From a virus (lineage: Duplodnaviria; Caudoviricetes), in IMG/VR virus record IMGVR_UViG_3300006045_001036: a DNA stretch of 64,000 nt. One strand, written 5' to 3'. The translations under genes were made by a program, and so were the position numbers. Position 1 is the stretch's first letter; the number at the start of each line of letters is the position of its first letter. Below are positions 1-64,000 of this stretch, one piece after another. The notes beneath the pieces are model-generated. The model saw nothing but the letters and a program-made list of their open reading frames with translations, was not told the origin of the DNA and did not search any database.

Positions 1-184
1 AGGTGATTGCTTGAGAGTCTCTCAACGCCTTCTGACCACTGGCTTTCAGTGCTATATTCGCTGAAGACAGTATCTTAGCATGACGTTTGACCGCAGCTTG
101 GTCGGCGGACTGTATCTTGGTCATACCAGCTTTTTGACCTTTGTGTAAGGGCTTCTGTGAAGTCCCACTGTTAATAATAACCAT
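1..184 (-). CDS. 5' part of probable major capsid (or head) protein with propeptide; runs off the window
   Basis: ATG at 184 with AAGGAG RBS; hand translation MVIINSGTSQKPLHKGQKAGMTKIQSADQAAVKRHAKILSSANIALKASG...; directly downstream of protease/scaffold, the usual MCP position. Confidence 0.5.
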   Translation of the reverse strand, partial: MVIINSGTSQKPLHKGQKAGMTKIQSADQAAVKRHAKILSSANIALKASGQKALRDSQAIT

Positions 185-214
185 AGTAATTCTCCTTATA
201 ATTATTGGTTGGCT

Positions 215-1753
215 TTAGCCTTTGAAGTTGGTGTAATACTCTTCATCGGTTTCATCAATTTCTTTCACAGCTTGTGGTTGGATAACCATGCTCGGAACGA
301 CAGCACTGTTAATTTTCGTAATAGAGGCTTGTCGTCTTTGCTGTGTAGAAGCTGTGTCTACGGCAGAACGAATTTGAGCGGGGGTCGCTGAACTTTCGAT
401 TTTGACGCTCGCTACATCGACACCGTAAGCATCTCCGAGAAGTTGCAAATAAGCTTTTTTGAATTCGTCGCTTGTTTGCGGTTGTGTCTTCGCAGTCCTC
501 GGGGTTGTCCTTGTAGATGACGAAGACTGAATACGTTGGGATTGTTTGCTTTGACGTTTTATTTCGCCTTGAGCCGTCAACAGGTTTTGACGTGTCTCAT
601 TTAATTCAGTGGTTACGGTCTCAAGACGACTCGACAGGTTTCGATTGTCTCGAGCAGACGCCGCTATTTTTGTTCTCGACTTCTGTTGTGTCTCTTGTAA
701 CTCTTGAATTTGTTTGATTAATTCTTCATTCTGAGCCAGAAGTTCAGCGTTGTACGCAGCCACTTCATCAATCTCGGCTTCAGACTTACGTCGGAATTTA
801 TCAAAAACCCCGCTATCGACATTTGCCTGTCTATTTGCACGTAACGCAGTTCGGAGTTCTGATGTTAACTTTACATTCTGTGAACTAAGTTGTTCTACTT
901 CGGAATTAAGTGCTGCTATTTGTGCTTCTGCGTTCGCTGTTTGATTAGCGGAAGAAGTAATTCGCCGTTGCAATCTTTCATTCTCTTGTCGTGAAGACCT
1001 GAGTTGAGTTGTCTTCCGAGCCAGTGCAGCACTCACTGCCGTTAATCTATCGTCGTCAATTGTGGAGTTTTCAACAATTGTTTGTGCCGCAGACTCAATT
1101 CTTACCTCTGCTAATCGTGTGTCAATTAAGTCGTTGATTAATTTACTGTTAGGGAGTTTGCGGAGTGCGGTAAGAGCTGCCGAGCTTTCTATCTTCGGTA
1201 TTTCAGTTTTTGCACTTGCTAACAGTCTGCGGTAGTTCGGATTTTCCGAACTTGCTATTGCTACGATATCGGGAATAGCGTTAGGGAACGCAGGAAATTG
1301 AACAACGTCAAAACCGTTGCATATGAATGTTTCGGGGTCAACCTCTCCAATTGGTTCGCCTGTAGGAGTATCACCCCACCCACGTTCAGATACACCGAAG
1401 CGGGTTCCGCCTTTACAGTAATTGGCTATTAACCGCCCTGTCGGGCAATCAATTATGTCGAACTGAGCCCAGACTTCGCCGTCATCTAATACCTTAGCAT
1501 CGTTCAACCGTCCACAGGAATTGGCGGGGTTCGGCTCATCTTCTTCTGGATGTCCAAACCACATTAAGTGACATTTCCGTTTAAGACCGTCAATAAACCG
1601 TTCAGACCTAAAAGCATTTAACCAAGCACCTTTAGCGAGATAAACACCATTCACGTTATCGACATCGGAATCACCTGAGGTTCCTTCAATACGCATAACC
1701 ACTCCGGGCGGTAAATTATCGGTAATTGTCTTAAATTCCGCTCTCTTGCTCAT
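215..1753 (-). CDS. Prohead maturation protease (T4 gp21-like) fused to long coiled-coil scaffold
   Basis: GHPE, GVSERGWG (cf. gp21 GVSSRG) and FDVVQFPAFPNA motifs in the N-terminal ~165 aa; coiled-coil C-terminus; follows portal. Confidence 0.85.
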   Translation of the reverse strand: MSKRAEFKTITDNLPPGVVMRIEGTSGDSDVDNVNGVYLAKGAWLNAFRSERFIDGLKRKCHLMWFGHPEEDEPNPANSCGRLNDAKVLDDGEVWAQFDIIDCPTGRLIANYCKGGTRFGVSERGWGDTPTGEPIGEVDPETFICNGFDVVQFPAFPNAIPDIVAIASSENPNYRRLLASAKTEIPKIESSAALTALRKLPNSKLINDLIDTRLAEVRIESAAQTIVENSTIDDDRLTAVSAALARKTTQLRSSRQENERLQRRITSSANQTANAEAQIAALNSEVEQLSSQNVKLTSELRTALRANRQANVDSGVFDKFRRKSEAEIDEVAAYNAELLAQNEELIKQIQELQETQQKSRTKIAASARDNRNLSSRLETVTTELNETRQNLLTAQGEIKRQSKQSQRIQSSSSTRTTPRTAKTQPQTSDEFKKAYLQLLGDAYGVDVASVKIESSATPAQIRSAVDTASTQQRRQASITKINSAVVPSMVIQPQAVKEIDETDEEYYTNFKG

Positions 1754-2075
1754 CTAATAACACCTCATTTATAATCGGTAGTAGTTGCTCTTGCAAACTG
1801 CGATAATCCTCATCTTTACATCGAGGGTACGTTGCTATAAGTTTACCGATTCTATCTATACCAAGGATATAATACAACATATGGCGGTCACTTTCCGACA
1901 TAGCAGGATTTTTCTCGACAAACAACCAATATCGAGTAACTAAAGAAGATAACGCTTTCCAAGTCGGTTGGTTTAGAGAAGGAGCTTCATCCTTGATTGC
2001 GGTGACAAGTTTTCGCCAGTTCGTCGAATTATAGCCACGTATCATATTGAAAAACATTTTACAGTGGTCGTTCAT
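1731..2075 (-). CDS. Hypothetical protein between portal and protease
   Basis: 114-aa ORF, RBS AAGGAG, overlaps protease start. Confidence 0.65.
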   Translation of the reverse strand: MNDHCKMFFNMIRGYNSTNWRKLVTAIKDEAPSLNQPTWKALSSLVTRYWLFVEKNPAMSESDRHMLYYILGIDRIGKLIATYPRCKDEDYRSLQEQLLPIINEVLLDEQESGI

Positions 2076-2090
2076 ATATGCAACTCCTTT

Positions 2091-3683
2091 CTACATCTCT
2101 CCGCCTTCACCGCTCTTTACCTCGACTGTCTTCATAGACGCCATCTGAGCAGTGAAGATAGGCAATATGCGTTCGGTTATTTCTTTAACAGCTTTAACTC
2201 TTTCGTCATGCTCTCCGATACCCAGTTTGTCGCACAAATCAAGTAACGCTTTGGCGTTTTCGATTGCCTGTTGTACCTTGTCTATGAGGAACGTATCAAG
2301 CAACGACAGTGGAGCATTCATGCAGAGTTCGTACTTGCCGATATAATCCTTGTACCCATTTCGTTCCAACATCAAATCAATACCACGAGTAATTCCTGTC
2401 AGGTATGCCACTTGACCTCGTTGTACACGGCGGTTGAATCTGGACGACATTTGTGTCAGCGTTGTTCCCGAAGCACCAAGACCGCCCTCCCCACTGTAGT
2501 TCATCTGTTGTTTGGGGATAGCAAGAGCAGCAAGTTTCTTGTTAAGGTTGTACTCTACGTCAGCTATATCACGAACATTGACATCGCCTCCGAGCGTTTT
2601 GACATCAATCACACCTTTACCATCACGAGTAAGCGAGTATATTGTGTTTTCAAGAGACTGTGGATTTGCAGTACTCTCAGCAGTACCGAGCGTTGTAGAC
2701 AGAGTCATGTCTTGCTCCATCTTGTTTTTCAACGCCATGAGAGCTTTTTGAGCAGCGTCTTTACGCATGGTTTTGACTTCGAGGGACACAAGACGTATAA
2801 CAAGACTTTTCGTCAGTTTGTTAAGGAGCAGCGAGTCTTGCATCAAGTTGTCTATAACAGTCGGTGTGTATGCTGCCTCAAGAGGCGGCACATCGACCTC
2901 GACACCGTATTCGATTTCGTTGCCGTCTTGGTCTTTGAGATACACCGATAATCCCGAGCTAAGTGATTTCAATTGAACATGAAGGTAACTTGCTGGCGGG
3001 TATTTGTTAGCCACACCTTTGTTTGTCGAGTGTAAAAACAGCATAGAACCGAGCTGAGAGCTTTCGACTTGAGAGCGTTTATCAGGTCCCAGTGAATAGA
3101 AACAAGCGGTTTCTCCTGTTTCTTTGAAGGTCAGCTCTACCACACTGTTTTGAAGTTTGATGTCTCGTGTATTCCATGAGAAGTATTTTGTTCGCTCTCC
3201 ACGGTTATCAAGTCGAACCAACCCGCCGACGCTCATGCGGTCACGAAACACCTCCGTCGATGGAAAACAAAATCCTCCGTGAGTAAATAAGACTCTCATA
3301 TGCCCCCAGCCATATTCTTGAAGGCGTAATTCATAATCAACGATATCTTGAATATGCTTCTGAATAATTTCGTTATCAGATGAAGCCCATACAATCTGAC
3401 CTTTCTCGTTAGGAGATGTAGACTCGTCCGCATACATATCAAGAGCCGTGGAAACGTCAGGGTCGGACGCCATTTGCTCAATAGCGAGATAACGAGATGT
3501 GAAATTGCTCATCAGAGCTGACAGAGGCTGAAACCCTGCTAAACTGGCGATACTGCCGTTAAGTAAGTCTTCAGGGACACTCGAACTCTCAGGCTTCCCG
3601 TATTTTTGTTCCCTCATATTACGGCGATTTTCAGCCGACCGTCTGTACCAATCACCTATATTACTTAAGATAGGAATTTTCAT
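2091..3683 (-). CDS. Portal protein (T4 gp20-like)
   Basis: MASDPDVSTALDMYADES and LGGDVNVRDIADVEYNLNKKLAALAIPKQ motifs; 530 aa; near terminase. Confidence 0.85.
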   Translation of the reverse strand: MKIPILSNIGDWYRRSAENRRNMREQKYGKPESSSVPEDLLNGSIASLAGFQPLSALMSNFTSRYLAIEQMASDPDVSTALDMYADESTSPNEKGQIVWASSDNEIIQKHIQDIVDYELRLQEYGWGHMRVLFTHGGFCFPSTEVFRDRMSVGGLVRLDNRGERTKYFSWNTRDIKLQNSVVELTFKETGETACFYSLGPDKRSQVESSQLGSMLFLHSTNKGVANKYPPASYLHVQLKSLSSGLSVYLKDQDGNEIEYGVEVDVPPLEAAYTPTVIDNLMQDSLLLNKLTKSLVIRLVSLEVKTMRKDAAQKALMALKNKMEQDMTLSTTLGTAESTANPQSLENTIYSLTRDGKGVIDVKTLGGDVNVRDIADVEYNLNKKLAALAIPKQQMNYSGEGGLGASGTTLTQMSSRFNRRVQRGQVAYLTGITRGIDLMLERNGYKDYIGKYELCMNAPLSLLDTFLIDKVQQAIENAKALLDLCDKLGIGEHDERVKAVKEITERILPIFTAQMASMKTVEVKSGEGGEM

Positions 3684-5272
3684 AACAATACTCCGTTATC
3701 TGCCAAAAACTTGTCTTCTGATACCATAGGGATTTTGAACGCTTTCGCTTTTCTCATCTCAGAGCCTATTTGCCCCGACATCAAACCGCCGACAACAAAA
3801 ACTTTCGTTTGTTCTGTCACGTTTTCGTGAATTACTCCGCCGTGGTCGGTGATTAAAGCTTTTACCTTTTCAGGTTTGCCGCAACGGAAGTTTCCTGAAA
3901 GATACACCGACACACCAACAAGCGTATGAGGTTTTTCTTCCTTGTTTTTTACTACGTCGGTAACTTCGATAAGCTCTGATAAAGTTTTCCACTCGGCAAT
4001 ATTCTCGGGTGTAATCGCCCAGTTGACAAAAGCGTTTTGTGCCGCAGACGAAAGACCCGCAGAATTGTGGAAAGCTCTTGGCTTATTAATGAGATAATCG
4101 TTGAATATTTTTACACTTCCCCTGCTTGCGTCTACAATTGTGTTTACATCACTGTTGGATAATCCGGGGATTTCCAAACTCCATAAGAGCTTGAGAAGAG
4201 ACACCTCAAGTTTCTCGGGGAAATTACGAACATATTCTTTTAACCAAGCAGGGGTGAAATTGTTTATACTCGTTTCTTGACCGAGCTTGATAGCATCGGA
4301 TAACGATTTCACTTTGTTTTTCGCAGTCATGCCGAGAATAGTTTCCGAAGTAAACGCTATTCCTAACTGGGTAAGAAAAACGTCAAGACGTTGGTATAGC
4401 TGCGATGTGCAGTTGTAATTACCGCATATCGTTGCTCCGTGACCGACTGTCAGTTTGTCACCACACAGAGGGCATTCTCTTTTCAGAGGCTCGGCGGGAG
4501 AGCCAACAGTACGAACAACATTGTCAAGTGTATCTACGATAAACATTTGGTTGACACCGAGGTTATTACGCAGAATATACGAATAGCTCTTAGTCAGCAC
4601 AACATCTTTAGTCGAAGTAATCAACTTGCCTATGAGCTGTCCGTTCGCTTTATAATCCAGTTCGATTTTCTGTATACGAAGCAAACGGTAAGGGATTCGA
4701 GAAGTTAAGAATTGCTCTTTTCCTGTATTGGATTGCATTACGGTTGTAATCCGACCAGGGTATTGAGATAATTCTTTCGATATACCGAACTCGGCTATAG
4801 TAGCGTTGTAATACTCAAACACACCTTGTTGTTCGGTGGTATCGTTACAAGTAACGAATGACAGGGTTTTGAACCCCATTAAGTTAAGCAGTTCAATGTG
4901 GTCGGTTTGTCGGTTTAATATTGTTGGACACATCAAGAACTTGTGCGGGAAGAATACCCGAGACACGTCTTCTTGCAAGCTCATTGTCTGAGCTTGCTCG
5001 TTCATGTCGCCGAATCCGATATGCGACTTCGGTGTGAGTACCCCCAGCACTTTTGAAGTCCCGCCAGTCAACCCGATTGCATGAGGGATATTTTCAATCG
5101 TATCAAGATTGATAATCTTTTCGCCGTATTTTTCGTGGTTCTGTTCTCCTACAGTTACTCCGATAAGCAACCCTTCTTCAGAATACTCGGCAACAACGTC
5201 TATGCCGAAAGGGTGATAGTAAGCGGTCATTCCTGTACGGAACACCATTTTCTTTACAGGTGTTTTAGTCAT
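3680..5272 (-). CDS. Degenerate NAD-dependent DNA ligase-like protein with Zn finger and C-terminal BRCT
   Basis: CPLCG...CGNYNC Zn finger, LLWSLEIPGL HhH-like segment, BRCT (LVGVSVYLSG...GG...VTEQTKVFVVG...KAKAFKIPMVSE); no KxDG motif. Confidence 0.75.
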   Translation of the reverse strand: MTKTPVKKMVFRTGMTAYYHPFGIDVVAEYSEEGLLIGVTVGEQNHEKYGEKIINLDTIENIPHAIGLTGGTSKVLGVLTPKSHIGFGDMNEQAQTMSLQEDVSRVFFPHKFLMCPTILNRQTDHIELLNLMGFKTLSFVTCNDTTEQQGVFEYYNATIAEFGISKELSQYPGRITTVMQSNTGKEQFLTSRIPYRLLRIQKIELDYKANGQLIGKLITSTKDVVLTKSYSYILRNNLGVNQMFIVDTLDNVVRTVGSPAEPLKRECPLCGDKLTVGHGATICGNYNCTSQLYQRLDVFLTQLGIAFTSETILGMTAKNKVKSLSDAIKLGQETSINNFTPAWLKEYVRNFPEKLEVSLLKLLWSLEIPGLSNSDVNTIVDASRGSVKIFNDYLINKPRAFHNSAGLSSAAQNAFVNWAITPENIAEWKTLSELIEVTDVVKNKEEKPHTLVGVSVYLSGNFRCGKPEKVKALITDHGGVIHENVTEQTKVFVVGGLMSGQIGSEMRKAKAFKIPMVSEDKFLADNGVLL

Positions 5273-5338
5273 TGGATAGGTTTCCTTTCAACTATTAATA
5301 CTTAGAGAGCTGTGTATAGCTCTGTTTTATAAATGCTA

Positions 5339-7471
5339 TTACATAACGAATGTATCATCCGAGCCGACTGTAACACCCATATTACGCCATACATCATTCC
5401 TTGGGTCTCTGTCAAACTGGTCTTCATCCAACGCTCCGATTATGCAATCAAGTCCACTTTCATTGATGAGAAAATCATCATACCCGAAGAAACTGTCTGC
5501 CATTTCTTCCATTGTTTCAGGTGTACCCCAAGCCTGAGGATTGTGTTCAAAGTTGACCGTGTGATAATCCGCCACGTCCATCTGCAGTGTCTCAATCATT
5601 TCATCTGCCCCGATTGATATGCCCGACAGCTCCGATAACACCGCACCCCAAGTCGCTCCGACAACAGCGTCCGCAATATCCTTGGATGAACCGTGTCCAT
5701 GGTCTACTTTTCTTCCCCCGCTTACTGTACGTAACCCTTGAAGTTCACGTTTCAAAAGTATAGATGACAATAATAAAATACGGCGGTCGGCAAGGAGCCC
5801 TTTGAAAATCTTGTGTCCGTCAATTGTTCGGTCTACAGAACGGTAAGTAACCTTAAAACCGTTCTTCATCAATGTTTGCCGCATATCTTCCGACAGATGG
5901 GCGTTGTCGGCGGAAATCTCTTCTATATGAAATCCTCCATCCCGCAATGCGTAGATGAATTTTCGAATTTTCTCAAAATCTATACGGTCTTTCTTAGGAG
6001 CTGCGATATCGACTGCGAAAACTTCCTCGTACAATGTCTCGTTATACCAGTCTCCTTCTACGTTCTGTACCTCACGCTCTCCCGCAATAACTATACCCGC
6101 TATCCCAAAACGGTCTCCGCCTTTACCTTTCTTATCACCCTTGATTGCTGCGTCAAGGTGAATGAACATAGGACAGTCACGGATTTCCCGAGGAATTCCC
6201 CGCCAGTTGAAATAATCAATGATTTCACCCTGAGATGTAATTCCCATTTCTACAACATCCTCAGGGAACGGATTTCCTCTCTGGGTATGCCAGCAAGTTT
6301 CTAACAACTCCATGCTGTAATAAGCGTATTCGCCTTGTACAGCTATTCCGGCAACGTCCATCAGTGTTTGTTCGTAGTTACTCTCAAACTCTATACGGAG
6401 GGCTTCGGGCGGGTAAACAAGTCTGTAACCTTCGACAAATTCAAGTTGGTTACGATATTCGGGGGTATCAAGCTCTTTCGGAACCACAAATCCTTTACGA
6501 GATAAATCACCTACTGCTACGGTGCAAGTTGCTTTGTTGCCCGAAGTGTCCCATTTATCCCAAGGAATTACTTCCCATTGAGCTTTATCAATTATTTTTG
6601 CATAGTCTTTCTCGTTCTTTATCGCTTCTTCCATCTTTGCTTCCATAAAGTCCATGTCAGCGTTGTTTTTAGAAGAAATCGCCCAAATACAACCTTCGAC
6701 AATACCGTTGTATCGGATAGTACCACGGATACGAGTGTTAATTGTGTCAAAGGCATCGGACATTTTGGTTTTCTCAGTCCTGACATCACGGTTGCCCTCT
6801 GTCCCAAAGTTCATCTCGTCGCACAAAGCACAAAAGACTTGCATACCGAGAGCGTGACGTCCACCTACTGCTGCCGAACCAGTTCTAAGTCTTATAGCAC
6901 GGTTATTGGGGATATATTTTGGATTTGCTTCGGATTTTGTGAATTTCCCTTTTTTGTTGAACCACGGCGAAGTTATCAGCATATCGTTGAATTGGCGGAA
7001 CGCAACACCCTCTGCCATATCTTTTGTCACGTTGAAAAATAAAAATGTAATGACCGAAAAGCTTGAAATTTTGTATCGTCTCTGCGGTTTATCCATACAG
7101 ATAAGAATGTGCAGCATATACGCAATACCATAACAGGCGAGTGTGGTTTTACCTATTCTCGTCGCCCCAGTCACATAAATCTCGGAGTACTTACACCGTG
7201 TTGCACCTCTGCCGCTGAATATCTCTTTGAGTTGCTCCCACCATTCTTCGTATATCTCGTTTCCGTAGTCGGAATAGATTCCAAGATATCGTTCGTCGGT
7301 TAGGAAGGTTTTAAGGTCAGCAGGTTGTTCTTTGAATCCAACACGTTTTAGCTGTTCGAGGGTAAAGCTTTTACCACCGACAGCTATTTCATCCAAAATC
7401 GCCTGAAGAATCTTTGCTTCTTCAGGCGAAAGGTTTTGTAATAATGGATTTTTATTCGATAACTTCGCCAT
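5339..7471 (-). CDS. terL: Terminase large subunit
   Basis: Walker A TGATRIGKT, Walker B ALCDE, RNase H-like nuclease IHLDAA ... KVDH...SKDIADAV. Confidence 0.9.
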   Translation of the reverse strand: MAKLSNKNPLLQNLSPEEAKILQAILDEIAVGGKSFTLEQLKRVGFKEQPADLKTFLTDERYLGIYSDYGNEIYEEWWEQLKEIFSGRGATRCKYSEIYVTGATRIGKTTLACYGIAYMLHILICMDKPQRRYKISSFSVITFLFFNVTKDMAEGVAFRQFNDMLITSPWFNKKGKFTKSEANPKYIPNNRAIRLRTGSAAVGGRHALGMQVFCALCDEMNFGTEGNRDVRTEKTKMSDAFDTINTRIRGTIRYNGIVEGCIWAISSKNNADMDFMEAKMEEAIKNEKDYAKIIDKAQWEVIPWDKWDTSGNKATCTVAVGDLSRKGFVVPKELDTPEYRNQLEFVEGYRLVYPPEALRIEFESNYEQTLMDVAGIAVQGEYAYYSMELLETCWHTQRGNPFPEDVVEMGITSQGEIIDYFNWRGIPREIRDCPMFIHLDAAIKGDKKGKGGDRFGIAGIVIAGEREVQNVEGDWYNETLYEEVFAVDIAAPKKDRIDFEKIRKFIYALRDGGFHIEEISADNAHLSEDMRQTLMKNGFKVTYRSVDRTIDGHKIFKGLLADRRILLLSSILLKRELQGLRTVSGGRKVDHGHGSSKDIADAVVGATWGAVLSELSGISIGADEMIETLQMDVADYHTVNFEHNPQAWGTPETMEEMADSFFGYDDFLINESGLDCIIGALDEDQFDRDPRNDVWRNMGVTVGSDDTFVM

Positions 7472-7919
7472 TCTCGTCTACCTCGATTCCTTCAACAACC
7501 TGCGTTGCTTCACCGAGTATTGCAGAAGCAGCGTCGATTATCTTGCCTCGCTGTCCTTCTTCCATAGTTTCAAACTCATTTGTCGAACCCTCGATTTCAA
7601 TCGGCTCGTTGGGGTTGAATCCCATACATTCGAAAGTAGTTTTCAGCGTTTTATCCGTTACAGTCACCGCCTTGTTTAACTCACCTTGAGCAGCAAGGCA
7701 GACTTGTAAAGCTTGCGGAGCATCCTCGACAGTGTCGAGGTTTGCCATAACGCTCTGTGTACTTTCTACGAGTTTTGTCTCCACCAGTTCTCGGGCTTGG
7801 TCGAGCCGTTCCACACGCTGTATTTCGTTAAGCACACGCTGTTTTTGAAAATTCTGAATGGTTGTCAGAAAATCAGCGTTGCTCATGTGGTTTGCATTTT
7901 TCACAAATGTATTACTCAT
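7452..7919 (-). CDS. Helical protein, possible terminase small subunit
   Basis: 155 aa, immediately upstream of and overlapping terL; position only. Confidence 0.4.
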   Translation of the reverse strand: MSNTFVKNANHMSNADFLTTIQNFQKQRVLNEIQRVERLDQARELVETKLVESTQSVMANLDTVEDAPQALQVCLAAQGELNKAVTVTDKTLKTTFECMGFNPNEPIEIEGSTNEFETMEEGQRGKIIDAASAILGEATQVVEGIEVDENGEVIE

Positions 7920-8241
7920 CGTCTTCTCCTTCTGGCTCGGGAGCGGGGTTCATCTCTTCGAGCAGACTCTCCGCCGACACAGCGATTGAGAATAAATCGG
8001 CGACAAGTTTCGCAGCCTGTTCCTCAAAACTCGAAAACTGCTTACCCGCAATCGCCAAACTTAGCTTTTCACCAAGTTCGTCACAACTTCCCGAAATTAA
8101 CCCTAATGCAGCAGTTGCTGACATTGTGTTATCGCCGTCCGCCGATTGGATAGCGACTTGAGAATCGACAGGAGCGGTAACTTCTGCCAAAACCTTGGTT
8201 TTTCTTCTCGGAGCTTTTGTTCCACTGTTGATAATTTTCAT
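7912..8241 (-). CDS. Small acidic protein, candidate head-internal protein
   Basis: N-terminus MKIINSGT...IQSAD resembles that of the ORF at 1-184. Confidence 0.6.
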   Translation of the reverse strand: MKIINSGTKAPRRKTKVLAEVTAPVDSQVAIQSADGDNTMSATAALGLISGSCDELGEKLSLAIAGKQFSSFEEQAAKLVADLFSIAVSAESLLEEMNPAPEPEGEDDE

Positions 8242-8245
8242 AATA

Positions 8246-8584
8246 TTATCCTCTCTTATTTCCTGTATTAGACAGTAATATTGTATTGTTTTCCATTGTC
8301 ATTTCCTCGATAGCAGTGTAGAGATTTTCTACCGCATATCGTAAATTTTGTGTTCTACGGTGTCCATCGGTGAAAAATCCTCCTGACTCGACAAGAGCGT
8401 CAAGAGCTTTTGTCATCTTCTCTTGGTCGGGGAAAGTTTTGCGAATTAACCGTTCAAGTTTTCCGAGTGCTCGAACAGAATCCTCCGACCACAGATAATC
8501 AAGCATTTCATCATATAGGAGAACATACGCAAAATTCAACTTTCGCCGGACTTCGTTCTGCCACATACTTGTATTCTCTTTCAC
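8246..8584 (-). CDS. Hypothetical protein
   Basis: 112-aa ORF in tightly packed operon, GGAGGT RBS. Confidence 0.6.
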   Translation of the reverse strand: MKENTSMWQNEVRRKLNFAYVLLYDEMLDYLWSEDSVRALGKLERLIRKTFPDQEKMTKALDALVESGGFFTDGHRRTQNLRYAVENLYTAIEEMTMENNTILLSNTGNKRG

Positions 8585-8585
8585 A

Positions 8586-8804
8586 TTAACCTCCTAAGCT
8601 TCGGAGTGCGTTGTTAATACGTTTATTAGCACCACGCAACTGCGAATTTAATCGCACACACCATGAAACTCCACGATGCTTGAACTCTGTTAAAGATTTT
8701 TCAAACCGCTCTCGGTCATACTCTCGAATACAACAGAAGTACACTTCGTCATAAGAAACAGTATCTCGCCGTACTTCGTGGAGTCTTTTGATTAAATCAA
8801 CCAT
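8586..8804 (-). CDS. Hypothetical protein
   Basis: 72-aa ORF coupled to neighbours. Confidence 0.55.
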   Translation of the reverse strand: MVDLIKRLHEVRRDTVSYDEVYFCCIREYDRERFEKSLTEFKHRGVSWCVRLNSQLRGANKRINNALRSLGG

Positions 8805-9159
8805 TCTCTTCTATCTCGTTGTATAGTTTAGTGATTTGCTTATACGTTTCATAAACATCGGCGGGTATTTCGCCAACATCACGCAATAGCTTCTCAATAG
8901 CTTTATCTTCGGAAATCCCTTTCATTTGAACCTTAGTGTATAGTTCCATTCCAAGCAGTAAACTGTTCAAATCTTCGAGGGTTGGTATCTTGATTTGATG
9001 ACCGCCGAAGTATTTACATAGATTGAATAAACCGTCAATTCCTACGAAAGGTAACAACTCGGGAATAGCCGAATATTCAGGTTCGTTCTTGAGCGGGTAT
9101 AGAAACTGCAATGCAAAAATCAAATCCTTATAATCTCGACTATTTTTATTTTCCGTCAC
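8797..9159 (-). CDS. Mor/C-family transcription activator-like protein
   Basis: LCKYFGGHQIKIP resembles the Mor family FGGxQxYIP signature. Confidence 0.55.
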   Translation of the reverse strand: MTENKNSRDYKDLIFALQFLYPLKNEPEYSAIPELLPFVGIDGLFNLCKYFGGHQIKIPTLEDLNSLLLGMELYTKVQMKGISEDKAIEKLLRDVGEIPADVYETYKQITKLYNEIEENG

Positions 9160-9422
9160 ACCGTAAATACCTCACTTCCCGAGAAAATCAATTTGCTATA
9201 GAATGGATAAACGAAGAAGTTTTGCCGTTTCATTGCAATCGTTATGTCTTACAAGCCATTCGGGACAGTATTGAGTATTCCGTGCAACACAGTCGGTATC
9301 TTGTCCGCTATCCGCCTGAATTGGAGCGTGGGGCGAAAACTCGCTGTGCTGTTTTAACGAAACTGCTTCTTGTTGCATTAGCACAGAAATTTGAGTGGGA
9401 CTGGCGGTATTATCCTAATTAG
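9111..9422 (+). CDS. Hypothetical protein on the opposite strand
   Basis: 103 aa protein-like ORF filling the 260-bp gap; its TAG overlaps the TAA of the convergent gene (TTAG 9419-9422); no clear RBS. Confidence 0.45.
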   Translation: MQKSNPYNLDYFYFPSHRKYLTSRENQFAIEWINEEVLPFHCNRYVLQAIRDSIEYSVQHSRYLVRYPPELERGAKTRCAVLTKLLLVALAQKFEWDWRYYPN

Positions 9423-10372
9423 TCCTTGTTGTTTTTGAGTTCTTGTTTTGCCGTAGCGGAAATGATGTCTTTAATCGCAACATGGAAATTATCGACATTT
9501 TCGTTTTTCGTAGTAATCGTTGTTTCTTCTGAAGAATTGCCGACAACACAGCGGAAATCTGCTGAGAACCCGCCTTTGTCATCCATGGCAGTTATAGACG
9601 GTATTGTGAGAACTAAATCGTAATCTACCGACGTGCTGTTGATTTGACGAACATCCGCCTCTATCCTAATCGTGTTCCCGATTGCTTGTTTGGTTACATT
9701 CTTCAGCGTTATCCCCCGAGGGCGGAATTTGTCGATATCAAGCTTTGTCTCAAGCCATTCGATTGTGTCTTTCTTCGATTTTGATTTATTTTCAGCAGAA
9801 GAATTGATTTGAGCAGGATTCGGGTCAGCGGGATTTGTCGGCTCAGGTGGCGGAGTTTCATCGGAGTCAACCTTGTTCGTACTGTCTTTCATTCCGCTTG
9901 GCTTCATGGACGGTGCAGCGTGGTTATTGGTATCACCAACACGCTGAACATATACGAGAGCGTTTTCTCCTTCGTCAATCCGCTCGAAAGCCAGCATAGT
10001 GAAATTCCATGCCTGTATCCCTCTCCACATAGGATTAATAACCTTGCGTAAATCGGTGTCTGCCGAGAACACTGCGTAAAGTTCGCCGTCTTGCTCGTAT
10101 ACTCTTTCGAGTCCACGCAAATCATTATCGTTTTTAAGTTGATGGTATATCGAGTTAACCCAGTCGCTGTCAAACACAACAGGACTTTTCGACGTGCGGA
10201 CGTTCACCGACGCATTCCCTGACATTGCCGAACTTTTGACCTCGACACCAAGACGCTGCAGAGCCGTCGCACGTTTAGACGAAGCAAGCAGCTTTGTAGT
10301 CTTATCCTCGCTCTTAATCGAAGAATAAATCTTAGATTTTGACATGAAATCAGCAGTAGATACTATTTTCAT
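9419..10372 (-). CDS. Hypothetical, candidate head-associated protein
   Basis: 317 aa; several IxSS-type motifs (IYSS, LASS, VKSS, INSS). Confidence 0.65.
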   Translation of the reverse strand: MKIVSTADFMSKSKIYSSIKSEDKTTKLLASSKRATALQRLGVEVKSSAMSGNASVNVRTSKSPVVFDSDWVNSIYHQLKNDNDLRGLERVYEQDGELYAVFSADTDLRKVINPMWRGIQAWNFTMLAFERIDEGENALVYVQRVGDTNNHAAPSMKPSGMKDSTNKVDSDETPPPEPTNPADPNPAQINSSAENKSKSKKDTIEWLETKLDIDKFRPRGITLKNVTKQAIGNTIRIEADVRQINSTSVDYDLVLTIPSITAMDDKGGFSADFRCVVGNSSEETTITTKNENVDNFHVAIKDIISATAKQELKNNKD

Positions 10373-10374
10373 CG

Positions 10375-10653
10375 TTAATCCTCCTGTACTTCAGGTAATC
10401 TTATTTCCACCAAACCACCAGCTTTCGGAATGATGATATACTTCATATTTTCTAACAGTTTTATCGTAGACGACATCAACGGTGTTGTCGGAGTCCACTC
10501 ACTTCCACCATCGTTTGCCATAGTATTTAATCGTAAGGCAATTGCCTCTCTTTCCACACGTTCGGAAGCGTCTTTAGCAATTTTCGCTAATTCTTGTGCG
10601 GGTTTAAGAACATTCAATTGTTCTTGCGGTATAGCGGGTTGTAATTTATCCAT
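10375..10653 (-). CDS. Hypothetical protein, first gene of the head/packaging operon
   Basis: AAGGAGGT RBS; 92 aa. Confidence 0.65.
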   Translation of the reverse strand: MDKLQPAIPQEQLNVLKPAQELAKIAKDASERVEREAIALRLNTMANDGGSEWTPTTPLMSSTIKLLENMKYIIIPKAGGLVEIRLPEVQED

Positions 10654-10754
10654 AGTTATAATACCTCCTTAGAGCTTTATAGAGAGTTTATAGTTTCATT
10701 TAATAAATGCTATAATTAAGTCACCAATCTGTAAGAATGATGGCAAACTATGCC

Positions 10755-10783
10755 TTGACAAAACTTTAAATTTGTGTTACACT
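10755..10783 (+). promoter_or_regulatory. sigma-A promoter
   Basis: TTGACA-17-TACACT with extended TG. Confidence 0.8.
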
Positions 10784-10812
10784 GATGCAAAACCTTGAAA
10801 GGATGTACACAA

Positions 10813-11085
10813 ATGTCTATTATATCTAAAGACCCCACCCGCTCTGAGGAACTAATTCGAGAGATTCAAAGAACCGAGATAGAACCTGATTTTTCCAAGA
10901 ATTTACACTTGCAAGAACTCAAAGAGCGAGCCGAGAACGGCAATGAGTTAGACGAGATAGCATATAGAGACGAGCTTCACCGTCAAACAGAAGAATTCTT
11001 CAAAGAAATCGAAACCACCCCCGAATACCAAGAAACCGACACAAAACTTCAAGAGCTATGTGAGCAGTTTGCTGACGAGTGCTAA
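10813..11085 (+). CDS. Acidic helical protein, paralogue of the C-terminal half of 50394-50966
   Basis: ATG 10813 after AAAGGA; EPDFSKN..LQELKERAENG..EIAYRD..FKEIE..EY.E.D.KL.ELC aligns with the 50394 protein. Confidence 0.75.
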   Translation: MSIISKDPTRSEELIREIQRTEIEPDFSKNLHLQELKERAENGNELDEIAYRDELHRQTEEFFKEIETTPEYQETDTKLQELCEQFADEC

Positions 11086-11094
11086 TACACAAAA

Positions 11095-11124
11095 TTGCCG
11101 CTACTCCTGGTTGAATAGCGGCAA
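11095..11124 (+). terminator. Hairpin/terminator
   Basis: TTGCCGCTA...TAGCGGCAA followed by T-rich run. Confidence 0.7.
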
Positions 11125-11142
11125 CTTTATTTTCAAAACCCC

Positions 11143-11171
11143 TTGCTTTTCCCCAAATTCTATGTTAAACT
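11143..11171 (+). promoter_or_regulatory. sigma-A promoter
   Basis: TTGCTT-17-TAAACT with extended TG. Confidence 0.6.
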
Positions 11172-11228
11172 AAGCAATAGCATTTGGTCAATTATGAACC
11201 AACGAAACTAAGAAACGAGGTAAATACT

Positions 11229-12089
11229 TTGAAACGATTTTTATCAATCCTATTATCAATCGCTGTATTCACTACAAGTACAGCGTATAAATCGCACGAG
11301 GTTGAAGCAGACTCTGACATTGAACTTGGTGGGTTTGAGCCTATGAGTGAACCTGTTGAAGAAGGTATTGGGCTTGAAATTAAATTGAAAACAGTCAGTG
11401 GAAACGAGGTTATTGAAATCTCCAATCCGACTGATACTGCAATCTCGTGTAAGGGTCTATACTTGTCTAACGATGTCGAAGAACCTTTTATGTGGCAAAT
11501 GCCGAGCGTGATTGTTCGCCCAGGGGAATCGGCTATTTTTGCGGGGGAGGGCGATAACGATACAGCGTTTCTAAAGAGATGTAAGGTTGATTTTAAGATT
11601 GCGGTTAATTATACGGTTCCTGTGTATAATCATATTTTGTTGAGTACGGCTAATGGGGAATATTTGAACTGTAGTGAGGTTAATTGGTGTAAAGAGTGCA
11701 ACACCGACGATTGGTTTTACAAAAAAGTATCTATAACTTTAAGGAACAACCAATGGGGGGATGTCTATGAAGACGCACTCTACGCAATTATTGATGAACA
11801 CGAACAAACTATAACCTACTACACGAGATACCCTTTATCTTCGTGGAGAACTTATGAATTTAACGTGTCTGGAGATGGTGTTGAATTCGGATATACGTAC
11901 CTCGTTATACAACATTCTATTCAGCCTCCGCAGGTTTCCATGTCAAACAACAATAAGACGTCTACTATATCGCTGTATCACAATATTCCGGGTATTTCTT
12001 TACCTGTTACTATCGCCCGACAGAGCTTTAGTGGTAATCCTCATGCAATCGTAATTGATGATGCGTGGGAGGCTTCCATTACCCAGTAG
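11229..12089 (+). CDS. Secreted lamin-tail-domain (LTD) protein
   Basis: TTG start after GAGGT; signal peptide KRFLSILLSIAVF; IEISNPTDTAISCKGLYLSND...WQMPSVIVRPGES LTD pattern. Confidence 0.7.
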   Translation: MKRFLSILLSIAVFTTSTAYKSHEVEADSDIELGGFEPMSEPVEEGIGLEIKLKTVSGNEVIEISNPTDTAISCKGLYLSNDVEEPFMWQMPSVIVRPGESAIFAGEGDNDTAFLKRCKVDFKIAVNYTVPVYNHILLSTANGEYLNCSEVNWCKECNTDDWFYKKVSITLRNNQWGDVYEDALYAIIDEHEQTITYYTRYPLSSWRTYEFNVSGDGVEFGYTYLVIQHSIQPPQVSMSNNNKTSTISLYHNIPGISLPVTIARQSFSGNPHAIVIDDAWEASITQ

Positions 12090-12142
12090 AGAGTAATGGC
12101 AGAGTTGTAATTACAAGAGTGGAGTGAATACTTAAATAATTT

Positions 12143-12168
12143 AGCCGTTACTTCCACAGGTAACGGCT
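12143..12168. repeat. GCCGTTAC/GTAACGGC palindrome, copy 1
   Basis: AGCCGTTAC-8nt-GTAACGGCT. Confidence 0.8.
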
Positions 12169-12251
12169 TTAAACACATCCAACGACAAAATCAATTGATG
12201 GCAAGCTGTGTAAAGTATTGTATATACTTATTACCGAAAGGAGAAAATTTC

Positions 12252-12642
12252 ATGATTAAGATTAAGAGTTCAAGCGGTGTCGGGGGGGGGGCGAATTTGT
12301 TCGTCTGCCAACAACGAGTTCAACGACATAAAGGCATTTCTTGAAGATATTCGCAGTCAACAAGGTTCGGAGGACAGATACGTAGCAGAGACCAAAGGAA
12401 ATCATACTGTGAATATTCCTGCGAATGCACTCGCACAAGTTGTAGATAAGTTCTTCGGAGCGATGTTAGTTGTTGCTGAGGAAACAGGGGCAACCTACGA
12501 TGCTTATGTCAACGGTTTCAACTATTGGTTGAAACTCTCCGAGAAACGTATCAACGACACACACGGTGAAAGTTTGGGAAACGCTTCAACAGGATTTATC
12601 AAATCGGCATTGAAACAGCAAGTGGCTTATGAAATGAGATAG
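12252..12642 (+). pseudogene. Gene frameshifted in a G10 tract (phase-variable or error)
   Basis: RBS AAAGGAG + ATG 12252 (MIKIKSSSGV) is out of frame with the 12277-12642 ORF; G10 at 12282-12291; G9 restores a ~129-aa protein. Confidence 0.7.
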
Positions 12643-12682
12643 CGAAAATGGCATGGTTGGATGCCGAGAATTAATACACAGC

Positions 12683-12713
12683 TTAGCCGTTGCCTACGGA
12701 AGGTAACGGCTAA
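12683..12713. repeat. Palindrome copy 2
   Basis: TTAGCCGTTGCCT-ACGGA-AGGTAACGGCTAA. Confidence 0.8.
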
Positions 12714-12756
12714 TTTATAATATTAAGCATTTATTTTGCAGGAGGTGATAAATTTC

Positions 12757-13158
12757 ATGGAAAACGAAGAAAACTCAAAAATTCCCGAACCAGTCGATGT
12801 GCCTGTTCAAGAGTATTTGAAAAGTATTGATACCAATTTAAAGCAACTTGTTATTATACTTGAATCCATTACCAACGACAAAAACGAAAACAGAGAGCAA
12901 CAATGTGAGGAAGATGAAGATGAAGAAACTCCATTGGTTTGTTCTGTCTGCGGACACACTACATTAACGTACCATGACATTGAGCTTTGTGGGATATGTG
13001 GAGTAAATTGCATGGCTCGAGGACTTCTCAAACTCCAAGATTTTTTCGAATCGCTTGGTAACGGTGAAATTAATCTTGGCAATAAATTTGAATTTGCGAA
13101 TTGGCAGGTAGAGACTCGACCGTCAGGCTGGAGGTTTGCCCAACAGAAGCAGGGGTGA
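12757..13158 (+). CDS. Acidic Zn-finger protein
   Basis: GGAGGTG RBS, ATG 12757; CSVCG...CGICG..C. Confidence 0.7.
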   Translation: MENEENSKIPEPVDVPVQEYLKSIDTNLKQLVIILESITNDKNENREQQCEEDEDEETPLVCSVCGHTTLTYHDIELCGICGVNCMARGLLKLQDFFESLGNGEINLGNKFEFANWQVETRPSGWRFAQQKQG

Positions 13159-13348
13159 CAATTTTGCCGTTTTTATTAATGTACACACCTGGGTAATAAA
13201 CATTACTCGATTCTACTGGATTTTCATTTTCAGCAACAAAGCACTTTTTCGTAATGCAGTTTTGACAGAAGTAGTTTTTGTGGTGGTTTGTTATTGTCTC
13301 TTTCTTAACCGTAAACATACACCCGCATTCGCAAGTGAATAAAAACAT
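13070..13348 (-). CDS. Small Zn-ribbon protein convergent on and overlapping previous gene
   Basis: CECGC...CQNC; AAAGGA RBS; own consensus promoter. Confidence 0.65.
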   Translation of the reverse strand: MFLFTCECGCMFTVKKETITNHHKNYFCQNCITKKCFVAENENPVESSNVYYPGVYINKNGKIVTPASVGQTSSLTVESLPANSQIQIYCQD

Positions 13349-13380
13349 ATGCAATTCCTTTCTTGGTAGATAATACCCGC

Positions 13381-13409
13381 ATTATACCACATTTTGATGA
13401 ACCTGTCAA
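13381..13409 (-). promoter_or_regulatory. Consensus sigma-A promoter
   Basis: TTGACA-17-TATAAT with extended TG on minus strand. Confidence 0.85.
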
Positions 13410-13416
13410 GTAAACC

Positions 13417-13440
13417 GCCGTTACCTAACGAGGTAACGGC
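13417..13440. repeat. Palindrome copy 3
   Basis: GCCGTTACCT-AACG-AGGTAACGGC. Confidence 0.8.
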
Positions 13441-13502
13441 AAAACTGTGTAAAAGAGCATTTATTTAAGTGTGAAATAAAACGTGGAAAGGAGGAATGTT
13501 TA

Positions 13503-13661
13503 ATGACTTTTAGTGAAAGAGTAGACACTCTAACCCAACCATTAACACCCGAGCAACAAGAACAACACGACAGAGATTTTAATAAGTGTGTGGAAGCTTT
13601 AGCGTCAATCTTTCGGGCAATCCACACCCAAATCCACAGGCAAGAAACCCAGTTTTCTTAA
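13503..13661 (+). CDS. 52-aa protein below the ORF-track cutoff
   Basis: AAAGGAGG RBS; MTFSERVDTLTQPLTPEQQEQHDRDFNKCVEALASIFRAIHTQIHRQETQFS. Confidence 0.65.
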   Translation: MTFSERVDTLTQPLTPEQQEQHDRDFNKCVEALASIFRAIHTQIHRQETQFS

Positions 13662-13874
13662 TGAAACTATTGTACTGGCGGTGTTTAACTCAACGAGCGG
13701 TTGAAGTATGTTTGACATGAGTTGTTTTATGGTGTCATCGTTAAAAGCACCACTTTGAATTTTTGCGGAGGTTTCAAAGAAATTTTCACTTAATGCCGTA
13801 GTAAACGCAGGATAGTTTGCAATAGTTTCGGCGACAGTGTCGGGAATGATTTTGTTAATCTCTTCTTTTGACAT
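13605..13874 (-). CDS. Hypothetical protein convergent on and overlapping the 52-aa gene
   Basis: AAAGGAG RBS and own consensus promoter. Confidence 0.7.
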   Translation of the reverse strand: MSKEEINKIIPDTVAETIANYPAFTTALSENFFETSAKIQSGAFNDDTIKQLMSNILQPLVELNTASTIVSLRKLGFLPVDLGVDCPKD

Positions 13875-13910
13875 GGTTTAGGCTCCTTTGTAAATTTTCA
13901 GAATACCTAT

Positions 13911-13939
13911 ATTATAGCATGATTTACCAAGTCTGTCAA
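13911..13939 (-). promoter_or_regulatory. Consensus sigma-A promoter
   Basis: TTGACA-17-TATAAT with extended TG. Confidence 0.85.
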
Positions 13940-13955
13940 CCCGCAACTAAAACAA

Positions 13956-13980
13956 AAGTATGGGCGAAAAGCCCATACTT
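13956..13980. terminator. Hairpin/terminator
   Basis: AAGTATGGGC-GAAAA-GCCCATACTT. Confidence 0.65.
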
Positions 13981-14061
13981 AAATAAATAATTAAGGAGAT
14001 AAACACATGAAAACACTTATATTAGAAATATCTGAGGAACACGCCTCAAAATAGATGAGAA

Positions 14062-14088
14062 TTGCCAAGCTACGTTGTAGCTTGGCAA
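14062..14088 (-). terminator. Terminator ending the tail operon
   Basis: TTGCCAAGCTAC-GTT-GTAGCTTGGCAA just after the 14094 stop. Confidence 0.65.
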
Positions 14089-14093
14089 AACAA

Positions 14094-14591
14094 CTACCCG
14101 TTGAGTTCTTCATCGCTGCAACAAGGGTCAGTGGTCGATATAATTTCGGGGTCAGACTTGGAGGAAGTTTTAGGTTTCTTTTTGGGTTTTGAAACAGGCT
14201 TTGTAGAAGATTGCTCGACATATTCATTACAGCCGTCATCATGGTGTTGCTCGTCTGTACAACCACAACTACATTCCATTGAATCGTCTGTTGGCGGTTG
14301 CCAAGCATCGGGATTTTCGTGTAAATCAATACAAGGAGCATCTCCCCACATTCTGAATATGGCGGTTTCATAGCAACACTTGTTTGTGCTTCTCAAAAAA
14401 TATTCAAGCTTTTTTCGTCCTAATGGAGAGTTTCGATATATGTGTTTATCTGTCGGTATTGGAACAGACAAAATTTCTCCTTTATACGCTATGATTTCCA
14501 CTGCCGAAAATTCCACTGAGAACGGAGACAACTTGATTTCAATTTGTTTCGCTGTCGTAGGTGTGTCGGGAGATAAAGGTTGAATCGTCAT
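14094..14591 (-). CDS. Hypothetical Cys/His-rich protein after tail fibre
   Basis: 165 aa, AAAGGA RBS; CSCGC..HH motif. Confidence 0.6.
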   Translation of the reverse strand: MTIQPLSPDTPTTAKQIEIKLSPFSVEFSAVEIIAYKGEILSVPIPTDKHIYRNSPLGRKKLEYFLRSTNKCCYETAIFRMWGDAPCIDLHENPDAWQPPTDDSMECSCGCTDEQHHDDGCNEYVEQSSTKPVSKPKKKPKTSSKSDPEIISTTDPCCSDEELNG

Positions 14592-14610
14592 AGTTTTATT
14601 CCTTTCTTAA

Positions 14611-17600
14611 TTAGGTTAATTTCTTCGTTATTATTACTTTGCCATGACCGTAGTTACGTGGTTTCGATAATCCAGGGTCAGTTATTGATGAAATTGGATT
14701 ACTTCCTGTGATATATCCGTTTTGCCTTGTTGCATCGGTGTCTATAGAGCTACGTCCTGCATTTCCACCAGCATTGATGTTTACTGCACCTGCACCTCCT
14801 AAGTTGCCCGAGCCACCACCGCCCCAGTCCGAACTTAAGCTGTGCCCTCCTGCTCCATAGCTATCTGCGTTCGTTGTATTTCCCTCGTGGTCTGTAGATG
14901 TAAGATTAGTAGGACGCCCATTAGTAATCATACTTGCACCACCTCCACCGCCAGCACATAGAATAGGTTCTCCTTTACCAGAGATAGGCGAGTTAGGGTT
15001 GTAGAATAGTTGGAAAGGTTTGAAGTCTTCGATAATATTCTGCGTTCGAGCGACGATTTTAAATATCATCAAATCTCCCGACACACCTCCGAGGTCGGTG
15101 GAATGACTTGTTGAGTTTCGAGTGCAACGAATTTGGAATGTCCCGCTACTGCCATTTGGAATGTTTTTGATAAGAACACGAACCGCCGTTGTCCCTGCTA
15201 ATTCTTCTGTAGTGAAGTCTGAACCGTTGGATTTTCGAAGTAGATGTCCGATTGAATATTTCCAATCTATATTTGAGCCAACGGCAGGTAGATTGCTTGG
15301 CTCGGTGGTAGGTACGGTTGCTTCGGATTGCAAAATTCGAGTAACCCCTGTTTCGGTGTCGTATGCTGAAACTTCATAACGAAGCCCCGAAGCAGACAAG
15401 TCAACAAGGCTGTTATTTCGAGTGATTGACTGTATGATACAACGAGACGAAAAGTGATTCCACCCCGAGCGGTTTAAGTGCGATGCAGGGGTATATTCTA
15501 ATTCAAGCGTAACTGTGGAAGCATTAGTGGAGTCGCCGATAGGATAGCTGTAATTTTGTCCTACAGCGTCACCTATGTTTTTCTCATCTTTAACGAAAGT
15601 ACCTCCTATGCGGGTTATGGAACTGACATCACGACAAGGGTATACACGTACATATGAACAACCGCCCCCACCGTATCCTCTCGGTAAGTTCAAAGTTGCG
15701 TGACGACTTCCATCACCTGCATCGCCACCTTGTGGGAATCCACCGACTCCATTATTACTTGGTTTCTCACCAACACCAATATAAAAAGTGCATGGTGCAG
15801 AAAGCCTAACTTCGGCAGATTTGTACATCCCCATACCGCCTTGATTTCTACCATCCAAACCCGACCTGTCGCTTCTATCCCCTCCGCCCTCTGCACCCCA
15901 ACACTCCATTAGGTATTTTCCCGCAGATAAGGTAATTTGCTGCTCACCCTTTGTGCAATGAAACTCCCAACCCTCATCAAGTTTGTCTCGGGTAATCTCT
16001 CCAGGCGGTATCATATCATTCGTCAATTTTCCCCATTCCGAGTTACGGTCATTATTACTCGCTTTATTAAGACTACGCATCAGCATATCACCGCTTGACG
16101 CAGGTGAGTTGTTTCTGTTGTGCGGCAGAATTTTGTTAGGGGTTACAGCTTTATCTTTAATCGCTACAGGGATAACAACTTCATTATTTGTAGAGTTGTT
16201 ATCGAGTTTGCGGTTGGCTTCCTCGGCAGATGTTAAAGCACGATAACTTGTGTCTGTTGTGGGTAAACGACTTGGCAACATCACATCACCGTCATCAGTT
16301 CTAAACGATTTTTCACCGAATTTAAGAATTTGCCCCCAAGTCTTTTTAAGTATTACATACAACGAGTCACTCTCACCCCAAGTATCATCGTCGGGAGTAT
16401 CGTTGCCGACTACAATATTTGCAAGTCGTTTTTGAGTAACAGCGATTGAAGTGTTTTCGGGGAATTTGTGTCCTGTTCTGTTAGCAGCGTTGTAAGTTCT
16501 TACAGTTTGTGTTACAGGGTCGTAATCAACGTCCCAAGCAGCAATGTATTGACGAAAATCGAGTGGATATATAGCGTTAACCGTGTCTCTTACACGGAAT
16601 ACAAAAACATTGCCGCTACCTGTTTCGGGTATTCTCGGCAATCCCCAACGGGGACCGAAACTCGAAGAGTGTCCTCCCGCACCAACTCCAGTTGGAGTAA
16701 TCCTACTTGGACTCGTAGTACTGCCCCAGTTAACACATCTAATGGCGAGGCGGTCTCCATTCTGCACTTGATTATCGCCAGTACCGTAAGGTATTTTCAA
16801 CCGAAAACTTCCTGAAATCCTTTCAGTAAGACTTTCAGACACATCACTAAACGATACAGCTAATCTTGCCATAGTAGCGAAATCACTGTCAGTATTAGCG
16901 GGGTTGAATGTTTTGAACGTCGGGTTTGGATTGTTTGAAGACCAGTCATATTCTTCGCTGTCGTTGTAAGCACCTTGCAACGAAGTAAATGTACGTTTTT
17001 CGCTTCCCCTAATCCTTACCAAGTGCATTGTTGTGCAACCATTAGTGTTTTCGGTTCTTGACAAAGTAGATACCATGTGCATTGCTGACGGAACATCAAG
17101 AGTGAGAAATACATCTTTATCTGCTTCCATAACTCTACCGAACTCAATGTTAAAATCTCGTGACTCTCCGTCTTCAGCAAATACTACACCACCATCACTT
17201 GTAAGCCCTGTGCCATTAGACTGAACTGTGCCTTGCATAGTCAAAGGCGACGGTGATGTCGAACCCCTAACCCCTGTTATATTACCTGTACTTGGGTTTA
17301 TTAATACTGTAGAATATCTTGTTACAGGAGCATTTCGACCACTCACATACGCACTGTGAGATGGGTCAGGGAATAAACCCTTGTCTATCGCATTTACCCC
17401 CGAGCGACTCAAATTTCTCAGTATCTTACCCCATGTAACAGGGTCGTCAACACTGAAATATCGAGGGTCTCTCTCAGTCGCTGTACCGCCGACATTTGCG
17501 TTGCCTGAGGGATAAGGGGCATCCTCATAATAATTAGCTTTATCTTCGACATTACGTATTGCAGGTACGCTGAATTTCTCGAACGGTGTTTCTACAAATA

Positions 17601-18582
17601 CTATGGATTTGTCACTGGCTGTACCGCTTATTTTTGTCGAAACATCTTCACGGTTTACTTTGACATTGGCTCCACCGCTTGTCGCAAGTATACATTGTCC
17701 GTAACCCATTCCCCATTCGTTGGGGATTGTTGCTCCTGTTCCTATGGTGTCGCCAAGGTCTGCAAGCATATCGGGGATTCCCGCCGTACCCGCATCGTTA
17801 GTTGTTAGTATGCTCCCTGCAGAGTTAGTTGCTTTGTAGAGTGCTTCAAGGCTTAGTCCTTTGACAACGAGACGGAGGGGGAAACCATTGAATCTTGCGG
17901 CATAGGTGTTATTACTCGCTGTTGTTATTGGAGTTGTATCCTGCGAACCGCCTTTCGGCACGATTATAAATGAGATATACCCTGCTGTCCGTAATCCTGT
18001 AACCATGTTAGAGCTGTTTTTGAAATATCCCGCCCTGTTGCCTTTGTCATCAGAGATGTATGCGTCAATGATGTGGCTGAATGCTTCGAGGGATTTACGA
18101 TTGGCTTCACGGTCATTAGTCGAATGACTGTCAGGAAGCACGGAGTCAGCCGTTGTCGGCTGTGCCGTGGTATTTGTCGGAGCGTTCGGGTGTGGTGTGC
18201 CGTTGCTTTGTGATTGATTAGGAGTTGTACCGCTACGTATGGGCGGTGTCTCCACACCAGAAGTGTGTTGTCTCGGTAGCAACGGAGTAATAACAGGCAT
18301 ATAACCGAAATCTGCACCATAACAACGCACTGTTACTCTCCAGCGATTTGAACCAAGATTAACCCACTGTCCTACTCCGTTACCCGAAGCGAACGCAGGT
18401 ATGGTTATTCTTGACGAAATCCCTTGCATCATTAACTGCTGCCAACGCCATTCAGGGATTTTAACACTGTCAGGTAATTCAGGCGGTAATTGACGTAAAA
18501 AGCTTTCGTAAGCGGATATACCAACATTTCTTCCTAAGTTATGAAGTTGTTTTGTAGACATATTAATACAAAGTCCTTCCAT
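14611..18582 (-). CDS. Tail fibre / receptor-binding protein with C-terminal glycine-rich domain
   Basis: IKDKAVTPNKI/ITRDKL fibre repeats; GKYLMECWGAEGG...GGGG...AGGGGG...GHGKVIIT Gly-rich domain. Confidence 0.75.
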   Translation of the reverse strand: MEGLCINMSTKQLHNLGRNVGISAYESFLRQLPPELPDSVKIPEWRWQQLMMQGISSRITIPAFASGNGVGQWVNLGSNRWRVTVRCYGADFGYMPVITPLLPRQHTSGVETPPIRSGTTPNQSQSNGTPHPNAPTNTTAQPTTADSVLPDSHSTNDREANRKSLEAFSHIIDAYISDDKGNRAGYFKNSSNMVTGLRTAGYISFIIVPKGGSQDTTPITTASNNTYAARFNGFPLRLVVKGLSLEALYKATNSAGSILTTNDAGTAGIPDMLADLGDTIGTGATIPNEWGMGYGQCILATSGGANVKVNREDVSTKISGTASDKSIVFVETPFEKFSVPAIRNVEDKANYYEDAPYPSGNANVGGTATERDPRYFSVDDPVTWGKILRNLSRSGVNAIDKGLFPDPSHSAYVSGRNAPVTRYSTVLINPSTGNITGVRGSTSPSPLTMQGTVQSNGTGLTSDGGVVFAEDGESRDFNIEFGRVMEADKDVFLTLDVPSAMHMVSTLSRTENTNGCTTMHLVRIRGSEKRTFTSLQGAYNDSEEYDWSSNNPNPTFKTFNPANTDSDFATMARLAVSFSDVSESLTERISGSFRLKIPYGTGDNQVQNGDRLAIRCVNWGSTTSPSRITPTGVGAGGHSSSFGPRWGLPRIPETGSGNVFVFRVRDTVNAIYPLDFRQYIAAWDVDYDPVTQTVRTYNAANRTGHKFPENTSIAVTQKRLANIVVGNDTPDDDTWGESDSLYVILKKTWGQILKFGEKSFRTDDGDVMLPSRLPTTDTSYRALTSAEEANRKLDNNSTNNEVVIPVAIKDKAVTPNKILPHNRNNSPASSGDMLMRSLNKASNNDRNSEWGKLTNDMIPPGEITRDKLDEGWEFHCTKGEQQITLSAGKYLMECWGAEGGGDRSDRSGLDGRNQGGMGMYKSAEVRLSAPCTFYIGVGEKPSNNGVGGFPQGGDAGDGSRHATLNLPRGYGGGGCSYVRVYPCRDVSSITRIGGTFVKDEKNIGDAVGQNYSYPIGDSTNASTVTLELEYTPASHLNRSGWNHFSSRCIIQSITRNNSLVDLSASGLRYEVSAYDTETGVTRILQSEATVPTTEPSNLPAVGSNIDWKYSIGHLLRKSNGSDFTTEELAGTTAVRVLIKNIPNGSSGTFQIRCTRNSTSHSTDLGGVSGDLMIFKIVARTQNIIEDFKPFQLFYNPNSPISGKGEPILCAGGGGGASMITNGRPTNLTSTDHEGNTTNADSYGAGGHSLSSDWGGGGSGNLGGAGAVNINAGGNAGRSSIDTDATRQNGYITGSNPISSITDPGLSKPRNYGHGKVIITKKLT

Positions 18583-20191
18583 TCATATTTAACTCGTTGT
18601 CAGTGTGTTCTACATAGTCCTGTCGGAATAAATCACGAGACAAGTCAAGTGCAAGAAGCTGTACTTTCCACTCAATCTGCACTACCTGACCTTTACCGAC
18701 TCGGGGGATTGAACGTTGAAGCTGACGCATCCTACGTCTGTAGCGTTGAGCAGCCGTGACCAAAATTCGCTCGCCGACATAACTCTTATCTTCTCCGTTC
18801 GGTACATCATAAAAATCATCTGTCAAATCCTGCGGAGACCATTCTTTAGGGAATACACGATAACCAGCAAGCAATTCGGCAGGAGCTTGGTATCGGTTTC
18901 GTAAGATTTCGGGAATATCCGGATTGTTAGGATATTTTTCACCGTTCCACCGAGTTCCCCACAGTCCGCATTCGGGAATGAAGAGATAATCTCTATCCCC
19001 TCGCATAGATTTCAAAGCACCGAGAGATATCAACGCAGTGTAAACAACGTCGATTGAGCGAACTGTTTCCGCTGTGTTCATACCATCGGTACGAGACATA
19101 GGGTAGAACGCTCTTCTTGCTTGTATCGGTACACGGTTATGTTGATGAGTCACCAATTCACATTCTAAAGGCAGAGGGGAAGGAACTGGCAAACCTGTTG
19201 CACTTCCGACATTACAACAACTACAATGACAGTTACAGTCAGGGTTGCCGCAGAGATTGATTCCCTCGACTTGACGGCGGTAATTCTCTTTTTCATCAAT
19301 GTAAACAAAAACTCTCGACCCTGCGGGGAGTGTTCCCCCGCCGAAAGCTGATTGTATAAATACCTTGTTTTGATTTGCGGCACGGTCAATATCAACAATC
19401 ACCCGAGGACCCACAATATCTGTTTCATTTCGGCGAATATATAGCAAATCTCCTATTCGAAAAGATGAAGCGTCTGCTACCCTTAGCTCGACAGCCGTGC
19501 TGTTTTCTTGAAAACTTAATGTTGTCGGAGCAACGTACTCATAGCCTCGGATATAATCATCGACGTGCTGTGCGTATGGAATTCCTATGCCGCTTTTCTT
19601 TCTCTCGTTATTATCATACTGCCACATAACATCCTCTGTTCGAATATCGGCGTCAAATCCTGGAGCATGAGTGAAGTAATTTCTTCTCGGTATTTTTATC
19701 GAGCTATTCGAGTCATTAACGCTGATTGAAGTAGTTACAGGATGTGGGTATCGGTAGTGTAGATTATCTCCGATTTGTTTCGTTTCTACGCCGTTATACC
19801 AAAGCTCACCGCCGTCAATAGAACTTAACAGAGGAACTCTTCTGCGTGTCGGGATATCTTGAGGGAAATGTAGCGTATTAATGTCGTCAACAGGCTCGTT
19901 GTCTTCTTCCCACATCTGAGCAAGTTGAATTGCATTTCCTTCAGAATCTTCGCCAACACCGTTTAATCCCATTGTCCCAAGTGAAATATACTGCGGCAAG
20001 TAGTTTTTCAACAAACCGCCGACATTATCAAACCCATATCCTTGCAAGTAGTGAGCAATCCCCTCTAACAAAGTTGTGGTTACAGAGTTTTGCCCTTTAT
20101 GAACTTGGTCTACTCGCCCAGTGGCTTCGTCAATAACTTTTATAGTGACATTATTAATTGCGGTAGCAGTTTTGTGGCTTTTCATTCGCAC
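18563..20191 (-). CDS. Baseplate/tail-fibre attachment protein
   Basis: Position; N-terminal NNVTIKVID...GQNSVT...ISLGT pattern typical of tail structural proteins. Confidence 0.55.
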   Translation of the reverse strand: MRMKSHKTATAINNVTIKVIDEATGRVDQVHKGQNSVTTTLLEGIAHYLQGYGFDNVGGLLKNYLPQYISLGTMGLNGVGEDSEGNAIQLAQMWEEDNEPVDDINTLHFPQDIPTRRRVPLLSSIDGGELWYNGVETKQIGDNLHYRYPHPVTTSISVNDSNSSIKIPRRNYFTHAPGFDADIRTEDVMWQYDNNERKKSGIGIPYAQHVDDYIRGYEYVAPTTLSFQENSTAVELRVADASSFRIGDLLYIRRNETDIVGPRVIVDIDRAANQNKVFIQSAFGGGTLPAGSRVFVYIDEKENYRRQVEGINLCGNPDCNCHCSCCNVGSATGLPVPSPLPLECELVTHQHNRVPIQARRAFYPMSRTDGMNTAETVRSIDVVYTALISLGALKSMRGDRDYLFIPECGLWGTRWNGEKYPNNPDIPEILRNRYQAPAELLAGYRVFPKEWSPQDLTDDFYDVPNGEDKSYVGERILVTAAQRYRRRMRQLQRSIPRVGKGQVVQIEWKVQLLALDLSRDLFRQDYVEHTDNELNMNGRTLY

Positions 20192-20197
20192 ACTCCT

Positions 20198-20863
20198 TTA
20201 CGGTATTTCGTCGGCGAAGATAAATTTATCAGAATTATTTTCGTAACTTGAAGGGTCAATTAAAACCACGGCTTGGTTGAGGGAGTTGAAATTACCTATT
20301 TTAATCTCATTCTTATCAATCAAATCTTGGTCTACCCTGACGTGAAGATTATAAGCGGTAAACCCCGCTCGGTCTCGGTCAAGCATCTCATTAAAGGTGA
20401 AAGCGTCGGGATAAGGCTTTGCGTTTGTTGGTCTGCCGCCTAATGTTTGCCCGTATCGTGTATACTGAGCAGGTAAGTAATTCGCCCAACGTGGTCGTGT
20501 TGTCGGGTTGTCGTTCGTAGGTTTCCACATCCAAATATCATAAGAAGACAGTTGTAACAAGGAAAATGCCGCAGGAGGTGCAAGTGGGTTTAATCCGCTT
20601 GCAGTTCTCAGAATTGGATTACCACCGCTCGTTATCAACTCAGAATATTGTTCTGCCAGAGGGATTCCCAACATCCGATTATCTTGTGGAACACTCCGAC
20701 CTTGGAAGATGTTATACTCTGCTGTTGATAGCGTTTCTTGTGCTATTGTTGTTCCGTTTGCTCGGGTGTCTCTTATATAACTCGGTGTGTTAGGAGAGCG
20801 AGGCAGTTTGCCATCCATCATTGCATGAGTATACCCGCTATTGTGATTAGCCAATTTGCTCAC
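20198..20863 (-). CDS. Hypothetical tail-region protein
   Basis: 221-aa ORF, AAGGAG RBS. Confidence 0.55.
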   Translation of the reverse strand: MSKLANHNSGYTHAMMDGKLPRSPNTPSYIRDTRANGTTIAQETLSTAEYNIFQGRSVPQDNRMLGIPLAEQYSELITSGGNPILRTASGLNPLAPPAAFSLLQLSSYDIWMWKPTNDNPTTRPRWANYLPAQYTRYGQTLGGRPTNAKPYPDAFTFNEMLDRDRAGFTAYNLHVRVDQDLIDKNEIKIGNFNSLNQAVVLIDPSSYENNSDKFIFADEIP

Positions 20864-20918
20864 TCCTTCCCAATTTAACCTACTGTGAAAGAGTTTATCG
20901 AATTACGAACAAAGCACA

Positions 20919-20951
20919 AAAATACCGAGGATAAGATTCCTCGGTATTTTT
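20919..20951. terminator. Bidirectional terminator
   Basis: AAAAATACCGAGGA...TCCTCGGTATTTTT. Confidence 0.75.
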
Positions 20952-20965
20952 GAAAGTGGCGAGTG

Positions 20966-21532
20966 TTACAGTTTCCCCAACCATTTATCTATGCCATCAT
21001 AGGCATCATCGTAGTTATTATAAGTAGCTTTTGCACAACCGCTTACTACGATATTATGCAGTTTCCACCTTTGCTTTGGATTTCCTGTCAATTTTGCTGA
21101 CTGTGCTTGATGCTTCTTGTTATCTTGTTTCTCCAAAGGAGCTTTCTCTGCGTTTGTTTTTCTTGCATGGCGAAAATGATTAGATAATCGAAATATGATT
21201 AGACATTTACTCGTGCTGTTGGGCGGGAAAAAGTACCAATAGTGAGACATCCCGCTCTGCTCGCTAATGACATAATCAAGTGGCTCAATGTTATGAGTAT
21301 AAAACAACCCCATAACACTTTGTACAAAATCTTCGTATTCGCCTAATACGAAGTTTTCAATGACAGCTCCCGATGCTATCTTAGTCGTAGGATAGGACGC
21401 CGCAATCGGGACAGTTTTGTCTAACCCCTCCAACTCCACATCTACCACGATAACATTTTCCAACGATATGCCGTGTTGTGTAGCCAGTTGCTGTATTGAT
21501 TTTGCACTGCTTAATAATCTAATCATTATCAA
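20966..21532 (-). CDS. Moron-like gene with MIRLLSS leader
   Basis: Own promoter and terminator; SHYWYF...FRLSNH motif. Confidence 0.7.
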   Translation of the reverse strand: MIMIRLLSSAKSIQQLATQHGISLENVIVVDVELEGLDKTVPIAASYPTTKIASGAVIENFVLGEYEDFVQSVMGLFYTHNIEPLDYVISEQSGMSHYWYFFPPNSTSKCLIIFRLSNHFRHARKTNAEKAPLEKQDNKKHQAQSAKLTGNPKQRWKLHNIVVSGCAKATYNNYDDAYDGIDKWLGKL

Positions 21533-21553
21533 TCACCTCGCTTTACTTTATTA

Positions 21554-21582
21554 ATGCTACCACGAATTAATGATTTTGTCAA
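21554..21582 (-). promoter_or_regulatory. sigma-A-like promoter for the moron
   Basis: TTGACA-17-TAGCAT with extended TG. Confidence 0.6.
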
Positions 21583-21584
21583 GA

Positions 21585-23927
21585 TTAATCCTCGTTTCCT
21601 GTCGGCTTTTGCTTATCTTTAGGAATGCTCGTAACTTTCAAACCATCGGTGATTGTGTTCTCAGCATCAACTTTCGGCACGTTTTCAAGTGTTGGGTTAA
21701 CTCCAGGAGCTAAAGCCCACGCATCATTCCCAACATTGAGATATTCGGGAGTTCCTGTCAGCAAGGCATTCCCTGTACCGTTGTCGTCTCCAAATCGGAT
21801 TTTGCCCCGCAGTAAATTCAGTTGTAAGGTTTGACCAGCACTTTCTTCAAGAGCCGAAGGAAGTTCTTCCGCCGTCAACCGCTCGTCAGCGTATTGAAGA
21901 TTGAACATTCGTACTTTCTCTTGTTTGTCACCGCTCATCCAATCCACGGTAATCGGAGAAGGATTCCCTGTCTTGTTTCTTGTATGAGTCGGCAGATATC
22001 CGAGTTCGAAGATTTTCGGCATAAGTCGCTTGACAGTGTGTTCGTTGTTAGATAATTGGAAAGAATACAGCGTGTTGTACCCTGCATCGTATTCAGGCGG
22101 GAGTACGTAAGGGTTATAGTTCGCAAGGTCAGGATTGCCTTGGTGTGGTTGACTTGGGTCAAGCGGTCTTTTATTTGGGTTTGAGTTCTGGTCAGGGTCG
22201 ATATTCGTACTGTTCCTTGACCAAAACTTTTTACGATTGTGATTAGGGATAAGAGTTCCTCGGGGAGAAGGAAATATCCGCTTAAACAGAGCTTGCGTGG
22301 AAGATGTGCTCATTAACTCACGAATAACTTCTTTTCTTGGTACATTGGTTGTGCTTACGACCTCCGCATTCTCGTTTTTAAATACGCTTGCTTCTGTAGA
22401 AAAACTTCGACGACGGTTTTCTCTGTACGTGGTTTGACCTCCGACAGTATTCTCAAAAACAGTGAATATCGCTGTACCAACAGGCAGGGTAAGTTCCCAT
22501 TTCGCCTCTCCTGCTTTATTCAAAATAATAATACTTGAAGCCTTGTTAATATCAGTGATAGTACGAAGATTAGTTCCATCTGTCGTATTACCGTCACGAC
22601 GAAAAGATATTTGGTCTCCAATACGGAATTGGAAAATGCTAACAACCCTTATCGCCGTTGCCCCGCTCTCCATCCGGTGAGACAGGGTTGTCGGCGAAAC
22701 AAATTGCTCGGTATCGTATATCGGTTTGCCATTATCATCCCACCCTATTTCCTGTGCAATATTCGCAGCATTGTCTTCAAGCCATTGTTGGAAACCCGCA
22801 TTATCAGAACTTTGGTATAGTGGGTGGTTTAATTCGTCTCGTAATGGTGGTTGACCTGCATCAGTCCATGTTGCAGGGTTAGTAGTATCCGTACCGTCGT
22901 TTAACGGAATTGAGTGTGTCGGTCGTGAATTGTTTGTCTGCGGGTTAAGTCCGTCAGCCCCGCTACCACTCAATCTTGGTAATTCAATATTCTGCGGATT
23001 GAGACCTGCAAATGGGTGAGCAGCGTATTGTTGCAGTGTAGAAAAGTCAGGACGATTATAATCACCGATACCGCCGTAAATTGACGGCGAAAACTTCTCA
23101 TTCGGGTTAATTCGAGTGTTGTCCGCAAGCTGGTCACCCAGGGACGGATGAATTAATATACGGTTGTGAGCTGAGAGTTTTACCCCCGCTTGTTGGAAAA
23201 GATAAAGCCCGAGAGGTCTAACATATTCTAAACAAGCGTCCGTAGGCACGACTTCAGAGAAGTATACGACGTTAATGTAATAAGGTTCATTTCGCACAAA
23301 TCGCACTCTTCCCTGTGAATCCTTCAACAAAGCATCCGAGTTAACGCTGACAGCGACAGCGTTATTTGGTAGAGTAGTCTCGTCTAATCGGTCTTCGGTG
23401 ATTGCCCTCGCTCTCATCTCGGCTTCAAAATTCACAGCGTCCGACTTAACCGTGAGTTTTGGGTCAGCGTTGTGGTCGATGCCGTTATAAGCGACACCGC
23501 CTGTATTTTCGTCAACAACTTCAACACCTCGGGAATAAGCGTTACGGAAATTGTCAATGAAATATTGAAATTCTCTGTCTGACACCGCATCCATATTGTC
23601 AAGCCCCAAGGACGCCAAATTCGTTAAAGCTCCGATTGTTACCCCTGTTCGACTACCACGGTTATAAATCATACTTGGAAAATGGTAGAGTACAAGGCGA
23701 TTAAACTGCGGTTGAAATCTCCAGTCGTATACAAACCCCATTCGGTGAGCAAGCAAGGGGATAAGGTTTTCTTGAACTTGAAGCGGGTCAAGATTATCAG
23801 TTATACGGTCAGTTTTGTCAGATGTTTCGGAAAACGCTTGGTCGATTGCGTTAAGAAATACTTGAAATTCCTCCGACTCCCGCCAGTAGGTTTCGGGAGT
23901 TAGGTTAATAGATTTAATGATTGCCAT
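21585..23927 (-). CDS. Baseplate wedge protein (P2 gpI-like N-terminus)
   Basis: DPLQVQENLIPLLAHRMGF...RGSRTGV motif; follows gp6/J-like gene. Confidence 0.7.
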   Translation of the reverse strand: MAIIKSINLTPETYWRESEEFQVFLNAIDQAFSETSDKTDRITDNLDPLQVQENLIPLLAHRMGFVYDWRFQPQFNRLVLYHFPSMIYNRGSRTGVTIGALTNLASLGLDNMDAVSDREFQYFIDNFRNAYSRGVEVVDENTGGVAYNGIDHNADPKLTVKSDAVNFEAEMRARAITEDRLDETTLPNNAVAVSVNSDALLKDSQGRVRFVRNEPYYINVVYFSEVVPTDACLEYVRPLGLYLFQQAGVKLSAHNRILIHPSLGDQLADNTRINPNEKFSPSIYGGIGDYNRPDFSTLQQYAAHPFAGLNPQNIELPRLSGSGADGLNPQTNNSRPTHSIPLNDGTDTTNPATWTDAGQPPLRDELNHPLYQSSDNAGFQQWLEDNAANIAQEIGWDDNGKPIYDTEQFVSPTTLSHRMESGATAIRVVSIFQFRIGDQISFRRDGNTTDGTNLRTITDINKASSIIILNKAGEAKWELTLPVGTAIFTVFENTVGGQTTYRENRRRSFSTEASVFKNENAEVVSTTNVPRKEVIRELMSTSSTQALFKRIFPSPRGTLIPNHNRKKFWSRNSTNIDPDQNSNPNKRPLDPSQPHQGNPDLANYNPYVLPPEYDAGYNTLYSFQLSNNEHTVKRLMPKIFELGYLPTHTRNKTGNPSPITVDWMSGDKQEKVRMFNLQYADERLTAEELPSALEESAGQTLQLNLLRGKIRFGDDNGTGNALLTGTPEYLNVGNDAWALAPGVNPTLENVPKVDAENTITDGLKVTSIPKDKQKPTGNED

Positions 23928-23951
23928 GATTACCTCCTTGCCGTAAAAATC

Positions 23952-26138
23952 CTATTCACTGCGAAAATCGTTAATACACTCGGGAGCCACAACCAACGAC
24001 CGCCAAGGCGAGCCATCGGCAAACCGTCCCATTCTTACAGGGTTTGCGGGTTCTCCGATATACCGTGCAAACGATATGAAATTGAAATAGTCAATATCCA
24101 TCCCTTCGTCATACTCAATTGCTGGGTGTCCAACCGTCCCTGGGTCATAGAAACGAATATTCTCATCTGCTTCCAGTATAACTTCCGTTAAATCAAGCAA
24201 CTTTGGTTTCTCGGACATACGAGCGTTTCCGGGAGCATAAGCGATGGAAATTGCTTGTTTGATTTTGTTAATAAGTAACTCGGCATTCTGTTTTGATACA
24301 GGGCGGTGAGTGTAGATTGTACCGACACAAAACCAGTTAAACACTCTAATATATCCGAAGCTGATAGTCGCCGTCATAACTTGGAGTGCCTCGTAGTCTG
24401 CTCGAATAAGCTCTTGAACTTTATTTGACGGCTTATATCGGTGGAAATGTCCTCCCGTTGTCTCTATATCTGAGTGTAAGTCTGTATCAGTTGTTACCTG
24501 TGTCATGTCGAAGTCGTTCCAAACAGCAAAACACATTGCAGTATGTGTTTTGAAGTTGGCATCAAACAGCAATTTCGTCGGGTCTTCGGGGTCGTAGCCG
24601 ATTGCAGATTCCCAGTCAATAACATAGTTTGAGCGGGTGAAATCACGGTTGGTAATATACTGACCGTTTTTCTTGTCATCGGGTATGAGTGGGTGAGCGT
24701 ATATCGCTTTATTAATCTCAATAGCTTTCTGACAATCGAGAACAACCCCTGTACTAATTCCCGGACTTGAGAGTAAAAACCGCAAGAAATCATGAACGGT
24801 TGACAGAGAGTACCATGTGTTAATATACAGACGTGAATTTTCTCGAGCCTCATTAGCTGTTTCAGGCGATTTACCTGTGAACGTCCAAGTATGCGGTATC
24901 TCAATTGTGTTGGGAAGGTTCTGCACCCCGACATACTCCGCAGCCGATTGACCGTTAAAAGTATTGTCTTTACGCCCAACCATTGCCGATATGTCGATAT
25001 CGTCTGTTTCGTTGATTCTGGCAAGAGTGAGATTTCCGAGCATATTTTCACCGACAGAACCCAAAGCCCCTGTCGTATCTATCCAGTGTACTATAAGACG
25101 GTTATTACGCAAATTATCCATTGCACCGAGGTACGGTGAAATCTCGATTTGTGCATTGTCGTATATATCCGTAGTTATCGCAAATCTCGGTTGAGGTTCG
25201 ATGAATTCAGCAGTCGATTGAAGTTGTACCCAGTTTTGAGTAAAGACGTTGGAGTCATCAGACACCCAAACACATGACTTGTCGATGTGTTGTGACGGAA
25301 GCGGAATTACGTAATCATTATTAATTACTTCATTAACCGATACAGCGAAAGACCGTAACGTACCTTCGATACCGAGAACCGAAGCCGACTGAGCGTGTCG
25401 AGAGCAGTCATAAGTACCGTCTTCGTTTTCGGGGAACTCAACAACAACTTCAAAAGGTTCAGCAGACAGAGCTTGCCGAGGGTTAATAGAGAAATCTCGA
25501 TACCGCCGTGAATCCGAGCGTCCCATAGATGACGAGAACGGAATGATGTTGTATATTATTTGCCGAGGGTCTCCGTTTACATCAGTCTCAGCCGTCACGG
25601 TTGCAAAATCCTGACCGTTATATCCTAAGTCAAGAACCGCTTTTGAAACAAATTCTTCGGGGAAATCCTTCTTCGACAGATTCTTCAACGAAGTAACTAC
25701 TTCAACAGGACTTAACGCACCTTCCGCCGTATTCGGGACAACAGGCGGGGGAAGAGTGAAAGATATTTCGGTTTTTGCCGCAGTATACTGAGCTAAGTAG
25801 TAATTGTGTTGAGCAAGAATACGAGCTATGTTCTTTCGCTGTTTGACAGAGTCAAGAAAACATTCACCCGCCATCTCATCAAGGGCTTTTGCCGCAATGT
25901 TATTAACGGAAGCAATCTGGTGGTATAGTACGTACCCTGGGTCATCTCCTGCCTCAGGACGCCAGAGCTTCGTCATAACTGCTGTATTCGTAATCAAATC
26001 AGACAGCGTTGATTCAAAGTCCCGAGACACGTAATTAATTGTCATCTTTGTTTTTAAGTCTTCCAATTCTCGCCGTTTTTCATCCATACGGTTGTGAAAA
26101 GCATCGAGATGATTGTCAAATCTATTAAGATTATCCAT
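23952..26138 (-). CDS. Baseplate wedge protein (T4 gp6 / baseplate J-like)
   Basis: NYVSRDFES, FLDSVKQRKNI, GKSPETANEARENS motifs. Confidence 0.8.
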   Translation of the reverse strand: MDNLNRFDNHLDAFHNRMDEKRRELEDLKTKMTINYVSRDFESTLSDLITNTAVMTKLWRPEAGDDPGYVLYHQIASVNNIAAKALDEMAGECFLDSVKQRKNIARILAQHNYYLAQYTAAKTEISFTLPPPVVPNTAEGALSPVEVVTSLKNLSKKDFPEEFVSKAVLDLGYNGQDFATVTAETDVNGDPRQIIYNIIPFSSSMGRSDSRRYRDFSINPRQALSAEPFEVVVEFPENEDGTYDCSRHAQSASVLGIEGTLRSFAVSVNEVINNDYVIPLPSQHIDKSCVWVSDDSNVFTQNWVQLQSTAEFIEPQPRFAITTDIYDNAQIEISPYLGAMDNLRNNRLIVHWIDTTGALGSVGENMLGNLTLARINETDDIDISAMVGRKDNTFNGQSAAEYVGVQNLPNTIEIPHTWTFTGKSPETANEARENSRLYINTWYSLSTVHDFLRFLLSSPGISTGVVLDCQKAIEINKAIYAHPLIPDDKKNGQYITNRDFTRSNYVIDWESAIGYDPEDPTKLLFDANFKTHTAMCFAVWNDFDMTQVTTDTDLHSDIETTGGHFHRYKPSNKVQELIRADYEALQVMTATISFGYIRVFNWFCVGTIYTHRPVSKQNAELLINKIKQAISIAYAPGNARMSEKPKLLDLTEVILEADENIRFYDPGTVGHPAIEYDEGMDIDYFNFISFARYIGEPANPVRMGRFADGSPWRSLVVAPECINDFRSE

Positions 26139-26156
26139 TATTGATTTCTCCTATCG

Positions 26157-26633
26157 TTATTTATTCCAGTCTGCCGACCAACGGAAGCTGCCTCGGGTTG
26201 TATTCCCGTCCGAATCAATGTTTTCCATTTTGATATCGACCTCAATTTCACTGAATCGGGTAACGATTGCTACCGTGGCTTCGAGTTTGTTCGGAGAAAC
26301 TTCTTCTGCGTCTCCGTTAACATCTCCGTATTTATTTGCGGGACGTTTAGCCAGTACAGTCATTTCGGGAAACACCATCGGTTCATATTTAGCCAACTGG
26401 TCTTTTATCCGTTGTTCCAACAAAGCGTGAGTAATCGGAGTATTGTACCTAAGTTGATACTGAGGAAAACCAACCCCAAAATCAACACCGTTATATAGCT
26501 GTCCTGGACAGGACAAAAGCAACAGACGAGTGCGGTTAGTCACACTCGCATCGTCTTCCAAAACTGCCACACGATTTCTCGCACCGTCAAACATACGAGG
26601 GAATCGCAGAGAGGTTGTCATAGCCATAATCAA
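26157..26633 (-). CDS. gp25/GPW-like baseplate protein
   Basis: LLLLSCPGQLYNGVDFGVG...IKDQLAKYEP. Confidence 0.75.
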   Translation of the reverse strand: MIMAMTTSLRFPRMFDGARNRVAVLEDDASVTNRTRLLLLSCPGQLYNGVDFGVGFPQYQLRYNTPITHALLEQRIKDQLAKYEPMVFPEMTVLAKRPANKYGDVNGDAEEVSPNKLEATVAIVTRFSEIEVDIKMENIDSDGNTTRGSFRWSADWNK

Positions 26634-26935
26634 GACCTTCCTTCTATATTAGCACTGCCGAGCAGTGAACCCATTCTATTTACTACTACCCAATCTTCCT
26701 TGTTGTTTCTCGTAGACTCCAACATTACGGTTTCGCCGTTTACGAGCGGAGAAGAAAACATTGCACATTGATACTGCGGGAGCTTGTTGTCAGGTATTCG
26801 ATTATGCCGTTCTTGTGAACCACGGTAATCTCGTATATTTGCCGCACCGTGTATTGAGGGAATCCGCAGTTTTACCCACGTAGTTCCGTCAGGGCGGGTC
26901 TCAGACCTACCAACGACTGTTCCGTATATAATCAT
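26630..26935 (-). CDS. gp5/gpV N-terminal OB-fold-like baseplate protein
   Basis: GTVV...VKLRIPSIHG...GETVML pattern; between hub and gp25. Confidence 0.55.
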   Translation of the reverse strand: MIIYGTVVGRSETRPDGTTWVKLRIPSIHGAANIRDYRGSQERHNRIPDNKLPQYQCAMFSSPLVNGETVMLESTRNNKEDWVVVNRMGSLLGSANIEGRS

Positions 26936-26948
26936 ACCAATACCTCTA

Positions 26949-28436
26949 TTAGAATATTAGATTATCAAACGTGTTTGTCAAGTTACCTAACTCGACTAAA
27001 CGAGGGGAAATTATATTTTTTGTCTGACTCTGGCGGATAGCTCTATGTAGCAGAGAGTCTCCTGCTATTGTTGCAACAGCGTCTGCTCCATCGGTTGCCC
27101 CATTAGCGGCATCATTGGGAGACCCTGTATCAAGTCTTTGACACACCAAAGTTGTAATAAACCGAGTGTCTAAACGATGTGTGACCTCCATAACACGATA
27201 TATTCCTGATATCGGAGATAGAGAATTGCCTGATAATACGGTAACGGTTACAGGCTGAGCCAGTTCATAACCACGAATATTCCCCGCCATCGTGATTGTT
27301 ATTTTTGACGAGAACTGTGTAGCTATTGCATTGACATTGTTAATCTCGTTGGCACTGTTAAATACTTCTGCAAGCGAGCCTGAGAACGAGGATACAGACG
27401 GTTGCACGGAAGCAATTGAATTACCTGTACCGTCAACAGTAAATCCAATTCGTCCTGTGTTGATATTTTTCAGTGTATAAGCGACTGAATCATAAGTTCC
27501 GCTTAAAGAGAAAATGTTGGTTTCGTTTCCGCCGAGAATAAGTTGGTCGTGGTTTTGCTTAACTCGGAGTACGGCATCGGATTTGAAATTGATTTTCCCT
27601 CTCTGTGTCATAGTAGGCTCATCTACCCAAAACGAAAAAGTATTAACCGTGTCAGGACGGTCGTTAACGTCACTACGGAAGTATGAAGCCCTTTCTCCCT
27701 CCCGCACATTATTAACCAACATACCCATATTTCGCACTCTGTCTGTATTAAGACCGTAGGCTTGGTCGCTGCTAAGTATTTGTGTTGCCAACGGTTGCAA
27801 TCCGGGGAAATCACCGAAACCGTCTTCTGATGTTCTGTTGCCTCTGACATATCGGGTGAAACTGGTTTGCACTACGCCATGAGACAAGTAGGTTGGCGTG
27901 TCCGTGCGGTCTATATCAAGGTCATAATAATTGTCTGCTTTCAAGCTCTTACACAATGCTTCGAGAACCGCCGACGGCTGAACCACCCCACGAATAGCGG
28001 GGATTCGGATTGTCGGCATATTAGAAGGAACTGCTGTTTGTCCGTAACCCTTTATCGTGTATTGCAGATACTGTGATTCAGGGACATTGACACCGAACTG
28101 CATTGTCCAACCTTCGATATCCATACATTCCAATACTTGACCGTCGGGACTCTGCCAACCCAAAATAATTGACACAGGAATTCCTCGGCGATAGCCTGAG
28201 TTCTTCGCCGCTTTCTCTGCTTGATACCACAGCCCCTCAATCGCAGCAATGTTCGCTTTTCTCGAAGCATCACCTACTACGTTGAGGGTTAACTCCCACA
28301 TAAGAGCGGAGCGTACTGTGGCATTCGATATAGTTATCCCGACGAGTGGGGAAGGAATTTTGAAACCAAGGTCGGTGAGAGATACACCTGCAAGGCTGAC
28401 AGCGATGAAGGGTATTTCGTCTCTCTGTTTACGCAT
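26949..28436 (-). CDS. Baseplate hub (gp27/gpD-like)
   Basis: C-terminal ISGIYRVMEVTHRLDTRFITTL motif; position. Confidence 0.7.
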   Translation of the reverse strand: MRKQRDEIPFIAVSLAGVSLTDLGFKIPSPLVGITISNATVRSALMWELTLNVVGDASRKANIAAIEGLWYQAEKAAKNSGYRRGIPVSIILGWQSPDGQVLECMDIEGWTMQFGVNVPESQYLQYTIKGYGQTAVPSNMPTIRIPAIRGVVQPSAVLEALCKSLKADNYYDLDIDRTDTPTYLSHGVVQTSFTRYVRGNRTSEDGFGDFPGLQPLATQILSSDQAYGLNTDRVRNMGMLVNNVREGERASYFRSDVNDRPDTVNTFSFWVDEPTMTQRGKINFKSDAVLRVKQNHDQLILGGNETNIFSLSGTYDSVAYTLKNINTGRIGFTVDGTGNSIASVQPSVSSFSGSLAEVFNSANEINNVNAIATQFSSKITITMAGNIRGYELAQPVTVTVLSGNSLSPISGIYRVMEVTHRLDTRFITTLVCQRLDTGSPNDAANGATDGADAVATIAGDSLLHRAIRQSQTKNIISPRLVELGNLTNTFDNLIF

Positions 28437-28440
28437 AGGC

Positions 28441-28812
28441 TCACTCCTGTCTAAGGTTGAGGGTAAACGGCGGTATTGCCGCCAGCACCTCCCCTTTATT
28501 AATCAAATCAAAGAAATTGTCAATTACTGCGAGTTTTGTTCCAGCGTTAACGCTGAAACCATCGGTAATATTATTCATTCTAACAATAACCCAACTGTAC
28601 ATTTCTGAGCCGTAAATCTCTTTAGCAATACGGTCAAGGCGGTTTTCCTGTTCCTGAGTTACGGTATGCCAACGGACAGGAAGCCGAGACCGCCACGGAT
28701 TAGTTGTTTCCAACGATACGTGGTTTGTGTCTTTATCCGCTATTTGTCTTAAACCTCGATATCGAGACAAGTGCGGAAAATCATAAGGATGGAGGTATTG
28801 AATCTTTTTCAT
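28441..28812 (-). CDS. LysM-like baseplate wedge (gp53/gpX-like)
   Basis: HTVTQEQENRLDRIAKEIYG...WVIVRMNNI. Confidence 0.75.
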   Translation of the reverse strand: MKKIQYLHPYDFPHLSRYRGLRQIADKDTNHVSLETTNPWRSRLPVRWHTVTQEQENRLDRIAKEIYGSEMYSWVIVRMNNITDGFSVNAGTKLAVIDNFFDLINKGEVLAAIPPFTLNLRQE

Positions 28813-29948
28813 CTGTAACTACCACTGCCTTTCCCGCCTATATCTCGGCGAATAGCATCAGCGTTGAGCGGGGTATCAGACACTTCTTGTATAGTGATTT
28901 TGAGGTCGGCGAGAAGAGGTTTCAAGTCTTCGCCAAACTCACCATACCAGTTAACACCCACGCTATGTACATGCCCTCGTATTTTGAAATATTCTCCGCA
29001 TATCAAGGTGACAAGCGGCATATCGACTAATGCCCCAAGGTAATTACAATACGCTGCCGACTGACAATAACGAATAAGGTTTTCACAATGTCCGTCTCTG
29101 TAATCTCCACTCCACAATACACGAGCGAGTTTGAATACGGCGGTAACAGTTCTTCCGCCCGAACTCTTGTAGATTTGCCACGGCTCATACTGGTGTCGAG
29201 CCTCAGGCATTTCCTCATAGTTAGCGTTGAACTCGTCTGGAATACCGCCGTCAGGGTAACACGGTATCATCATGTATGCTGGTGTAGCTCTGTCGATTGC
29301 AATACCTACTTCCTCGGCAAGTGTAATATGCCAATTTCCACCGTTATCACCACTGCCGTTAACTATTTGCGGTACAGTTAATGATTGTGTCATTGCTGCA
29401 AAATTCGGCGATGAAAACGGAGCTTGACCTGCGTCAACTGCGTCGAGAGCAGACCTCAGCGTTAACGCTGGCACGGCTGTACCATTACCAACAACTCCGG
29501 AAGTTAGAGGCGAGTGGTCAGGGATATGAACTTTATCTGGGAATAAATTCTCTCTCCCCAGTATTTGAAGTTCTTGTAAATCCAGTGTTACGGCTGCTGC
29601 AAACGTATCGGTCGAAGTCGCTGCGATTGTTAAAGCTCGTCGTGCATCATTTATCCGCTGATTAATAAATTGATTAGTTATTTGATTTCGTATTTCTGAA
29701 GGTGTACCGAGGGGGAACTCAGGAAAATCGGGGTAACGTCCAACAGGCACTCGTCCTGTTTCGACCAAAGCTACACTCTCTGCTCTTGTCATCGGTGCAG
29801 TGAGAGCTTGATATCTCTCCCTTACCTGACCTGCAAAATTAGGGTCAGCTCTTAGTCCATTCGTTGCCAGAATACTGTTGGTATCGTTGCCAAATTTATT
29901 GCGTACTTGGGTAAGAGTGGTGTTGTGTTCTACCTCATAAAACTTCAT
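28809..29948 (-). CDS. Tail tube initiator-like protein
   Basis: N-terminal LysM-like segment; C-terminal YKSSGGRTVT...PLVTLICG...VHSVGVNW tube-like fold. Confidence 0.6.
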   Translation of the reverse strand: MKFYEVEHNTTLTQVRNKFGNDTNSILATNGLRADPNFAGQVRERYQALTAPMTRAESVALVETGRVPVGRYPDFPEFPLGTPSEIRNQITNQFINQRINDARRALTIAATSTDTFAAAVTLDLQELQILGRENLFPDKVHIPDHSPLTSGVVGNGTAVPALTLRSALDAVDAGQAPFSSPNFAAMTQSLTVPQIVNGSGDNGGNWHITLAEEVGIAIDRATPAYMMIPCYPDGGIPDEFNANYEEMPEARHQYEPWQIYKSSGGRTVTAVFKLARVLWSGDYRDGHCENLIRYCQSAAYCNYLGALVDMPLVTLICGEYFKIRGHVHSVGVNWYGEFGEDLKPLLADLKITIQEVSDTPLNADAIRRDIGGKGSGSYR

Positions 29949-31006
29949 ATTCTTACCTCTCTCTGACGCAGTTCTTTATAAGTCCCTGCTTCACAGTATG
30001 GAGAAGCGTGTACGCTCTGCATAAACCGTACATCTGTGTTGTAGTTCACCGAGATTTCTGTATTGTTCGGATGATTCGGCGGAGCTTGTCGGTGAATTAC
30101 ATTAGTTTCTGCCATTTCCACGTATGTTGCTTCTTTGTTAATAGCAAAAACAGCTTTTTGCGAAGGGAGACCGTAGCCATATATTTCTTCGCCTTTTCGT
30201 ACATCGAAATCCAACAAGAGGTTGACTTCGGCTATTATGGTTAGAAGTCTGTGTTCCTCTATCTCGTCTTGCCAGTCTGTTCGTCCGACAACAAGCCCGA
30301 GAGCGTAAGCATATAAAGTCGGGTCCCAATGTTCAGGCGGTAAATTAGTCATAATATCCCAGAATTTAGCAAGTTTCTCTCCCCACTGACTACGCATATT
30401 GAAAGACTCGGGAAACTCTTCGTACTCCACGTTAATCCCCGCTTCTTTCTCGATGCGAAACTCCGCTCTGGGGTAAGGGTAAGCGGTCAAGAGCTTACCA
30501 CTTTTCCAACTCTTCTCTGTAATGTAGTAATTGGTATGTTCGTTCGGTCGAGTTCTTAATATCTGTGTGCATTTCCGAGGGTCTGGCGTTTCATTCGTGC
30601 TGTCGGCAAGTTCTTGCCGACACTTAGCACACATATCATCCAAGCTATTGATTGTTGCCCGAGTATAGATTTCTGTTACAGGCGGTTGTTCCTCAACCCA
30701 TTCTGCCGAAGTTCCGGGAATTTCTTCCAACTGTCCAAATTTAGGATTGAGAAGAGCGTCCCGAACCTCGTATTGTGTAATATGCGAAGCAGGGCGGTCA
30801 GGTAAATAACCGCCGTAACGCAACTCTCTTATAACCATGTTAAACAGCGTGTAACCGTCAGGCATATGATTAGGTCGTTTTGGTTGCTTATCTCCTGGTA
30901 TACCATAGGGGAATTGCGGGTATACCATTGGACTAAAATTCCCCTCTTGTTTTCTCATTAATGTTGGGGAAAGTAAGGCTTGCCAATTGACTTGACTCAT
31001 CCTCAT
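29945..31006 (-). CDS. Hypothetical tail-region protein
   Basis: 353-aa coupled ORF. Confidence 0.6.
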   Translation of the reverse strand: MRMSQVNWQALLSPTLMRKQEGNFSPMVYPQFPYGIPGDKQPKRPNHMPDGYTLFNMVIRELRYGGYLPDRPASHITQYEVRDALLNPKFGQLEEIPGTSAEWVEEQPPVTEIYTRATINSLDDMCAKCRQELADSTNETPDPRKCTQILRTRPNEHTNYYITEKSWKSGKLLTAYPYPRAEFRIEKEAGINVEYEEFPESFNMRSQWGEKLAKFWDIMTNLPPEHWDPTLYAYALGLVVGRTDWQDEIEEHRLLTIIAEVNLLLDFDVRKGEEIYGYGLPSQKAVFAINKEATYVEMAETNVIHRQAPPNHPNNTEISVNYNTDVRFMQSVHASPYCEAGTYKELRQREVRI

Positions 31007-34000
31007 GTCCTCCCTTTAACATACACAGGTGTGTTTGCCGCCCAAGCGTTATTTAGGGCGATATTTTTACGAGCTTCTTCAGTGCGGTCTACCACGTTGT
31101 CAATTTTTTCCACCTTTTGAAAATGGATTAACACCGTTCCGCCTCGAACACCGATTTCGTTGTCCTCGGCAATTGACTCGGTGGCAATATTGACGTCCAT
31201 CTCCATAAACATCCAACCATCACCACGTTCATACATAGTAGTTATTTTTCCTTGAAGACTAATAGAGTCTTTCAACGCTGCTTGCGGTATTTGATTTACA
31301 CTTCCGAAGCTTATTGCTACAGGCATCATAAACGTCATCCCTTTAGCAGGTTCAAGTATATTCATGTTAAATTGCGTTGTGGCGTTTCTCATTTGCAACC
31401 CTATAGCAGTGATAATTCCACTCGGTGAAAACTGTAAGTCGCAAATTCGTGCTTGAACATTAACTCCAGCCTCTCCAGGACTGAATGTTGCGAGTGAAAA
31501 CCAATTGCTGTTTCCGTGGAAATGTACAGTCATTTGGTCGGCAGTTGTGTACTCAGAACCGTTAACAATTAACCGCCCTGTCGGGTCACGTTCTTCGTGT
31601 CTGAATACTTCGGGATATTCCCGTACCCGAGCAGTTGCGGCAAAGAACTCTTTGTACCAAAAGCGTATTCCGAAAATACCTGACCGAGTTCCGACAGTAA
31701 GAGCTTGCTGTATTATTGAAGCATCGTAGTACAACTCGCTGTTTCTTATTGCGATTTCGAGTTCCCCAGCAGTATTGTCGATAATACGGATACGGTCACA
31801 ATCAGTGAATTGTACAGGGATTGCATCCGCACTGCCTTCGAAAATAAAGGTCGTACTGCCTTGGTATACGGAGCCCATAACGATATTAAGAACCTCATCT
31901 GACCGAGCAACACCGCCTGAGTCATCTCTGTCGGGCAGCCAGACTTTAACAACGTTGTCTTTAATGGAAGCACGTTTATGCACCATGACTTCAAGTTCAA
32001 GACGTAGTTCGTTAAGGTTTTGACCTGCCAAAGTTTCATAGTCATCTTTTAGGAATTTCCAAGCCCCGCCAGCATATAAATCATCGTAATCCATAAGACG
32101 AATGTACCCGAATTCGTCGATATAGCAATAACCTTTATCAAGGAAATCATTAGCGTTATCTCCATCAAGCGGAATCGAGTACACAGCACCACGAGAATCA
32201 TCTTTAGCAAGCGGTAGTCTGGGAGTAAGCCATAGAGCGTTCGACCAGTCTTTAACGATATTTGCTAATCGTATTTGACGGAAGTGGGTCCGCTGCCCCG
32301 ATGGATGAGCAGGGTTTCCGCCTGACGTAGCTATCGCAGGGATTTGAGGATGGCAGATAACAACCCGCACATAGCTTGACGCACTGCTGCTATCTTCAAA
32401 ACCGTCTAAAGCACGTCCTTCAAACAATTTCTTGCGTATCTCTCCCCACCCAGTATCAGAGAAATTTGCATCATTTGATGTGATGTTTTGCGGCGTGTTC
32501 ATCGCAGTATCACCGCCCGATAGTCCAATAGGAAAATCTTGGTCGGCAGATATAGAACCATCTGCAGAGGCAGCGGGTCCTGTCGTATTGCGTGAATTAT
32601 TCCATATGAAACGGTCGGCACGTAGAGAGAATACTCTCTGAGAGCTTTTCTCCGCCACCTCTATACCGTCAGCCGTTTCAGTAGTTGGCAATGAATCTAC
32701 ATACACTGTGAAATCGGCAACAAGCGGAATACTGGCTGGCTGAGTGTTTGCAGGGTTAGGAACAGTCCCCGAAGGAATTGAAATAGTGTTAAAAAATCGA
32801 ATATCCGACTCTCTTTCAGGTGTTGTAGTTATAACCCTCATAGTAGAGGGGACTGAATCAATATCACTGGCTTCAATCGGCGAAGCGGGTCGTCCTGTGT
32901 CTCTGTCGTTGGCAAGAAAGTCTTTGAGAATATACACAGCATCGCCAGACTCGAAGTTATTCGATATCGGCGGAAGAGAGTTTAACGATGGGAAAGTTGT
33001 CGAGTATTCTGTCAATGAGTCTATCACTCGTTTTAATCGTCCGTATTTATGTGAACCGACTACAAGAGCATCGTTCATACGAATAAGCTCTTCAATCTTA
33101 TCCTTGTAGTATTTCCCCATCATACCTGCGTTGCTTTGGAACGCAGGATTAGCGTTTGGAAACACAAAACGAAACTCATTATCAAGCGGGTAGTTGTCAA
33201 TCTGATAAGGATTTCGCTTGTACGGAGCTACGAAAGACACACGGTCAGAATTTTCGTCGTACTCAATCCGTGCTTGTAGAAGATTAAGCATATCGAACGT
33301 AATATCCGTCCATACATCATGATTGAATTCACCTTCATCTTGCTCAGGTTTTCTTGTAGAATACGCATAAAGCTTAGAAGGGTCTACTGTATCCTTGCCT
33401 GTGAACGGACTGTGAGAAGAACCGCCTTCTCCTGAATTGATAATACGTTCTGCCCCGATAAATTGAAGCTTTCCCGAACTATAATTAACTACCGAGCCGT
33501 CAGCGATTCCACCGCCGACAACACCTTGTATAACTTCTTGTTGCCATACAAAAGAGCCTAACTTCAAATGACAGTTAACACGGTCACGGTCAGTTGTTTT
33601 CCAACAGTCAGCAGGAGTTCTTAGTCTTTTATCATCATCGCCGACTTTACCGATAACAACGGCAACACCGCCGAACATTCCGCTCTGACCAAACAGCTTA
33701 GTAGTGCCGTCTACTGTACCTGCAATCTGAGTTTCTCTTCCAGGAGGTTGGGAAGCAAGTGTCGAATCTCCTGAGTAGACGGCAACAAGACCGATTTCAT
33801 ACGTGCCGCTTTCAAGAATATCAGCGTCGATTGCACTGTCTATTCCTGTCTTTGACAGCAGATTGATACGTTGTCTGCCAAGCACTTCTAAGAAGTGTCC
33901 GTCAATAATAGCTCGGTTTGATAACCCGCTTACCTTGCCAATAAACAAAGAAGCGGGTTCAGTTCCGCCAACTTCAGCAAGTGCAAAATCCGAAGATGTT

Positions 34001-34194
34001 TGGGCGTAAGAGGGGTACGAAGCCCATTGAATTCTGGGATTACCCATCACACTGTCTGTCTGTTTTAAATTCCATTCTGATACGAGTTGTCCGCCGTTGG
34101 TATCATTGGCAACAGGGAACATATTCGTAAGCATTGACGGAAAGATTTGCATCGTCCTTGTCGGCATAGATGTATTAGCCATATTATTCTCCAA
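31003..34194 (-). CDS. Large tail/baseplate structural protein
   Basis: 1063 aa directly after tape measure. Confidence 0.55.
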   Translation of the reverse strand: MENNMANTSMPTRTMQIFPSMLTNMFPVANDTNGGQLVSEWNLKQTDSVMGNPRIQWASYPSYAQTSSDFALAEVGGTEPASLFIGKVSGLSNRAIIDGHFLEVLGRQRINLLSKTGIDSAIDADILESGTYEIGLVAVYSGDSTLASQPPGRETQIAGTVDGTTKLFGQSGMFGGVAVVIGKVGDDDKRLRTPADCWKTTDRDRVNCHLKLGSFVWQQEVIQGVVGGGIADGSVVNYSSGKLQFIGAERIINSGEGGSSHSPFTGKDTVDPSKLYAYSTRKPEQDEGEFNHDVWTDITFDMLNLLQARIEYDENSDRVSFVAPYKRNPYQIDNYPLDNEFRFVFPNANPAFQSNAGMMGKYYKDKIEELIRMNDALVVGSHKYGRLKRVIDSLTEYSTTFPSLNSLPPISNNFESGDAVYILKDFLANDRDTGRPASPIEASDIDSVPSTMRVITTTPERESDIRFFNTISIPSGTVPNPANTQPASIPLVADFTVYVDSLPTTETADGIEVAEKSSQRVFSLRADRFIWNNSRNTTGPAASADGSISADQDFPIGLSGGDTAMNTPQNITSNDANFSDTGWGEIRKKLFEGRALDGFEDSSSASSYVRVVICHPQIPAIATSGGNPAHPSGQRTHFRQIRLANIVKDWSNALWLTPRLPLAKDDSRGAVYSIPLDGDNANDFLDKGYCYIDEFGYIRLMDYDDLYAGGAWKFLKDDYETLAGQNLNELRLELEVMVHKRASIKDNVVKVWLPDRDDSGGVARSDEVLNIVMGSVYQGSTTFIFEGSADAIPVQFTDCDRIRIIDNTAGELEIAIRNSELYYDASIIQQALTVGTRSGIFGIRFWYKEFFAATARVREYPEVFRHEERDPTGRLIVNGSEYTTADQMTVHFHGNSNWFSLATFSPGEAGVNVQARICDLQFSPSGIITAIGLQMRNATTQFNMNILEPAKGMTFMMPVAISFGSVNQIPQAALKDSISLQGKITTMYERGDGWMFMEMDVNIATESIAEDNEIGVRGGTVLIHFQKVEKIDNVVDRTEEARKNIALNNAWAANTPVYVKGRT

Positions 34195-34216
34195 TCGTAT
34201 TTATTGAGGTCTTGTG

Positions 34217-37200
34217 TTATTGAGGTTGACCGTAGGAAGCAGCAGAAAGCATATCCCAGAAATTTCCGCTGTCCCCGACACCGCCGTATCCGCCTGAAAG
34301 AGTTTGAGCTAAATTACCCATTAATTTAACAAGTGTCGCTAATAAGATATTAGTTTGCTCTACTGGATTCGCTGTGTTATTTGCTTTTGCTTGGTCGGAG
34401 AGCATAGTAACCAGTTGTTCCAAGCTCAGACTTACATCATGAATAGCGTGTTCTCCTGCCGCTAATGCCCTGTATGCGGGGTTATTTCCGTTAATAAACT
34501 CGCCATTCGGACCCAATCCTTGTGTAAATCCGGAACCATTGGCTTCACGCCCTTGACCTTTGACATTGAAAACTTCTCCGAATTCATCTCTAATCGAAGA
34601 GATTTGTTGCAAATTCTGTATTGCAAATCGGTTGAAATCGCTGTGATACCTTGCAAATTCGTCTCGGTAAGCTCTAAATTCAGACCGATAGCTGCCAGTA
34701 GTGCTTTCGCTAACACCAAAATACTGTTCAGAATACGTTTTGAACTGTTCACGATAGCTACCCGCCCTATTAGAAGCGTCTCCGAACCATTCTTCGGAGT
34801 ATCGTTGGAATTGATGTCTGTAATTATTTTGAGAACCGACTTTACCAAAACTTGTAGAAAACTCATCAAACTGAGACCTGTAGTTAGCGTGACCGAATAG
34901 AGTATCCCGCCCGAAAGAGCCGTGATACCGCCAGAATTCTGTTCTCCAGTTATCATCACCGCTCGGGCTGTTGATACCAAAGTTTTCACGATATTTATGA
35001 AACTGGTCTCTATAGTCTTTGTTTTCGCCGTCAACACCAAAACTTACACGGTGTAACCGCAGGTGTTCCTCAATATCTTCCAACACAGCTTTCTGTGAGC
35101 GGTCGCTTTTCTCAAGCTCGGTAACAATCTCGCCGTTTTCAGAACCCGAACCCGACCAGTGCCGACGTTTACCCGCTAATTCCCAAGTCTCCCGAGTTTC
35201 CATTTCTTCGGCAAGAGCGGTAAGCATCCGTTCTTCAAACATTTCAGGTTGTTCTACTTCCGAGGCTTTGAACACGTTTTGTATAACCCCACGGAACGTA
35301 CCAAACATCCTTTGAAAAATGCTTTCGGTCTTCTTTTCCTCAAATTCATTCATGGTAAATTCGAGATTTTCTTGGTATCCGAGAGCTTTGGACTGTATTA
35401 TAGTTCCCGCAACTATCGCCGAGTGAACACGTTGGGTTTCGTGAAGCATTTCCTTCCACCAGCGTTCCTCTGTTTGAAGCCGTACAGCGTTCATTGCTGC
35501 ACCTTGCTCAACTTGACCCTCGTTGAAAGCGTCAACAATTGCTTGCTCTGACTGCCCCGCTTGTTTGGAAAGTTGCTCAATATTTCGACCAAGCTGTTTC
35601 TGTTGAGCAGTAAATTCTTCGTAAGTACCGACGAATTTCTTCGCATCCTTCTCCACTTGCTCAAGAACTTTCTCCGCTCTCTGAGCAGCTCGTTCCGTCG
35701 CATCCTCTGAAGCCGATAAATTCGTTAAATTCGGATTCTTGTTTGCTCCACCGCTATGTCCTGAAGCAGCACGAAGTCCCGAACCACCGCCGAGAACATT
35801 TTTCCAGTCATACATAGACCGCCCAAACCCTGTACCGACAGCACTGACGATTGTTGGAGTCAACGCTTGACGCAGATTATTCCAACTTGTAGCACCGTAA
35901 GAATTGAATAAGCGGTCACTGCCTCGTTGCATATTGGGAGCGTTTATACGGCTACCTCGAATCGCACCATCTGAAATCATAGAAGCATAATCTTGTGATA
36001 TTTTGAGGTCGAGAGCTTTCCCCGCCGTCATTATGTTTGCGTACATGAAATTAGCGGGATTACCAACTACACCAGCTTTTAATACAGCTTCACGGTTTTT
36101 GTCAACTTTTGATACTTCATTTGCTTTTTTGAAAAACGCTACTATCGACCCCAACGGATTGAGGAATTTGAGTATTGAAGAAACCCCTTCTTTCAAAGAT
36201 TGTAAGAGGTTGTTGGTCTCGCCTTTAATTTCTACAGCCCACGTTGCTGCTTGTGCGTCACGTTGCCGTTGTTCGTCAAGCTGGTTTTTATACATCATCA
36301 TTGCGACGTCGTTATCAATTAACCACCCGAGACCATCATCAGCAATCTGTTTATTAATCTCTGCCATTCTTGCTTGTGCTGAATTAATAGTTGTTTCTCC
36401 CGACTTCAACAAATCCAAACTTTGTTGGAAAGTGCGGTCGCCGTTTAACCCGCCTCGCATAGCTTCACCCATCATTGAGAAATCAATACCCGAGAACGCA
36501 TCAGGCGGAATATTGAACACTGGTGCAAGTTGGTCGGCAACAGTCATATATGCGTCGGGAGCGATACGTTGACGTTGAGCCAGTTCGTCGAAAATAGTAC
36601 CCAATAATCGAGAAGGGTCTTGAGAGAAGCTGCGTAAGAATTCCGTTGCTTCTGCACCTTGCCCTGCTAAAGCTCGAAAAGCCACAATTGCGGCATCATT
36701 ACTGCCCGATGTAGCTTGTGTAATTGCTTCGATTAGTCCTGTTGACAGTCTGCTGTCTATTGCACCTGCGACAGCAGAGACTTTTGTCAAGGCTTCAAGT
36801 ATTTCAGTATTGTCACTGACCCGAGCATTACGAGCGATTTGATTAGCAGAGTCGAGGATACTCTTCATATCCTTTAACCCTGTGCCAATACCTTGTGTAA
36901 GTTCTCGACCCGCAGCCATGAACATTCCCGCAGTACTCTGGAGTGAAGCACTGGCGGTTGCTATGGCTTCTGATTGAGAGCGTCCCTTAGTCAGTTCTTG
37001 AGCTACGATACTGCCGAATGTATCTGCGTATTGAAAGAAATCTTCGCCTGTTGTCGCTTTAAGAACGGTAGCGAGATAAGTAAATTCCTCTGCCACAACC
37101 CCTGTTAATCCTGAAGATATTACCCCTGCTAAGTTGCTGGTTAATTCTGTTGCATCCAATATACGTGATAAGCCGTCTTTTTCAAGACGTGCCGACATCT

Positions 37201-38461
37201 TCGACATCATATCAAGCATTGCGTCTTTAGTATAGCCTTGAGCTTGCCCGACTTCACGTAGATTTCCCTCCCACACAGATTTCACCGCTTGAGCAGCTTC
37301 TTCCATGATTTGGAAAGGTTTTTCTATAATCGCCTTGACGTCTGCGGCAAGTCGTTGGTCTGCTAAAGCTTTGTACTGCTTACGCATTTCTTTCTCAGCA
37401 CCACGAGAAAATCCCGACATGATGTTAGACACCGACTGTTTCATTTCACCGACAGTGGATTTCAGGTCACTAACTAACCCTCCGACAGCATGACCGACAA
37501 CTTTACCGACAACCATTCCAACGGGACCGCCGATAGCCATGCCGATTTTGCCAGTGACTTGACCTATTACCTTACCAATAATAACGTCTGTTTTTACTTC
37601 AGGAGTTCGCTGTGATGTATCGGCTAATCCGTTAGAGTCTAATTCATCACTATCGTTTAAAGTCCCGCCTACAACCCAAACAGGAGCGGCATTGTCTTTA
37701 TATTGTTTTGAGCTGTTGTCTCCGCTAAGATTTCCGCCAAGACCACCACCTAACAAACCTCCAACTGCACCCGAAGTATCTTGTTCTTTATCCTTCTTGC
37801 CAAATCCGGGAACTCCTTCAAAAAGAAAATCCTTGGTAGAGTTTCCGATTTTTGATGCAGCTCTTCCTATACTTCCCGATACACCGCCGTTATCCTTCCA
37901 TTTTTGGAAATTTTCTTTCTTATTTCGGAATTCTGGTGTACCGTACCCAAATATATTTTGTGTCGCACGTCCCGGAAGTTCGCCGATATTTTTGCCAATC
38001 TGACCCATCTTATTGCTAAAAGCAGCACGGTCAGCCCGACGCTTTTGATTGTGCAATTCATAACTACCGAAGCTTGTGCCGTGAGGTAATGAGCCAGGAG
38101 CATACCTACCTGTTTCAGAACCAGCAACAGGCAAGAGACCTTTTTGTTGTAGCCACCCTGTACCCGCACCCGATTGAAACCCGCTTCCTGCTGTCGAGCG
38201 TAACCCGCCTTGCCTCTGTTGACTTTGCTTGTTACTACTTAACCACTTTGAACCTGAGTTATCACGCCCTCCACCCATTGTAGAACTTCCACGTTGCATG
38301 GAGCGGAGAATAGAGTTTTGTTCCTGAGTCAGTCCTAACAGTTGGTCGATTTTGCGGACAATGTTGATAGTAGAGGTCTCTGTAAGACCTCTACTATCGT
38401 TATGAGCAGTCCCCGCAGTCTGTTGAAACAAGGACAGAAGGTCGTTATTAGCGTCCATCAT
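34217..38461 (-). CDS. Tape measure protein
   Basis: 1414 aa, helical Ala/Gly/Gln-rich, after tube and chaperone genes. Confidence 0.8.
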   Translation of the reverse strand: MMDANNDLLSLFQQTAGTAHNDSRGLTETSTINIVRKIDQLLGLTQEQNSILRSMQRGSSTMGGGRDNSGSKWLSSNKQSQQRQGGLRSTAGSGFQSGAGTGWLQQKGLLPVAGSETGRYAPGSLPHGTSFGSYELHNQKRRADRAAFSNKMGQIGKNIGELPGRATQNIFGYGTPEFRNKKENFQKWKDNGGVSGSIGRAASKIGNSTKDFLFEGVPGFGKKDKEQDTSGAVGGLLGGGLGGNLSGDNSSKQYKDNAAPVWVVGGTLNDSDELDSNGLADTSQRTPEVKTDVIIGKVIGQVTGKIGMAIGGPVGMVVGKVVGHAVGGLVSDLKSTVGEMKQSVSNIMSGFSRGAEKEMRKQYKALADQRLAADVKAIIEKPFQIMEEAAQAVKSVWEGNLREVGQAQGYTKDAMLDMMSKMSARLEKDGLSRILDATELTSNLAGVISSGLTGVVAEEFTYLATVLKATTGEDFFQYADTFGSIVAQELTKGRSQSEAIATASASLQSTAGMFMAAGRELTQGIGTGLKDMKSILDSANQIARNARVSDNTEILEALTKVSAVAGAIDSRLSTGLIEAITQATSGSNDAAIVAFRALAGQGAEATEFLRSFSQDPSRLLGTIFDELAQRQRIAPDAYMTVADQLAPVFNIPPDAFSGIDFSMMGEAMRGGLNGDRTFQQSLDLLKSGETTINSAQARMAEINKQIADDGLGWLIDNDVAMMMYKNQLDEQRQRDAQAATWAVEIKGETNNLLQSLKEGVSSILKFLNPLGSIVAFFKKANEVSKVDKNREAVLKAGVVGNPANFMYANIMTAGKALDLKISQDYASMISDGAIRGSRINAPNMQRGSDRLFNSYGATSWNNLRQALTPTIVSAVGTGFGRSMYDWKNVLGGGSGLRAASGHSGGANKNPNLTNLSASEDATERAAQRAEKVLEQVEKDAKKFVGTYEEFTAQQKQLGRNIEQLSKQAGQSEQAIVDAFNEGQVEQGAAMNAVRLQTEERWWKEMLHETQRVHSAIVAGTIIQSKALGYQENLEFTMNEFEEKKTESIFQRMFGTFRGVIQNVFKASEVEQPEMFEERMLTALAEEMETRETWELAGKRRHWSGSGSENGEIVTELEKSDRSQKAVLEDIEEHLRLHRVSFGVDGENKDYRDQFHKYRENFGINSPSGDDNWRTEFWRYHGSFGRDTLFGHANYRSQFDEFSTSFGKVGSQNNYRHQFQRYSEEWFGDASNRAGSYREQFKTYSEQYFGVSESTTGSYRSEFRAYRDEFARYHSDFNRFAIQNLQQISSIRDEFGEVFNVKGQGREANGSGFTQGLGPNGEFINGNNPAYRALAAGEHAIHDVSLSLEQLVTMLSDQAKANNTANPVEQTNILLATLVKLMGNLAQTLSGGYGGVGDSGNFWDMLSAASYGQPQ

Positions 38462-38493
38462 TCACCTCATATAGAATTACTTATACTTTTCTT

Positions 38494-38650
38494 TTACTTT
38501 TCAGGTTTGTTACGCTCTTCAATTTCTTTCATGGCTTCATAATACCATTTATTAACCGTTCCGACTGGTTTCTTAGCCACGTATTCGGGATTTGTTTTCC
38601 ACGCACGAGCAACAAACATTATCTTTTCTTCCCATCTGTCATACTGCAAC
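38494..38650 (-). CDS. Tail assembly chaperone second ORF (gp51/GT-like)
   Basis: LQYDRWEEKIMFVARAW...EIEERNK in the +1 frame overlapping the end of the upstream gene; start uncertain. Confidence 0.5.
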
Positions 38651-39580
38651 CGCCTCGGACTCTTCTCCTGCGTCGGCAAGTCGGTTTGTGTTGACGTCGC
38701 TGTCGGTGAGGGGTTGTTTGGATTTTTTGGCTTTGATGAGTTCCTCTCTACGTAGTCTCTTCTCTCGTAAGGACGGTCTAAGAAATCGTTCCTCCACAGG
38801 AGCGTAGAACCTCGCTTCCGCACCACATTTTGGACAAGGAACTGTCCCACTCATCTCAATTCCATAACCTCCGAAAGTTTTGTTGTAAGCGGTCAATAAA
38901 CCGTCAAAATCCAAATCATTCATTGCCGCTAATCCTGTATAGAGTTCCCGCCTGTCTTCAACAGCTTTTTTATTACAATGAGTTATCGCATAAGCAAACT
39001 GCACGATTAAATCGTCCCAAGGGTCAATATACCCCTCTCCCTTAGCTTTCTTTACGGCAATCGCTCTGAAAGTTGGGTCTTTGCGAGCGTGAAGCATATC
39101 GCCGACACGAGGGAAGCGAATCGACAAATCCCACTTCCAATCAATAAACGTGTCTGCTGCCTTGATTTCAAGTATTTTCTCACAATTCGCAGGAGGTTGA
39201 CGGAAACCAATGTTTGACAGAGAAACACGATGGTCACCGAATACCCGCCCCATTTCATCAGAATCCTTGCACCCGAAATTGTTTTCTCCGCCAGTACAAG
39301 CAATCGCATTGACAAAATGTGTCGCTCCCCAAGATACGATGTGCAATGCTCGGCATATCCAGTGGAAGTCAATCAGCAACAATGATTTGTAGTCGCAGGT
39401 TTGACTATCAGTAGGTATGACGCATTTAGGGAAAATCTCGTCTACGATGAACTGGTCGAGATTTTCAGCCCCGATTGTTTCCAACCGAAGCTCCGCCGTA
39501 ATTGTTTTGATTGTGAAATGCCGTGGATATCCCTCAGGGTATAAGTGCGGTGGGGATAATAAGGTAAGTTCTTCGTTCAT
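38639..39580 (-). CDS. Tail assembly chaperone / gp26-like hub assembly protein
   Basis: LLLIDFHWICRAL, RFPRVGD, CPKCG; between tube and tape measure. Confidence 0.65.
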   Translation of the reverse strand: MNEELTLLSPPHLYPEGYPRHFTIKTITAELRLETIGAENLDQFIVDEIFPKCVIPTDSQTCDYKSLLLIDFHWICRALHIVSWGATHFVNAIACTGGENNFGCKDSDEMGRVFGDHRVSLSNIGFRQPPANCEKILEIKAADTFIDWKWDLSIRFPRVGDMLHARKDPTFRAIAVKKAKGEGYIDPWDDLIVQFAYAITHCNKKAVEDRRELYTGLAAMNDLDFDGLLTAYNKTFGGYGIEMSGTVPCPKCGAEARFYAPVEERFLRPSLREKRLRREELIKAKKSKQPLTDSDVNTNRLADAGEESEAVAV

Positions 39581-39643
39581 GATTAATGAACTCCTTTCTA
39601 ATTATTCCCACCGACTTTACAGTATTCTTTTGTTAACGAACGC

Positions 39644-40231
39644 TTAACCGCCATACTCTGCTCGGTCAAGCCACTCTAAGACTGAAATCGTCAAAGTTAA
39701 CGTAATCTGAGCAACAGAACCGCCGACCATGTCGTTTTGACCGTAGTCCACATTACCAAGCCATACACCTCTTGCACGGCACACCGCTCTCGGCATACCT
39801 TGACCGTCGAAACGGCTGTAAGTAAGTGTTTTAGCGTAGATAGAGGGTGTTCCTTGTTTACCGCTACGAGGATTATAAACCGCTTTGTCAAGTTTCTTAA
39901 CAGTTTGGATAACGTCAGGTTCACAGAACCAGTTAACTGTCCAAGAAACGTCATTCCACGTAGTTTTTCCGGGTACTTTGTACACGCCGTGTACAAAGTG
40001 TATTGGGATTACCTCTCTTTGTGAAGTAAACGGACTAAGTTGAGCCGTTGAAAAATCAAGGTCTTCGGCATAAGATGTTGCGTCGTTACCCGATACGTTG
40101 TGAAGCCGAACTTGGAACTGGTTCACAGTGAGTGCGACATATGAGTCGTTCTCAAACATATGGTTCGTATTTAGGTACGTAGGCGAATACTCACTCGGGG
40201 GAGTGTAGACATCATCAGGATTAAAAGCCAT
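39644..40231 (-). CDS. Tail tube protein (gp19-like)
   Basis: KVPGKTTWNDVSWTV; follows sheath. Confidence 0.8.
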   Translation of the reverse strand: MAFNPDDVYTPPSEYSPTYLNTNHMFENDSYVALTVNQFQVRLHNVSGNDATSYAEDLDFSTAQLSPFTSQREVIPIHFVHGVYKVPGKTTWNDVSWTVNWFCEPDVIQTVKKLDKAVYNPRSGKQGTPSIYAKTLTYSRFDGQGMPRAVCRARGVWLGNVDYGQNDMVGGSVAQITLTLTISVLEWLDRAEYGG

Positions 40232-40267
40232 AATAAATATCTCCTTTATATTAATGCTAATTCTCGA

Positions 40268-42952
40268 TTAGGAAGTGAACTGTGACAGGTCTGTGCCAGG
40301 GGGAAGTGCGATTAACGCTATGTCAATGTCTTGGACTACTCCGTTGACAATAAGGTAGATGTTTCCGACAACGCTGTTGGCGTTAACATGGTCGAGTCCG
40401 TTGATATCCGGATTGATTAATATCAAGTAACCGTCTATCGCACCCGCATCCACCATTGAATCAAGAGTAGGATACATTGCCGCTTTGAACCGTCCCATCG
40501 CAGTCGCATTGTTGTATGTCAACTGAATTCTCCGCCCTGCGTCAAACGCTTGTTTGCTGACTTCGTTAAACAGGTATCTTGTCGAAAGATTACGAAGAGC
40601 GTTATATGTCATTTCGGGTTGGTCGTATAATGTGAAGTTTCCTCTGAGCAACACACCCATCTGCGGGTCGTTCACAATCGGGTTAACTCCAACACCTCTG
40701 TCGTTATCTTGCCAGTATTCGAGTAACACTTGACCGACTTTTTTGTCTACCTTACCAAATCTCAATGTATGAGTTTGGTTAGTCGGCTGACACCAGAACT
40801 GTTGAATAGCCTGTTGTTTAAGCTGAGTTCTGCGAATAATCAGATTGGCAAGCGAAGGACTTATTGCAGCACGGATATTTCCGAGCATCGGGAACGTGTA
40901 TTCAACCCAGTTCGCAACCATATGAGCTTTTGTGCTTCTGAGCGGTTCGCCGTCAAGAGACACCGTATTGTTTGTGTTATCAAGTCCGATGTCTAAGTTG
41001 TCGAATTCTACTGAGGTTTGCGGTATAGCTTGAGACAATTGCTGTGCGATACCGCCGTCTTCGTAGTTCTTCAAACACTTGAACGGTATAAACCTCGGGG
41101 CATCCAGCGAAGCAACACCGCATTTACCCCAAACACAGACCGCAGTCATTATCCTGTGAAGCTGAGACATCTTGTAATCGTTGTTATCGGCAGTCCCGCC
41201 TTCCGCAGTTGCGGCAACTTCTGCACCGAAGTTTTGGTCATCCCATCCAGGAAGGATTAAAACTTCAAACTCGTAGAAGATTTTATCAGTCAAAGCGGGG
41301 ATGGCTTTCATACAGTAGAATAACGCTGCTTGACGAACTGCTTCCAGCTTGAGTTGAGATTGAGACATTCCTTGAATCCCGATGTCGGGATTTCCTTTGT
41401 AGTAATCCATCCATAACGGAGAGAAGTCACCTTTATCGTTGGCGTTTCCGGGGTCTGCGTACCTTGGTGCAATATAATTATCAATGATTAACTCGGCTGT
41501 AACAAACCCAGGATGTTGATAATAGTCTGTACCCAGTCGTCCAGAGCGTTCAAGTTCCGCAGGTACGGCGGGTATCGCAGGAGTACAACGTGCTACGTTG
41601 GGGTCGGGGTCATCTTTATTCGGGCAGTTTGCGTTGAACACTGCAACAGGAGAAATAGCCGTACTCATTACGCAACCACAAGCTGTTTCTTCGACAGCAG
41701 GGATAGCGGGAGTGATAGTAATACGACATTCGGAAATCCAGAACCCGAAGTCACGTCTTTCCCACCGATGATTAAGAGCAGAGCCGTCTTTACTCGGTAT
41801 GCCTGTACCGTTACCCGAACCGTTGAATACGAAGAAGTTATCAACGTATATGATGTTTTCAGTCAGTGCCAAGTAGCCGAGTTCAGGGTCAAACTCTTGA
41901 GGAATACCCGCCGCATCAACTACGGTGATGTTAACAGGGTTATCTTCATTACGGTTGTCAACGATAAAGAAACTACCATCGTCAGCTTTATCAACAGTAA
42001 TATTGCCGAAACTGTCTGCAGAACGAACAATCGGGAACATTTCGCCGTCTTCGTTTTCTTCCCATTCAGGTTCTCTCGGCAGGTCAAGGTTTGTGGCATC
42101 AAGCGAAACAAACTTCGATTGAGTTTGAGAACCGCTATATGCTTCTCTCCAGTACGGAGCGGTGTCAGAAGCGTCTTCCACGGTTAACGAGAATGTAAAC
42201 GACTCAACAGCTTTACGAACACCTTGGTCGTCCATAACGAATACAGTTGCTGTTCTCCAACATTTTTTAACATCAGTGCCAGCATCGGATTTTTGATTGA
42301 AACGTCCTTTATATTGACGGATTCTCAGCCATAAACGATTACCGAAAGTTCCGGGAAACCTTGCAACAACATTAATAGGTCGTCTTCCTTCTGCTCCGAC
42401 GTCAGGTAACTGAAGAACAGGCGGTGCAATTATCATGATAGGCTGGTCTAATTTGTTAGTTTCACCAGTGTCAATCATAATATATTTGCCGTTTTCATCT
42501 ACCTCATGAGCATATCTGAAGTTCAATGCTTCGTAACCGTCGCATATACGAGTTACGATAATATCGTAGCCGTTAAGCAACAGAGTGAGAGCATAGCCGT
42601 AGGAGTAGTCCTTCAAAGATGAGAACTTATCACAAGCCCCACGGAATGTCGAGATAAATTTACCAATACCTTCTTGATTTGCCTCGAATCTCTGCCACGG
42701 AATGTCATGTGTTGAAGGAGTAACTCCGGGAGGGGCTTGCTTGGTTTGCAATTCACCATAATCAGACTCTGACATATCAGCGGGACGAGATGTTTCGTTG
42801 TAATAACCGTATGTTGCTTCGGTATCGGTGTCACGTTTAGCAATACAGCCATCTCCCCACGCAGACATGATAGGGAGAGCTACAGTCGCAAACCGTCTGT
42901 TAGGTAACGAATATGCGTAATTTTCGCTAACTTCGGTAACGTTGATTTTCAT
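40268..42952 (-). CDS. Tail sheath protein
   Basis: ARFPGTFGNRL, VNPIVN...GNFTL...ALRNLSTRYLF sheath C-terminal motifs. Confidence 0.85.
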   Translation of the reverse strand: MKINVTEVSENYAYSLPNRRFATVALPIMSAWGDGCIAKRDTDTEATYGYYNETSRPADMSESDYGELQTKQAPPGVTPSTHDIPWQRFEANQEGIGKFISTFRGACDKFSSLKDYSYGYALTLLLNGYDIIVTRICDGYEALNFRYAHEVDENGKYIMIDTGETNKLDQPIMIIAPPVLQLPDVGAEGRRPINVVARFPGTFGNRLWLRIRQYKGRFNQKSDAGTDVKKCWRTATVFVMDDQGVRKAVESFTFSLTVEDASDTAPYWREAYSGSQTQSKFVSLDATNLDLPREPEWEENEDGEMFPIVRSADSFGNITVDKADDGSFFIVDNRNEDNPVNITVVDAAGIPQEFDPELGYLALTENIIYVDNFFVFNGSGNGTGIPSKDGSALNHRWERRDFGFWISECRITITPAIPAVEETACGCVMSTAISPVAVFNANCPNKDDPDPNVARCTPAIPAVPAELERSGRLGTDYYQHPGFVTAELIIDNYIAPRYADPGNANDKGDFSPLWMDYYKGNPDIGIQGMSQSQLKLEAVRQAALFYCMKAIPALTDKIFYEFEVLILPGWDDQNFGAEVAATAEGGTADNNDYKMSQLHRIMTAVCVWGKCGVASLDAPRFIPFKCLKNYEDGGIAQQLSQAIPQTSVEFDNLDIGLDNTNNTVSLDGEPLRSTKAHMVANWVEYTFPMLGNIRAAISPSLANLIIRRTQLKQQAIQQFWCQPTNQTHTLRFGKVDKKVGQVLLEYWQDNDRGVGVNPIVNDPQMGVLLRGNFTLYDQPEMTYNALRNLSTRYLFNEVSKQAFDAGRRIQLTYNNATAMGRFKAAMYPTLDSMVDAGAIDGYLILINPDINGLDHVNANSVVGNIYLIVNGVVQDIDIALIALPPGTDLSQFTS

Positions 42953-42959
42953 ATCTTAG

Positions 42960-43625
42960 TTATTTCCTCTCATTTAATAATCTGGGGATGTCTCCTGGGT
43001 TAATTGCTCCAGTGCCATCTTCCAGCTTCTCTACGATTTTATCTAACTCTAAGTGCATAATCTTTCTTCTGTCACTGAATAACATTACTGCACCGTTTGT
43101 CCAGAGAGGAACAGACTTTTGGTATAGTGTACCAACAGCGTGATACTCCGAGCTTCCAGTCTGTGTAACAATGTCATCACCGCACTCTAACCCGAACGAA
43201 ATCTTTCTGTTAATACCATAGGGAGCTGTGAATTCGTGGAAATACCTACGACGTAAGCAAGCCCACAGAGAACGGATAATCTCGTCAGCTATCCACGTTT
43301 TATCCGCCATTACTTGTAGAGAGTATTCAAGAGCTATCGGAATGGAATACTCGTAGATAACTTCATTTCTGTTTCCCTCGTTATCAATTCTGACAGGAAA
43401 ACCGAACTTTTCCCGAGCGAAGTTATACCGTTGTCTGTCAACTGGCTCGGAGGTACGCACAAGCGAAACAACAGGAAGCGGCACGGTGTCGTTGTTAAGC
43501 AGTGCAACGAGTTCATGTATATTTTCGGGACGGTATACCTTAACCTTCGCCCAATCCTCGTTTTTCGAAGATTTTAACCGTTCTTGAAGATAATCAGCAA
43601 TGACTTTGTCGTATAGGTGTATCAT
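42960..43625 (-). CDS. Tail terminator/neck protein
   Basis: YDKVI...LPVVSLVR...IPIALEYSL; directly upstream of sheath. Confidence 0.6.
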   Translation of the reverse strand: MIHLYDKVIADYLQERLKSSKNEDWAKVKVYRPENIHELVALLNNDTVPLPVVSLVRTSEPVDRQRYNFAREKFGFPVRIDNEGNRNEVIYEYSIPIALEYSLQVMADKTWIADEIIRSLWACLRRRYFHEFTAPYGINRKISFGLECGDDIVTQTGSSEYHAVGTLYQKSVPLWTNGAVMLFSDRRKIMHLELDKIVEKLEDGTGAINPGDIPRLLNERK

Positions 43626-43927
43626 TAACTGCCTCCCTGCTCTCGGTCATAGTTTCCTATACATCCGAGTAACCAGTTTTCATAACCTTCTTCCCCGCAA
43701 CTCGGGCAATCCTTATTAGCAATTTCGTTGAGTTTGGATACAGAGCCGTTCAACTCTACGTACAGACGGTGGTCGCATTTACAACAGATGAATACGAATT
43801 CGGCTTTGTTCTGTTCGCCGTGTTGAACTTCGTAAGTATCAAAGTTAAAGTACCCTACGGCTTTTCCTTCGTTGTTTCGAAGGTAAGCGTCTTGGTTTTT
43901 CGTGTTAATTTCTAAATGAGTTTTCAT
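43625..43927 (-). CDS. Zn-ribbon protein inserted in the neck module
   Basis: CCKC...CPSCGEEG; GGAGGT RBS. Confidence 0.6.
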   Translation of the reverse strand: MKTHLEINTKNQDAYLRNNEGKAVGYFNFDTYEVQHGEQNKAEFVFICCKCDHRLYVELNGSVSKLNEIANKDCPSCGEEGYENWLLGCIGNYDREQGGS

Positions 43928-43944
43928 AAAAACCTCCTAACAAC

Positions 43945-44562
43945 CTAAATATCGCCGTCGGTAAGGTCGTATACCTCACCACGGTAATCACTCTCTTCCT
44001 CGAAGAACAGCGTTTCTTTGTCAAGTAACTTTTGTTTAGCGACAGCGTCTTCAGCAATACCGCCGTCTTTTCTGTATTGAGGAATAACCTCGCATATGAT
44101 GTGGTCAGGAACTTGAAACTCCATCGACATACGTTCGACAACAAATTCCCGAGTCGGTAATCCTGTATGAAGCCCTGCGAAGAAAAACTTTGAACCTTTC
44201 TGTATTTCGGGAAGGTTAAACGATACGTGGAGTAAGAACGGCAACTCCGAAGAGTTTTCTACCACCCATCCTAATTTCTTCAGGGTAGCGATTTTCGGTT
44301 GTGCTTCCACTCCACAGAATGTATCAATTAGTTCGGAGAACGCATCCGCAGCTTGTTCGCCGTAAAGGTTGTAATCATTCTTGAGCGGATACTGATACTG
44401 AACAGGGACCCCTTGCATTTCCAACCCCTCGTCATACATCTCCCTCAACATCTGAACCTCTTCGTCAACTATAAGCTGACGGTTGGTGTGTGCGTAAGGT
44501 TTGTCAGGCGGTCGATTTCGTTTATCGTTAACAGGCATAGCCCAAGGGTCGTGATTATCCAC
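43945..44562 (-). CDS. Neck/head-closure protein (gp14-like)
   Basis: YDEGLEMQGVPVQYQYP...LKKLGW; position. Confidence 0.55.
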   Translation of the reverse strand: MDNHDPWAMPVNDKRNRPPDKPYAHTNRQLIVDEEVQMLREMYDEGLEMQGVPVQYQYPLKNDYNLYGEQAADAFSELIDTFCGVEAQPKIATLKKLGWVVENSSELPFLLHVSFNLPEIQKGSKFFFAGLHTGLPTREFVVERMSMEFQVPDHIICEVIPQYRKDGGIAEDAVAKQKLLDKETLFFEEESDYRGEVYDLTDGDI

Positions 44563-45211
44563 AAGTACACCTCCCTCGACATCGACACGGAGACACTGTA
44601 AATCTTGTTACCAAATCGTTAATATCGGCGACAAAATGAAGCCAGTTCCACGAAAATTGTTTATAGTTTTCTTGCTTATCCACCTGAATAATACCGCAAG
44701 TCAATAACTCGTTCCACTCCTGTCTCTGAAATTCATAAGTGCTGTCGAGCAGCTTGTGAGGAAAATTACGGGAATACTTCAATAACCGTTTATCGTTTGC
44801 GTTGAAAGCAACGAGAAAAGTTTCCTGTATACCCTTAACATTCAAAGCTCGCATATGAGTACACCCCATGTTGAGGAATGAGCGGATAAATTCACTCTGA
44901 GCCCTCGATAAGTTGAACTCGGGCGAAAACTCTACATTAAATCCCCAACGAGACAACTCTTGAAGAATTTGCTCGACAGAGAGTTCGTTGACCTGACTGT
45001 TTGGCAACGAGCCTTGTGCGTTAATCGTATACGCAAATACCGTACCTCTCTTCGGGTCGGTTATATTGATGTTAATCCCTTGAAGTATCTCGCTGTTGCA
45101 ATATTCTGACACCTTAATCCTTACCGCCGACGAGTTGTCAGACGGTATTTTATTGAGTTGCGTCCATTTATTTATTCGATAACGTCGAGGTGATGTTCGT
45201 AAAGGTACCAT
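44555..45211 (-). CDS. Hypothetical protein with Cys-rich C-terminus
   Basis: 218 aa, AAAGGAG RBS; ends PCRCRGRCTCG. Confidence 0.6.
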   Translation of the reverse strand: MVPLRTSPRRYRINKWTQLNKIPSDNSSAVRIKVSEYCNSEILQGININITDPKRGTVFAYTINAQGSLPNSQVNELSVEQILQELSRWGFNVEFSPEFNLSRAQSEFIRSFLNMGCTHMRALNVKGIQETFLVAFNANDKRLLKYSRNFPHKLLDSTYEFQRQEWNELLTCGIIQVDKQENYKQFSWNWLHFVADINDLVTRFTVSPCRCRGRCTCG

Positions 45212-45227
45212 ATCTTTCTCCTTTCTA

Positions 45228-47597
45228 TCATCTATAGCTTCCGTAGTTTCCTACTTTGGCAATTCTGTTAACCTTACCATCTCCGAATGGAAGATTTGTA
45301 GAAGCAGCCGTCCAAGCGGGTCCGTTGTGAAGATACTCGGTGACACACTTTCCGCCGTCGTGTCCGTATATGCTGTTAGCGTCCGCACCCTTCCACTCAC
45401 CGCAGATACACTTAATTGTTTTCGCAGTTCCTCCAGTCGGTGTAAAGGTGACATTAAGATAATCACCGATGGTAACTGGTAGAATATTTCCAATATTAGG
45501 TCGGGTCGCTATCACGTAACGGTCATCGACCATAATCATTTTGGCATTACCTGAAGGGATGTCTGCTGCTCTAAATCGTCCGTTAGCGATAGCGTGTTCA
45601 ACAAACTTCCTCTGTTCTGAAGCCATACCGTTACAGAAGTAACTCATATTAGTCCATTTAATACCCATACCCTCAGGAATATCAACAAACATTCCTGGTT
45701 CGCCAGTTCCTTCGCCGTCTTCCCATTCGGGGTCATCATTTCCGGGAGGTGTTCCCGTACTCACAATAACTTGATTCTCTGACACTGCCGCAATTGCACA
45801 CTCAAACACCATTGTTCCCGCTACAGCCGAGGAACTTGTTAATACTCCGCCAGTGGTGACTCCGCCTTGTAGAACAACAAGAGGCGGTTTCGGGTCAACT
45901 TCATCTAAACCACTCCACACCGTATCTTGTCTTACCATGCCGTTTCCCGCAATCTCTTCTTGCAATCTATCTGCCAAATCATTTTCAGGGGAAATGAAAG
46001 CTACTATAGGACGTCGCTCTTCTGGTTCAATGCTTCGAACAACTGTGTTTCGAGCAGAGTTTCCAGTGATGTATCCCTGTCTTATAAATCCGTATTTACG
46101 CAGATACCGCATAAACATTTCGTAAGTTTCGGGTTTACTGTTTCTGACAAAGATACCGAAAGGCAACGGTTTGAATTCATACTGCCGAGCAATTCGGTGA
46201 GCTTGTCGTTCATGGCTCTCGTTCGTCATTTCTACTGTTGCTCCAAGAGCTACGTCGTTATCCAGTGTAATTGTTCTGACTTGGTGTTGATTTCCATCAG
46301 TGTCGTTGGTTCGAAGTAATACGCCTTTAATTAAATCAGGACGATATAAGAGAAGAACTTTCAAATCTTCAATTGTTCGAGAACTCATGTTAGGCAACAG
46401 TAAGTACAGTTCGGGAGGTAGTTCAACGTGTTCTTCGTATTCTCCCGAGTAATCACCTCCGCTTGGTGGTGTCACATAATCTTGCCAGCCATCTAACCAC
46501 GGAGACTCATGTGATTGTATCCCTGTTAACCATGTGAAAGGGTCTTCCGCCCAACCGCTCATTCCGGGGACAGAGCGACCTACCGAATAATTTGATAATC
46601 GGTGAGTATTGCCGTATTCAAAGTGTAAATGTACTCCTGTGCTTCTACCAGTTGTCCCTTCGACACCGACAACATCCCCAGCATTAAGTTCATCACCGAG
46701 ACCTACAGCAATTGATTCCATGTGTGCAAACCTAATCCATTCGTTGCCGGATATCTTGAGAACTACGGTATTACCCCAACCGCCGTTATACCCTCCACCG
46801 CCGTAGGCTTCAATAACTGTACCGCTAATAGGAGAATGCAAGGTATTATCTCCGCTATGTGTCGAGTCACACCCTAAGTGTTCACCTCCGTATTTTTGCC
46901 AGTCCGCACTCCCCGAGACCACAGCGTAGCCGTAATTGATGTAAGTCGGGTTACTGTATATCCCACACATATTAGTGGGTCCGTAAGGATAAGAATACGA
47001 GTTGGTTAATAATCCTCCTGACTGTAACGGATGTTCCGGAGTAGCACCACTTCCGCCCTCGGGGATTTCTCCGGGATTCGGAGCATTCTGCGAAGTCAGC
47101 CATTGGCGAGGGTCAAAAGTCACTCCGTTGTTTTGAGCGGCAAAGTGAAGGTGTTGCCCATCACTTCTCCCTGTGTCGCCCTCTGTACCAATAACTGTTC
47201 CTGCGGTCACAGGCTCACCCTGCGACACCAAAATTTCGTGTAAGTGAGCGTAGGTCAAAGTTAAATGAGAGTGATTACCGCTCCCTTGAATAGTGACGTA
47301 ATTACCGAGAGCAGGACTACTTGTAACATGACGAAAACTGTCGGTGAATTTCGAAGCAGTTTGCACGTAACCATCAATCGCTGATATTAACATACGAGCG
47401 TTACGAGTGCTGTTAATCAATTCTGTTGTTACTGTCGAATTCCGAGAGATAAACCCCCCTCTGGTTTGTGTATCAATTGCCAAGTGTCCTGCGTGGTATC
47501 CTTGGGTTTCTTCAGGACCCCGCCCAGTCGCAGGGTTAACAACTGATTCTCTATACAACATTTTTCCGTAAGTATCATGAATAGGTGTTTGAGCCAT
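45228..47597 (-). CDS. Cell-wall hydrolase with two M23 peptidase domains
   Basis: HLAID...YAHL...GQHLHF and HLGCD...FAHM...GVHLHF; extra C-terminal domain. Confidence 0.85.
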   Translation of the reverse strand: MAQTPIHDTYGKMLYRESVVNPATGRGPEETQGYHAGHLAIDTQTRGGFISRNSTVTTELINSTRNARMLISAIDGYVQTASKFTDSFRHVTSSPALGNYVTIQGSGNHSHLTLTYAHLHEILVSQGEPVTAGTVIGTEGDTGRSDGQHLHFAAQNNGVTFDPRQWLTSQNAPNPGEIPEGGSGATPEHPLQSGGLLTNSYSYPYGPTNMCGIYSNPTYINYGYAVVSGSADWQKYGGEHLGCDSTHSGDNTLHSPISGTVIEAYGGGGYNGGWGNTVVLKISGNEWIRFAHMESIAVGLGDELNAGDVVGVEGTTGRSTGVHLHFEYGNTHRLSNYSVGRSVPGMSGWAEDPFTWLTGIQSHESPWLDGWQDYVTPPSGGDYSGEYEEHVELPPELYLLLPNMSSRTIEDLKVLLLYRPDLIKGVLLRTNDTDGNQHQVRTITLDNDVALGATVEMTNESHERQAHRIARQYEFKPLPFGIFVRNSKPETYEMFMRYLRKYGFIRQGYITGNSARNTVVRSIEPEERRPIVAFISPENDLADRLQEEIAGNGMVRQDTVWSGLDEVDPKPPLVVLQGGVTTGGVLTSSSAVAGTMVFECAIAAVSENQVIVSTGTPPGNDDPEWEDGEGTGEPGMFVDIPEGMGIKWTNMSYFCNGMASEQRKFVEHAIANGRFRAADIPSGNAKMIMVDDRYVIATRPNIGNILPVTIGDYLNVTFTPTGGTAKTIKCICGEWKGADANSIYGHDGGKCVTEYLHNGPAWTAASTNLPFGDGKVNRIAKVGNYGSYR

Positions 47598-47605
47598 AAC
47601 CTCTC

Positions 47606-48091
47606 CTAATCAAAATCAAATCCATAACGCAGGAAGTTTCGTTCGCCAGTGGTAAGGATTTCGCCATCGTCACGTTTCTCCCGCAGTTGCTGTAATTTTG
47701 CTTTACGCTCACGCTCCTGTTGTTCTTGAAGAGCTTCCTGTCTACGTAATTCAGCAACTCGACCTGCTGACTCTCGACGTTGTTTTTCAAACTTGATAAC
47801 CGCTTCTGCTTCCATAGTTTCGTTACACCACATCTTGATAGTGAAGACAACCGAGTCAATCATTCTCGGGTCGTTAACAAGCCCGACTATCCGCCGATAT
47901 ACTTCTTCCTTCGGAATATTCACCTTAACAGGTTGCGGTGGGTTAAGTAATTCCTTGTGCTTCTCCACAATCGGCGGTTCAACCTTTAAGGATTGATGCG
48001 GAGACCGATATTGTTTGATAGTTATTGTCGCCCATATCGCTATAGCGATGATAACGATAGCGATTATTACACCGATAACGAATTGAGACAT
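47606..48091 (-). CDS. Single-pass membrane protein with coiled coil
   Basis: N-terminal TM FVIGVIIAIVIIAIAIW. Confidence 0.65.
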   Translation of the reverse strand: MSQFVIGVIIAIVIIAIAIWATITIKQYRSPHQSLKVEPPIVEKHKELLNPPQPVKVNIPKEEVYRRIVGLVNDPRMIDSVVFTIKMWCNETMEAEAVIKFEKQRRESAGRVAELRRQEALQEQQERERKAKLQQLREKRDDGEILTTGERNFLRYGFDFD

Positions 48092-48100
48092 AAAATCCTC

Positions 48101-48421
48101 CTACGTCTGTTTTAATCGTTGGTATTGAATTCGTGGGTTGTTCCTCACTTCTTTCCAAAAGTGCTTACCTGCCGACGGTTTTGTAAAGAAAGCACGGTAC
48201 ACCTTATCAGGCACGTCATAATAAACATACGTTGCACTGGGTACACCGCCTTTGTGGAATCTGACAAGCATGGTTCGAGATGAAGCATCATAAGCCACAG
48301 CGTAGATATTCGACGAATCAACTTTTCGGAAAGTCTTAGACAGCTCCCGAGTACTGACCGCCGAATTAATCTGCACCGCCGTTATTAAGTGACCTCGATA
48401 ACACGACAGTAATCTTATCAT
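48101..48421 (-). CDS. KTSC domain protein with MIRLLS leader
   Basis: VDSSNIYAVAYD...LVRF...YVYYDVP...SAGKHFWKEVR. Confidence 0.85.
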   Translation of the reverse strand: MIRLLSCYRGHLITAVQINSAVSTRELSKTFRKVDSSNIYAVAYDASSRTMLVRFHKGGVPSATYVYYDVPDKVYRAFFTKPSAGKHFWKEVRNNPRIQYQRLKQT

Positions 48422-48424
48422 GAC

Positions 48425-48847
48425 TTACTCCTTAACCTTGGCAACAGTGCGAGTGATAGCTTCGTGTATCTGTGTATTCGTTTGCCCGACACTCACAACG
48501 TCAAGCGACATATCTGAGCTATAGAACGCTCTGCTTAATCCGTTATAGAAATCACGAAGCACTTTAGTCAGTTGTTTTTGATTACCCGAAGTAGTCCAAT
48601 TAGGCAGCGTACTCTCCAATTCCCATACATATCCGTCTCTTAATAATAATGCGAAACTATACACACCTTGCTTGGTTTTCCCACTTACAGCCCAGTATGC
48701 TCGCACTGACTCTGCACCACTGACAGCTATACTCATAGGAGCGTACTCTGCTTCGATAACTGTAGCAGCGTCATGAACTTTAATCTTCTCCTGTATCTTT
48801 TCATCGAATTTCTTGAATTCCTCACGAGTCATTAGTAACTTTTCCAT
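48425..48847 (-). CDS. Hypothetical protein
   Basis: 140 aa, AAGGAG RBS. Confidence 0.6.
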   Translation of the reverse strand: MEKLLMTREEFKKFDEKIQEKIKVHDAATVIEAEYAPMSIAVSGAESVRAYWAVSGKTKQGVYSFALLLRDGYVWELESTLPNWTTSGNQKQLTKVLRDFYNGLSRAFYSSDMSLDVVSVGQTNTQIHEAITRTVAKVKE

Positions 48848-48864
48848 AGCTATTTCTCCTTATA

Positions 48865-49776
48865 TTATTTAGGGCTTTCTTCCACGTATTGCCAAATTAT
48901 TCCGTTACCTTGCTCTCGAACAAATAGGAGCGGGGTTTCGTCAGGTATTATCGGAGCAACCGTTGTTAAGTTCCACCGAGTATTAGCTCTGTGAACACCA
49001 TCGGTAACAAGCACTGTTGTATTTGCGACAGCGTCACGTATTACAAAGTCAGTAGCCCTACTAAGAACGGCGGGTTCGGTCTCTGTACCAGTGTTGGTAA
49101 CAATATAAATTCCGTTGTAAGCTCGGTCGGATTCGGCGGTATTGTGTTCACCACCTGCGATAAGAACACGCTGCCCGACAATTACAGGAACTCCATCAAT
49201 TTCAAGCACACCGTTCTCGTCGGAAACAAACGCCGTGGTGAGCTTAGAATACGTTAACCCTGCTTGAGAGGTTAAAGACAACGACACCTTGAACCACGGC
49301 ATAGTAAGGTGAAAATCGTTACCAACTTTGTCTGCGGGTTCGTTGTTGACGAAGATATTAAACGGTAAGCGGTCTATGCCGTCACGTCCGCAGCATTCCG
49401 AGATTACTTCGATTGTTGCAAGGTCACGAAGCTGAATGCTTCGTATCTGTCCTGCGGGAATACTCTCTAAATACCAACCCCAGATTTCGGGATTACCGTT
49501 GACAGCGTACCAGCCTTTACATACTCTCCACGGCGAATCATCGAACTTGTTAAGACGGATAACACTACCTTCCCAGATAACTGTACTTACGCCTTCAAGC
49601 TTGAGAAAGTCCCTACCTGTGTAGATTGCAAACCCTGACTCAATTACTCTGTTGTCCTCAGTCTGTATACCTACGACTTGACCGCCTCGTACATATGCCG
49701 CTTTCACCGCTAATTCTTGACCCATAGAGTCTATGGCGAACAGAGTGTTGTCGCTTACTTTAACTTGGTTATCCAT
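48865..49776 (-). CDS. Virion protein with fibre/decoration-type domain
   Basis: IDGV...GQRVLI...NGIYIV...LSRATDF domain common in phage fibre/decoration proteins. Confidence 0.6.
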   Translation of the reverse strand: MDNQVKVSDNTLFAIDSMGQELAVKAAYVRGGQVVGIQTEDNRVIESGFAIYTGRDFLKLEGVSTVIWEGSVIRLNKFDDSPWRVCKGWYAVNGNPEIWGWYLESIPAGQIRSIQLRDLATIEVISECCGRDGIDRLPFNIFVNNEPADKVGNDFHLTMPWFKVSLSLTSQAGLTYSKLTTAFVSDENGVLEIDGVPVIVGQRVLIAGGEHNTAESDRAYNGIYIVTNTGTETEPAVLSRATDFVIRDAVANTTVLVTDGVHRANTRWNLTTVAPIIPDETPLLFVREQGNGIIWQYVEESPK

Positions 49777-50065
49777 TCGAACCTCCTATACGTCGGTCAG
49801 ACTTAGCACCGTTGCACTCGGCACACAAGGTTTGACCGTTACTAAGTATTGTTTTCCCGCCTTGAGAGAAAGGAATTATATGGTCTACAACGAGCTTGGT
49901 GTCGGCAGAAGAAGCTCCGCAAAACACACAGCGAAAGTTGTCTCGGGTTAGCACCTCCAACCTCAATTTTCCTGTAAAACACCTGCTTTGGTCGGCGGTT
50001 CTCTGGGAATTAATCAAGCTGTTAAGACCCGGAACAGACTTCCGAGACGCTCGGTAAATATTCAT
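49769..50065 (-). CDS. HNH endonuclease
   Basis: RDNFRCVFCG...VDHIIPFSQGG...NGQTLCAECNGAK. Confidence 0.9.
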   Translation of the reverse strand: MNIYRASRKSVPGLNSLINSQRTADQSRCFTGKLRLEVLTRDNFRCVFCGASSADTKLVVDHIIPFSQGGKTILSNGQTLCAECNGAKSDRRIGGSNG

Positions 50066-50103
50066 AGCTATAACTTCTCCAAGTTCTCTTATTGTTATAG
50101 TTT

Positions 50104-50133
50104 ACTCCGCAGAGTGTATAAGCTCTGCGGAGT
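50104..50133 (-). terminator. Hairpin separating early and structural regions
   Basis: ACTCCGCAGAG...CTCTGCGGAGT. Confidence 0.6.
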
Positions 50134-50139
50134 TGTAGT

Positions 50140-50400
50140 TTATCCATCGAGGGTGTCAGGGTCAGTGTAAGGGTCGGCATCGAGGTCGTGTTTGTCGGAA
50201 ATTGCAGTGTTAATTCGGGCGAGTGTTTCTTCTCCGCCAAGCACATAAATATCTCGGGCAAATTCTCCGAGGACTTCTTTAAGTAAGGATTGCAAGGAGT
50301 TTAGCATTTCCGCCGTGAGTTTGTAGTCATGCTCTTTAGCCACGGCAAAACACACTCTGCTAACTGCTTCCTTGACTAATGTGTCGAACTTCATCAACAT
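50140..50400 (-). CDS. Hypothetical protein
   Basis: 86 aa, AAGGAGG RBS. Confidence 0.55.
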   Translation of the reverse strand: MLMKFDTLVKEAVSRVCFAVAKEHDYKLTAEMLNSLQSLLKEVLGEFARDIYVLGGEETLARINTAISDKHDLDADPYTDPDTLDG

Positions 50401-50966
50401 CCTCCTTCGGCAATTTGTTTTATATTTTCAGCGAAACCATTTTGAACGTATTGCCAAGCACCTTTACACTCTCTTTGGGCTTCATCAATTTCTTCGTGTA
50501 TCTCGCCATATCGCTTACATAACTCTGTCAACTTTAAGTCGTTTTCACGGTATTCATCAGTATCTTCGATTTCTTTAAAAGCTTTCTCATTCTGGTTATA
50601 CAGCCAATCTCTATACTCAATTTCGGCGGTCTCGTCGCCGTTTAATGCTCGTTCTAAAAGTGCTTGCATAGCGGGGTCTTTGTCGAGTTCGGGTTCGGGG
50701 GATTTTTGAATATCTATTTCTAATCTCTTACATTCCTCGTTAAACTCTTTAACTCTTACCACACAACCGAGATAATGAATTATGCGGTCTACCAAATCGC
50801 TGTGTATCAGCTTGTCAATAATTTCAATCGAAGTTGTGTCAAGCTCTCTTAAATGTTTTACGGTTGATTCCGACAGCCCTGTATAGCGGCATACGACTTG
50901 GGAGTCTGTGTCGGCATTTGCATCATCGGCTTTTATGCCGTCGCAAATCTCTATATCCTTATTCAT
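50394..50966 (-). CDS. XRE-repressor C-terminal-like protein lacking the HTH
   Basis: DTDSQVVCRYTGLSESTVKHL resembles the segment that follows the HTH in clostridial XRE regulators. Confidence 0.55.
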   Translation of the reverse strand: MNKDIEICDGIKADDANADTDSQVVCRYTGLSESTVKHLRELDTTSIEIIDKLIHSDLVDRIIHYLGCVVRVKEFNEECKRLEIDIQKSPEPELDKDPAMQALLERALNGDETAEIEYRDWLYNQNEKAFKEIEDTDEYRENDLKLTELCKRYGEIHEEIDEAQRECKGAWQYVQNGFAENIKQIAEGGC

Positions 50967-51357
50967 CCTGGTTCTCAGTCGTCTCCTTTCGCAACGCCGT
51001 AGTCACCCTATAATAACCAGCGTCAGCGTAGTCATCGTCTTGGACGATTCCCCCGAACGAAGATATAATATTCCTCATTATCTCAGGGCTGTCGTCTAAG
51101 TAAGTCATCGACAAGAATGTTACCTCGTCGGGCAGTTTAAAACCGTAGTCTTGTCCCGATTTCTCGGAGTCATAGAGATTAGTGTTAGAGGTTATTCGTA
51201 GGTCTCTCGTATACTTCCCCGCTTTGAACACTAAAACAGCGTAATCGTCTGTAGCTTTTGGGTCATCTTTTACGTTCTTGTAGTTCTGCTCAAGGACTTT
51301 GATAATTTCTTTTCGGCTTACCTTCTTAGCAATAATACCGTTTGTTGCTCGTGCCAT
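50959..51357 (-). CDS. Hypothetical protein
   Basis: 132 aa, AAGGAGG RBS. Confidence 0.65.
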   Translation of the reverse strand: MARATNGIIAKKVSRKEIIKVLEQNYKNVKDDPKATDDYAVLVFKAGKYTRDLRITSNTNLYDSEKSGQDYGFKLPDEVTFLSMTYLDDSPEIMRNIISSFGGIVQDDDYADAGYYRVTTALRKETTENQDE

Positions 51358-51421
51358 GTTTCCTCCTTAGAGATTAAATTAGTCGGACGGTTAATTTCAC
51401 CGTCCGACAGATTAAATGCTT

Positions 51422-51787
51422 TTAAACACTTGATTCGACTCGCTGTCTTTTTCGTCTCGTCGCTCTCCGTTCTCGAAGTAGCTTCCGAAACCGCCAAACT
51501 CGACAATACCGAGTAACAGCGATTGCAACAAATCCATAGCAAGCGAGCGAGAGTATAGCCAAACCAATTGGCAAATACCGAACCCCTTGAATTATCGGCG
51601 GAATTATACAAAAAAGTATTGTTAATCCCCAAGACAGTACCTGCACAACATACAGGGTTGTTGACGGCTCGATACACTCAGCAGCAACACGGTGAAGGTA
51701 TATAGCTAACTGTATACCTAAACAAAGAAATACCACTGCTTGTAACTGCCAAAGTATAATGGGTAAGATATCCATAATCGTTACCAT
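51422..51787 (-). CDS. Three-TM membrane protein with basic C-terminal tail
   Basis: Three hydrophobic segments; RKLLRERRATRRKRQR. Confidence 0.6.
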   Translation of the reverse strand: MVTIMDILPIILWQLQAVVFLCLGIQLAIYLHRVAAECIEPSTTLYVVQVLSWGLTILFCIIPPIIQGVRYLPIGLAILSLACYGFVAIAVTRYCRVWRFRKLLRERRATRRKRQRVESSV

Positions 51788-51837
51788 CCTTTCACGTAAT
51801 TGGTGTACCTGCGAGGGTACACCAAAGAAATGTTATA

Positions 51838-51990
51838 TTATTTGTTATTACGAGGTTTCGGTGGAGAACTCCGTTTCATATTAGGACAACCGAGACAACG
51901 CTGTGGAACATCCAAAAGCATTAACCCGCTCCATTGCTTTTCTTTGCAATGGAAAAACGGCGATGACTTTGTGTATTGCTTACAACTCAT
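51838..51990 (-). CDS. 50-aa Cys-containing protein
   Basis: AAAGGA RBS; MSCKQYTKSSPFFHCKE...CLGCPNMK. Confidence 0.45.
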   Translation of the reverse strand: MSCKQYTKSSPFFHCKEKQWSGLMLLDVPQRCLGCPNMKRSSPPKPRNNK

Positions 51991-52044
51991 GTTATTATCC
52001 TTTCACAAGAGAAAGGCGAAACTGTTAACCGTTCCGCATCTCGT

Positions 52045-53184
52045 TTATTCACGATTTTCATATTGTTCAAGCCAGTCGGCACAGAGGTCACGAAGCAACT
52101 CCACAGACTTTGCAGGTAGGTGAACGTCACGTTGAGCAACACCGCCGATAACGATTTCGAGTTGAAGTATCTTATCTTCAACTCCCCATTTGCCTTTGAC
52201 GTGGAGGGCTTTCTTTACTCCGCAGACAGGAAGGGCTTCGACTTCTCGCCCTTGGGTCGGCAGAGTTGCACCACGGTTAGAGCGGTCAGCCTGAGCGTCT
52301 GCTTTTAGTTTTCTGCCATAACCAAGTGAATCGCTTTTCTCTTCAGGGTCTGCCGAGACATAACAAGCATGGCAAAGTTCTTCGGAGATATTAGTGTAAT
52401 GTCTCATAGGTTGTTTACCGCACCGTTGACATAATTGTTCTTCATCAGGTTGTAGAACTTCGAAAGTCACACCCTCGGCAAGAGCTTTATTGAAACTATC
52501 ATAAACGAATTGGCGATGTATCCTCGCCTCATGCCACTCTCTCAAATCCTTGGCACGATAAGAGTTGCCGTTAATCTCTTTGTAAAGTTTGACACCGAAG
52601 AAATCACACATCAATTTGTCTCTATGGAATTCAGGTGTCCAATTCTTCTCTCGACATTCTTCACGATATAAACAATAGCAACAATAATCAAAGTGGTCTG
52701 ATTGGGTATCAGACAGTTTGCAACCGTCAAGCCCTGTAAATCTCCGAGCTTTGTCTTCAAAAATCTCTTGTTTTACCTGCTCGACAATATCCGCTCTTGT
52801 CGGGTCGAGCGTTTCGTCAAATCCGTCGTTATGCCGCTCTAACAAATTCAAGTTATCGCAGACGTAGCCATCCTTGTCAAATGTACAAGCCCAATTTGAC
52901 TCCGAGCATTGAACCCTGTCTAAGCAATGTCGGCAATACTTGAAATTGCCGAGAGGTTTCGCCTTACTCTCTGTACCGTGCTTATCAGCGTAAGTGTAGT
53001 TATCCTTTTGGCAGTAACTGTCTTCCCGCAAATCTAACCCAACGATATATGAGCAAGTCGGGTCGTCAACTGCTCGACAGTGGTAGTGTCTGAGTTCAGG
53101 TTCGGCACATTTAACCACTGCGGACACCTCTTCCTCATCCATAGTCGTTATTGTGACGTTATCGCCGTTAACGTAAGTCTTCAT
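52045..53184 (-). CDS. Cys-rich protein with internal duplication
   Basis: Two YCxxCLxRxxCxExNW...CD units plus CQRC...CHAC. Confidence 0.65.
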   Translation of the reverse strand: MKTYVNGDNVTITTMDEEEVSAVVKCAEPELRHYHCRAVDDPTCSYIVGLDLREDSYCQKDNYTYADKHGTESKAKPLGNFKYCRHCLDRVQCSESNWACTFDKDGYVCDNLNLLERHNDGFDETLDPTRADIVEQVKQEIFEDKARRFTGLDGCKLSDTQSDHFDYCCYCLYREECREKNWTPEFHRDKLMCDFFGVKLYKEINGNSYRAKDLREWHEARIHRQFVYDSFNKALAEGVTFEVLQPDEEQLCQRCGKQPMRHYTNISEELCHACYVSADPEEKSDSLGYGRKLKADAQADRSNRGATLPTQGREVEALPVCGVKKALHVKGKWGVEDKILQLEIVIGGVAQRDVHLPAKSVELLRDLCADWLEQYENRE

Positions 53185-53450
53185 TCAATACTCCTTTCAT
53201 ACCCAACGCCTACGAAGTCGGCGATGCCGTCAATTGCTTCGTAGCGTGTTCCGTTGTGGTTGGTCTCTTTCTTAGAGCAGCGATGAACAGTGGTTTTAGC
53301 GATACCACTGTAATCTTTTCCGTCTCCAACTCGGTAATCATCAAAATCTGTTATTCTCAAACCGTCATCATCATAGTTATCTATCGCCTTTGATGTTTGT
53401 GCAAATTCAGTGTTGCAAATTCGACACTTGTAAATTAAATGAGCTATCAT
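53181..53450 (-). CDS. Small Zn-binding protein
   Basis: YKCRICNTEF...HRC...GIADFVGV. Confidence 0.65.
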   Translation of the reverse strand: MIAHLIYKCRICNTEFAQTSKAIDNYDDDGLRITDFDDYRVGDGKDYSGIAKTTVHRCSKKETNHNGTRYEAIDGIADFVGVGYERSIE

Positions 53451-53650
53451 CAGCTAACCTCCATTGTAAGACCGCACTTGTTGCACCGAGACCGAACCGT
53501 CACATAACCGCTACTGGAAGTAACACGATGTAATTTGGCAAGCTCTTCAATAAGTGTTGTGTCGCAACGTTTACAGGCGGGGCAACGATGAATGTCACTT
53601 TGTATTTCTCGGGTTATTGGTAAGTCGTTTTCCATGGTCGCTATCCTCAC
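53450..53650 (-). CDS. Zn-ribbon protein
   Basis: CPACKRC...CNKCG. Confidence 0.55.
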   Translation of the reverse strand: MRIATMENDLPITREIQSDIHRCPACKRCDTTLIEELAKLHRVTSSSGYVTVRSRCNKCGLTMEVS

Positions 53651-53653
53651 TTT

Positions 53654-55693
53654 TTAGAATTTCAATTTTGAATAAGTCAATTTGCCGTTTTCATAACCGT
53701 CGATTTCTGAAGTTCCTTTAACAAAATTAATGTTTGGGTAGTGTTCATTCTCACGTGTTTCGATAAGGAGCATAAGTGAATCAGCTAACGCAGTTCGTGG
53801 ACACTCGAAAAACGTAAAAGAACGTTTCTTATCGTCACGTTTACCCAGATGTTCACAGTAGATTGCAGTGCCTCGTTGTGGGTTCTTTCGATACTTGGAT
53901 TCCACAACATATATCCGCCATATGTTAAGAGATGGAGCGGTGGTCGGTACAGTTTCTTCTTGCGGATATACTCCAACAAAATCTGCAAAGCCTTGAAATC
54001 CATTATTGCATTCATGGAATGCTGTTATCGGAACGCACTTACTGTTGACAATCACATAGTCTATGTCTTGAAAACTGGGAGAATCATCCAACTCTGTTAA
54101 TTGTCGAGTAAATTCAGTGTTGCACTTTCGACATTTGTAGAGTAAATTAGATTTTTCTTGTTTGTTGTCAAGTTCCCCTGCGTATAGTTCACCATTTTTG
54201 GGTTTGTTCTTGGGGACAGAGAGCGGTGCAATCGCTTTTGCTTCGTAATCATTGTCGTTCTCTTTAGACATATGTACAATACGTTGTACATACCGTTGCT
54301 GTCCTTTGCGAGTAACACAGAAAAGGCAACCATCGCCACCACGGGCATATAAATCAAATATCAGTTCTAAATCGGCTTTCGACACACCTCGAATAGCGGA
54401 AATATCTTCTAACAAGCTACACAATATTTCGCCTTTGTGTTCTGTTAATATTCCCTCGACAATAGCCAGCATATTTTTAACTTTGTCAGAGGCGGGTTTT
54501 TCTTCGTTTCCAGTTAGCCAATCAAGTGAAACATTGTATTCACGAGCGATTTGACAGAGAACAGCATGAGAGGGGATGCTTCGGTCTTTTTCCCAGTTTC
54601 CTACCGTAGCCTCGCTAACGCCGAAAACTTCCCCGAACTTCTTTCGAGACAGGTCGGCATCTCTACGGAGTTGTTTCATATTACGAGACAACGGTGAATC
54701 TGTCGGCATAGGGAGCGTGGACTTCCTATACATTCGGTTTTTACCTCGCCTCGGTTTATTCGAAAGCCTATCCGCCAGTATAGGGAGAAGTTTTTGTCTT
54801 GCTGATTCCTCAGATATACCGAGAAGATAATCCGCAGACACACCGAACATAGTACACAGTGCAACGAACTTTCCCAATCCAGGATTACGACCTGTTTCAT
54901 ACTGCGACACCGATTGTTTCTTTCCGCCGATATATTCACCAACTTCGGTTTGCGACAAATTGACCCGCTCTCTTTGGTTTTTCAGTCTTTCGGCAATGGT
55001 AGGAAAATCTACCTCGTGTTCAAAGAAAGTTTTGTCGTCTTTCAACCCTAATAGATAGTCGGCAGATACATTGTAGACAATCGCCATTTCGGTAACAATT
55101 TCAATCGAAGGAATCCATGTCCCGCTAATGTAGCGTTCTAAAGAAGCGTTTCCAACACTCAATCGAAAGCCGTTCAATTCTTTGCCTTTCAAGTCCTTTA
55201 TTCGCTGACCAAATATATCTGACTTTAACATAAGCACCTCCGTTTCAGAATTATCTAACAACCAATCTGCCGAGATTTTGAAATGATTACACGTGTTGAT
55301 AATCGCCACTATTTGCGGCTCAGTTGTATTTGTCTCATAATCACGAACTGTGCGTTTCTCCAACCCAAGGATTTCACCCATTTCCTGTTGGGTTAACTCA
55401 TTGTGTTCACGCAAGGCTTTCATCTTAGTAGCGAATGTCGGCGTCGGTTCATCGAATATCGGCATCCCTATATGCCGAATGCCTAACAACCAATTGAATG
55501 AAGTTTCACACATTTTGACCACGGTTCGTAAAGCTTTTACTGTTCGAGGCGGTATACCCTCTTTTTCCCATTTCGTAACAGCAGTAATGCCGAGACCGAG
55601 CTGTTGACCCCACTTTTCATAACACAACCCTTTGCGTAAAAAAGCAATACGTTCGCCGAATGCGGGAAGTCTTGTAACTTTGACTTTGCTCAT
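53654..55693 (-). CDS. Five tandem XRE-family HTH domains plus Zn-binding domain
   Basis: Five units ending SFNWLLG, SADWLLD, SADYLLG, SADYLLG, SLDWLTG; YKCRKCNTEF domain. Confidence 0.85.
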   Translation of the reverse strand: MSKVKVTRLPAFGERIAFLRKGLCYEKWGQQLGLGITAVTKWEKEGIPPRTVKALRTVVKMCETSFNWLLGIRHIGMPIFDEPTPTFATKMKALREHNELTQQEMGEILGLEKRTVRDYETNTTEPQIVAIINTCNHFKISADWLLDNSETEVLMLKSDIFGQRIKDLKGKELNGFRLSVGNASLERYISGTWIPSIEIVTEMAIVYNVSADYLLGLKDDKTFFEHEVDFPTIAERLKNQRERVNLSQTEVGEYIGGKKQSVSQYETGRNPGLGKFVALCTMFGVSADYLLGISEESARQKLLPILADRLSNKPRRGKNRMYRKSTLPMPTDSPLSRNMKQLRRDADLSRKKFGEVFGVSEATVGNWEKDRSIPSHAVLCQIAREYNVSLDWLTGNEEKPASDKVKNMLAIVEGILTEHKGEILCSLLEDISAIRGVSKADLELIFDLYARGGDGCLFCVTRKGQQRYVQRIVHMSKENDNDYEAKAIAPLSVPKNKPKNGELYAGELDNKQEKSNLLYKCRKCNTEFTRQLTELDDSPSFQDIDYVIVNSKCVPITAFHECNNGFQGFADFVGVYPQEETVPTTAPSLNIWRIYVVESKYRKNPQRGTAIYCEHLGKRDDKKRSFTFFECPRTALADSLMLLIETRENEHYPNINFVKGTSEIDGYENGKLTYSKLKF

Positions 55694-55842
55694 TAGTTCA
55701 ACTCCTTTCCCTCAATCAGCACTCCATTTACCCAGCATTTACAAGCAGGGTTAAATCGACTGACCGTCCTGTTTAATTTAATGCAGATTACTCGCTTGCG
55801 GAATTTACACCAGAAGCAAGTACGTTGCGGTTTATTGTTCAT
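55693..55842 (-). CDS. 49-aa Cys-rich protein
   Basis: MNNKPQRTCFWCKF...C...ACKCW; coupled at both ends. Confidence 0.5.
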   Translation of the reverse strand: MNNKPQRTCFWCKFRKRVICIKLNRTVSRFNPACKCWVNGVLIEGKELN

Positions 55843-56164
55843 AGCACTCCACCGTTGTATAGTTAACCCACCGAGTTAATTGAGCCAGTAGTTCGCCACA
55901 GTGAATACCGCAGTATTTGGTTTCCCATTTGGTAATAGCATGACGCAGTACTTTTGTCTCAACCCAATCGGGATTAAATACCGCTTTAGTTTCTCGTGTA
56001 ATCCACGAGCGTATTACACGTATGAGCGGTTTAGTCGTGTTGTACTCGGCATATTCAGTCGCTAAGTAATCAACGTAATTTCGCAGGTTTTTCGACGTAA
56101 GGTACTTGTGTTGACCTTCCTCGATTTCGTTGGCTTTGAACTCATTGTCATTTGTGTAATCCAT
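55832..56164 (-). CDS. Hypothetical protein
   Basis: 110 aa, AAAGGAG RBS. Confidence 0.6.
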   Translation of the reverse strand: MDYTNDNEFKANEIEEGQHKYLTSKNLRNYVDYLATEYAEYNTTKPLIRVIRSWITRETKAVFNPDWVETKVLRHAITKWETKYCGIHCGELLAQLTRWVNYTTVECYEQ

Positions 56165-56480
56165 TGAGACTTTCTCCTTTCTCCGTCAATTCCCAATCAA
56201 TTTCATCGCTGACTAATTGAAGCAATGCCAACGTTATACCTCGTTGTAGAGCGATTTCACTGGTTTCAGACGACAGCAACCCTAACTTTTTGATTACCTT
56301 CATTTTTGCTTTGATTCTTGCTTTCATCCTGTATTTCTCAATCGCTTCAAGCACTGCGATGGTAATAATTAAAAACAACATTGTCAGAAAGAATGTCAGA
56401 AGATTTGTTCGCACACTGACAACCATCTTCTCAAGCGATATTGCCAGAACAATAAGTAATACCAATTTAGCTGATTTCAT
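56148..56480 (-). CDS. Membrane protein
   Basis: Two N-terminal hydrophobic segments. Confidence 0.6.
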   Translation of the reverse strand: MKSAKLVLLIVLAISLEKMVVSVRTNLLTFFLTMLFLIITIAVLEAIEKYRMKARIKAKMKVIKKLGLLSSETSEIALQRGITLALLQLVSDEIDWELTEKGESLNGLHK

Positions 56481-56964
56481 TTACATACTCCTTTTCCACA
56501 ATAGCTACTTTCTTGAAATCCCCTCCACTTGCCGCTATTACCCGAGCTTGTTCGCCTGTCATGAGTTCGTCACCGAAAATGAGTACGTCCCATTCTCCAG
56601 GGCGGTTCCTCGTTGATTTGACGACAATATCGTGAGGGGTAAATACCTCAATCGTATATGAGCAGTAACACAGTGAACTGTTGCAAGGGTCTTCGACATC
56701 GGGGTCTAATTGTGACTCCGCCCAATAACCGTAATCACCGACATACTCCATGTCTTGAGCGTAAGCAACGTGAACAGGGTAGGTGTAATCAAGGTCAGCT
56801 CGGTCGGGCGGGTTATCCAGCATATCTTGTCGAGCCTGTTCACGCTCTGTCGGGCGAGGTTCATTAACCCCTGCGTTAAACCCTCTTTCGTAACCAATCA
56901 CACAACCTGTTATCGCTGCGAATATGATGAGAATTACCGCTCCAACTGTCGAAATCTTACTCAT
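56467..56964 (-). CDS. Membrane-anchored acidic protein
   Basis: Likely start MSKISTVGAVILIIFAAITG after AGAGGA. Confidence 0.6.
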   Translation of the reverse strand: MSKISTVGAVILIIFAAITGCVIGYERGFNAGVNEPRPTEREQARQDMLDNPPDRADLDYTYPVHVAYAQDMEYVGDYGYWAESQLDPDVEDPCNSSLCYCSYTIEVFTPHDIVVKSTRNRPGEWDVLIFGDELMTGEQARVIAASGGDFKKVAIVEKEYVNEIS

Positions 56965-57193
56965 TATTTTCCTCTCTTTCTCCGCACTGACAATTACAGC
57001 TTGGGCGGAAGTAATTAAAAACTTCTTCCCAGTCAAATTCGTCAATAAGTGCGACTATCCGTTCTCCACTTTCGATAAAAGCCTGTTGTCTTAGCTCTTG
57101 TTCTTTCTTGCGTTCGAAAGCATTCCATACAATTGCTCCGATAGCGATTACAGCGAGCAGTATTATCACTGTAATTCGAACATTGTTACTCAT
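56957..57193 (-). CDS. Membrane-anchored small protein
   Basis: Likely start MSNNVRITVIILLAVIAIG after GGAGGT. Confidence 0.6.
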   Translation of the reverse strand: MSNNVRITVIILLAVIAIGAIVWNAFERKKEQELRQQAFIESGERIVALIDEFDWEEVFNYFRPSCNCQCGEREENNE

Positions 57194-57923
57194 AACAACC
57201 TCCACACCAACATTCGGCTTTGGGGTCAAGTTGCTGCTCAAACTTACAAGGATTCATCGGAGCCATAAATCCTCCGGGAGCAGCCCACGGTATTTCACCG
57301 TCTTCTGTGCCGTAGTAACTCCGAGTGCTAAGTCGATATTCTTCTACAGTGTCTTGCCATCCTCCCCAACCGTCAACTATCCATTTCTCTTGCACCCAAT
57401 CTTCAAGGTCTTCGTCCCAAGTACACCAGAGTTCTTCAATATAACAACTTCCGAGGTCACGAATATCACGAGCAGCAAGTTGTCTCGACATTTCAATACT
57501 GCCATAATTCCAAACGCCGTCCATATCATCGTCCGCAGTTACCTTACGCCCCATTTCCTCTTTTTTGTACTCACTATCAGAGCGTTCGGCAAGTATCATG
57601 TATTGGAATCTCCATAAGTGGATTTCCCTGAATCGGTAATCGTGAGGAAGTAGTCGCAGACATTCGACAGCAAGTTCATAGTCTTCTTCGTAAGCGGCAT
57701 CCAGAGCTTTACGGTAAATGATGTCTTCCTCTTCGGTTATCGGCGGGTTGTACTCTTCCTCTTCTTCCTCCGCAGTGGTTTCGGGTGTTGCTTCAGGTTC
57801 GATTTCCGATACAAAGACCTCGTCAGTTTCCTCAATCGGTTGAGGGGCTTCAACATTGACACAGCCGACAACGGTAGTGCATAATGCAAGGACAATAATT
57901 AGTGCTAATTGTTTGATTTTCAT
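57186..57923 (-). CDS. Acidic lipoprotein
   Basis: MKIKQLALIIVLALCTTVVGC lipobox; Glu/Pro-rich linker. Confidence 0.7.
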   Translation of the reverse strand: MKIKQLALIIVLALCTTVVGCVNVEAPQPIEETDEVFVSEIEPEATPETTAEEEEEEYNPPITEEEDIIYRKALDAAYEEDYELAVECLRLLPHDYRFREIHLWRFQYMILAERSDSEYKKEEMGRKVTADDDMDGVWNYGSIEMSRQLAARDIRDLGSCYIEELWCTWDEDLEDWVQEKWIVDGWGGWQDTVEEYRLSTRSYYGTEDGEIPWAAPGGFMAPMNPCKFEQQLDPKAECWCGGCYE

Positions 57924-57991
57924 TTGTTTAGTTTCCTTTCTTAATTGAGAATACAAAAGTAATGCGGAGACCTTTAATCTCCGCAACAAGA

Positions 57992-58450
57992 CTATTTCTT
58001 TCCTTTCTTGCGGTTCTTAACCACTTTCTTGATGGCTTGCTCAAGCTTTATGTTTGTGGGAGCAGAATTGACATCACGCTCGTAGTATCTGCGACTCTCC
58101 ATCGTTGCCTCAGCTTTGCGGGTTTCGCCCAGTACGTTCTTCAGCGAATTAAGAAAAGTCTTCCCCGAGTCTGATTTAGCGAAGTTAGATAAGGCAAATG
58201 ACACTTTCATCAAGTCCTTCGCTGCTCTGCGTCGGCAGCGACATCTTGTCATTCGGGTTCCAATCTTTCTTCGCTCTGCGTCGGACGGCGGGATAACTTC
58301 GGTACACCCTTCCTTGATTCCCTCGAACTCATGTAACAGATTCTGTTGTTCAGCATCGCAATCGTTGAGTGTTTTCTTGTTCCACTCGTAGTCGGCGACA
58401 CTCTCAGATATTATTTCAATAAGTAATTCAATTTGTTCGGACAGCTTCAT
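57992..58450 (-). CDS. Coiled-coil phage protein
   Basis: NLLHEFE...RRRAAKD. Confidence 0.65.
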   Translation of the reverse strand: MKLSEQIELLIEIISESVADYEWNKKTLNDCDAEQQNLLHEFEGIKEGCTEVIPPSDAERRKIGTRMTRCRCRRRAAKDLMKVSFALSNFAKSDSGKTFLNSLKNVLGETRKAEATMESRRYYERDVNSAPTNIKLEQAIKKVVKNRKKGKK

Positions 58451-58776
58451 TAATCATCCTCCATAATCTTTATATTAAATTTCTTAGAAAAAGCGTCTAA
58501 CGCAGTCTTAATCATTTCGGATTCGCCGTACAGCATGAATACTTCCTGAGCGTTAGTTCCACGGTATATCGCTTTGATACCACCCGAAACCTTACTTACC
58601 TTAATTCGCTCTGCCGCCCCTGATAACCCATGGACGCATAGTCCGGGGCGAACCTTCACTCCGCTCTTGTGCATAAAATCGAAAAACTTTCTTGCACCTT
58701 GAATTATAGATTTGTGGTTGTCAAGTGGCTTGGCTCGCTGTTTCTGTGGTCGTTTCATGTATTGTATCCCACCCAA
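58450..58776 (-). CDS. DUF2103-like protein
   Basis: HKSIIQG...VRPG...GGIKAIYRGTNAQEVF resembles the DUF2103 pattern. Confidence 0.6.
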   Translation of the reverse strand: MGGIQYMKRPQKQRAKPLDNHKSIIQGARKFFDFMHKSGVKVRPGLCVHGLSGAAERIKVSKVSGGIKAIYRGTNAQEVFMLYGESEMIKTALDAFSKKFNIKIMEDD

Positions 58777-59024
58777 TTCTGAGCTTGTATGTTTAGGGTA
58801 TCAAATTTGAATACTTCGCCGACAACACTGTTCTGTATTGCAATTTGGCGAGTCTCCAAATTTCCACGCTGTTCTTCGCTCAGATAGCGAACCCATGCCG
58901 ATTTCTTAGTTCTCTGAACCACACGGATTTCATCGGGTTCGGCACTGCTTAGATATCCTGTTCCCAAGTAAACACCATCTTTGACAAATACTCGGGAATT
59001 CCTATATTTCTTAATCATTGTCAT
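58755..59024 (-). CDS. Hypothetical protein
   Basis: 89-aa coupled ORF. Confidence 0.55.
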   Translation of the reverse strand: MTMIKKYRNSRVFVKDGVYLGTGYLSSAEPDEIRVVQRTKKSAWVRYLSEEQRGNLETRQIAIQNSVVGEVFKFDTLNIQAQNWVGYNT

Positions 59025-59470
59025 TACACAGCCCTCGCTTTCACTTCAACTCTGTACCCGCCGTCAACCGTGGTAAACAGGGAATCCGCCCCATCTAACT
59101 TCTTTGCCTTAGCATCGTCCAATTTGAAGAGATTCTCTTTCTCAGGGTCAGCTTTGAGAGCGAGAGCGAGTAACGCTTTCATATCGTAGACTTTCTTGGA
59201 AATCGGGGTAACGGTAACACGAAGGTCGCCGAATTCACCTGCAGTAGCGTACATCTCTTCGCCCCACTCAACGTCACCTTCATTCTGGTTAATGCAGTAG
59301 TCGGTGTATTCGGCAATGAGTTCTTCTCTTGCTGTCGCAAGCATAACGGCATAATCATCTGCAAGTTTCTTGAGGTCAAGGAATTTCTTTGCCGCAGATT
59401 CAACAGCGAGTGCTCTGTCGAGTTCTTTCTCGGTTGCAAAGGTTTCGGTGATATTCATAGCAGTAGTCAT
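59024..59470 (-). CDS. Hypothetical phage protein
   Basis: 148 aa, GAGGA RBS. Confidence 0.65.
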   Translation of the reverse strand: MTTAMNITETFATEKELDRALAVESAAKKFLDLKKLADDYAVMLATAREELIAEYTDYCINQNEGDVEWGEEMYATAGEFGDLRVTVTPISKKVYDMKALLALALKADPEKENLFKLDDAKAKKLDGADSLFTTVDGGYRVEVKARAV

Positions 59471-59548
59471 AATATCCTCACTTTCATCGTTTCCGCCGAG
59501 CGGACACTTTGGTTGCTTACAAAATAGTAATGCGTTAAGTGTTATAGT

Positions 59549-60067
59549 TTAGATTACAACGGTGTACAAGATTGCCTCGGGAAACTTCGTGCCTCGGAAT
59601 ATCTGTTGAAGGTCTTCGGTCTTAATAGCTTTGGCAAAGCAACGAACTTGATAACCACGAGTTGTCTTCCAGATATAGAGGAAAGGATATTGAGCGTAAT
59701 AACCGAATTCGATTTCGCACTTCTTGTCGTTGTTGCCGTATAATTCGTGTCTCATCCAATTCTTGTTCATTGCTTTGATTTCGATTGTCTTACCGCTTGA
59801 AGTAGTGAATGCGGTATCGGAGGTTGTAGCAAGGGTAGGGGTGGTGTCGTAACAGTAGGTCGATTGATTTCCACGTTTCCCTTTGACGCACTGACCGTCC
59901 GTAACTTCGCCGTTGAAGAAATTCTGGCACTTGATTTGAAGTTCTCTGGTTACGGTTGCATGGTTGAAAGCGAGGAATTCTTTAATGGTGAACGCTCCTT
60001 CGGGAATGCTGCACAAGCCGAGAAAACCGATTGCAATGTTCTTATGATTAATTCTTATATTATCCAT
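59549..60067 (-). CDS. Hypothetical protein
   Basis: 172 aa with own leader motif. Confidence 0.65.
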   Translation of the reverse strand: MDNIRINHKNIAIGFLGLCSIPEGAFTIKEFLAFNHATVTRELQIKCQNFFNGEVTDGQCVKGKRGNQSTYCYDTTPTLATTSDTAFTTSSGKTIEIKAMNKNWMRHELYGNNDKKCEIEFGYYAQYPFLYIWKTTRGYQVRCFAKAIKTEDLQQIFRGTKFPEAILYTVVI

Positions 60068-60145
60068 TCCATTTCACCTTCTCCACTGGCTCGGGACTCT
60101 CCCTCGCTCACACTAAAGTAATGCTGCTTCTAACAAAGTTAGGAG

Positions 60146-60418
60146 TTATACTGCTGACACAATGATTTGCTTGTCATTCGCCCAGTTAGCGACTCGGTGA
60201 GCAACAGCGAGCATAGCGTTTTTAATCTCGGCAGTGTGAATTCCTGCGTAGGGAGAGAAGATTGTACGGGTTGTGGAAAAACAGCTTGTCGAGTACAATG
60301 TTCCGTCCTCGGATTTCATAAATCTGCAATATGTGTCAGCTTTAGCACAGACAAGACGGAATTCCTCGGGAGTCAAGGAAATGTTTGCAATCTTAATCTT
60401 CTTCATATCATTCTCCAA
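60146..60418 (-). CDS. Hypothetical protein
   Basis: ~85-90 aa with own leader motif. Confidence 0.6.
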   Translation of the reverse strand: MENDMKKIKIANISLTPEEFRLVCAKADTYCRFMKSEDGTLYSTSCFSTTRTIFSPYAGIHTAEIKNAMLAVAHRVANWANDKQIIVSAV

Positions 60419-60518
60419 TCTCTATTGGCGGAGGACTTCCCCCGCTCTCTACAAAAGCAATGCGAATTGTTTTATAGTTTCGTTGCATAGTTTCACCGCC
60501 CCGAAGAGCGGTGTTAAT

Positions 60519-61193
60519 TTATTGATAATACTCGTCCAGTCCGTCATCGGAGAAATCGTAGTCATCGTTATAAGCAAGTTCCATGACTTTCTTACTCCTT
60601 GTGTTTGTTCCCTTGAAAATGTCGGTACGACCTCCCGACCTTTCAGAACCACAGCGACCGCATTCGTTGTATACTCCCTTTCTTTGCCCTGCACACCACG
60701 AAGCCCCTTTAGGCTGATTCGTCCCCGCCGAATTGACTTTGTTTCCTTGCATTATCTTCATAAGAGTTACCGCCATCATATCAAAGAATGTCCAACCGTT
60801 TGGCAGAGGGAAATTCTTCAAAGCCCCTCTATTTGTCAACACTTCCAAATCACTTGCTATCTTTGTAGCAATCTTCTGTGTCATATTCTCATCGAACTTG
60901 TTTCCCGACAAATCGTCTTTATTAAAGTTCCGTGCGACAATTGCAGCAATCAAGTCCGCTCTACTGTTCTGAGGTGGTTTCGCAGTTTCCATGGAATCTT
61001 GTACTTTGGTGGAAACAGCGTCGGCAAGGTCAATAAATTCTCTTTGTTTACTTCCGTTACCGCCAAGCATATCTACATAAAAGGTAGACCCCGCTCCTTC
61101 GATATCGTTATCAATTTCGGTACTGAGCAACGGCTCCCATATCTGGGGTTTGCCAACAGAATCAATCTTTATTGAGCTTATTAATCTTATCAT
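60519..61193 (-). CDS. Hypothetical protein with MIRLISS leader
   Basis: 224 aa; leader like 20966 and 48101 genes; acidic tail. Confidence 0.65.
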   Translation of the reverse strand: MIRLISSIKIDSVGKPQIWEPLLSTEIDNDIEGAGSTFYVDMLGGNGSKQREFIDLADAVSTKVQDSMETAKPPQNSRADLIAAIVARNFNKDDLSGNKFDENMTQKIATKIASDLEVLTNRGALKNFPLPNGWTFFDMMAVTLMKIMQGNKVNSAGTNQPKGASWCAGQRKGVYNECGRCGSERSGGRTDIFKGTNTRSKKVMELAYNDDYDFSDDGLDEYYQ

Positions 61194-61506
61194 AAGGTAT
61201 ATCCTTCACTTTCATGTTGTTTACTTGATACAACTTTACAACGTATCTAACAACGGAGCGGTAATTTCCTCTCTTCTCAACAGCTTTCAAGAGTTCTCGA
61301 GCTTCGGCTGTTGTAGTGATACAACCACCTGTAACATCGTGGAGAAAATTACATTCGGCTTGAGACATTAAAGAGCCGTGTTTAAAGTGTTGGTTGGTTT
61401 CGTAAGAAAGCTGAACTATTCCACCCTTGTATCTTCTGAAGTGTTTCAGTAACTCCTTTGGAGTCCATTCTTTAGAGCCGATATATTCTTTAAGATGTTT
61501 CTTCAT
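61162..61506 (-). CDS. Hypothetical protein
   Basis: 114 aa, AAAGGAG RBS. Confidence 0.6.
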   Translation of the reverse strand: MKKHLKEYIGSKEWTPKELLKHFRRYKGGIVQLSYETNQHFKHGSLMSQAECNFLHDVTGGCITTTAEARELLKAVEKRGNYRSVVRYVVKLYQVNNMKVKDIPYDKINKLNKD

Positions 61507-61573
61507 AATAGTAATTCTCCTTTATCGTTATACAAGAGTAATGCGAAGTTGTTAACAACTTCGCACACTGTAT

Positions 61574-61849
61574 TTATTTCTTCCATCTCGCAATGACTTC
61601 GTCATACTGCCCTCTAAACAACATACCGCACTCCGAATGAAAGTTAATGTGGGTAAGCCGAAACTCAATCAGTGCCATTGCATAGTAGTCGTTTTCTTTC
61701 CGAGCTTTCTTATGTTGACGAGCTAAGGTGATTACTTGGTTATTAGTTAGTCCGTAATTACCTTTAGCACACAATTCACGCTGATTGTCTTTGTCTTCAT
61801 CTGATAAAAACTGGTAGCTGTCAAGTGTTACATACTGTTCTTTAGTCAA
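61574..61849 (-). CDS. Hypothetical protein
   Basis: 91 aa, AAAGGAG RBS, TTG start. Confidence 0.6.
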   Translation of the reverse strand: MTKEQYVTLDSYQFLSDEDKDNQRELCAKGNYGLTNNQVITLARQHKKARKENDYYAMALIEFRLTHINFHSECGMLFRGQYDEVIARWKK

Positions 61850-61861
61850 TTTGTTCTCCTT

Positions 61862-62032
61862 TCATCTTTGGTTATCTTTATACGCTCGAAGTGCTTCGGC
61901 AGCAACTTCGTAGAATCGGTTCTCAGTCATGTCGCCAACTCGGATGAATTTCTCCTGACCTCTACGTCCGCAGTTCTTCTCCGCAAACTCAATAGCGTCG
62001 AATATGTCTTTCATACTTGCACTTGGATACAT
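61862..62032 (-). CDS. 56-aa protein
   Basis: AGGAG RBS; MYPSASMKDIFDAIEFAEKNCG...YKDNQR. Confidence 0.55.
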   Translation of the reverse strand: MYPSASMKDIFDAIEFAEKNCGRRGQEKFIRVGDMTENRFYEVAAEALRAYKDNQR

Positions 62033-62046
62033 GGCGTTACTCCTAT

Positions 62047-62703
62047 CTAAAAGTTATTCTCAAAATGTTTACGGCAGTATTCTTCGACGTTGTCTTCAGA
62101 CGCTAACTCCTGAGGATACTCGTTTTCTGGCAGGATAATATTCGTGTCTAAAAGTAAGTGTCTGAGTTCGTGAATGACTGTTGTCCAGAATCCGATTTCC
62201 ACCTCTTCTTTAAACTGATAATCGTCTTCTTCATACATTTCGAGAACAGTGTGGATAATCTGGCTTGCACTAATAATGCAGACATTACGTTCCCACCAAG
62301 TAATTCCGAGAAGCCCGTCGCCGATTTCGTGAGCGTATTCATCATCGGTCAAATCTTCGAGCTTGCTTCGAAACTTATCAGTTTCGTTGTCTTTATTATC
62401 GTCCCATACGATAAACAATGCTGTCATTGTCATGAAACAGTTCGGGTCAATCTTTTCAAGCAGCGTTTTCATAACGCAGTGTTTAGTGAAAAACGGCTTG
62501 TATACTTTCGGAATAGTCGGGCTGATAAACACACGTTTTGCAAGATTACGGTATGTGTTGTGTTCACGGAAATAAAACGTTAGCTCTTTGCCGCATTCAC
62601 TGTTGTCCCAGACAGTGATACTTTTCTCATCCTCTGAAAGAATTTCGATTTCACCTTCATCCGCAAGTAGTTTTAGACTATGGATAATGCTTTGTTTGTC
62701 CAT
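62047..62703 (-). CDS. HExxH zinc metallopeptidase (zincin; ImmA/IrrE-like)
   Basis: TTVIHELRH plus downstream EDNVEEY. Confidence 0.65.
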   Translation of the reverse strand: MDKQSIIHSLKLLADEGEIEILSEDEKSITVWDNSECGKELTFYFREHNTYRNLAKRVFISPTIPKVYKPFFTKHCVMKTLLEKIDPNCFMTMTALFIVWDDNKDNETDKFRSKLEDLTDDEYAHEIGDGLLGITWWERNVCIISASQIIHTVLEMYEEDDYQFKEEVEIGFWTTVIHELRHLLLDTNIILPENEYPQELASEDNVEEYCRKHFENNF

Positions 62704-62720
62704 TATGGTATTCCTCCAAC

Positions 62721-62924
62721 CTAAGCCAACGGATGGTTAGCGGTTTCTTTCAATTGCTTGATAGCTTTCTTAATCCGCTCCGCACTCTCTGCACTCTGTC
62801 CTGTGATTACAGGCGACCGATGCCGAGCTTCCCGCCATTTAACAGCGTCTTCGAGGACGGACTCGATGTCTTCGCCGAGTTCGTTGCACATAGCTTTCAG
62901 TATGTTGTATTTCAAATCATTCAT
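62721..62924 (-). CDS. Hypothetical protein
   Basis: 67 aa. Confidence 0.5.
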   Translation of the reverse strand: MNDLKYNILKAMCNELGEDIESVLEDAVKWREARHRSPVITGQSAESAERIKKAIKQLKETANHPLA

Positions 62925-62927
62925 GCT

Positions 62928-63293
62928 TTACATTTTCCTTTCATTACAGTTTGTTCCAATGTGGTTCATTTTGAACTTTTCTGCGTCGGCGGTGAATGAA
63001 TAGTAATTGATAGAGTAGAATTCATCCGTTGCCTGTTGTATACAATGGGCGGGGACGTAGCCGTCAAAACAAAAGTGGGTTACTTTGAGTTCGGGTTCTG
63101 AACGTACCGACAAATCGGTGAGACAAAAGTTCTGCGGAAACTTCGCTTTCTCTGTCCCTGCTCCTTTAGTAAGGTGTACGCCGTTGATATCGGCACGTTC
63201 TACGCAGTTTCGGTGGCATTCCTCAGGGAACAGTGCCGTGATAATCTTCTCAATCTTGATAAATTCCTCGACATCTTTCGCTGTGATTTTCAT
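62928..63293 (-). CDS. Hypothetical protein
   Basis: 121 aa. Confidence 0.55.
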   Translation of the reverse strand: MKITAKDVEEFIKIEKIITALFPEECHRNCVERADINGVHLTKGAGTEKAKFPQNFCLTDLSVRSEPELKVTHFCFDGYVPAHCIQQATDEFYSINYYSFTADAEKFKMNHIGTNCNERKM

Positions 63294-63463
63294 TTCAATA
63301 CCGCCTTTCTCGTTAAGTAGTGAGCGTTCGCAATTGCTTGTCGAACGCTTCGCCCCTTGGCAATTGACCGTCGTTTAATAATGCTGTATACGCTCCAATA
63401 CTTCCTTAATTTCGATGTGGGGTGGTTCCGAGTAATCCCGCAGTCGGTACAATGTCTAAGCAT
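63290..63463 (-). CDS. Small basic protein
   Basis: Likely start MLRHCTDCG overlapping the upstream gene end. Confidence 0.45.
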   Translation of the reverse strand: MLRHCTDCGITRNHPTSKLRKYWSVYSIIKRRSIAKGRSVRQAIANAHYLTRKAVLK

Positions 63464-63782
63464 TGTGATATTCCTCCATGGTACCAAGGTCACGGATTCG
63501 CAGTTCCTTCTCAGTATCAGTCACGTCAATGCGGTGGATAATTGAATCAATGTTGAAGCCGTCCGATTCAATGAGTTTCCTCATAACCCGATTATGCTCG
63601 GCGGGAAATGAACAGGTGGAGGTCAATTTGATGCTATTAACAGCATCTTCGTAGGAATCGTTCAATTTGGTTAACCGCAAATTGAATTTGTCGAGGTAAA
63701 TACCTTCACAAGCCAGTTCCCGCACAATCAGGGATGTTACCTCGCTCAATCTTTGACTGGGGATACAAATTGCATATTTCAT
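63456..63782 (-). CDS. Hypothetical protein
   Basis: 108 aa, AAAGGAG RBS. Confidence 0.6.
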   Translation of the reverse strand: MKYAICIPSQRLSEVTSLIVRELACEGIYLDKFNLRLTKLNDSYEDAVNSIKLTSTCSFPAEHNRVMRKLIESDGFNIDSIIHRIDVTDTEKELRIRDLGTMEEYHNA

Positions 63783-63784
63783 AC

Positions 63785-64000
63785 TTATACTCCTTTCGGC
63801 ACATTAATAAATACTGTGGTTACGCCGTGTTCGACCCCGATACACGTAATTCGAGATTGTTTCAATAGCGAAGAATTGAGACGACTGTAAATGGTTCTGG
63901 CTCGGTTGTTCCAAATTTCATCGTATCCCACTTCCGTATGGCGACGAACATTCAGAAATTGTTCTACGTCGAAGACTTCAAGAAAATCATATAACTTCAT
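63785..64000 (-). CDS. Hypothetical protein
   Basis: 71 aa at window edge. Confidence 0.5.
   Translation of the reverse strand: MKLYDFLEVFDVEQFLNVRRHTEVGYDEIWNNRARTIYSRLNSSLLKQSRITCIGVEHGVTTVFINVPKGV

Follow-up and report, generated by a model that had tools for sequence, protein, structure and literature searches.

Why do genes scattered across a phage genome, with products that otherwise have nothing in common, begin with nearly the same few codons' worth of peptide? The question arises from a window of 64,000 nucleotides that is part of a 219.5-kb contig (219,530 bp) of a novel T4-like myovirus known solely from metagenome assemblies. The first-pass annotation of this window listed seven similar N-termini on genes that it considered unrelated and non-structural, and proposed from the T4 precedent that such leaders address cargo, including possible anti-defence proteins, into the head for injection with the DNA. 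All seven N-termini are present in the sequence, and thus the observation itself is confirmed, while the interpretation built on it is partly supported. By analogy with T4, the short leaders are probably tags that load unrelated proteins into the capsid.

The phage has a T4-type head module, consisting of a portal protein, a gp21-like protease fused to the scaffold, and a gp23-type capsid protein (Table 1). Its closest cultured relative found is Streptococcus phage vB_SagM-GXN1 (GXN1; PQ819873). The ORF at 184 is the first 61 residues of the 512-residue protein P0004 (100% identity), which carries PF07068 and aligns to T4 gp23 by hhalign (E 6.1e-05). The fusion protein matches the head maturation protease family phrog_207 (E 4.9e-14), as well as annotated gp21-like 'prohead core scaffolding protein and protease' genes by tblastn (E 2e-6 to 9e-5). 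Direct comparison with T4 gp21 by hhalign gives E 0.0018 at a probability of just 14.8%, and pairs GHPEE with NHPPR and GVSERGWG with GVSSRGLG, the His and Ser motifs; neither Pfam nor PDB sequence searches named the protease. The tblastn matches of the capsid protein and protease are T4-like and related myoviruses, with phiKZ-like phages absent from among them. The portal protein begins with MKIPILSN, which narrowly misses the leader pattern and was left out of the leader counts.

Table 1. Head genes and leader-bearing genes in the window. A slash marks a bond predicted to be cut; leader-bearing genes are named in the text by the position of their start codon.
Position	Strand	Feature	Remarks
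2..184	-	5' end of gp23-type major capsid protein gene	remainder past the left edge of the window
215..1753	-	prohead protease-scaffold fusion	gp21-like at residues ~1-160, coiled-coil scaffold at ~161-512
2091..3683	-	portal protein	phrog_213, E 1.7e-25; tblastn to GXN1 portal region, E 2.7e-29
5339..7471	-	large terminase subunit (context)	phrog_2, E 5.1e-05; tblastn to GXN1, E 1.3e-35
7912..8241	-	109-aa protein MKIINSGT...VAIQS/AD	capsid-protein-like leader
9419..10372	-	317-aa protein MKIVST...IYSS...VKSS	candidate core/internal protein cut into pieces
12252..12642	+	leader gene broken by G10 run	G10 at 12282-12291
20966..21526	-	186-aa protein MIRLLSS...VPIAA/S...KIASG	inside baseplate gene block
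48101..48421	-	106-aa basic protein (pI 10.2)	leader MIRLLSCYRGHLITAVQINS/A, then KTSC domain
60519..61193	-	224-aa protein MIRLISS	second motif KVNSA at 153-156; among small genes, functions unassigned

A serine motif is concentrated in the parts of the head that such a protease would dispose of. Scaffold residues 161-512 hold 10 copies of [LIV]-x-S-[SA], compared to 1.70 ± 1.24 in shuffles (0 of 5000 as high), and residues 1-95 of the capsid protein hold six copies of [LIV]-x-S-[SAG], compared to 0.56 ± 0.71 (0 of 5000 reaching six). The mature capsid part (residues 96-512, 417 aa) has zero copies of the latter pattern. In both disposable parts the motif takes the form [RK]-[IL]-x-S-[SA]; the propeptide begins MVIINSGT and contains KIQSA and KILSS. 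When the residue pairs behind aliphatic-x in the scaffold are counted without bias, SS and SA rank first here and in both homologues, and ES ranks first in the scaffolds of Bacillus phage SP-15 and Tenacibaculum phage PTm1. The scaffold sites are kept at 10 of 12 positions in a homologue of 84% identity and at 9 of 12 in one of 59% identity, and in the latter 24 of 35 motif residues are identical, versus 137 of 307 elsewhere. In a MAFFT alignment (A5), capsid residues I90-Q91-S92/A93 share columns with L63-T64-E65/A66 of T4 gp23, LLE/S of GXN1, and MFE/T of SP-15. Since Ser92/Ala93 is aligned with Glu65/Ala66 of T4, the protease probably cuts after Ser, the bond predicted as cut being read from this one alignment. 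Judged by these sequence patterns, the head protease most likely cuts at [RK]-[IL]-x-S/[SA], with Ser (sometimes Ala) in front of the cut bond where T4 has Glu.

The same motif sits at residues 4-7 of the leaders MIRLLSS, MIRLLSC, MIRLISS, MIKIKSS, and MKIINSG. Three of the 79 window proteins start with MIRL.S, sharing I2, R3, L4, and S6 (P = 0.00026 with columns permuted), and further starts are MIKIKSS, MKIVST, and MKIINSG. A loose form of the motif beginning at residues 2-5 is found in 7 of 79 proteins, compared to 1.9 expected from the internal rate; this loose pattern is of low specificity, as its Glu analogue occurs in 5 of 84 T4 early-region proteins. A six-frame count of ATG-led M-x(1,2)-[ILV]-x-S-[SAGCT] with at least 40 residues downstream returned eight cases, six of which are gene starts with a ribosome-binding site. 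Gene calls in a public protein collection have identical starts for the 8241, 10372, 21526, and 61193 genes. The start that had been placed at 21532 is an upstream TTG and gives way to the ATG at 21526, which is preceded by the ribosome-binding site GAGGTGA.

That the leader genes are otherwise unrelated was borne out, as an all-against-all blastp among their products found no pair matching at E ≤ 1. They are not all non-structural, and the view that every leader protein is cargo is not supported in that one of them, the ORF at 184, is the gp23-type capsid protein itself. Three libraries or services, including PHROGs and Pfam, gave no function for four of the five non-capsid leader proteins; PHROGs and Pfam gave no family for the 8241 product, and family and fold searches gave no lead for the 61193 product. 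The exception is the 48421 product (MIRLLSC...QINSA), in which KTSC domain PF13619 occupies residues 35-95 (E 3.3e-15, 56 bits against a cut-off of 25). The gene at 12252 had been described as a single frame encoding MIKIKSS...ICSS. Both peptides are there, but in two frames: the frame of ATG-12252, with MIKIKSSSGVGGG in frame 0, ends after 30 residues, and ICSS lies beyond the G10 run in the +1 frame (...GGGRICSSANNEF..., 12277-12642). One G fewer in the run would join both frames. No function was found for this gene in libraries other than the Atlas.

Homologues in other metagenomes mostly retain the leader, and therefore the check named in the first-pass annotation, whether leaders are lost in related phages, does not refute targeting. 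P0006, which is 70% identical to the 21526 product, starts MRILSS and keeps PIAASYPTTK, with the remainder of its first 40 residues diverged. P0007, a KTSC homologue of 70% identity, starts MIRLSFV, which breaks the L-x-S register, and keeps VQINSA. The 34-residue N-terminal extension of the 48421 product is missing from most of the short KTSC proteins aligned with it; one of these, P0018, begins with its own tag, MRIISA. Among KTSC representatives, 12 of 145 start with M[ILV][RHK][LI], versus 0.3 ± 0.6 in controls, and KTSC proteins with such leaders are found in other phages with varied middle parts. On the IMG/VR contig L010, a KTSC gene begins MIHLNAK, its neighbours begin MKKLNSA and MLSITSSA, and [LIV]-x-S-[SA] occurs 14 times, versus 5.0 ± 2.1. 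MLRLNS is a further spelling of this peptide type in homologues.

In T4, the internal proteins IPI-III and Alt bear a capsid targeting sequence (CTS), and the prohead protease gp21 processes gp22, gp23, gp24, gp67, and gp68. The T4 analogy of the first-pass annotation is well founded, given the T4-type head module, the enrichment of the motif where such a protease destroys its substrates, and the register of the leaders, in that T4 gp67 (MEGLIE), gp68 (MLLIPE), and gp24 (MAKINE) likewise carry the motif from residue 4. In both systems the scaffold and capsid propeptide are rich in cut sites, putative ones here (excerpts of PMC5694885), a short N-terminal leader ending in the protease motif stands on otherwise unrelated proteins, and the genes concerned are scattered, as T4 head-internal protein genes are (excerpts of PMC9026906). 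According to the same excerpts, the first 10 residues of T4 IPIII are enough for packaging, and the CTS has been proposed as the route by which T4-like phages load varied proteins. The systems differ in that Ser (or Ala) occupies the putative P1 position here where T4, GXN1, SP-15, and PTm1 have Glu, in the length of the leader (6-7 residues versus 10 in the experimentally tested T4 CTS), and in the fusion of protease and scaffold, which are encoded by two genes (21 and 22) in T4.

GXN1 resembles the window phage in having protease and scaffold fused (27.9% identity across 56% of the query length in a collection search; 26.8% over 343 columns by tblastn), a gp23-type capsid protein, and five proteins with one common leader that ends in GXN1's own scaffold motif. 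However, that motif is L-x-E/S and the leader is MRL[IV][RK]LxE[DS] (e.g. MRLIRLxE), and none of its five leader proteins has homology to those of the window. The GXN1 fusion protein contains 26 copies of [LIV]-x-E, with Ser next in 12 of the 26. The loose N-terminal pattern is not enriched in GXN1 (9 of 236 proteins versus 7.2 expected), and no publication on this phage was found in the literature searched. As far as sequence can tell, leader and cut site appear to vary together, with a Glu-type scaffold and a Glu-type leader in GXN1.

An explanation that joins a T4-type head, a Ser-cutting protease, and leaders that target proteins to the prohead for trimming is considered, as a whole, reasonably probable. 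Cuts by the protease at about 10-12 sites would dismantle the scaffold, and cuts at 5-6 sites would take off a capsid propeptide of 92 residues; the propeptide of T4 gp23 has 65 residues (excerpts of PMC5694885). One motif copy would be offered at residues 4-7, behind Met and two residues (MIRLLS/S, MIKIKS/S, MKIINS/G), often with a second copy 20-45 residues beyond the first. By analogy with the T4 CTS, the leaders would direct their proteins to the scaffold core inside the prohead, to be trimmed there by the protease. Once mature, the proteins would remain in the head, and some, such as the basic KTSC protein, may exit with the DNA; one paper has called the KTSC domain DNA-binding. A role of leader proteins as injected effectors or in anti-defence is putative and drawn from analogy.

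The alternative that survives best, although unlikely, accepts the leaders as real protease sites and regards the proteins as prohead assembly parts (core, vertex, or scaffold helpers, compare T4 gp67, gp68, and gp24) and not as delivered cargo. The terminase-portal-protease block is no more than 2-8 kb away from the 8241 and 10372 genes. After maturation the 8241 product is predicted to be small (76 aa) and acidic (pI 4.05); in T4, gp67 has a long acidic run at its end and, like gp68, the motif at residues 4-6. Furthermore, the 10372 product has six [LIV]-x-S-[SA] sites along its whole length (15, 29, 45, 101, 189, and 303) versus 1.02 expected, a number reached by 1 of 2000 shuffles, as for a protein destined for fragmentation. 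Rather than injected effectors, these two products of genes that adjoin the head module may be proteins of the core or of assembly, comparable to gp67 and gp68. The 48421 and 61193 genes, however, lie far from the head genes, and the sites in their products are mostly N-terminal, so that trimming fits better than fragmentation; the exceptions are the VPSA (60) and the domain's own V-x-S-S-N (34) among the three sites of the KTSC protein, and the site at 153 in the 61193 product. The recurrence of leader-bearing KTSC proteins with varied middle parts in other phages also makes them look like a variable set and not like a conserved assembly part.

Quite unlikely is a tag that serves another destination or fate, such as tail or baseplate assembly for the 21526 product or a degradation signal, with a chance likeness to the protease motif. 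The 21526 gene lies between baseplate-like genes, and its product could be a tail part. A promoter-like motif, AGCATTWAT, occurs six times versus 1.3 expected, and is found upstream of the tail tube gene, of the 21526 gene as its own copy (AGCATTAAT), and of the 10372 operon (AGCATTTAT, at 10703-10711). In addition, the motif excess per protein is not significant for the 21526 (p 0.08) and 61193 (p 0.06) products. Nevertheless, the tag is common to three proteins whose genes lie in three separate neighbourhoods, it is not followed by any hydrophobic stretch as long as a signal peptide, and T4 also scatters its head-internal protein genes (excerpts of PMC9026906).

At the nucleotide level, the DNA upstream of the leader genes is not conserved and the Ser and Leu codons vary between copies (e.g. 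AGC versus TCG); therefore, the likeness of the leaders lies at the peptide level. The first 12 bases of the three MIRL genes are nearly shared, with AGA and TTA in all three although each makes up just 23% of its codon family, so RNA-level selection or recent copying could contribute. A purely translational or mRNA feature such as an AU-rich ATGATWAGATTA favouring initiation (well expressed genes commonly have AU-rich codons behind the start codon), or a remnant of 5' gene ends that were copied recently, either one having no capsid role, is very improbable, since codons 5-7 show synonymous and non-adjacent differences (TTA/CTG/ATA, AGC/TCG) with the peptide kept, homologues keep the peptide type under other spellings (MRILSS, MRIISA, MLRLNS, MIHLNA), and the leader motif is the one enriched in the scaffold and capsid propeptide and becomes Glu in GXN1, whose scaffold is Glu-type.

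Outside the tailed phages, the herpesvirus assemblin-scaffold fusion, for example pUL26 of pseudorabies virus (PrV), also places the protease N-terminal to the scaffold, and its release and maturation sites are of an aliphatic-x-small/small type (PrV YLQA-T and VQA-S; excerpts of PMC4498786) like those predicted here. The first predicted scaffold site, VAIAS/SEN (residue 166), immediately follows the protease domain and resembles a release site. Herpesviruses differ in making two or few cuts, versus about a dozen predicted scaffold sites here, and in their Ser-His-His triad, whereas one His and one Ser are alignable here, to T4 gp21; no leader-tagged cargo is described for them in the excerpts of literature covered. 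Among giant phages, SPN3US has paralogues (gp53 and gp54) with an identical 15-residue N-terminus that holds the motif (excerpts of PMC5694885). The giant phages phiKZ, 201phi2-1, and SPN3US differ in having propeptides mostly longer than 100 residues and a motif ending in Glu, and the capsid protein and protease here are nearer to those of T4-type phages. In the available excerpts, experimentally defined sites all follow Glu (T4; S/A-x-E in phiKZ; A-x-E in SPN3US).

A more ambitious joint reading, which is doubtful as a whole, posits that, across a clade of large uncultured T4-like phages, the gp21-type head protease has shifted its P1 preference from Glu to the Ser/Ala type of herpesviruses. 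This clade would include the 219.5-kb contig, its two relatives from JGI, and the source phages of L010 and of the MIRLSCRR and MLRLNSRR KTSC proteins. Its minimal six-residue tag (Met-x-basic-aliphatic-x-Ser) would consist of a single substrate motif and nothing else. Recruitment of cargo would take place by docking to the active site of the protease-scaffold fusion before the enzyme becomes active, and the first cut would set the cargo free; the G10 tract would act as an on/off switch for the product of the one tagged gene that contains it. For the favoured explanation of a T4-type head with leaders targeting proteins to the prohead, Ser or Ala in place of Glu in the enriched motif makes the system of this phage a variant, and not a typical member, of T4-type targeting and processing, one in which the P1 position appears to be Ser-type.

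A 219,530-bp contig of a novel T4-like myovirus (public protein collection) encodes exact copies of two products of the window, its protease-like protein and its capsid fragment. Nearly all long ORFs of the window are carried on the minus strand. There was no near DNA match to the window among 50,697 phage records, and related loci sought with the protease (viral, metagenome, and genome contigs) and with the KTSC homologue P0018 (viral and metagenome contigs) were not returned. Among cultured phages, Streptococcus phage vB_SagM-GXN1 (PQ819873; GXN1) comes nearest, with 27.9% identity over 56% of the query for the protease and 21.6% for the capsid protein; next are Bacillus phage SP-15, Tenacibaculum phage PTm1, and Rhizobium T4-like phages. 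When every protein of the window was compared with GXN1 by tblastn, matches were confined to core genes. The GXN1 record (loci L002-L005) is thinly annotated, with 40 features in 176 kb, and has large terminase matches at 61244-61957 and 122715-123824, 60 kb apart.

Features of the window, with predicted cuts in the leader proteins marked by a slash
Feature	Coordinates	Strand	Evidence or sequence element
Head maturation protease	215-1753	-	phrog_207, E 4.9e-14 (profile search)
Portal	2091-3683	-	phrog_213, E 1.7e-25 (profile search)
Gene heading the portal block	start 5272		preceded by AGCATTWAT
Large terminase, weak match	5339-7471	-	profile search
Leader protein 8241	7912-8241	-	M-K-I-I-N-S/G; second site AIQS/AD, residues 31-34
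Leader protein 10372	9419-10372	-	M-K-I-V-S/T; operon preceded by AGCATTWAT
Leader-bearing gene 12252	start 12252	+	M-I-K-I-K-S/S
Gene 12736	start 12736	+	preceded by AGCATTWAT
Leader protein 21526	20966-21526	-	M-I-R-L-L-S/S; second site PIAA/S, residues 41-44; preceded by AGCATTWAT
Baseplate wedge-like protein	23952-26138		profile search
Tail tube	39644-40231		profile search; preceded by AGCATTWAT
Tail sheath	40268-42952		profile search
M23-peptidase/lysozyme protein, 789 aa	45228-47597	-	profile search
KTSC protein	48101-48421	-	second site QINS/A, residues 18-21
Triple-HTH regulator	53654-55693		profile search
Leader protein 61193	60519-61193	-	M-I-R-L-I-S/S

Several other genes of the window deserve mention. 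Between terminase and portal lies a 530-aa ORF (3680-5272, minus strand) whose C-terminal half only is matched by NAD-dependent DNA ligase families (phrog_3869, residues 258-526, E 1.1e-23). The small proteins of 10795-11085 (plus) and 50394-50966 (minus) form a paralogous pair with 47% identity over 85 residues (E 2.3e-20); their genes are divided between the two strands and separated by 40 kb. The large tail-region proteins 18563-20191 and 21585-23927, both on the minus strand, have in common a segment of about 100 residues (35% identity, E 6e-09), which is probably a fibre or baseplate domain. The gene at 45228-47597 follows closely behind the tagged KTSC gene and one for a membrane protein; its product has a lysozyme/endolysin-like region (residues ~93-185) and an M23 metallopeptidase-like region (~214-338), and may be a wall hydrolase carried in the virion.

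The seven N-termini quoted in the first-pass annotation as shared leaders are all present in the sequence. The 186-aa gene has its ATG at 21526 rather than 21532, and the product of 12252, read as one continuous protein, crosses a frameshift: a ten-G run at 12282-12291 splits the gene, such that the ATG at 12252 leads into 30 aa and the remainder (12277-12642) lies in frame +1. Possible causes of the split are a fault in the assembly, variation in tract length, and programmed frameshifting. Residues I2, R3, L4, and S6 are common to three of the 79 window proteins (column permutation, P 0.00026). Searched for in six frames, the ATG-led leader pattern followed by 40 aa or more is present eight times; six of these mark the start of a gene that has a ribosome-binding site. 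A loose motif at residues 2-5 onward is seen in 7 of 79 proteins (1.9 expected), a pattern that is in itself unspecific: its Glu analogue occurs in 5 of 84 T4 early-region proteins, and the loose pattern in GXN1 reaches 9/236 against 7.2 expected. As originally claimed, the tagged proteins are otherwise unrelated, with no further similarity by blastp, and between leader copies the upstream DNA and the Ser and Leu codons differ. Together with the permutation result and the motif excess, these observations indicate that the likeness is due neither to chance nor to DNA repetition.

Compared with the consensus [RK]-[IL]-x-S-[SA], each leader represents one motif copy directly behind the start. In the 512-aa product of 215-1753 a protease domain is followed by a coiled-coil region, in which copies include vrIESA, rrITSS, tkIAAS, qrIQSS, vkIESS, and tkINSA; scaffold residues 161-512 hold 10 [LIV]-x-S-[SA] compared with 1.70±1.24 on shuffling, and none of 5000 shuffles reaches 10. 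The copies in the capsid protein (INSG, IQSA, ILSS/LSSA, ITSA, IQSA) all fall inside the first 92 residues. Its propeptide, counted over residues 1-95, has six copies against 0.56±0.71 (0/5000 shuffles reach six), and the remaining 417 residues have none. For [IV]-x-S-[SA], the 78 window proteins together have 44 copies, compared with 24.1±4.9 (largest shuffle 40). The excess comes mainly from the fusion protein, the capsid fragment, and 9419-10372; the per-protein excess in 21526 and 61193 is not significant. Of 12 sites in the fusion protein, 10 are kept in the homologue P0002 (84% identity) and nine in P0003 (59%), where identical positions number 24 of 35 within the motif, 137 of 307 in the other scaffold, and 4 of 10 at the free middle position. 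Four of the five capsid sites are kept as written in two near-identical proteins, P0157 and P0158, the fourth being IFSA in the former and IFAA in the latter. On this distribution, the leader motif is probably the cut site of the head protease.

The protease aligns with T4 gp21 by hhalign (E 0.0018, at a probability of only 14.8%), with GHPEE opposite NHPPR and GVSERGWG opposite GVSSRGLG, gp21 motifs that we take to hold the catalytic His and Ser. Its domain matched no protease family in Pfam, and a PDB sequence search returned coiled-coil noise only. In the fusion proteins, the commonest pair after aliphatic-x is ES in SP-15 (n = 8) and PTm1 (n = 9), and SS or SA in the window phage and two homologues; the GXN1 fusion protein has 26 [LIV]-x-E, 12 of which are followed by Ser. 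To our knowledge, no Ser/Ala-type phage prohead protease is in print, and a narrow literature search on the cleavage motif found Glu-type enzymes and none of the Ser/Ala type. The experimentally defined phage sites described in the sources cited here are all after Glu (PMC5694885, PMC10052503, PMC9026906). In a MAFFT alignment of capsid proteins, I90-Q91-S92-A93 occupies the columns of T4 gp23 L63-T64-E65-A66, with LLE-S in GXN1 and MFE-T in SP-15. Because 65 residues are given as the propeptide removed from T4 gp23 (PMC5694885), this alignment predicts a cut after Ser92, with Ser in the place of Glu, and by homology the cut probably falls there.

In T4, the same register is seen with the phage's own motif, as in gp67 (MEGLIE), gp68 (MLLIPE), gp24 (MAKINE-LLRE), gp22 (MLKE-QLIAE), and gp21 (...LLIE). 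The first 10 residues of T4 IPIII are described as enough for packaging, residues 4 and 7 affecting targeting and residues 8 and 10 processing (PMC9026906). The window leaders share the testable features of this capsid targeting sequence (CTS) system but depart from its Glu rule, having Ser where T4 has Glu. GXN1 combines a Glu-type scaffold with five proteins that start MRL[IV][RK]LxE[DS] and lack homology to the tagged proteins of the window; therefore, in the two phages with both readable, leader type follows scaffold motif type. Herpesvirus enzymes, for which YLQA-T and VQA-S are reported as sites (PMC4498786), are likewise fused to their own scaffold. We lean towards reading the leaders as head-loading tags that the protease processes. 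The first reading is partly supported: its comparison with T4 stands, with a probable head-protease motif in the tag, while the ORF at 184, listed there as non-structural cargo, is the start of the 512-aa gp23-type major capsid protein itself (P0004, PF07068). Second sites in several leaders mean that the predicted removed pieces are 20-43 residues long. Two near-miss leaders, in which aliphatic-x-S is followed by N or I, were left out of the tagged set: the portal (MKIPILSN) and the 780-aa product of 21585-23927 (MAIIKSIN).

Some tagged products may have other roles: those of 8241 and 10372 may be core proteins rather than injected cargo, and 21526 is located among baseplate genes. RNA-level selection or recent copying may also contribute to the MIRL starts of 21526, 48421, and 61193, which all use AGA and TTA, codons that each make up 23% of their family. 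An extension of a DNA repeat or of a promoter into the coding sequence (unlike upstream DNA), signal peptides (no hydrophobic stretch after the tags), paralogy (none by blastp), and a leader of the Prp/L27 type that occurs in staphylococcal phage 80alpha (different motif, T4-type head module) were rejected.

The reading as head-loading tags can be followed into relatives, where homologues mostly keep the leader. The 21526 homologue (70% identity) starts MRILSS and keeps PIAASYPTTK, with the remainder of the first 40 residues changed. A KTSC homologue at 70% identity keeps MIRL and VQINSA, yet its start MIRLSFV breaks the register, and one at 44% starts MRIISA. KTSC is the only family found for the tagged proteins in PHROGs and Pfam, and the ESM Atlas gave no usable match for 21526 and 61193 (best TM 0.42 and 0.34). 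Among 145 Met-led KTSC representatives from the best 150 matches, 12 start M[ILV][RHK][LI] (0.3±0.6 in control internal segments), and 23 have basic-aliphatic-x-[SAC] (4.8±2.2), at least five of these being the domain's own V-x-S-S start; one "site" in the KTSC protein is likewise the domain's V-x-S-S-N. A 12-kb IMG/VR contig (L010), reached via P0008, has a KTSC-type gene starting MIHLNAK, neighbours starting MKKLNSA and MLSITSSA, and internal RLNSS/RLNSA sites, with 14 [LIV]-x-S-[SA] against 5.0±2.1. In many metagenomes, a KTSC subfamily (P0008, P0013, P0017, P0019, P0028, P0040, P0049, P0112) starts M[IL][RKH][LI]N[SAC][KR]R.PKPSG and has very basic, then acidic linkers ahead of the domain. 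This subfamily may represent a kind of tagged cargo that keeps recurring. The KTSC domain has been termed DNA-binding (PMC9503650), which would suit a basic internal protein without proving anything.

The motif AGCATTWAT occurs six times in the window (5329, 10703, 12726, 13456, 21550, and 40250) against 1.3 expected, five copies being just upstream of correctly oriented genes. A variant form, CGCATTACT, is found ahead of small genes at 59470, 60067, and 61506. AGCATTWAT is a candidate phage promoter core.

CTS-like tags are already established for T4, and the gain here is one of breadth and changed specificity, not a new principle. A tag of 6-7 residues would be a compact handle to load foreign proteins into capsids. 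T4-like phages carry anti-restriction and host take-over proteins inside the head, and the cut-site rule together with the tag would allow simple sequence-based prediction of head-carried proteins in uncultured phages. If Ser/Ala cutting is true, this enzyme would be the first of the gp21 type in phages to have a specificity like that of the herpesvirus enzymes, and the two assemblin branches would be tied together functionally and not only through their fold.
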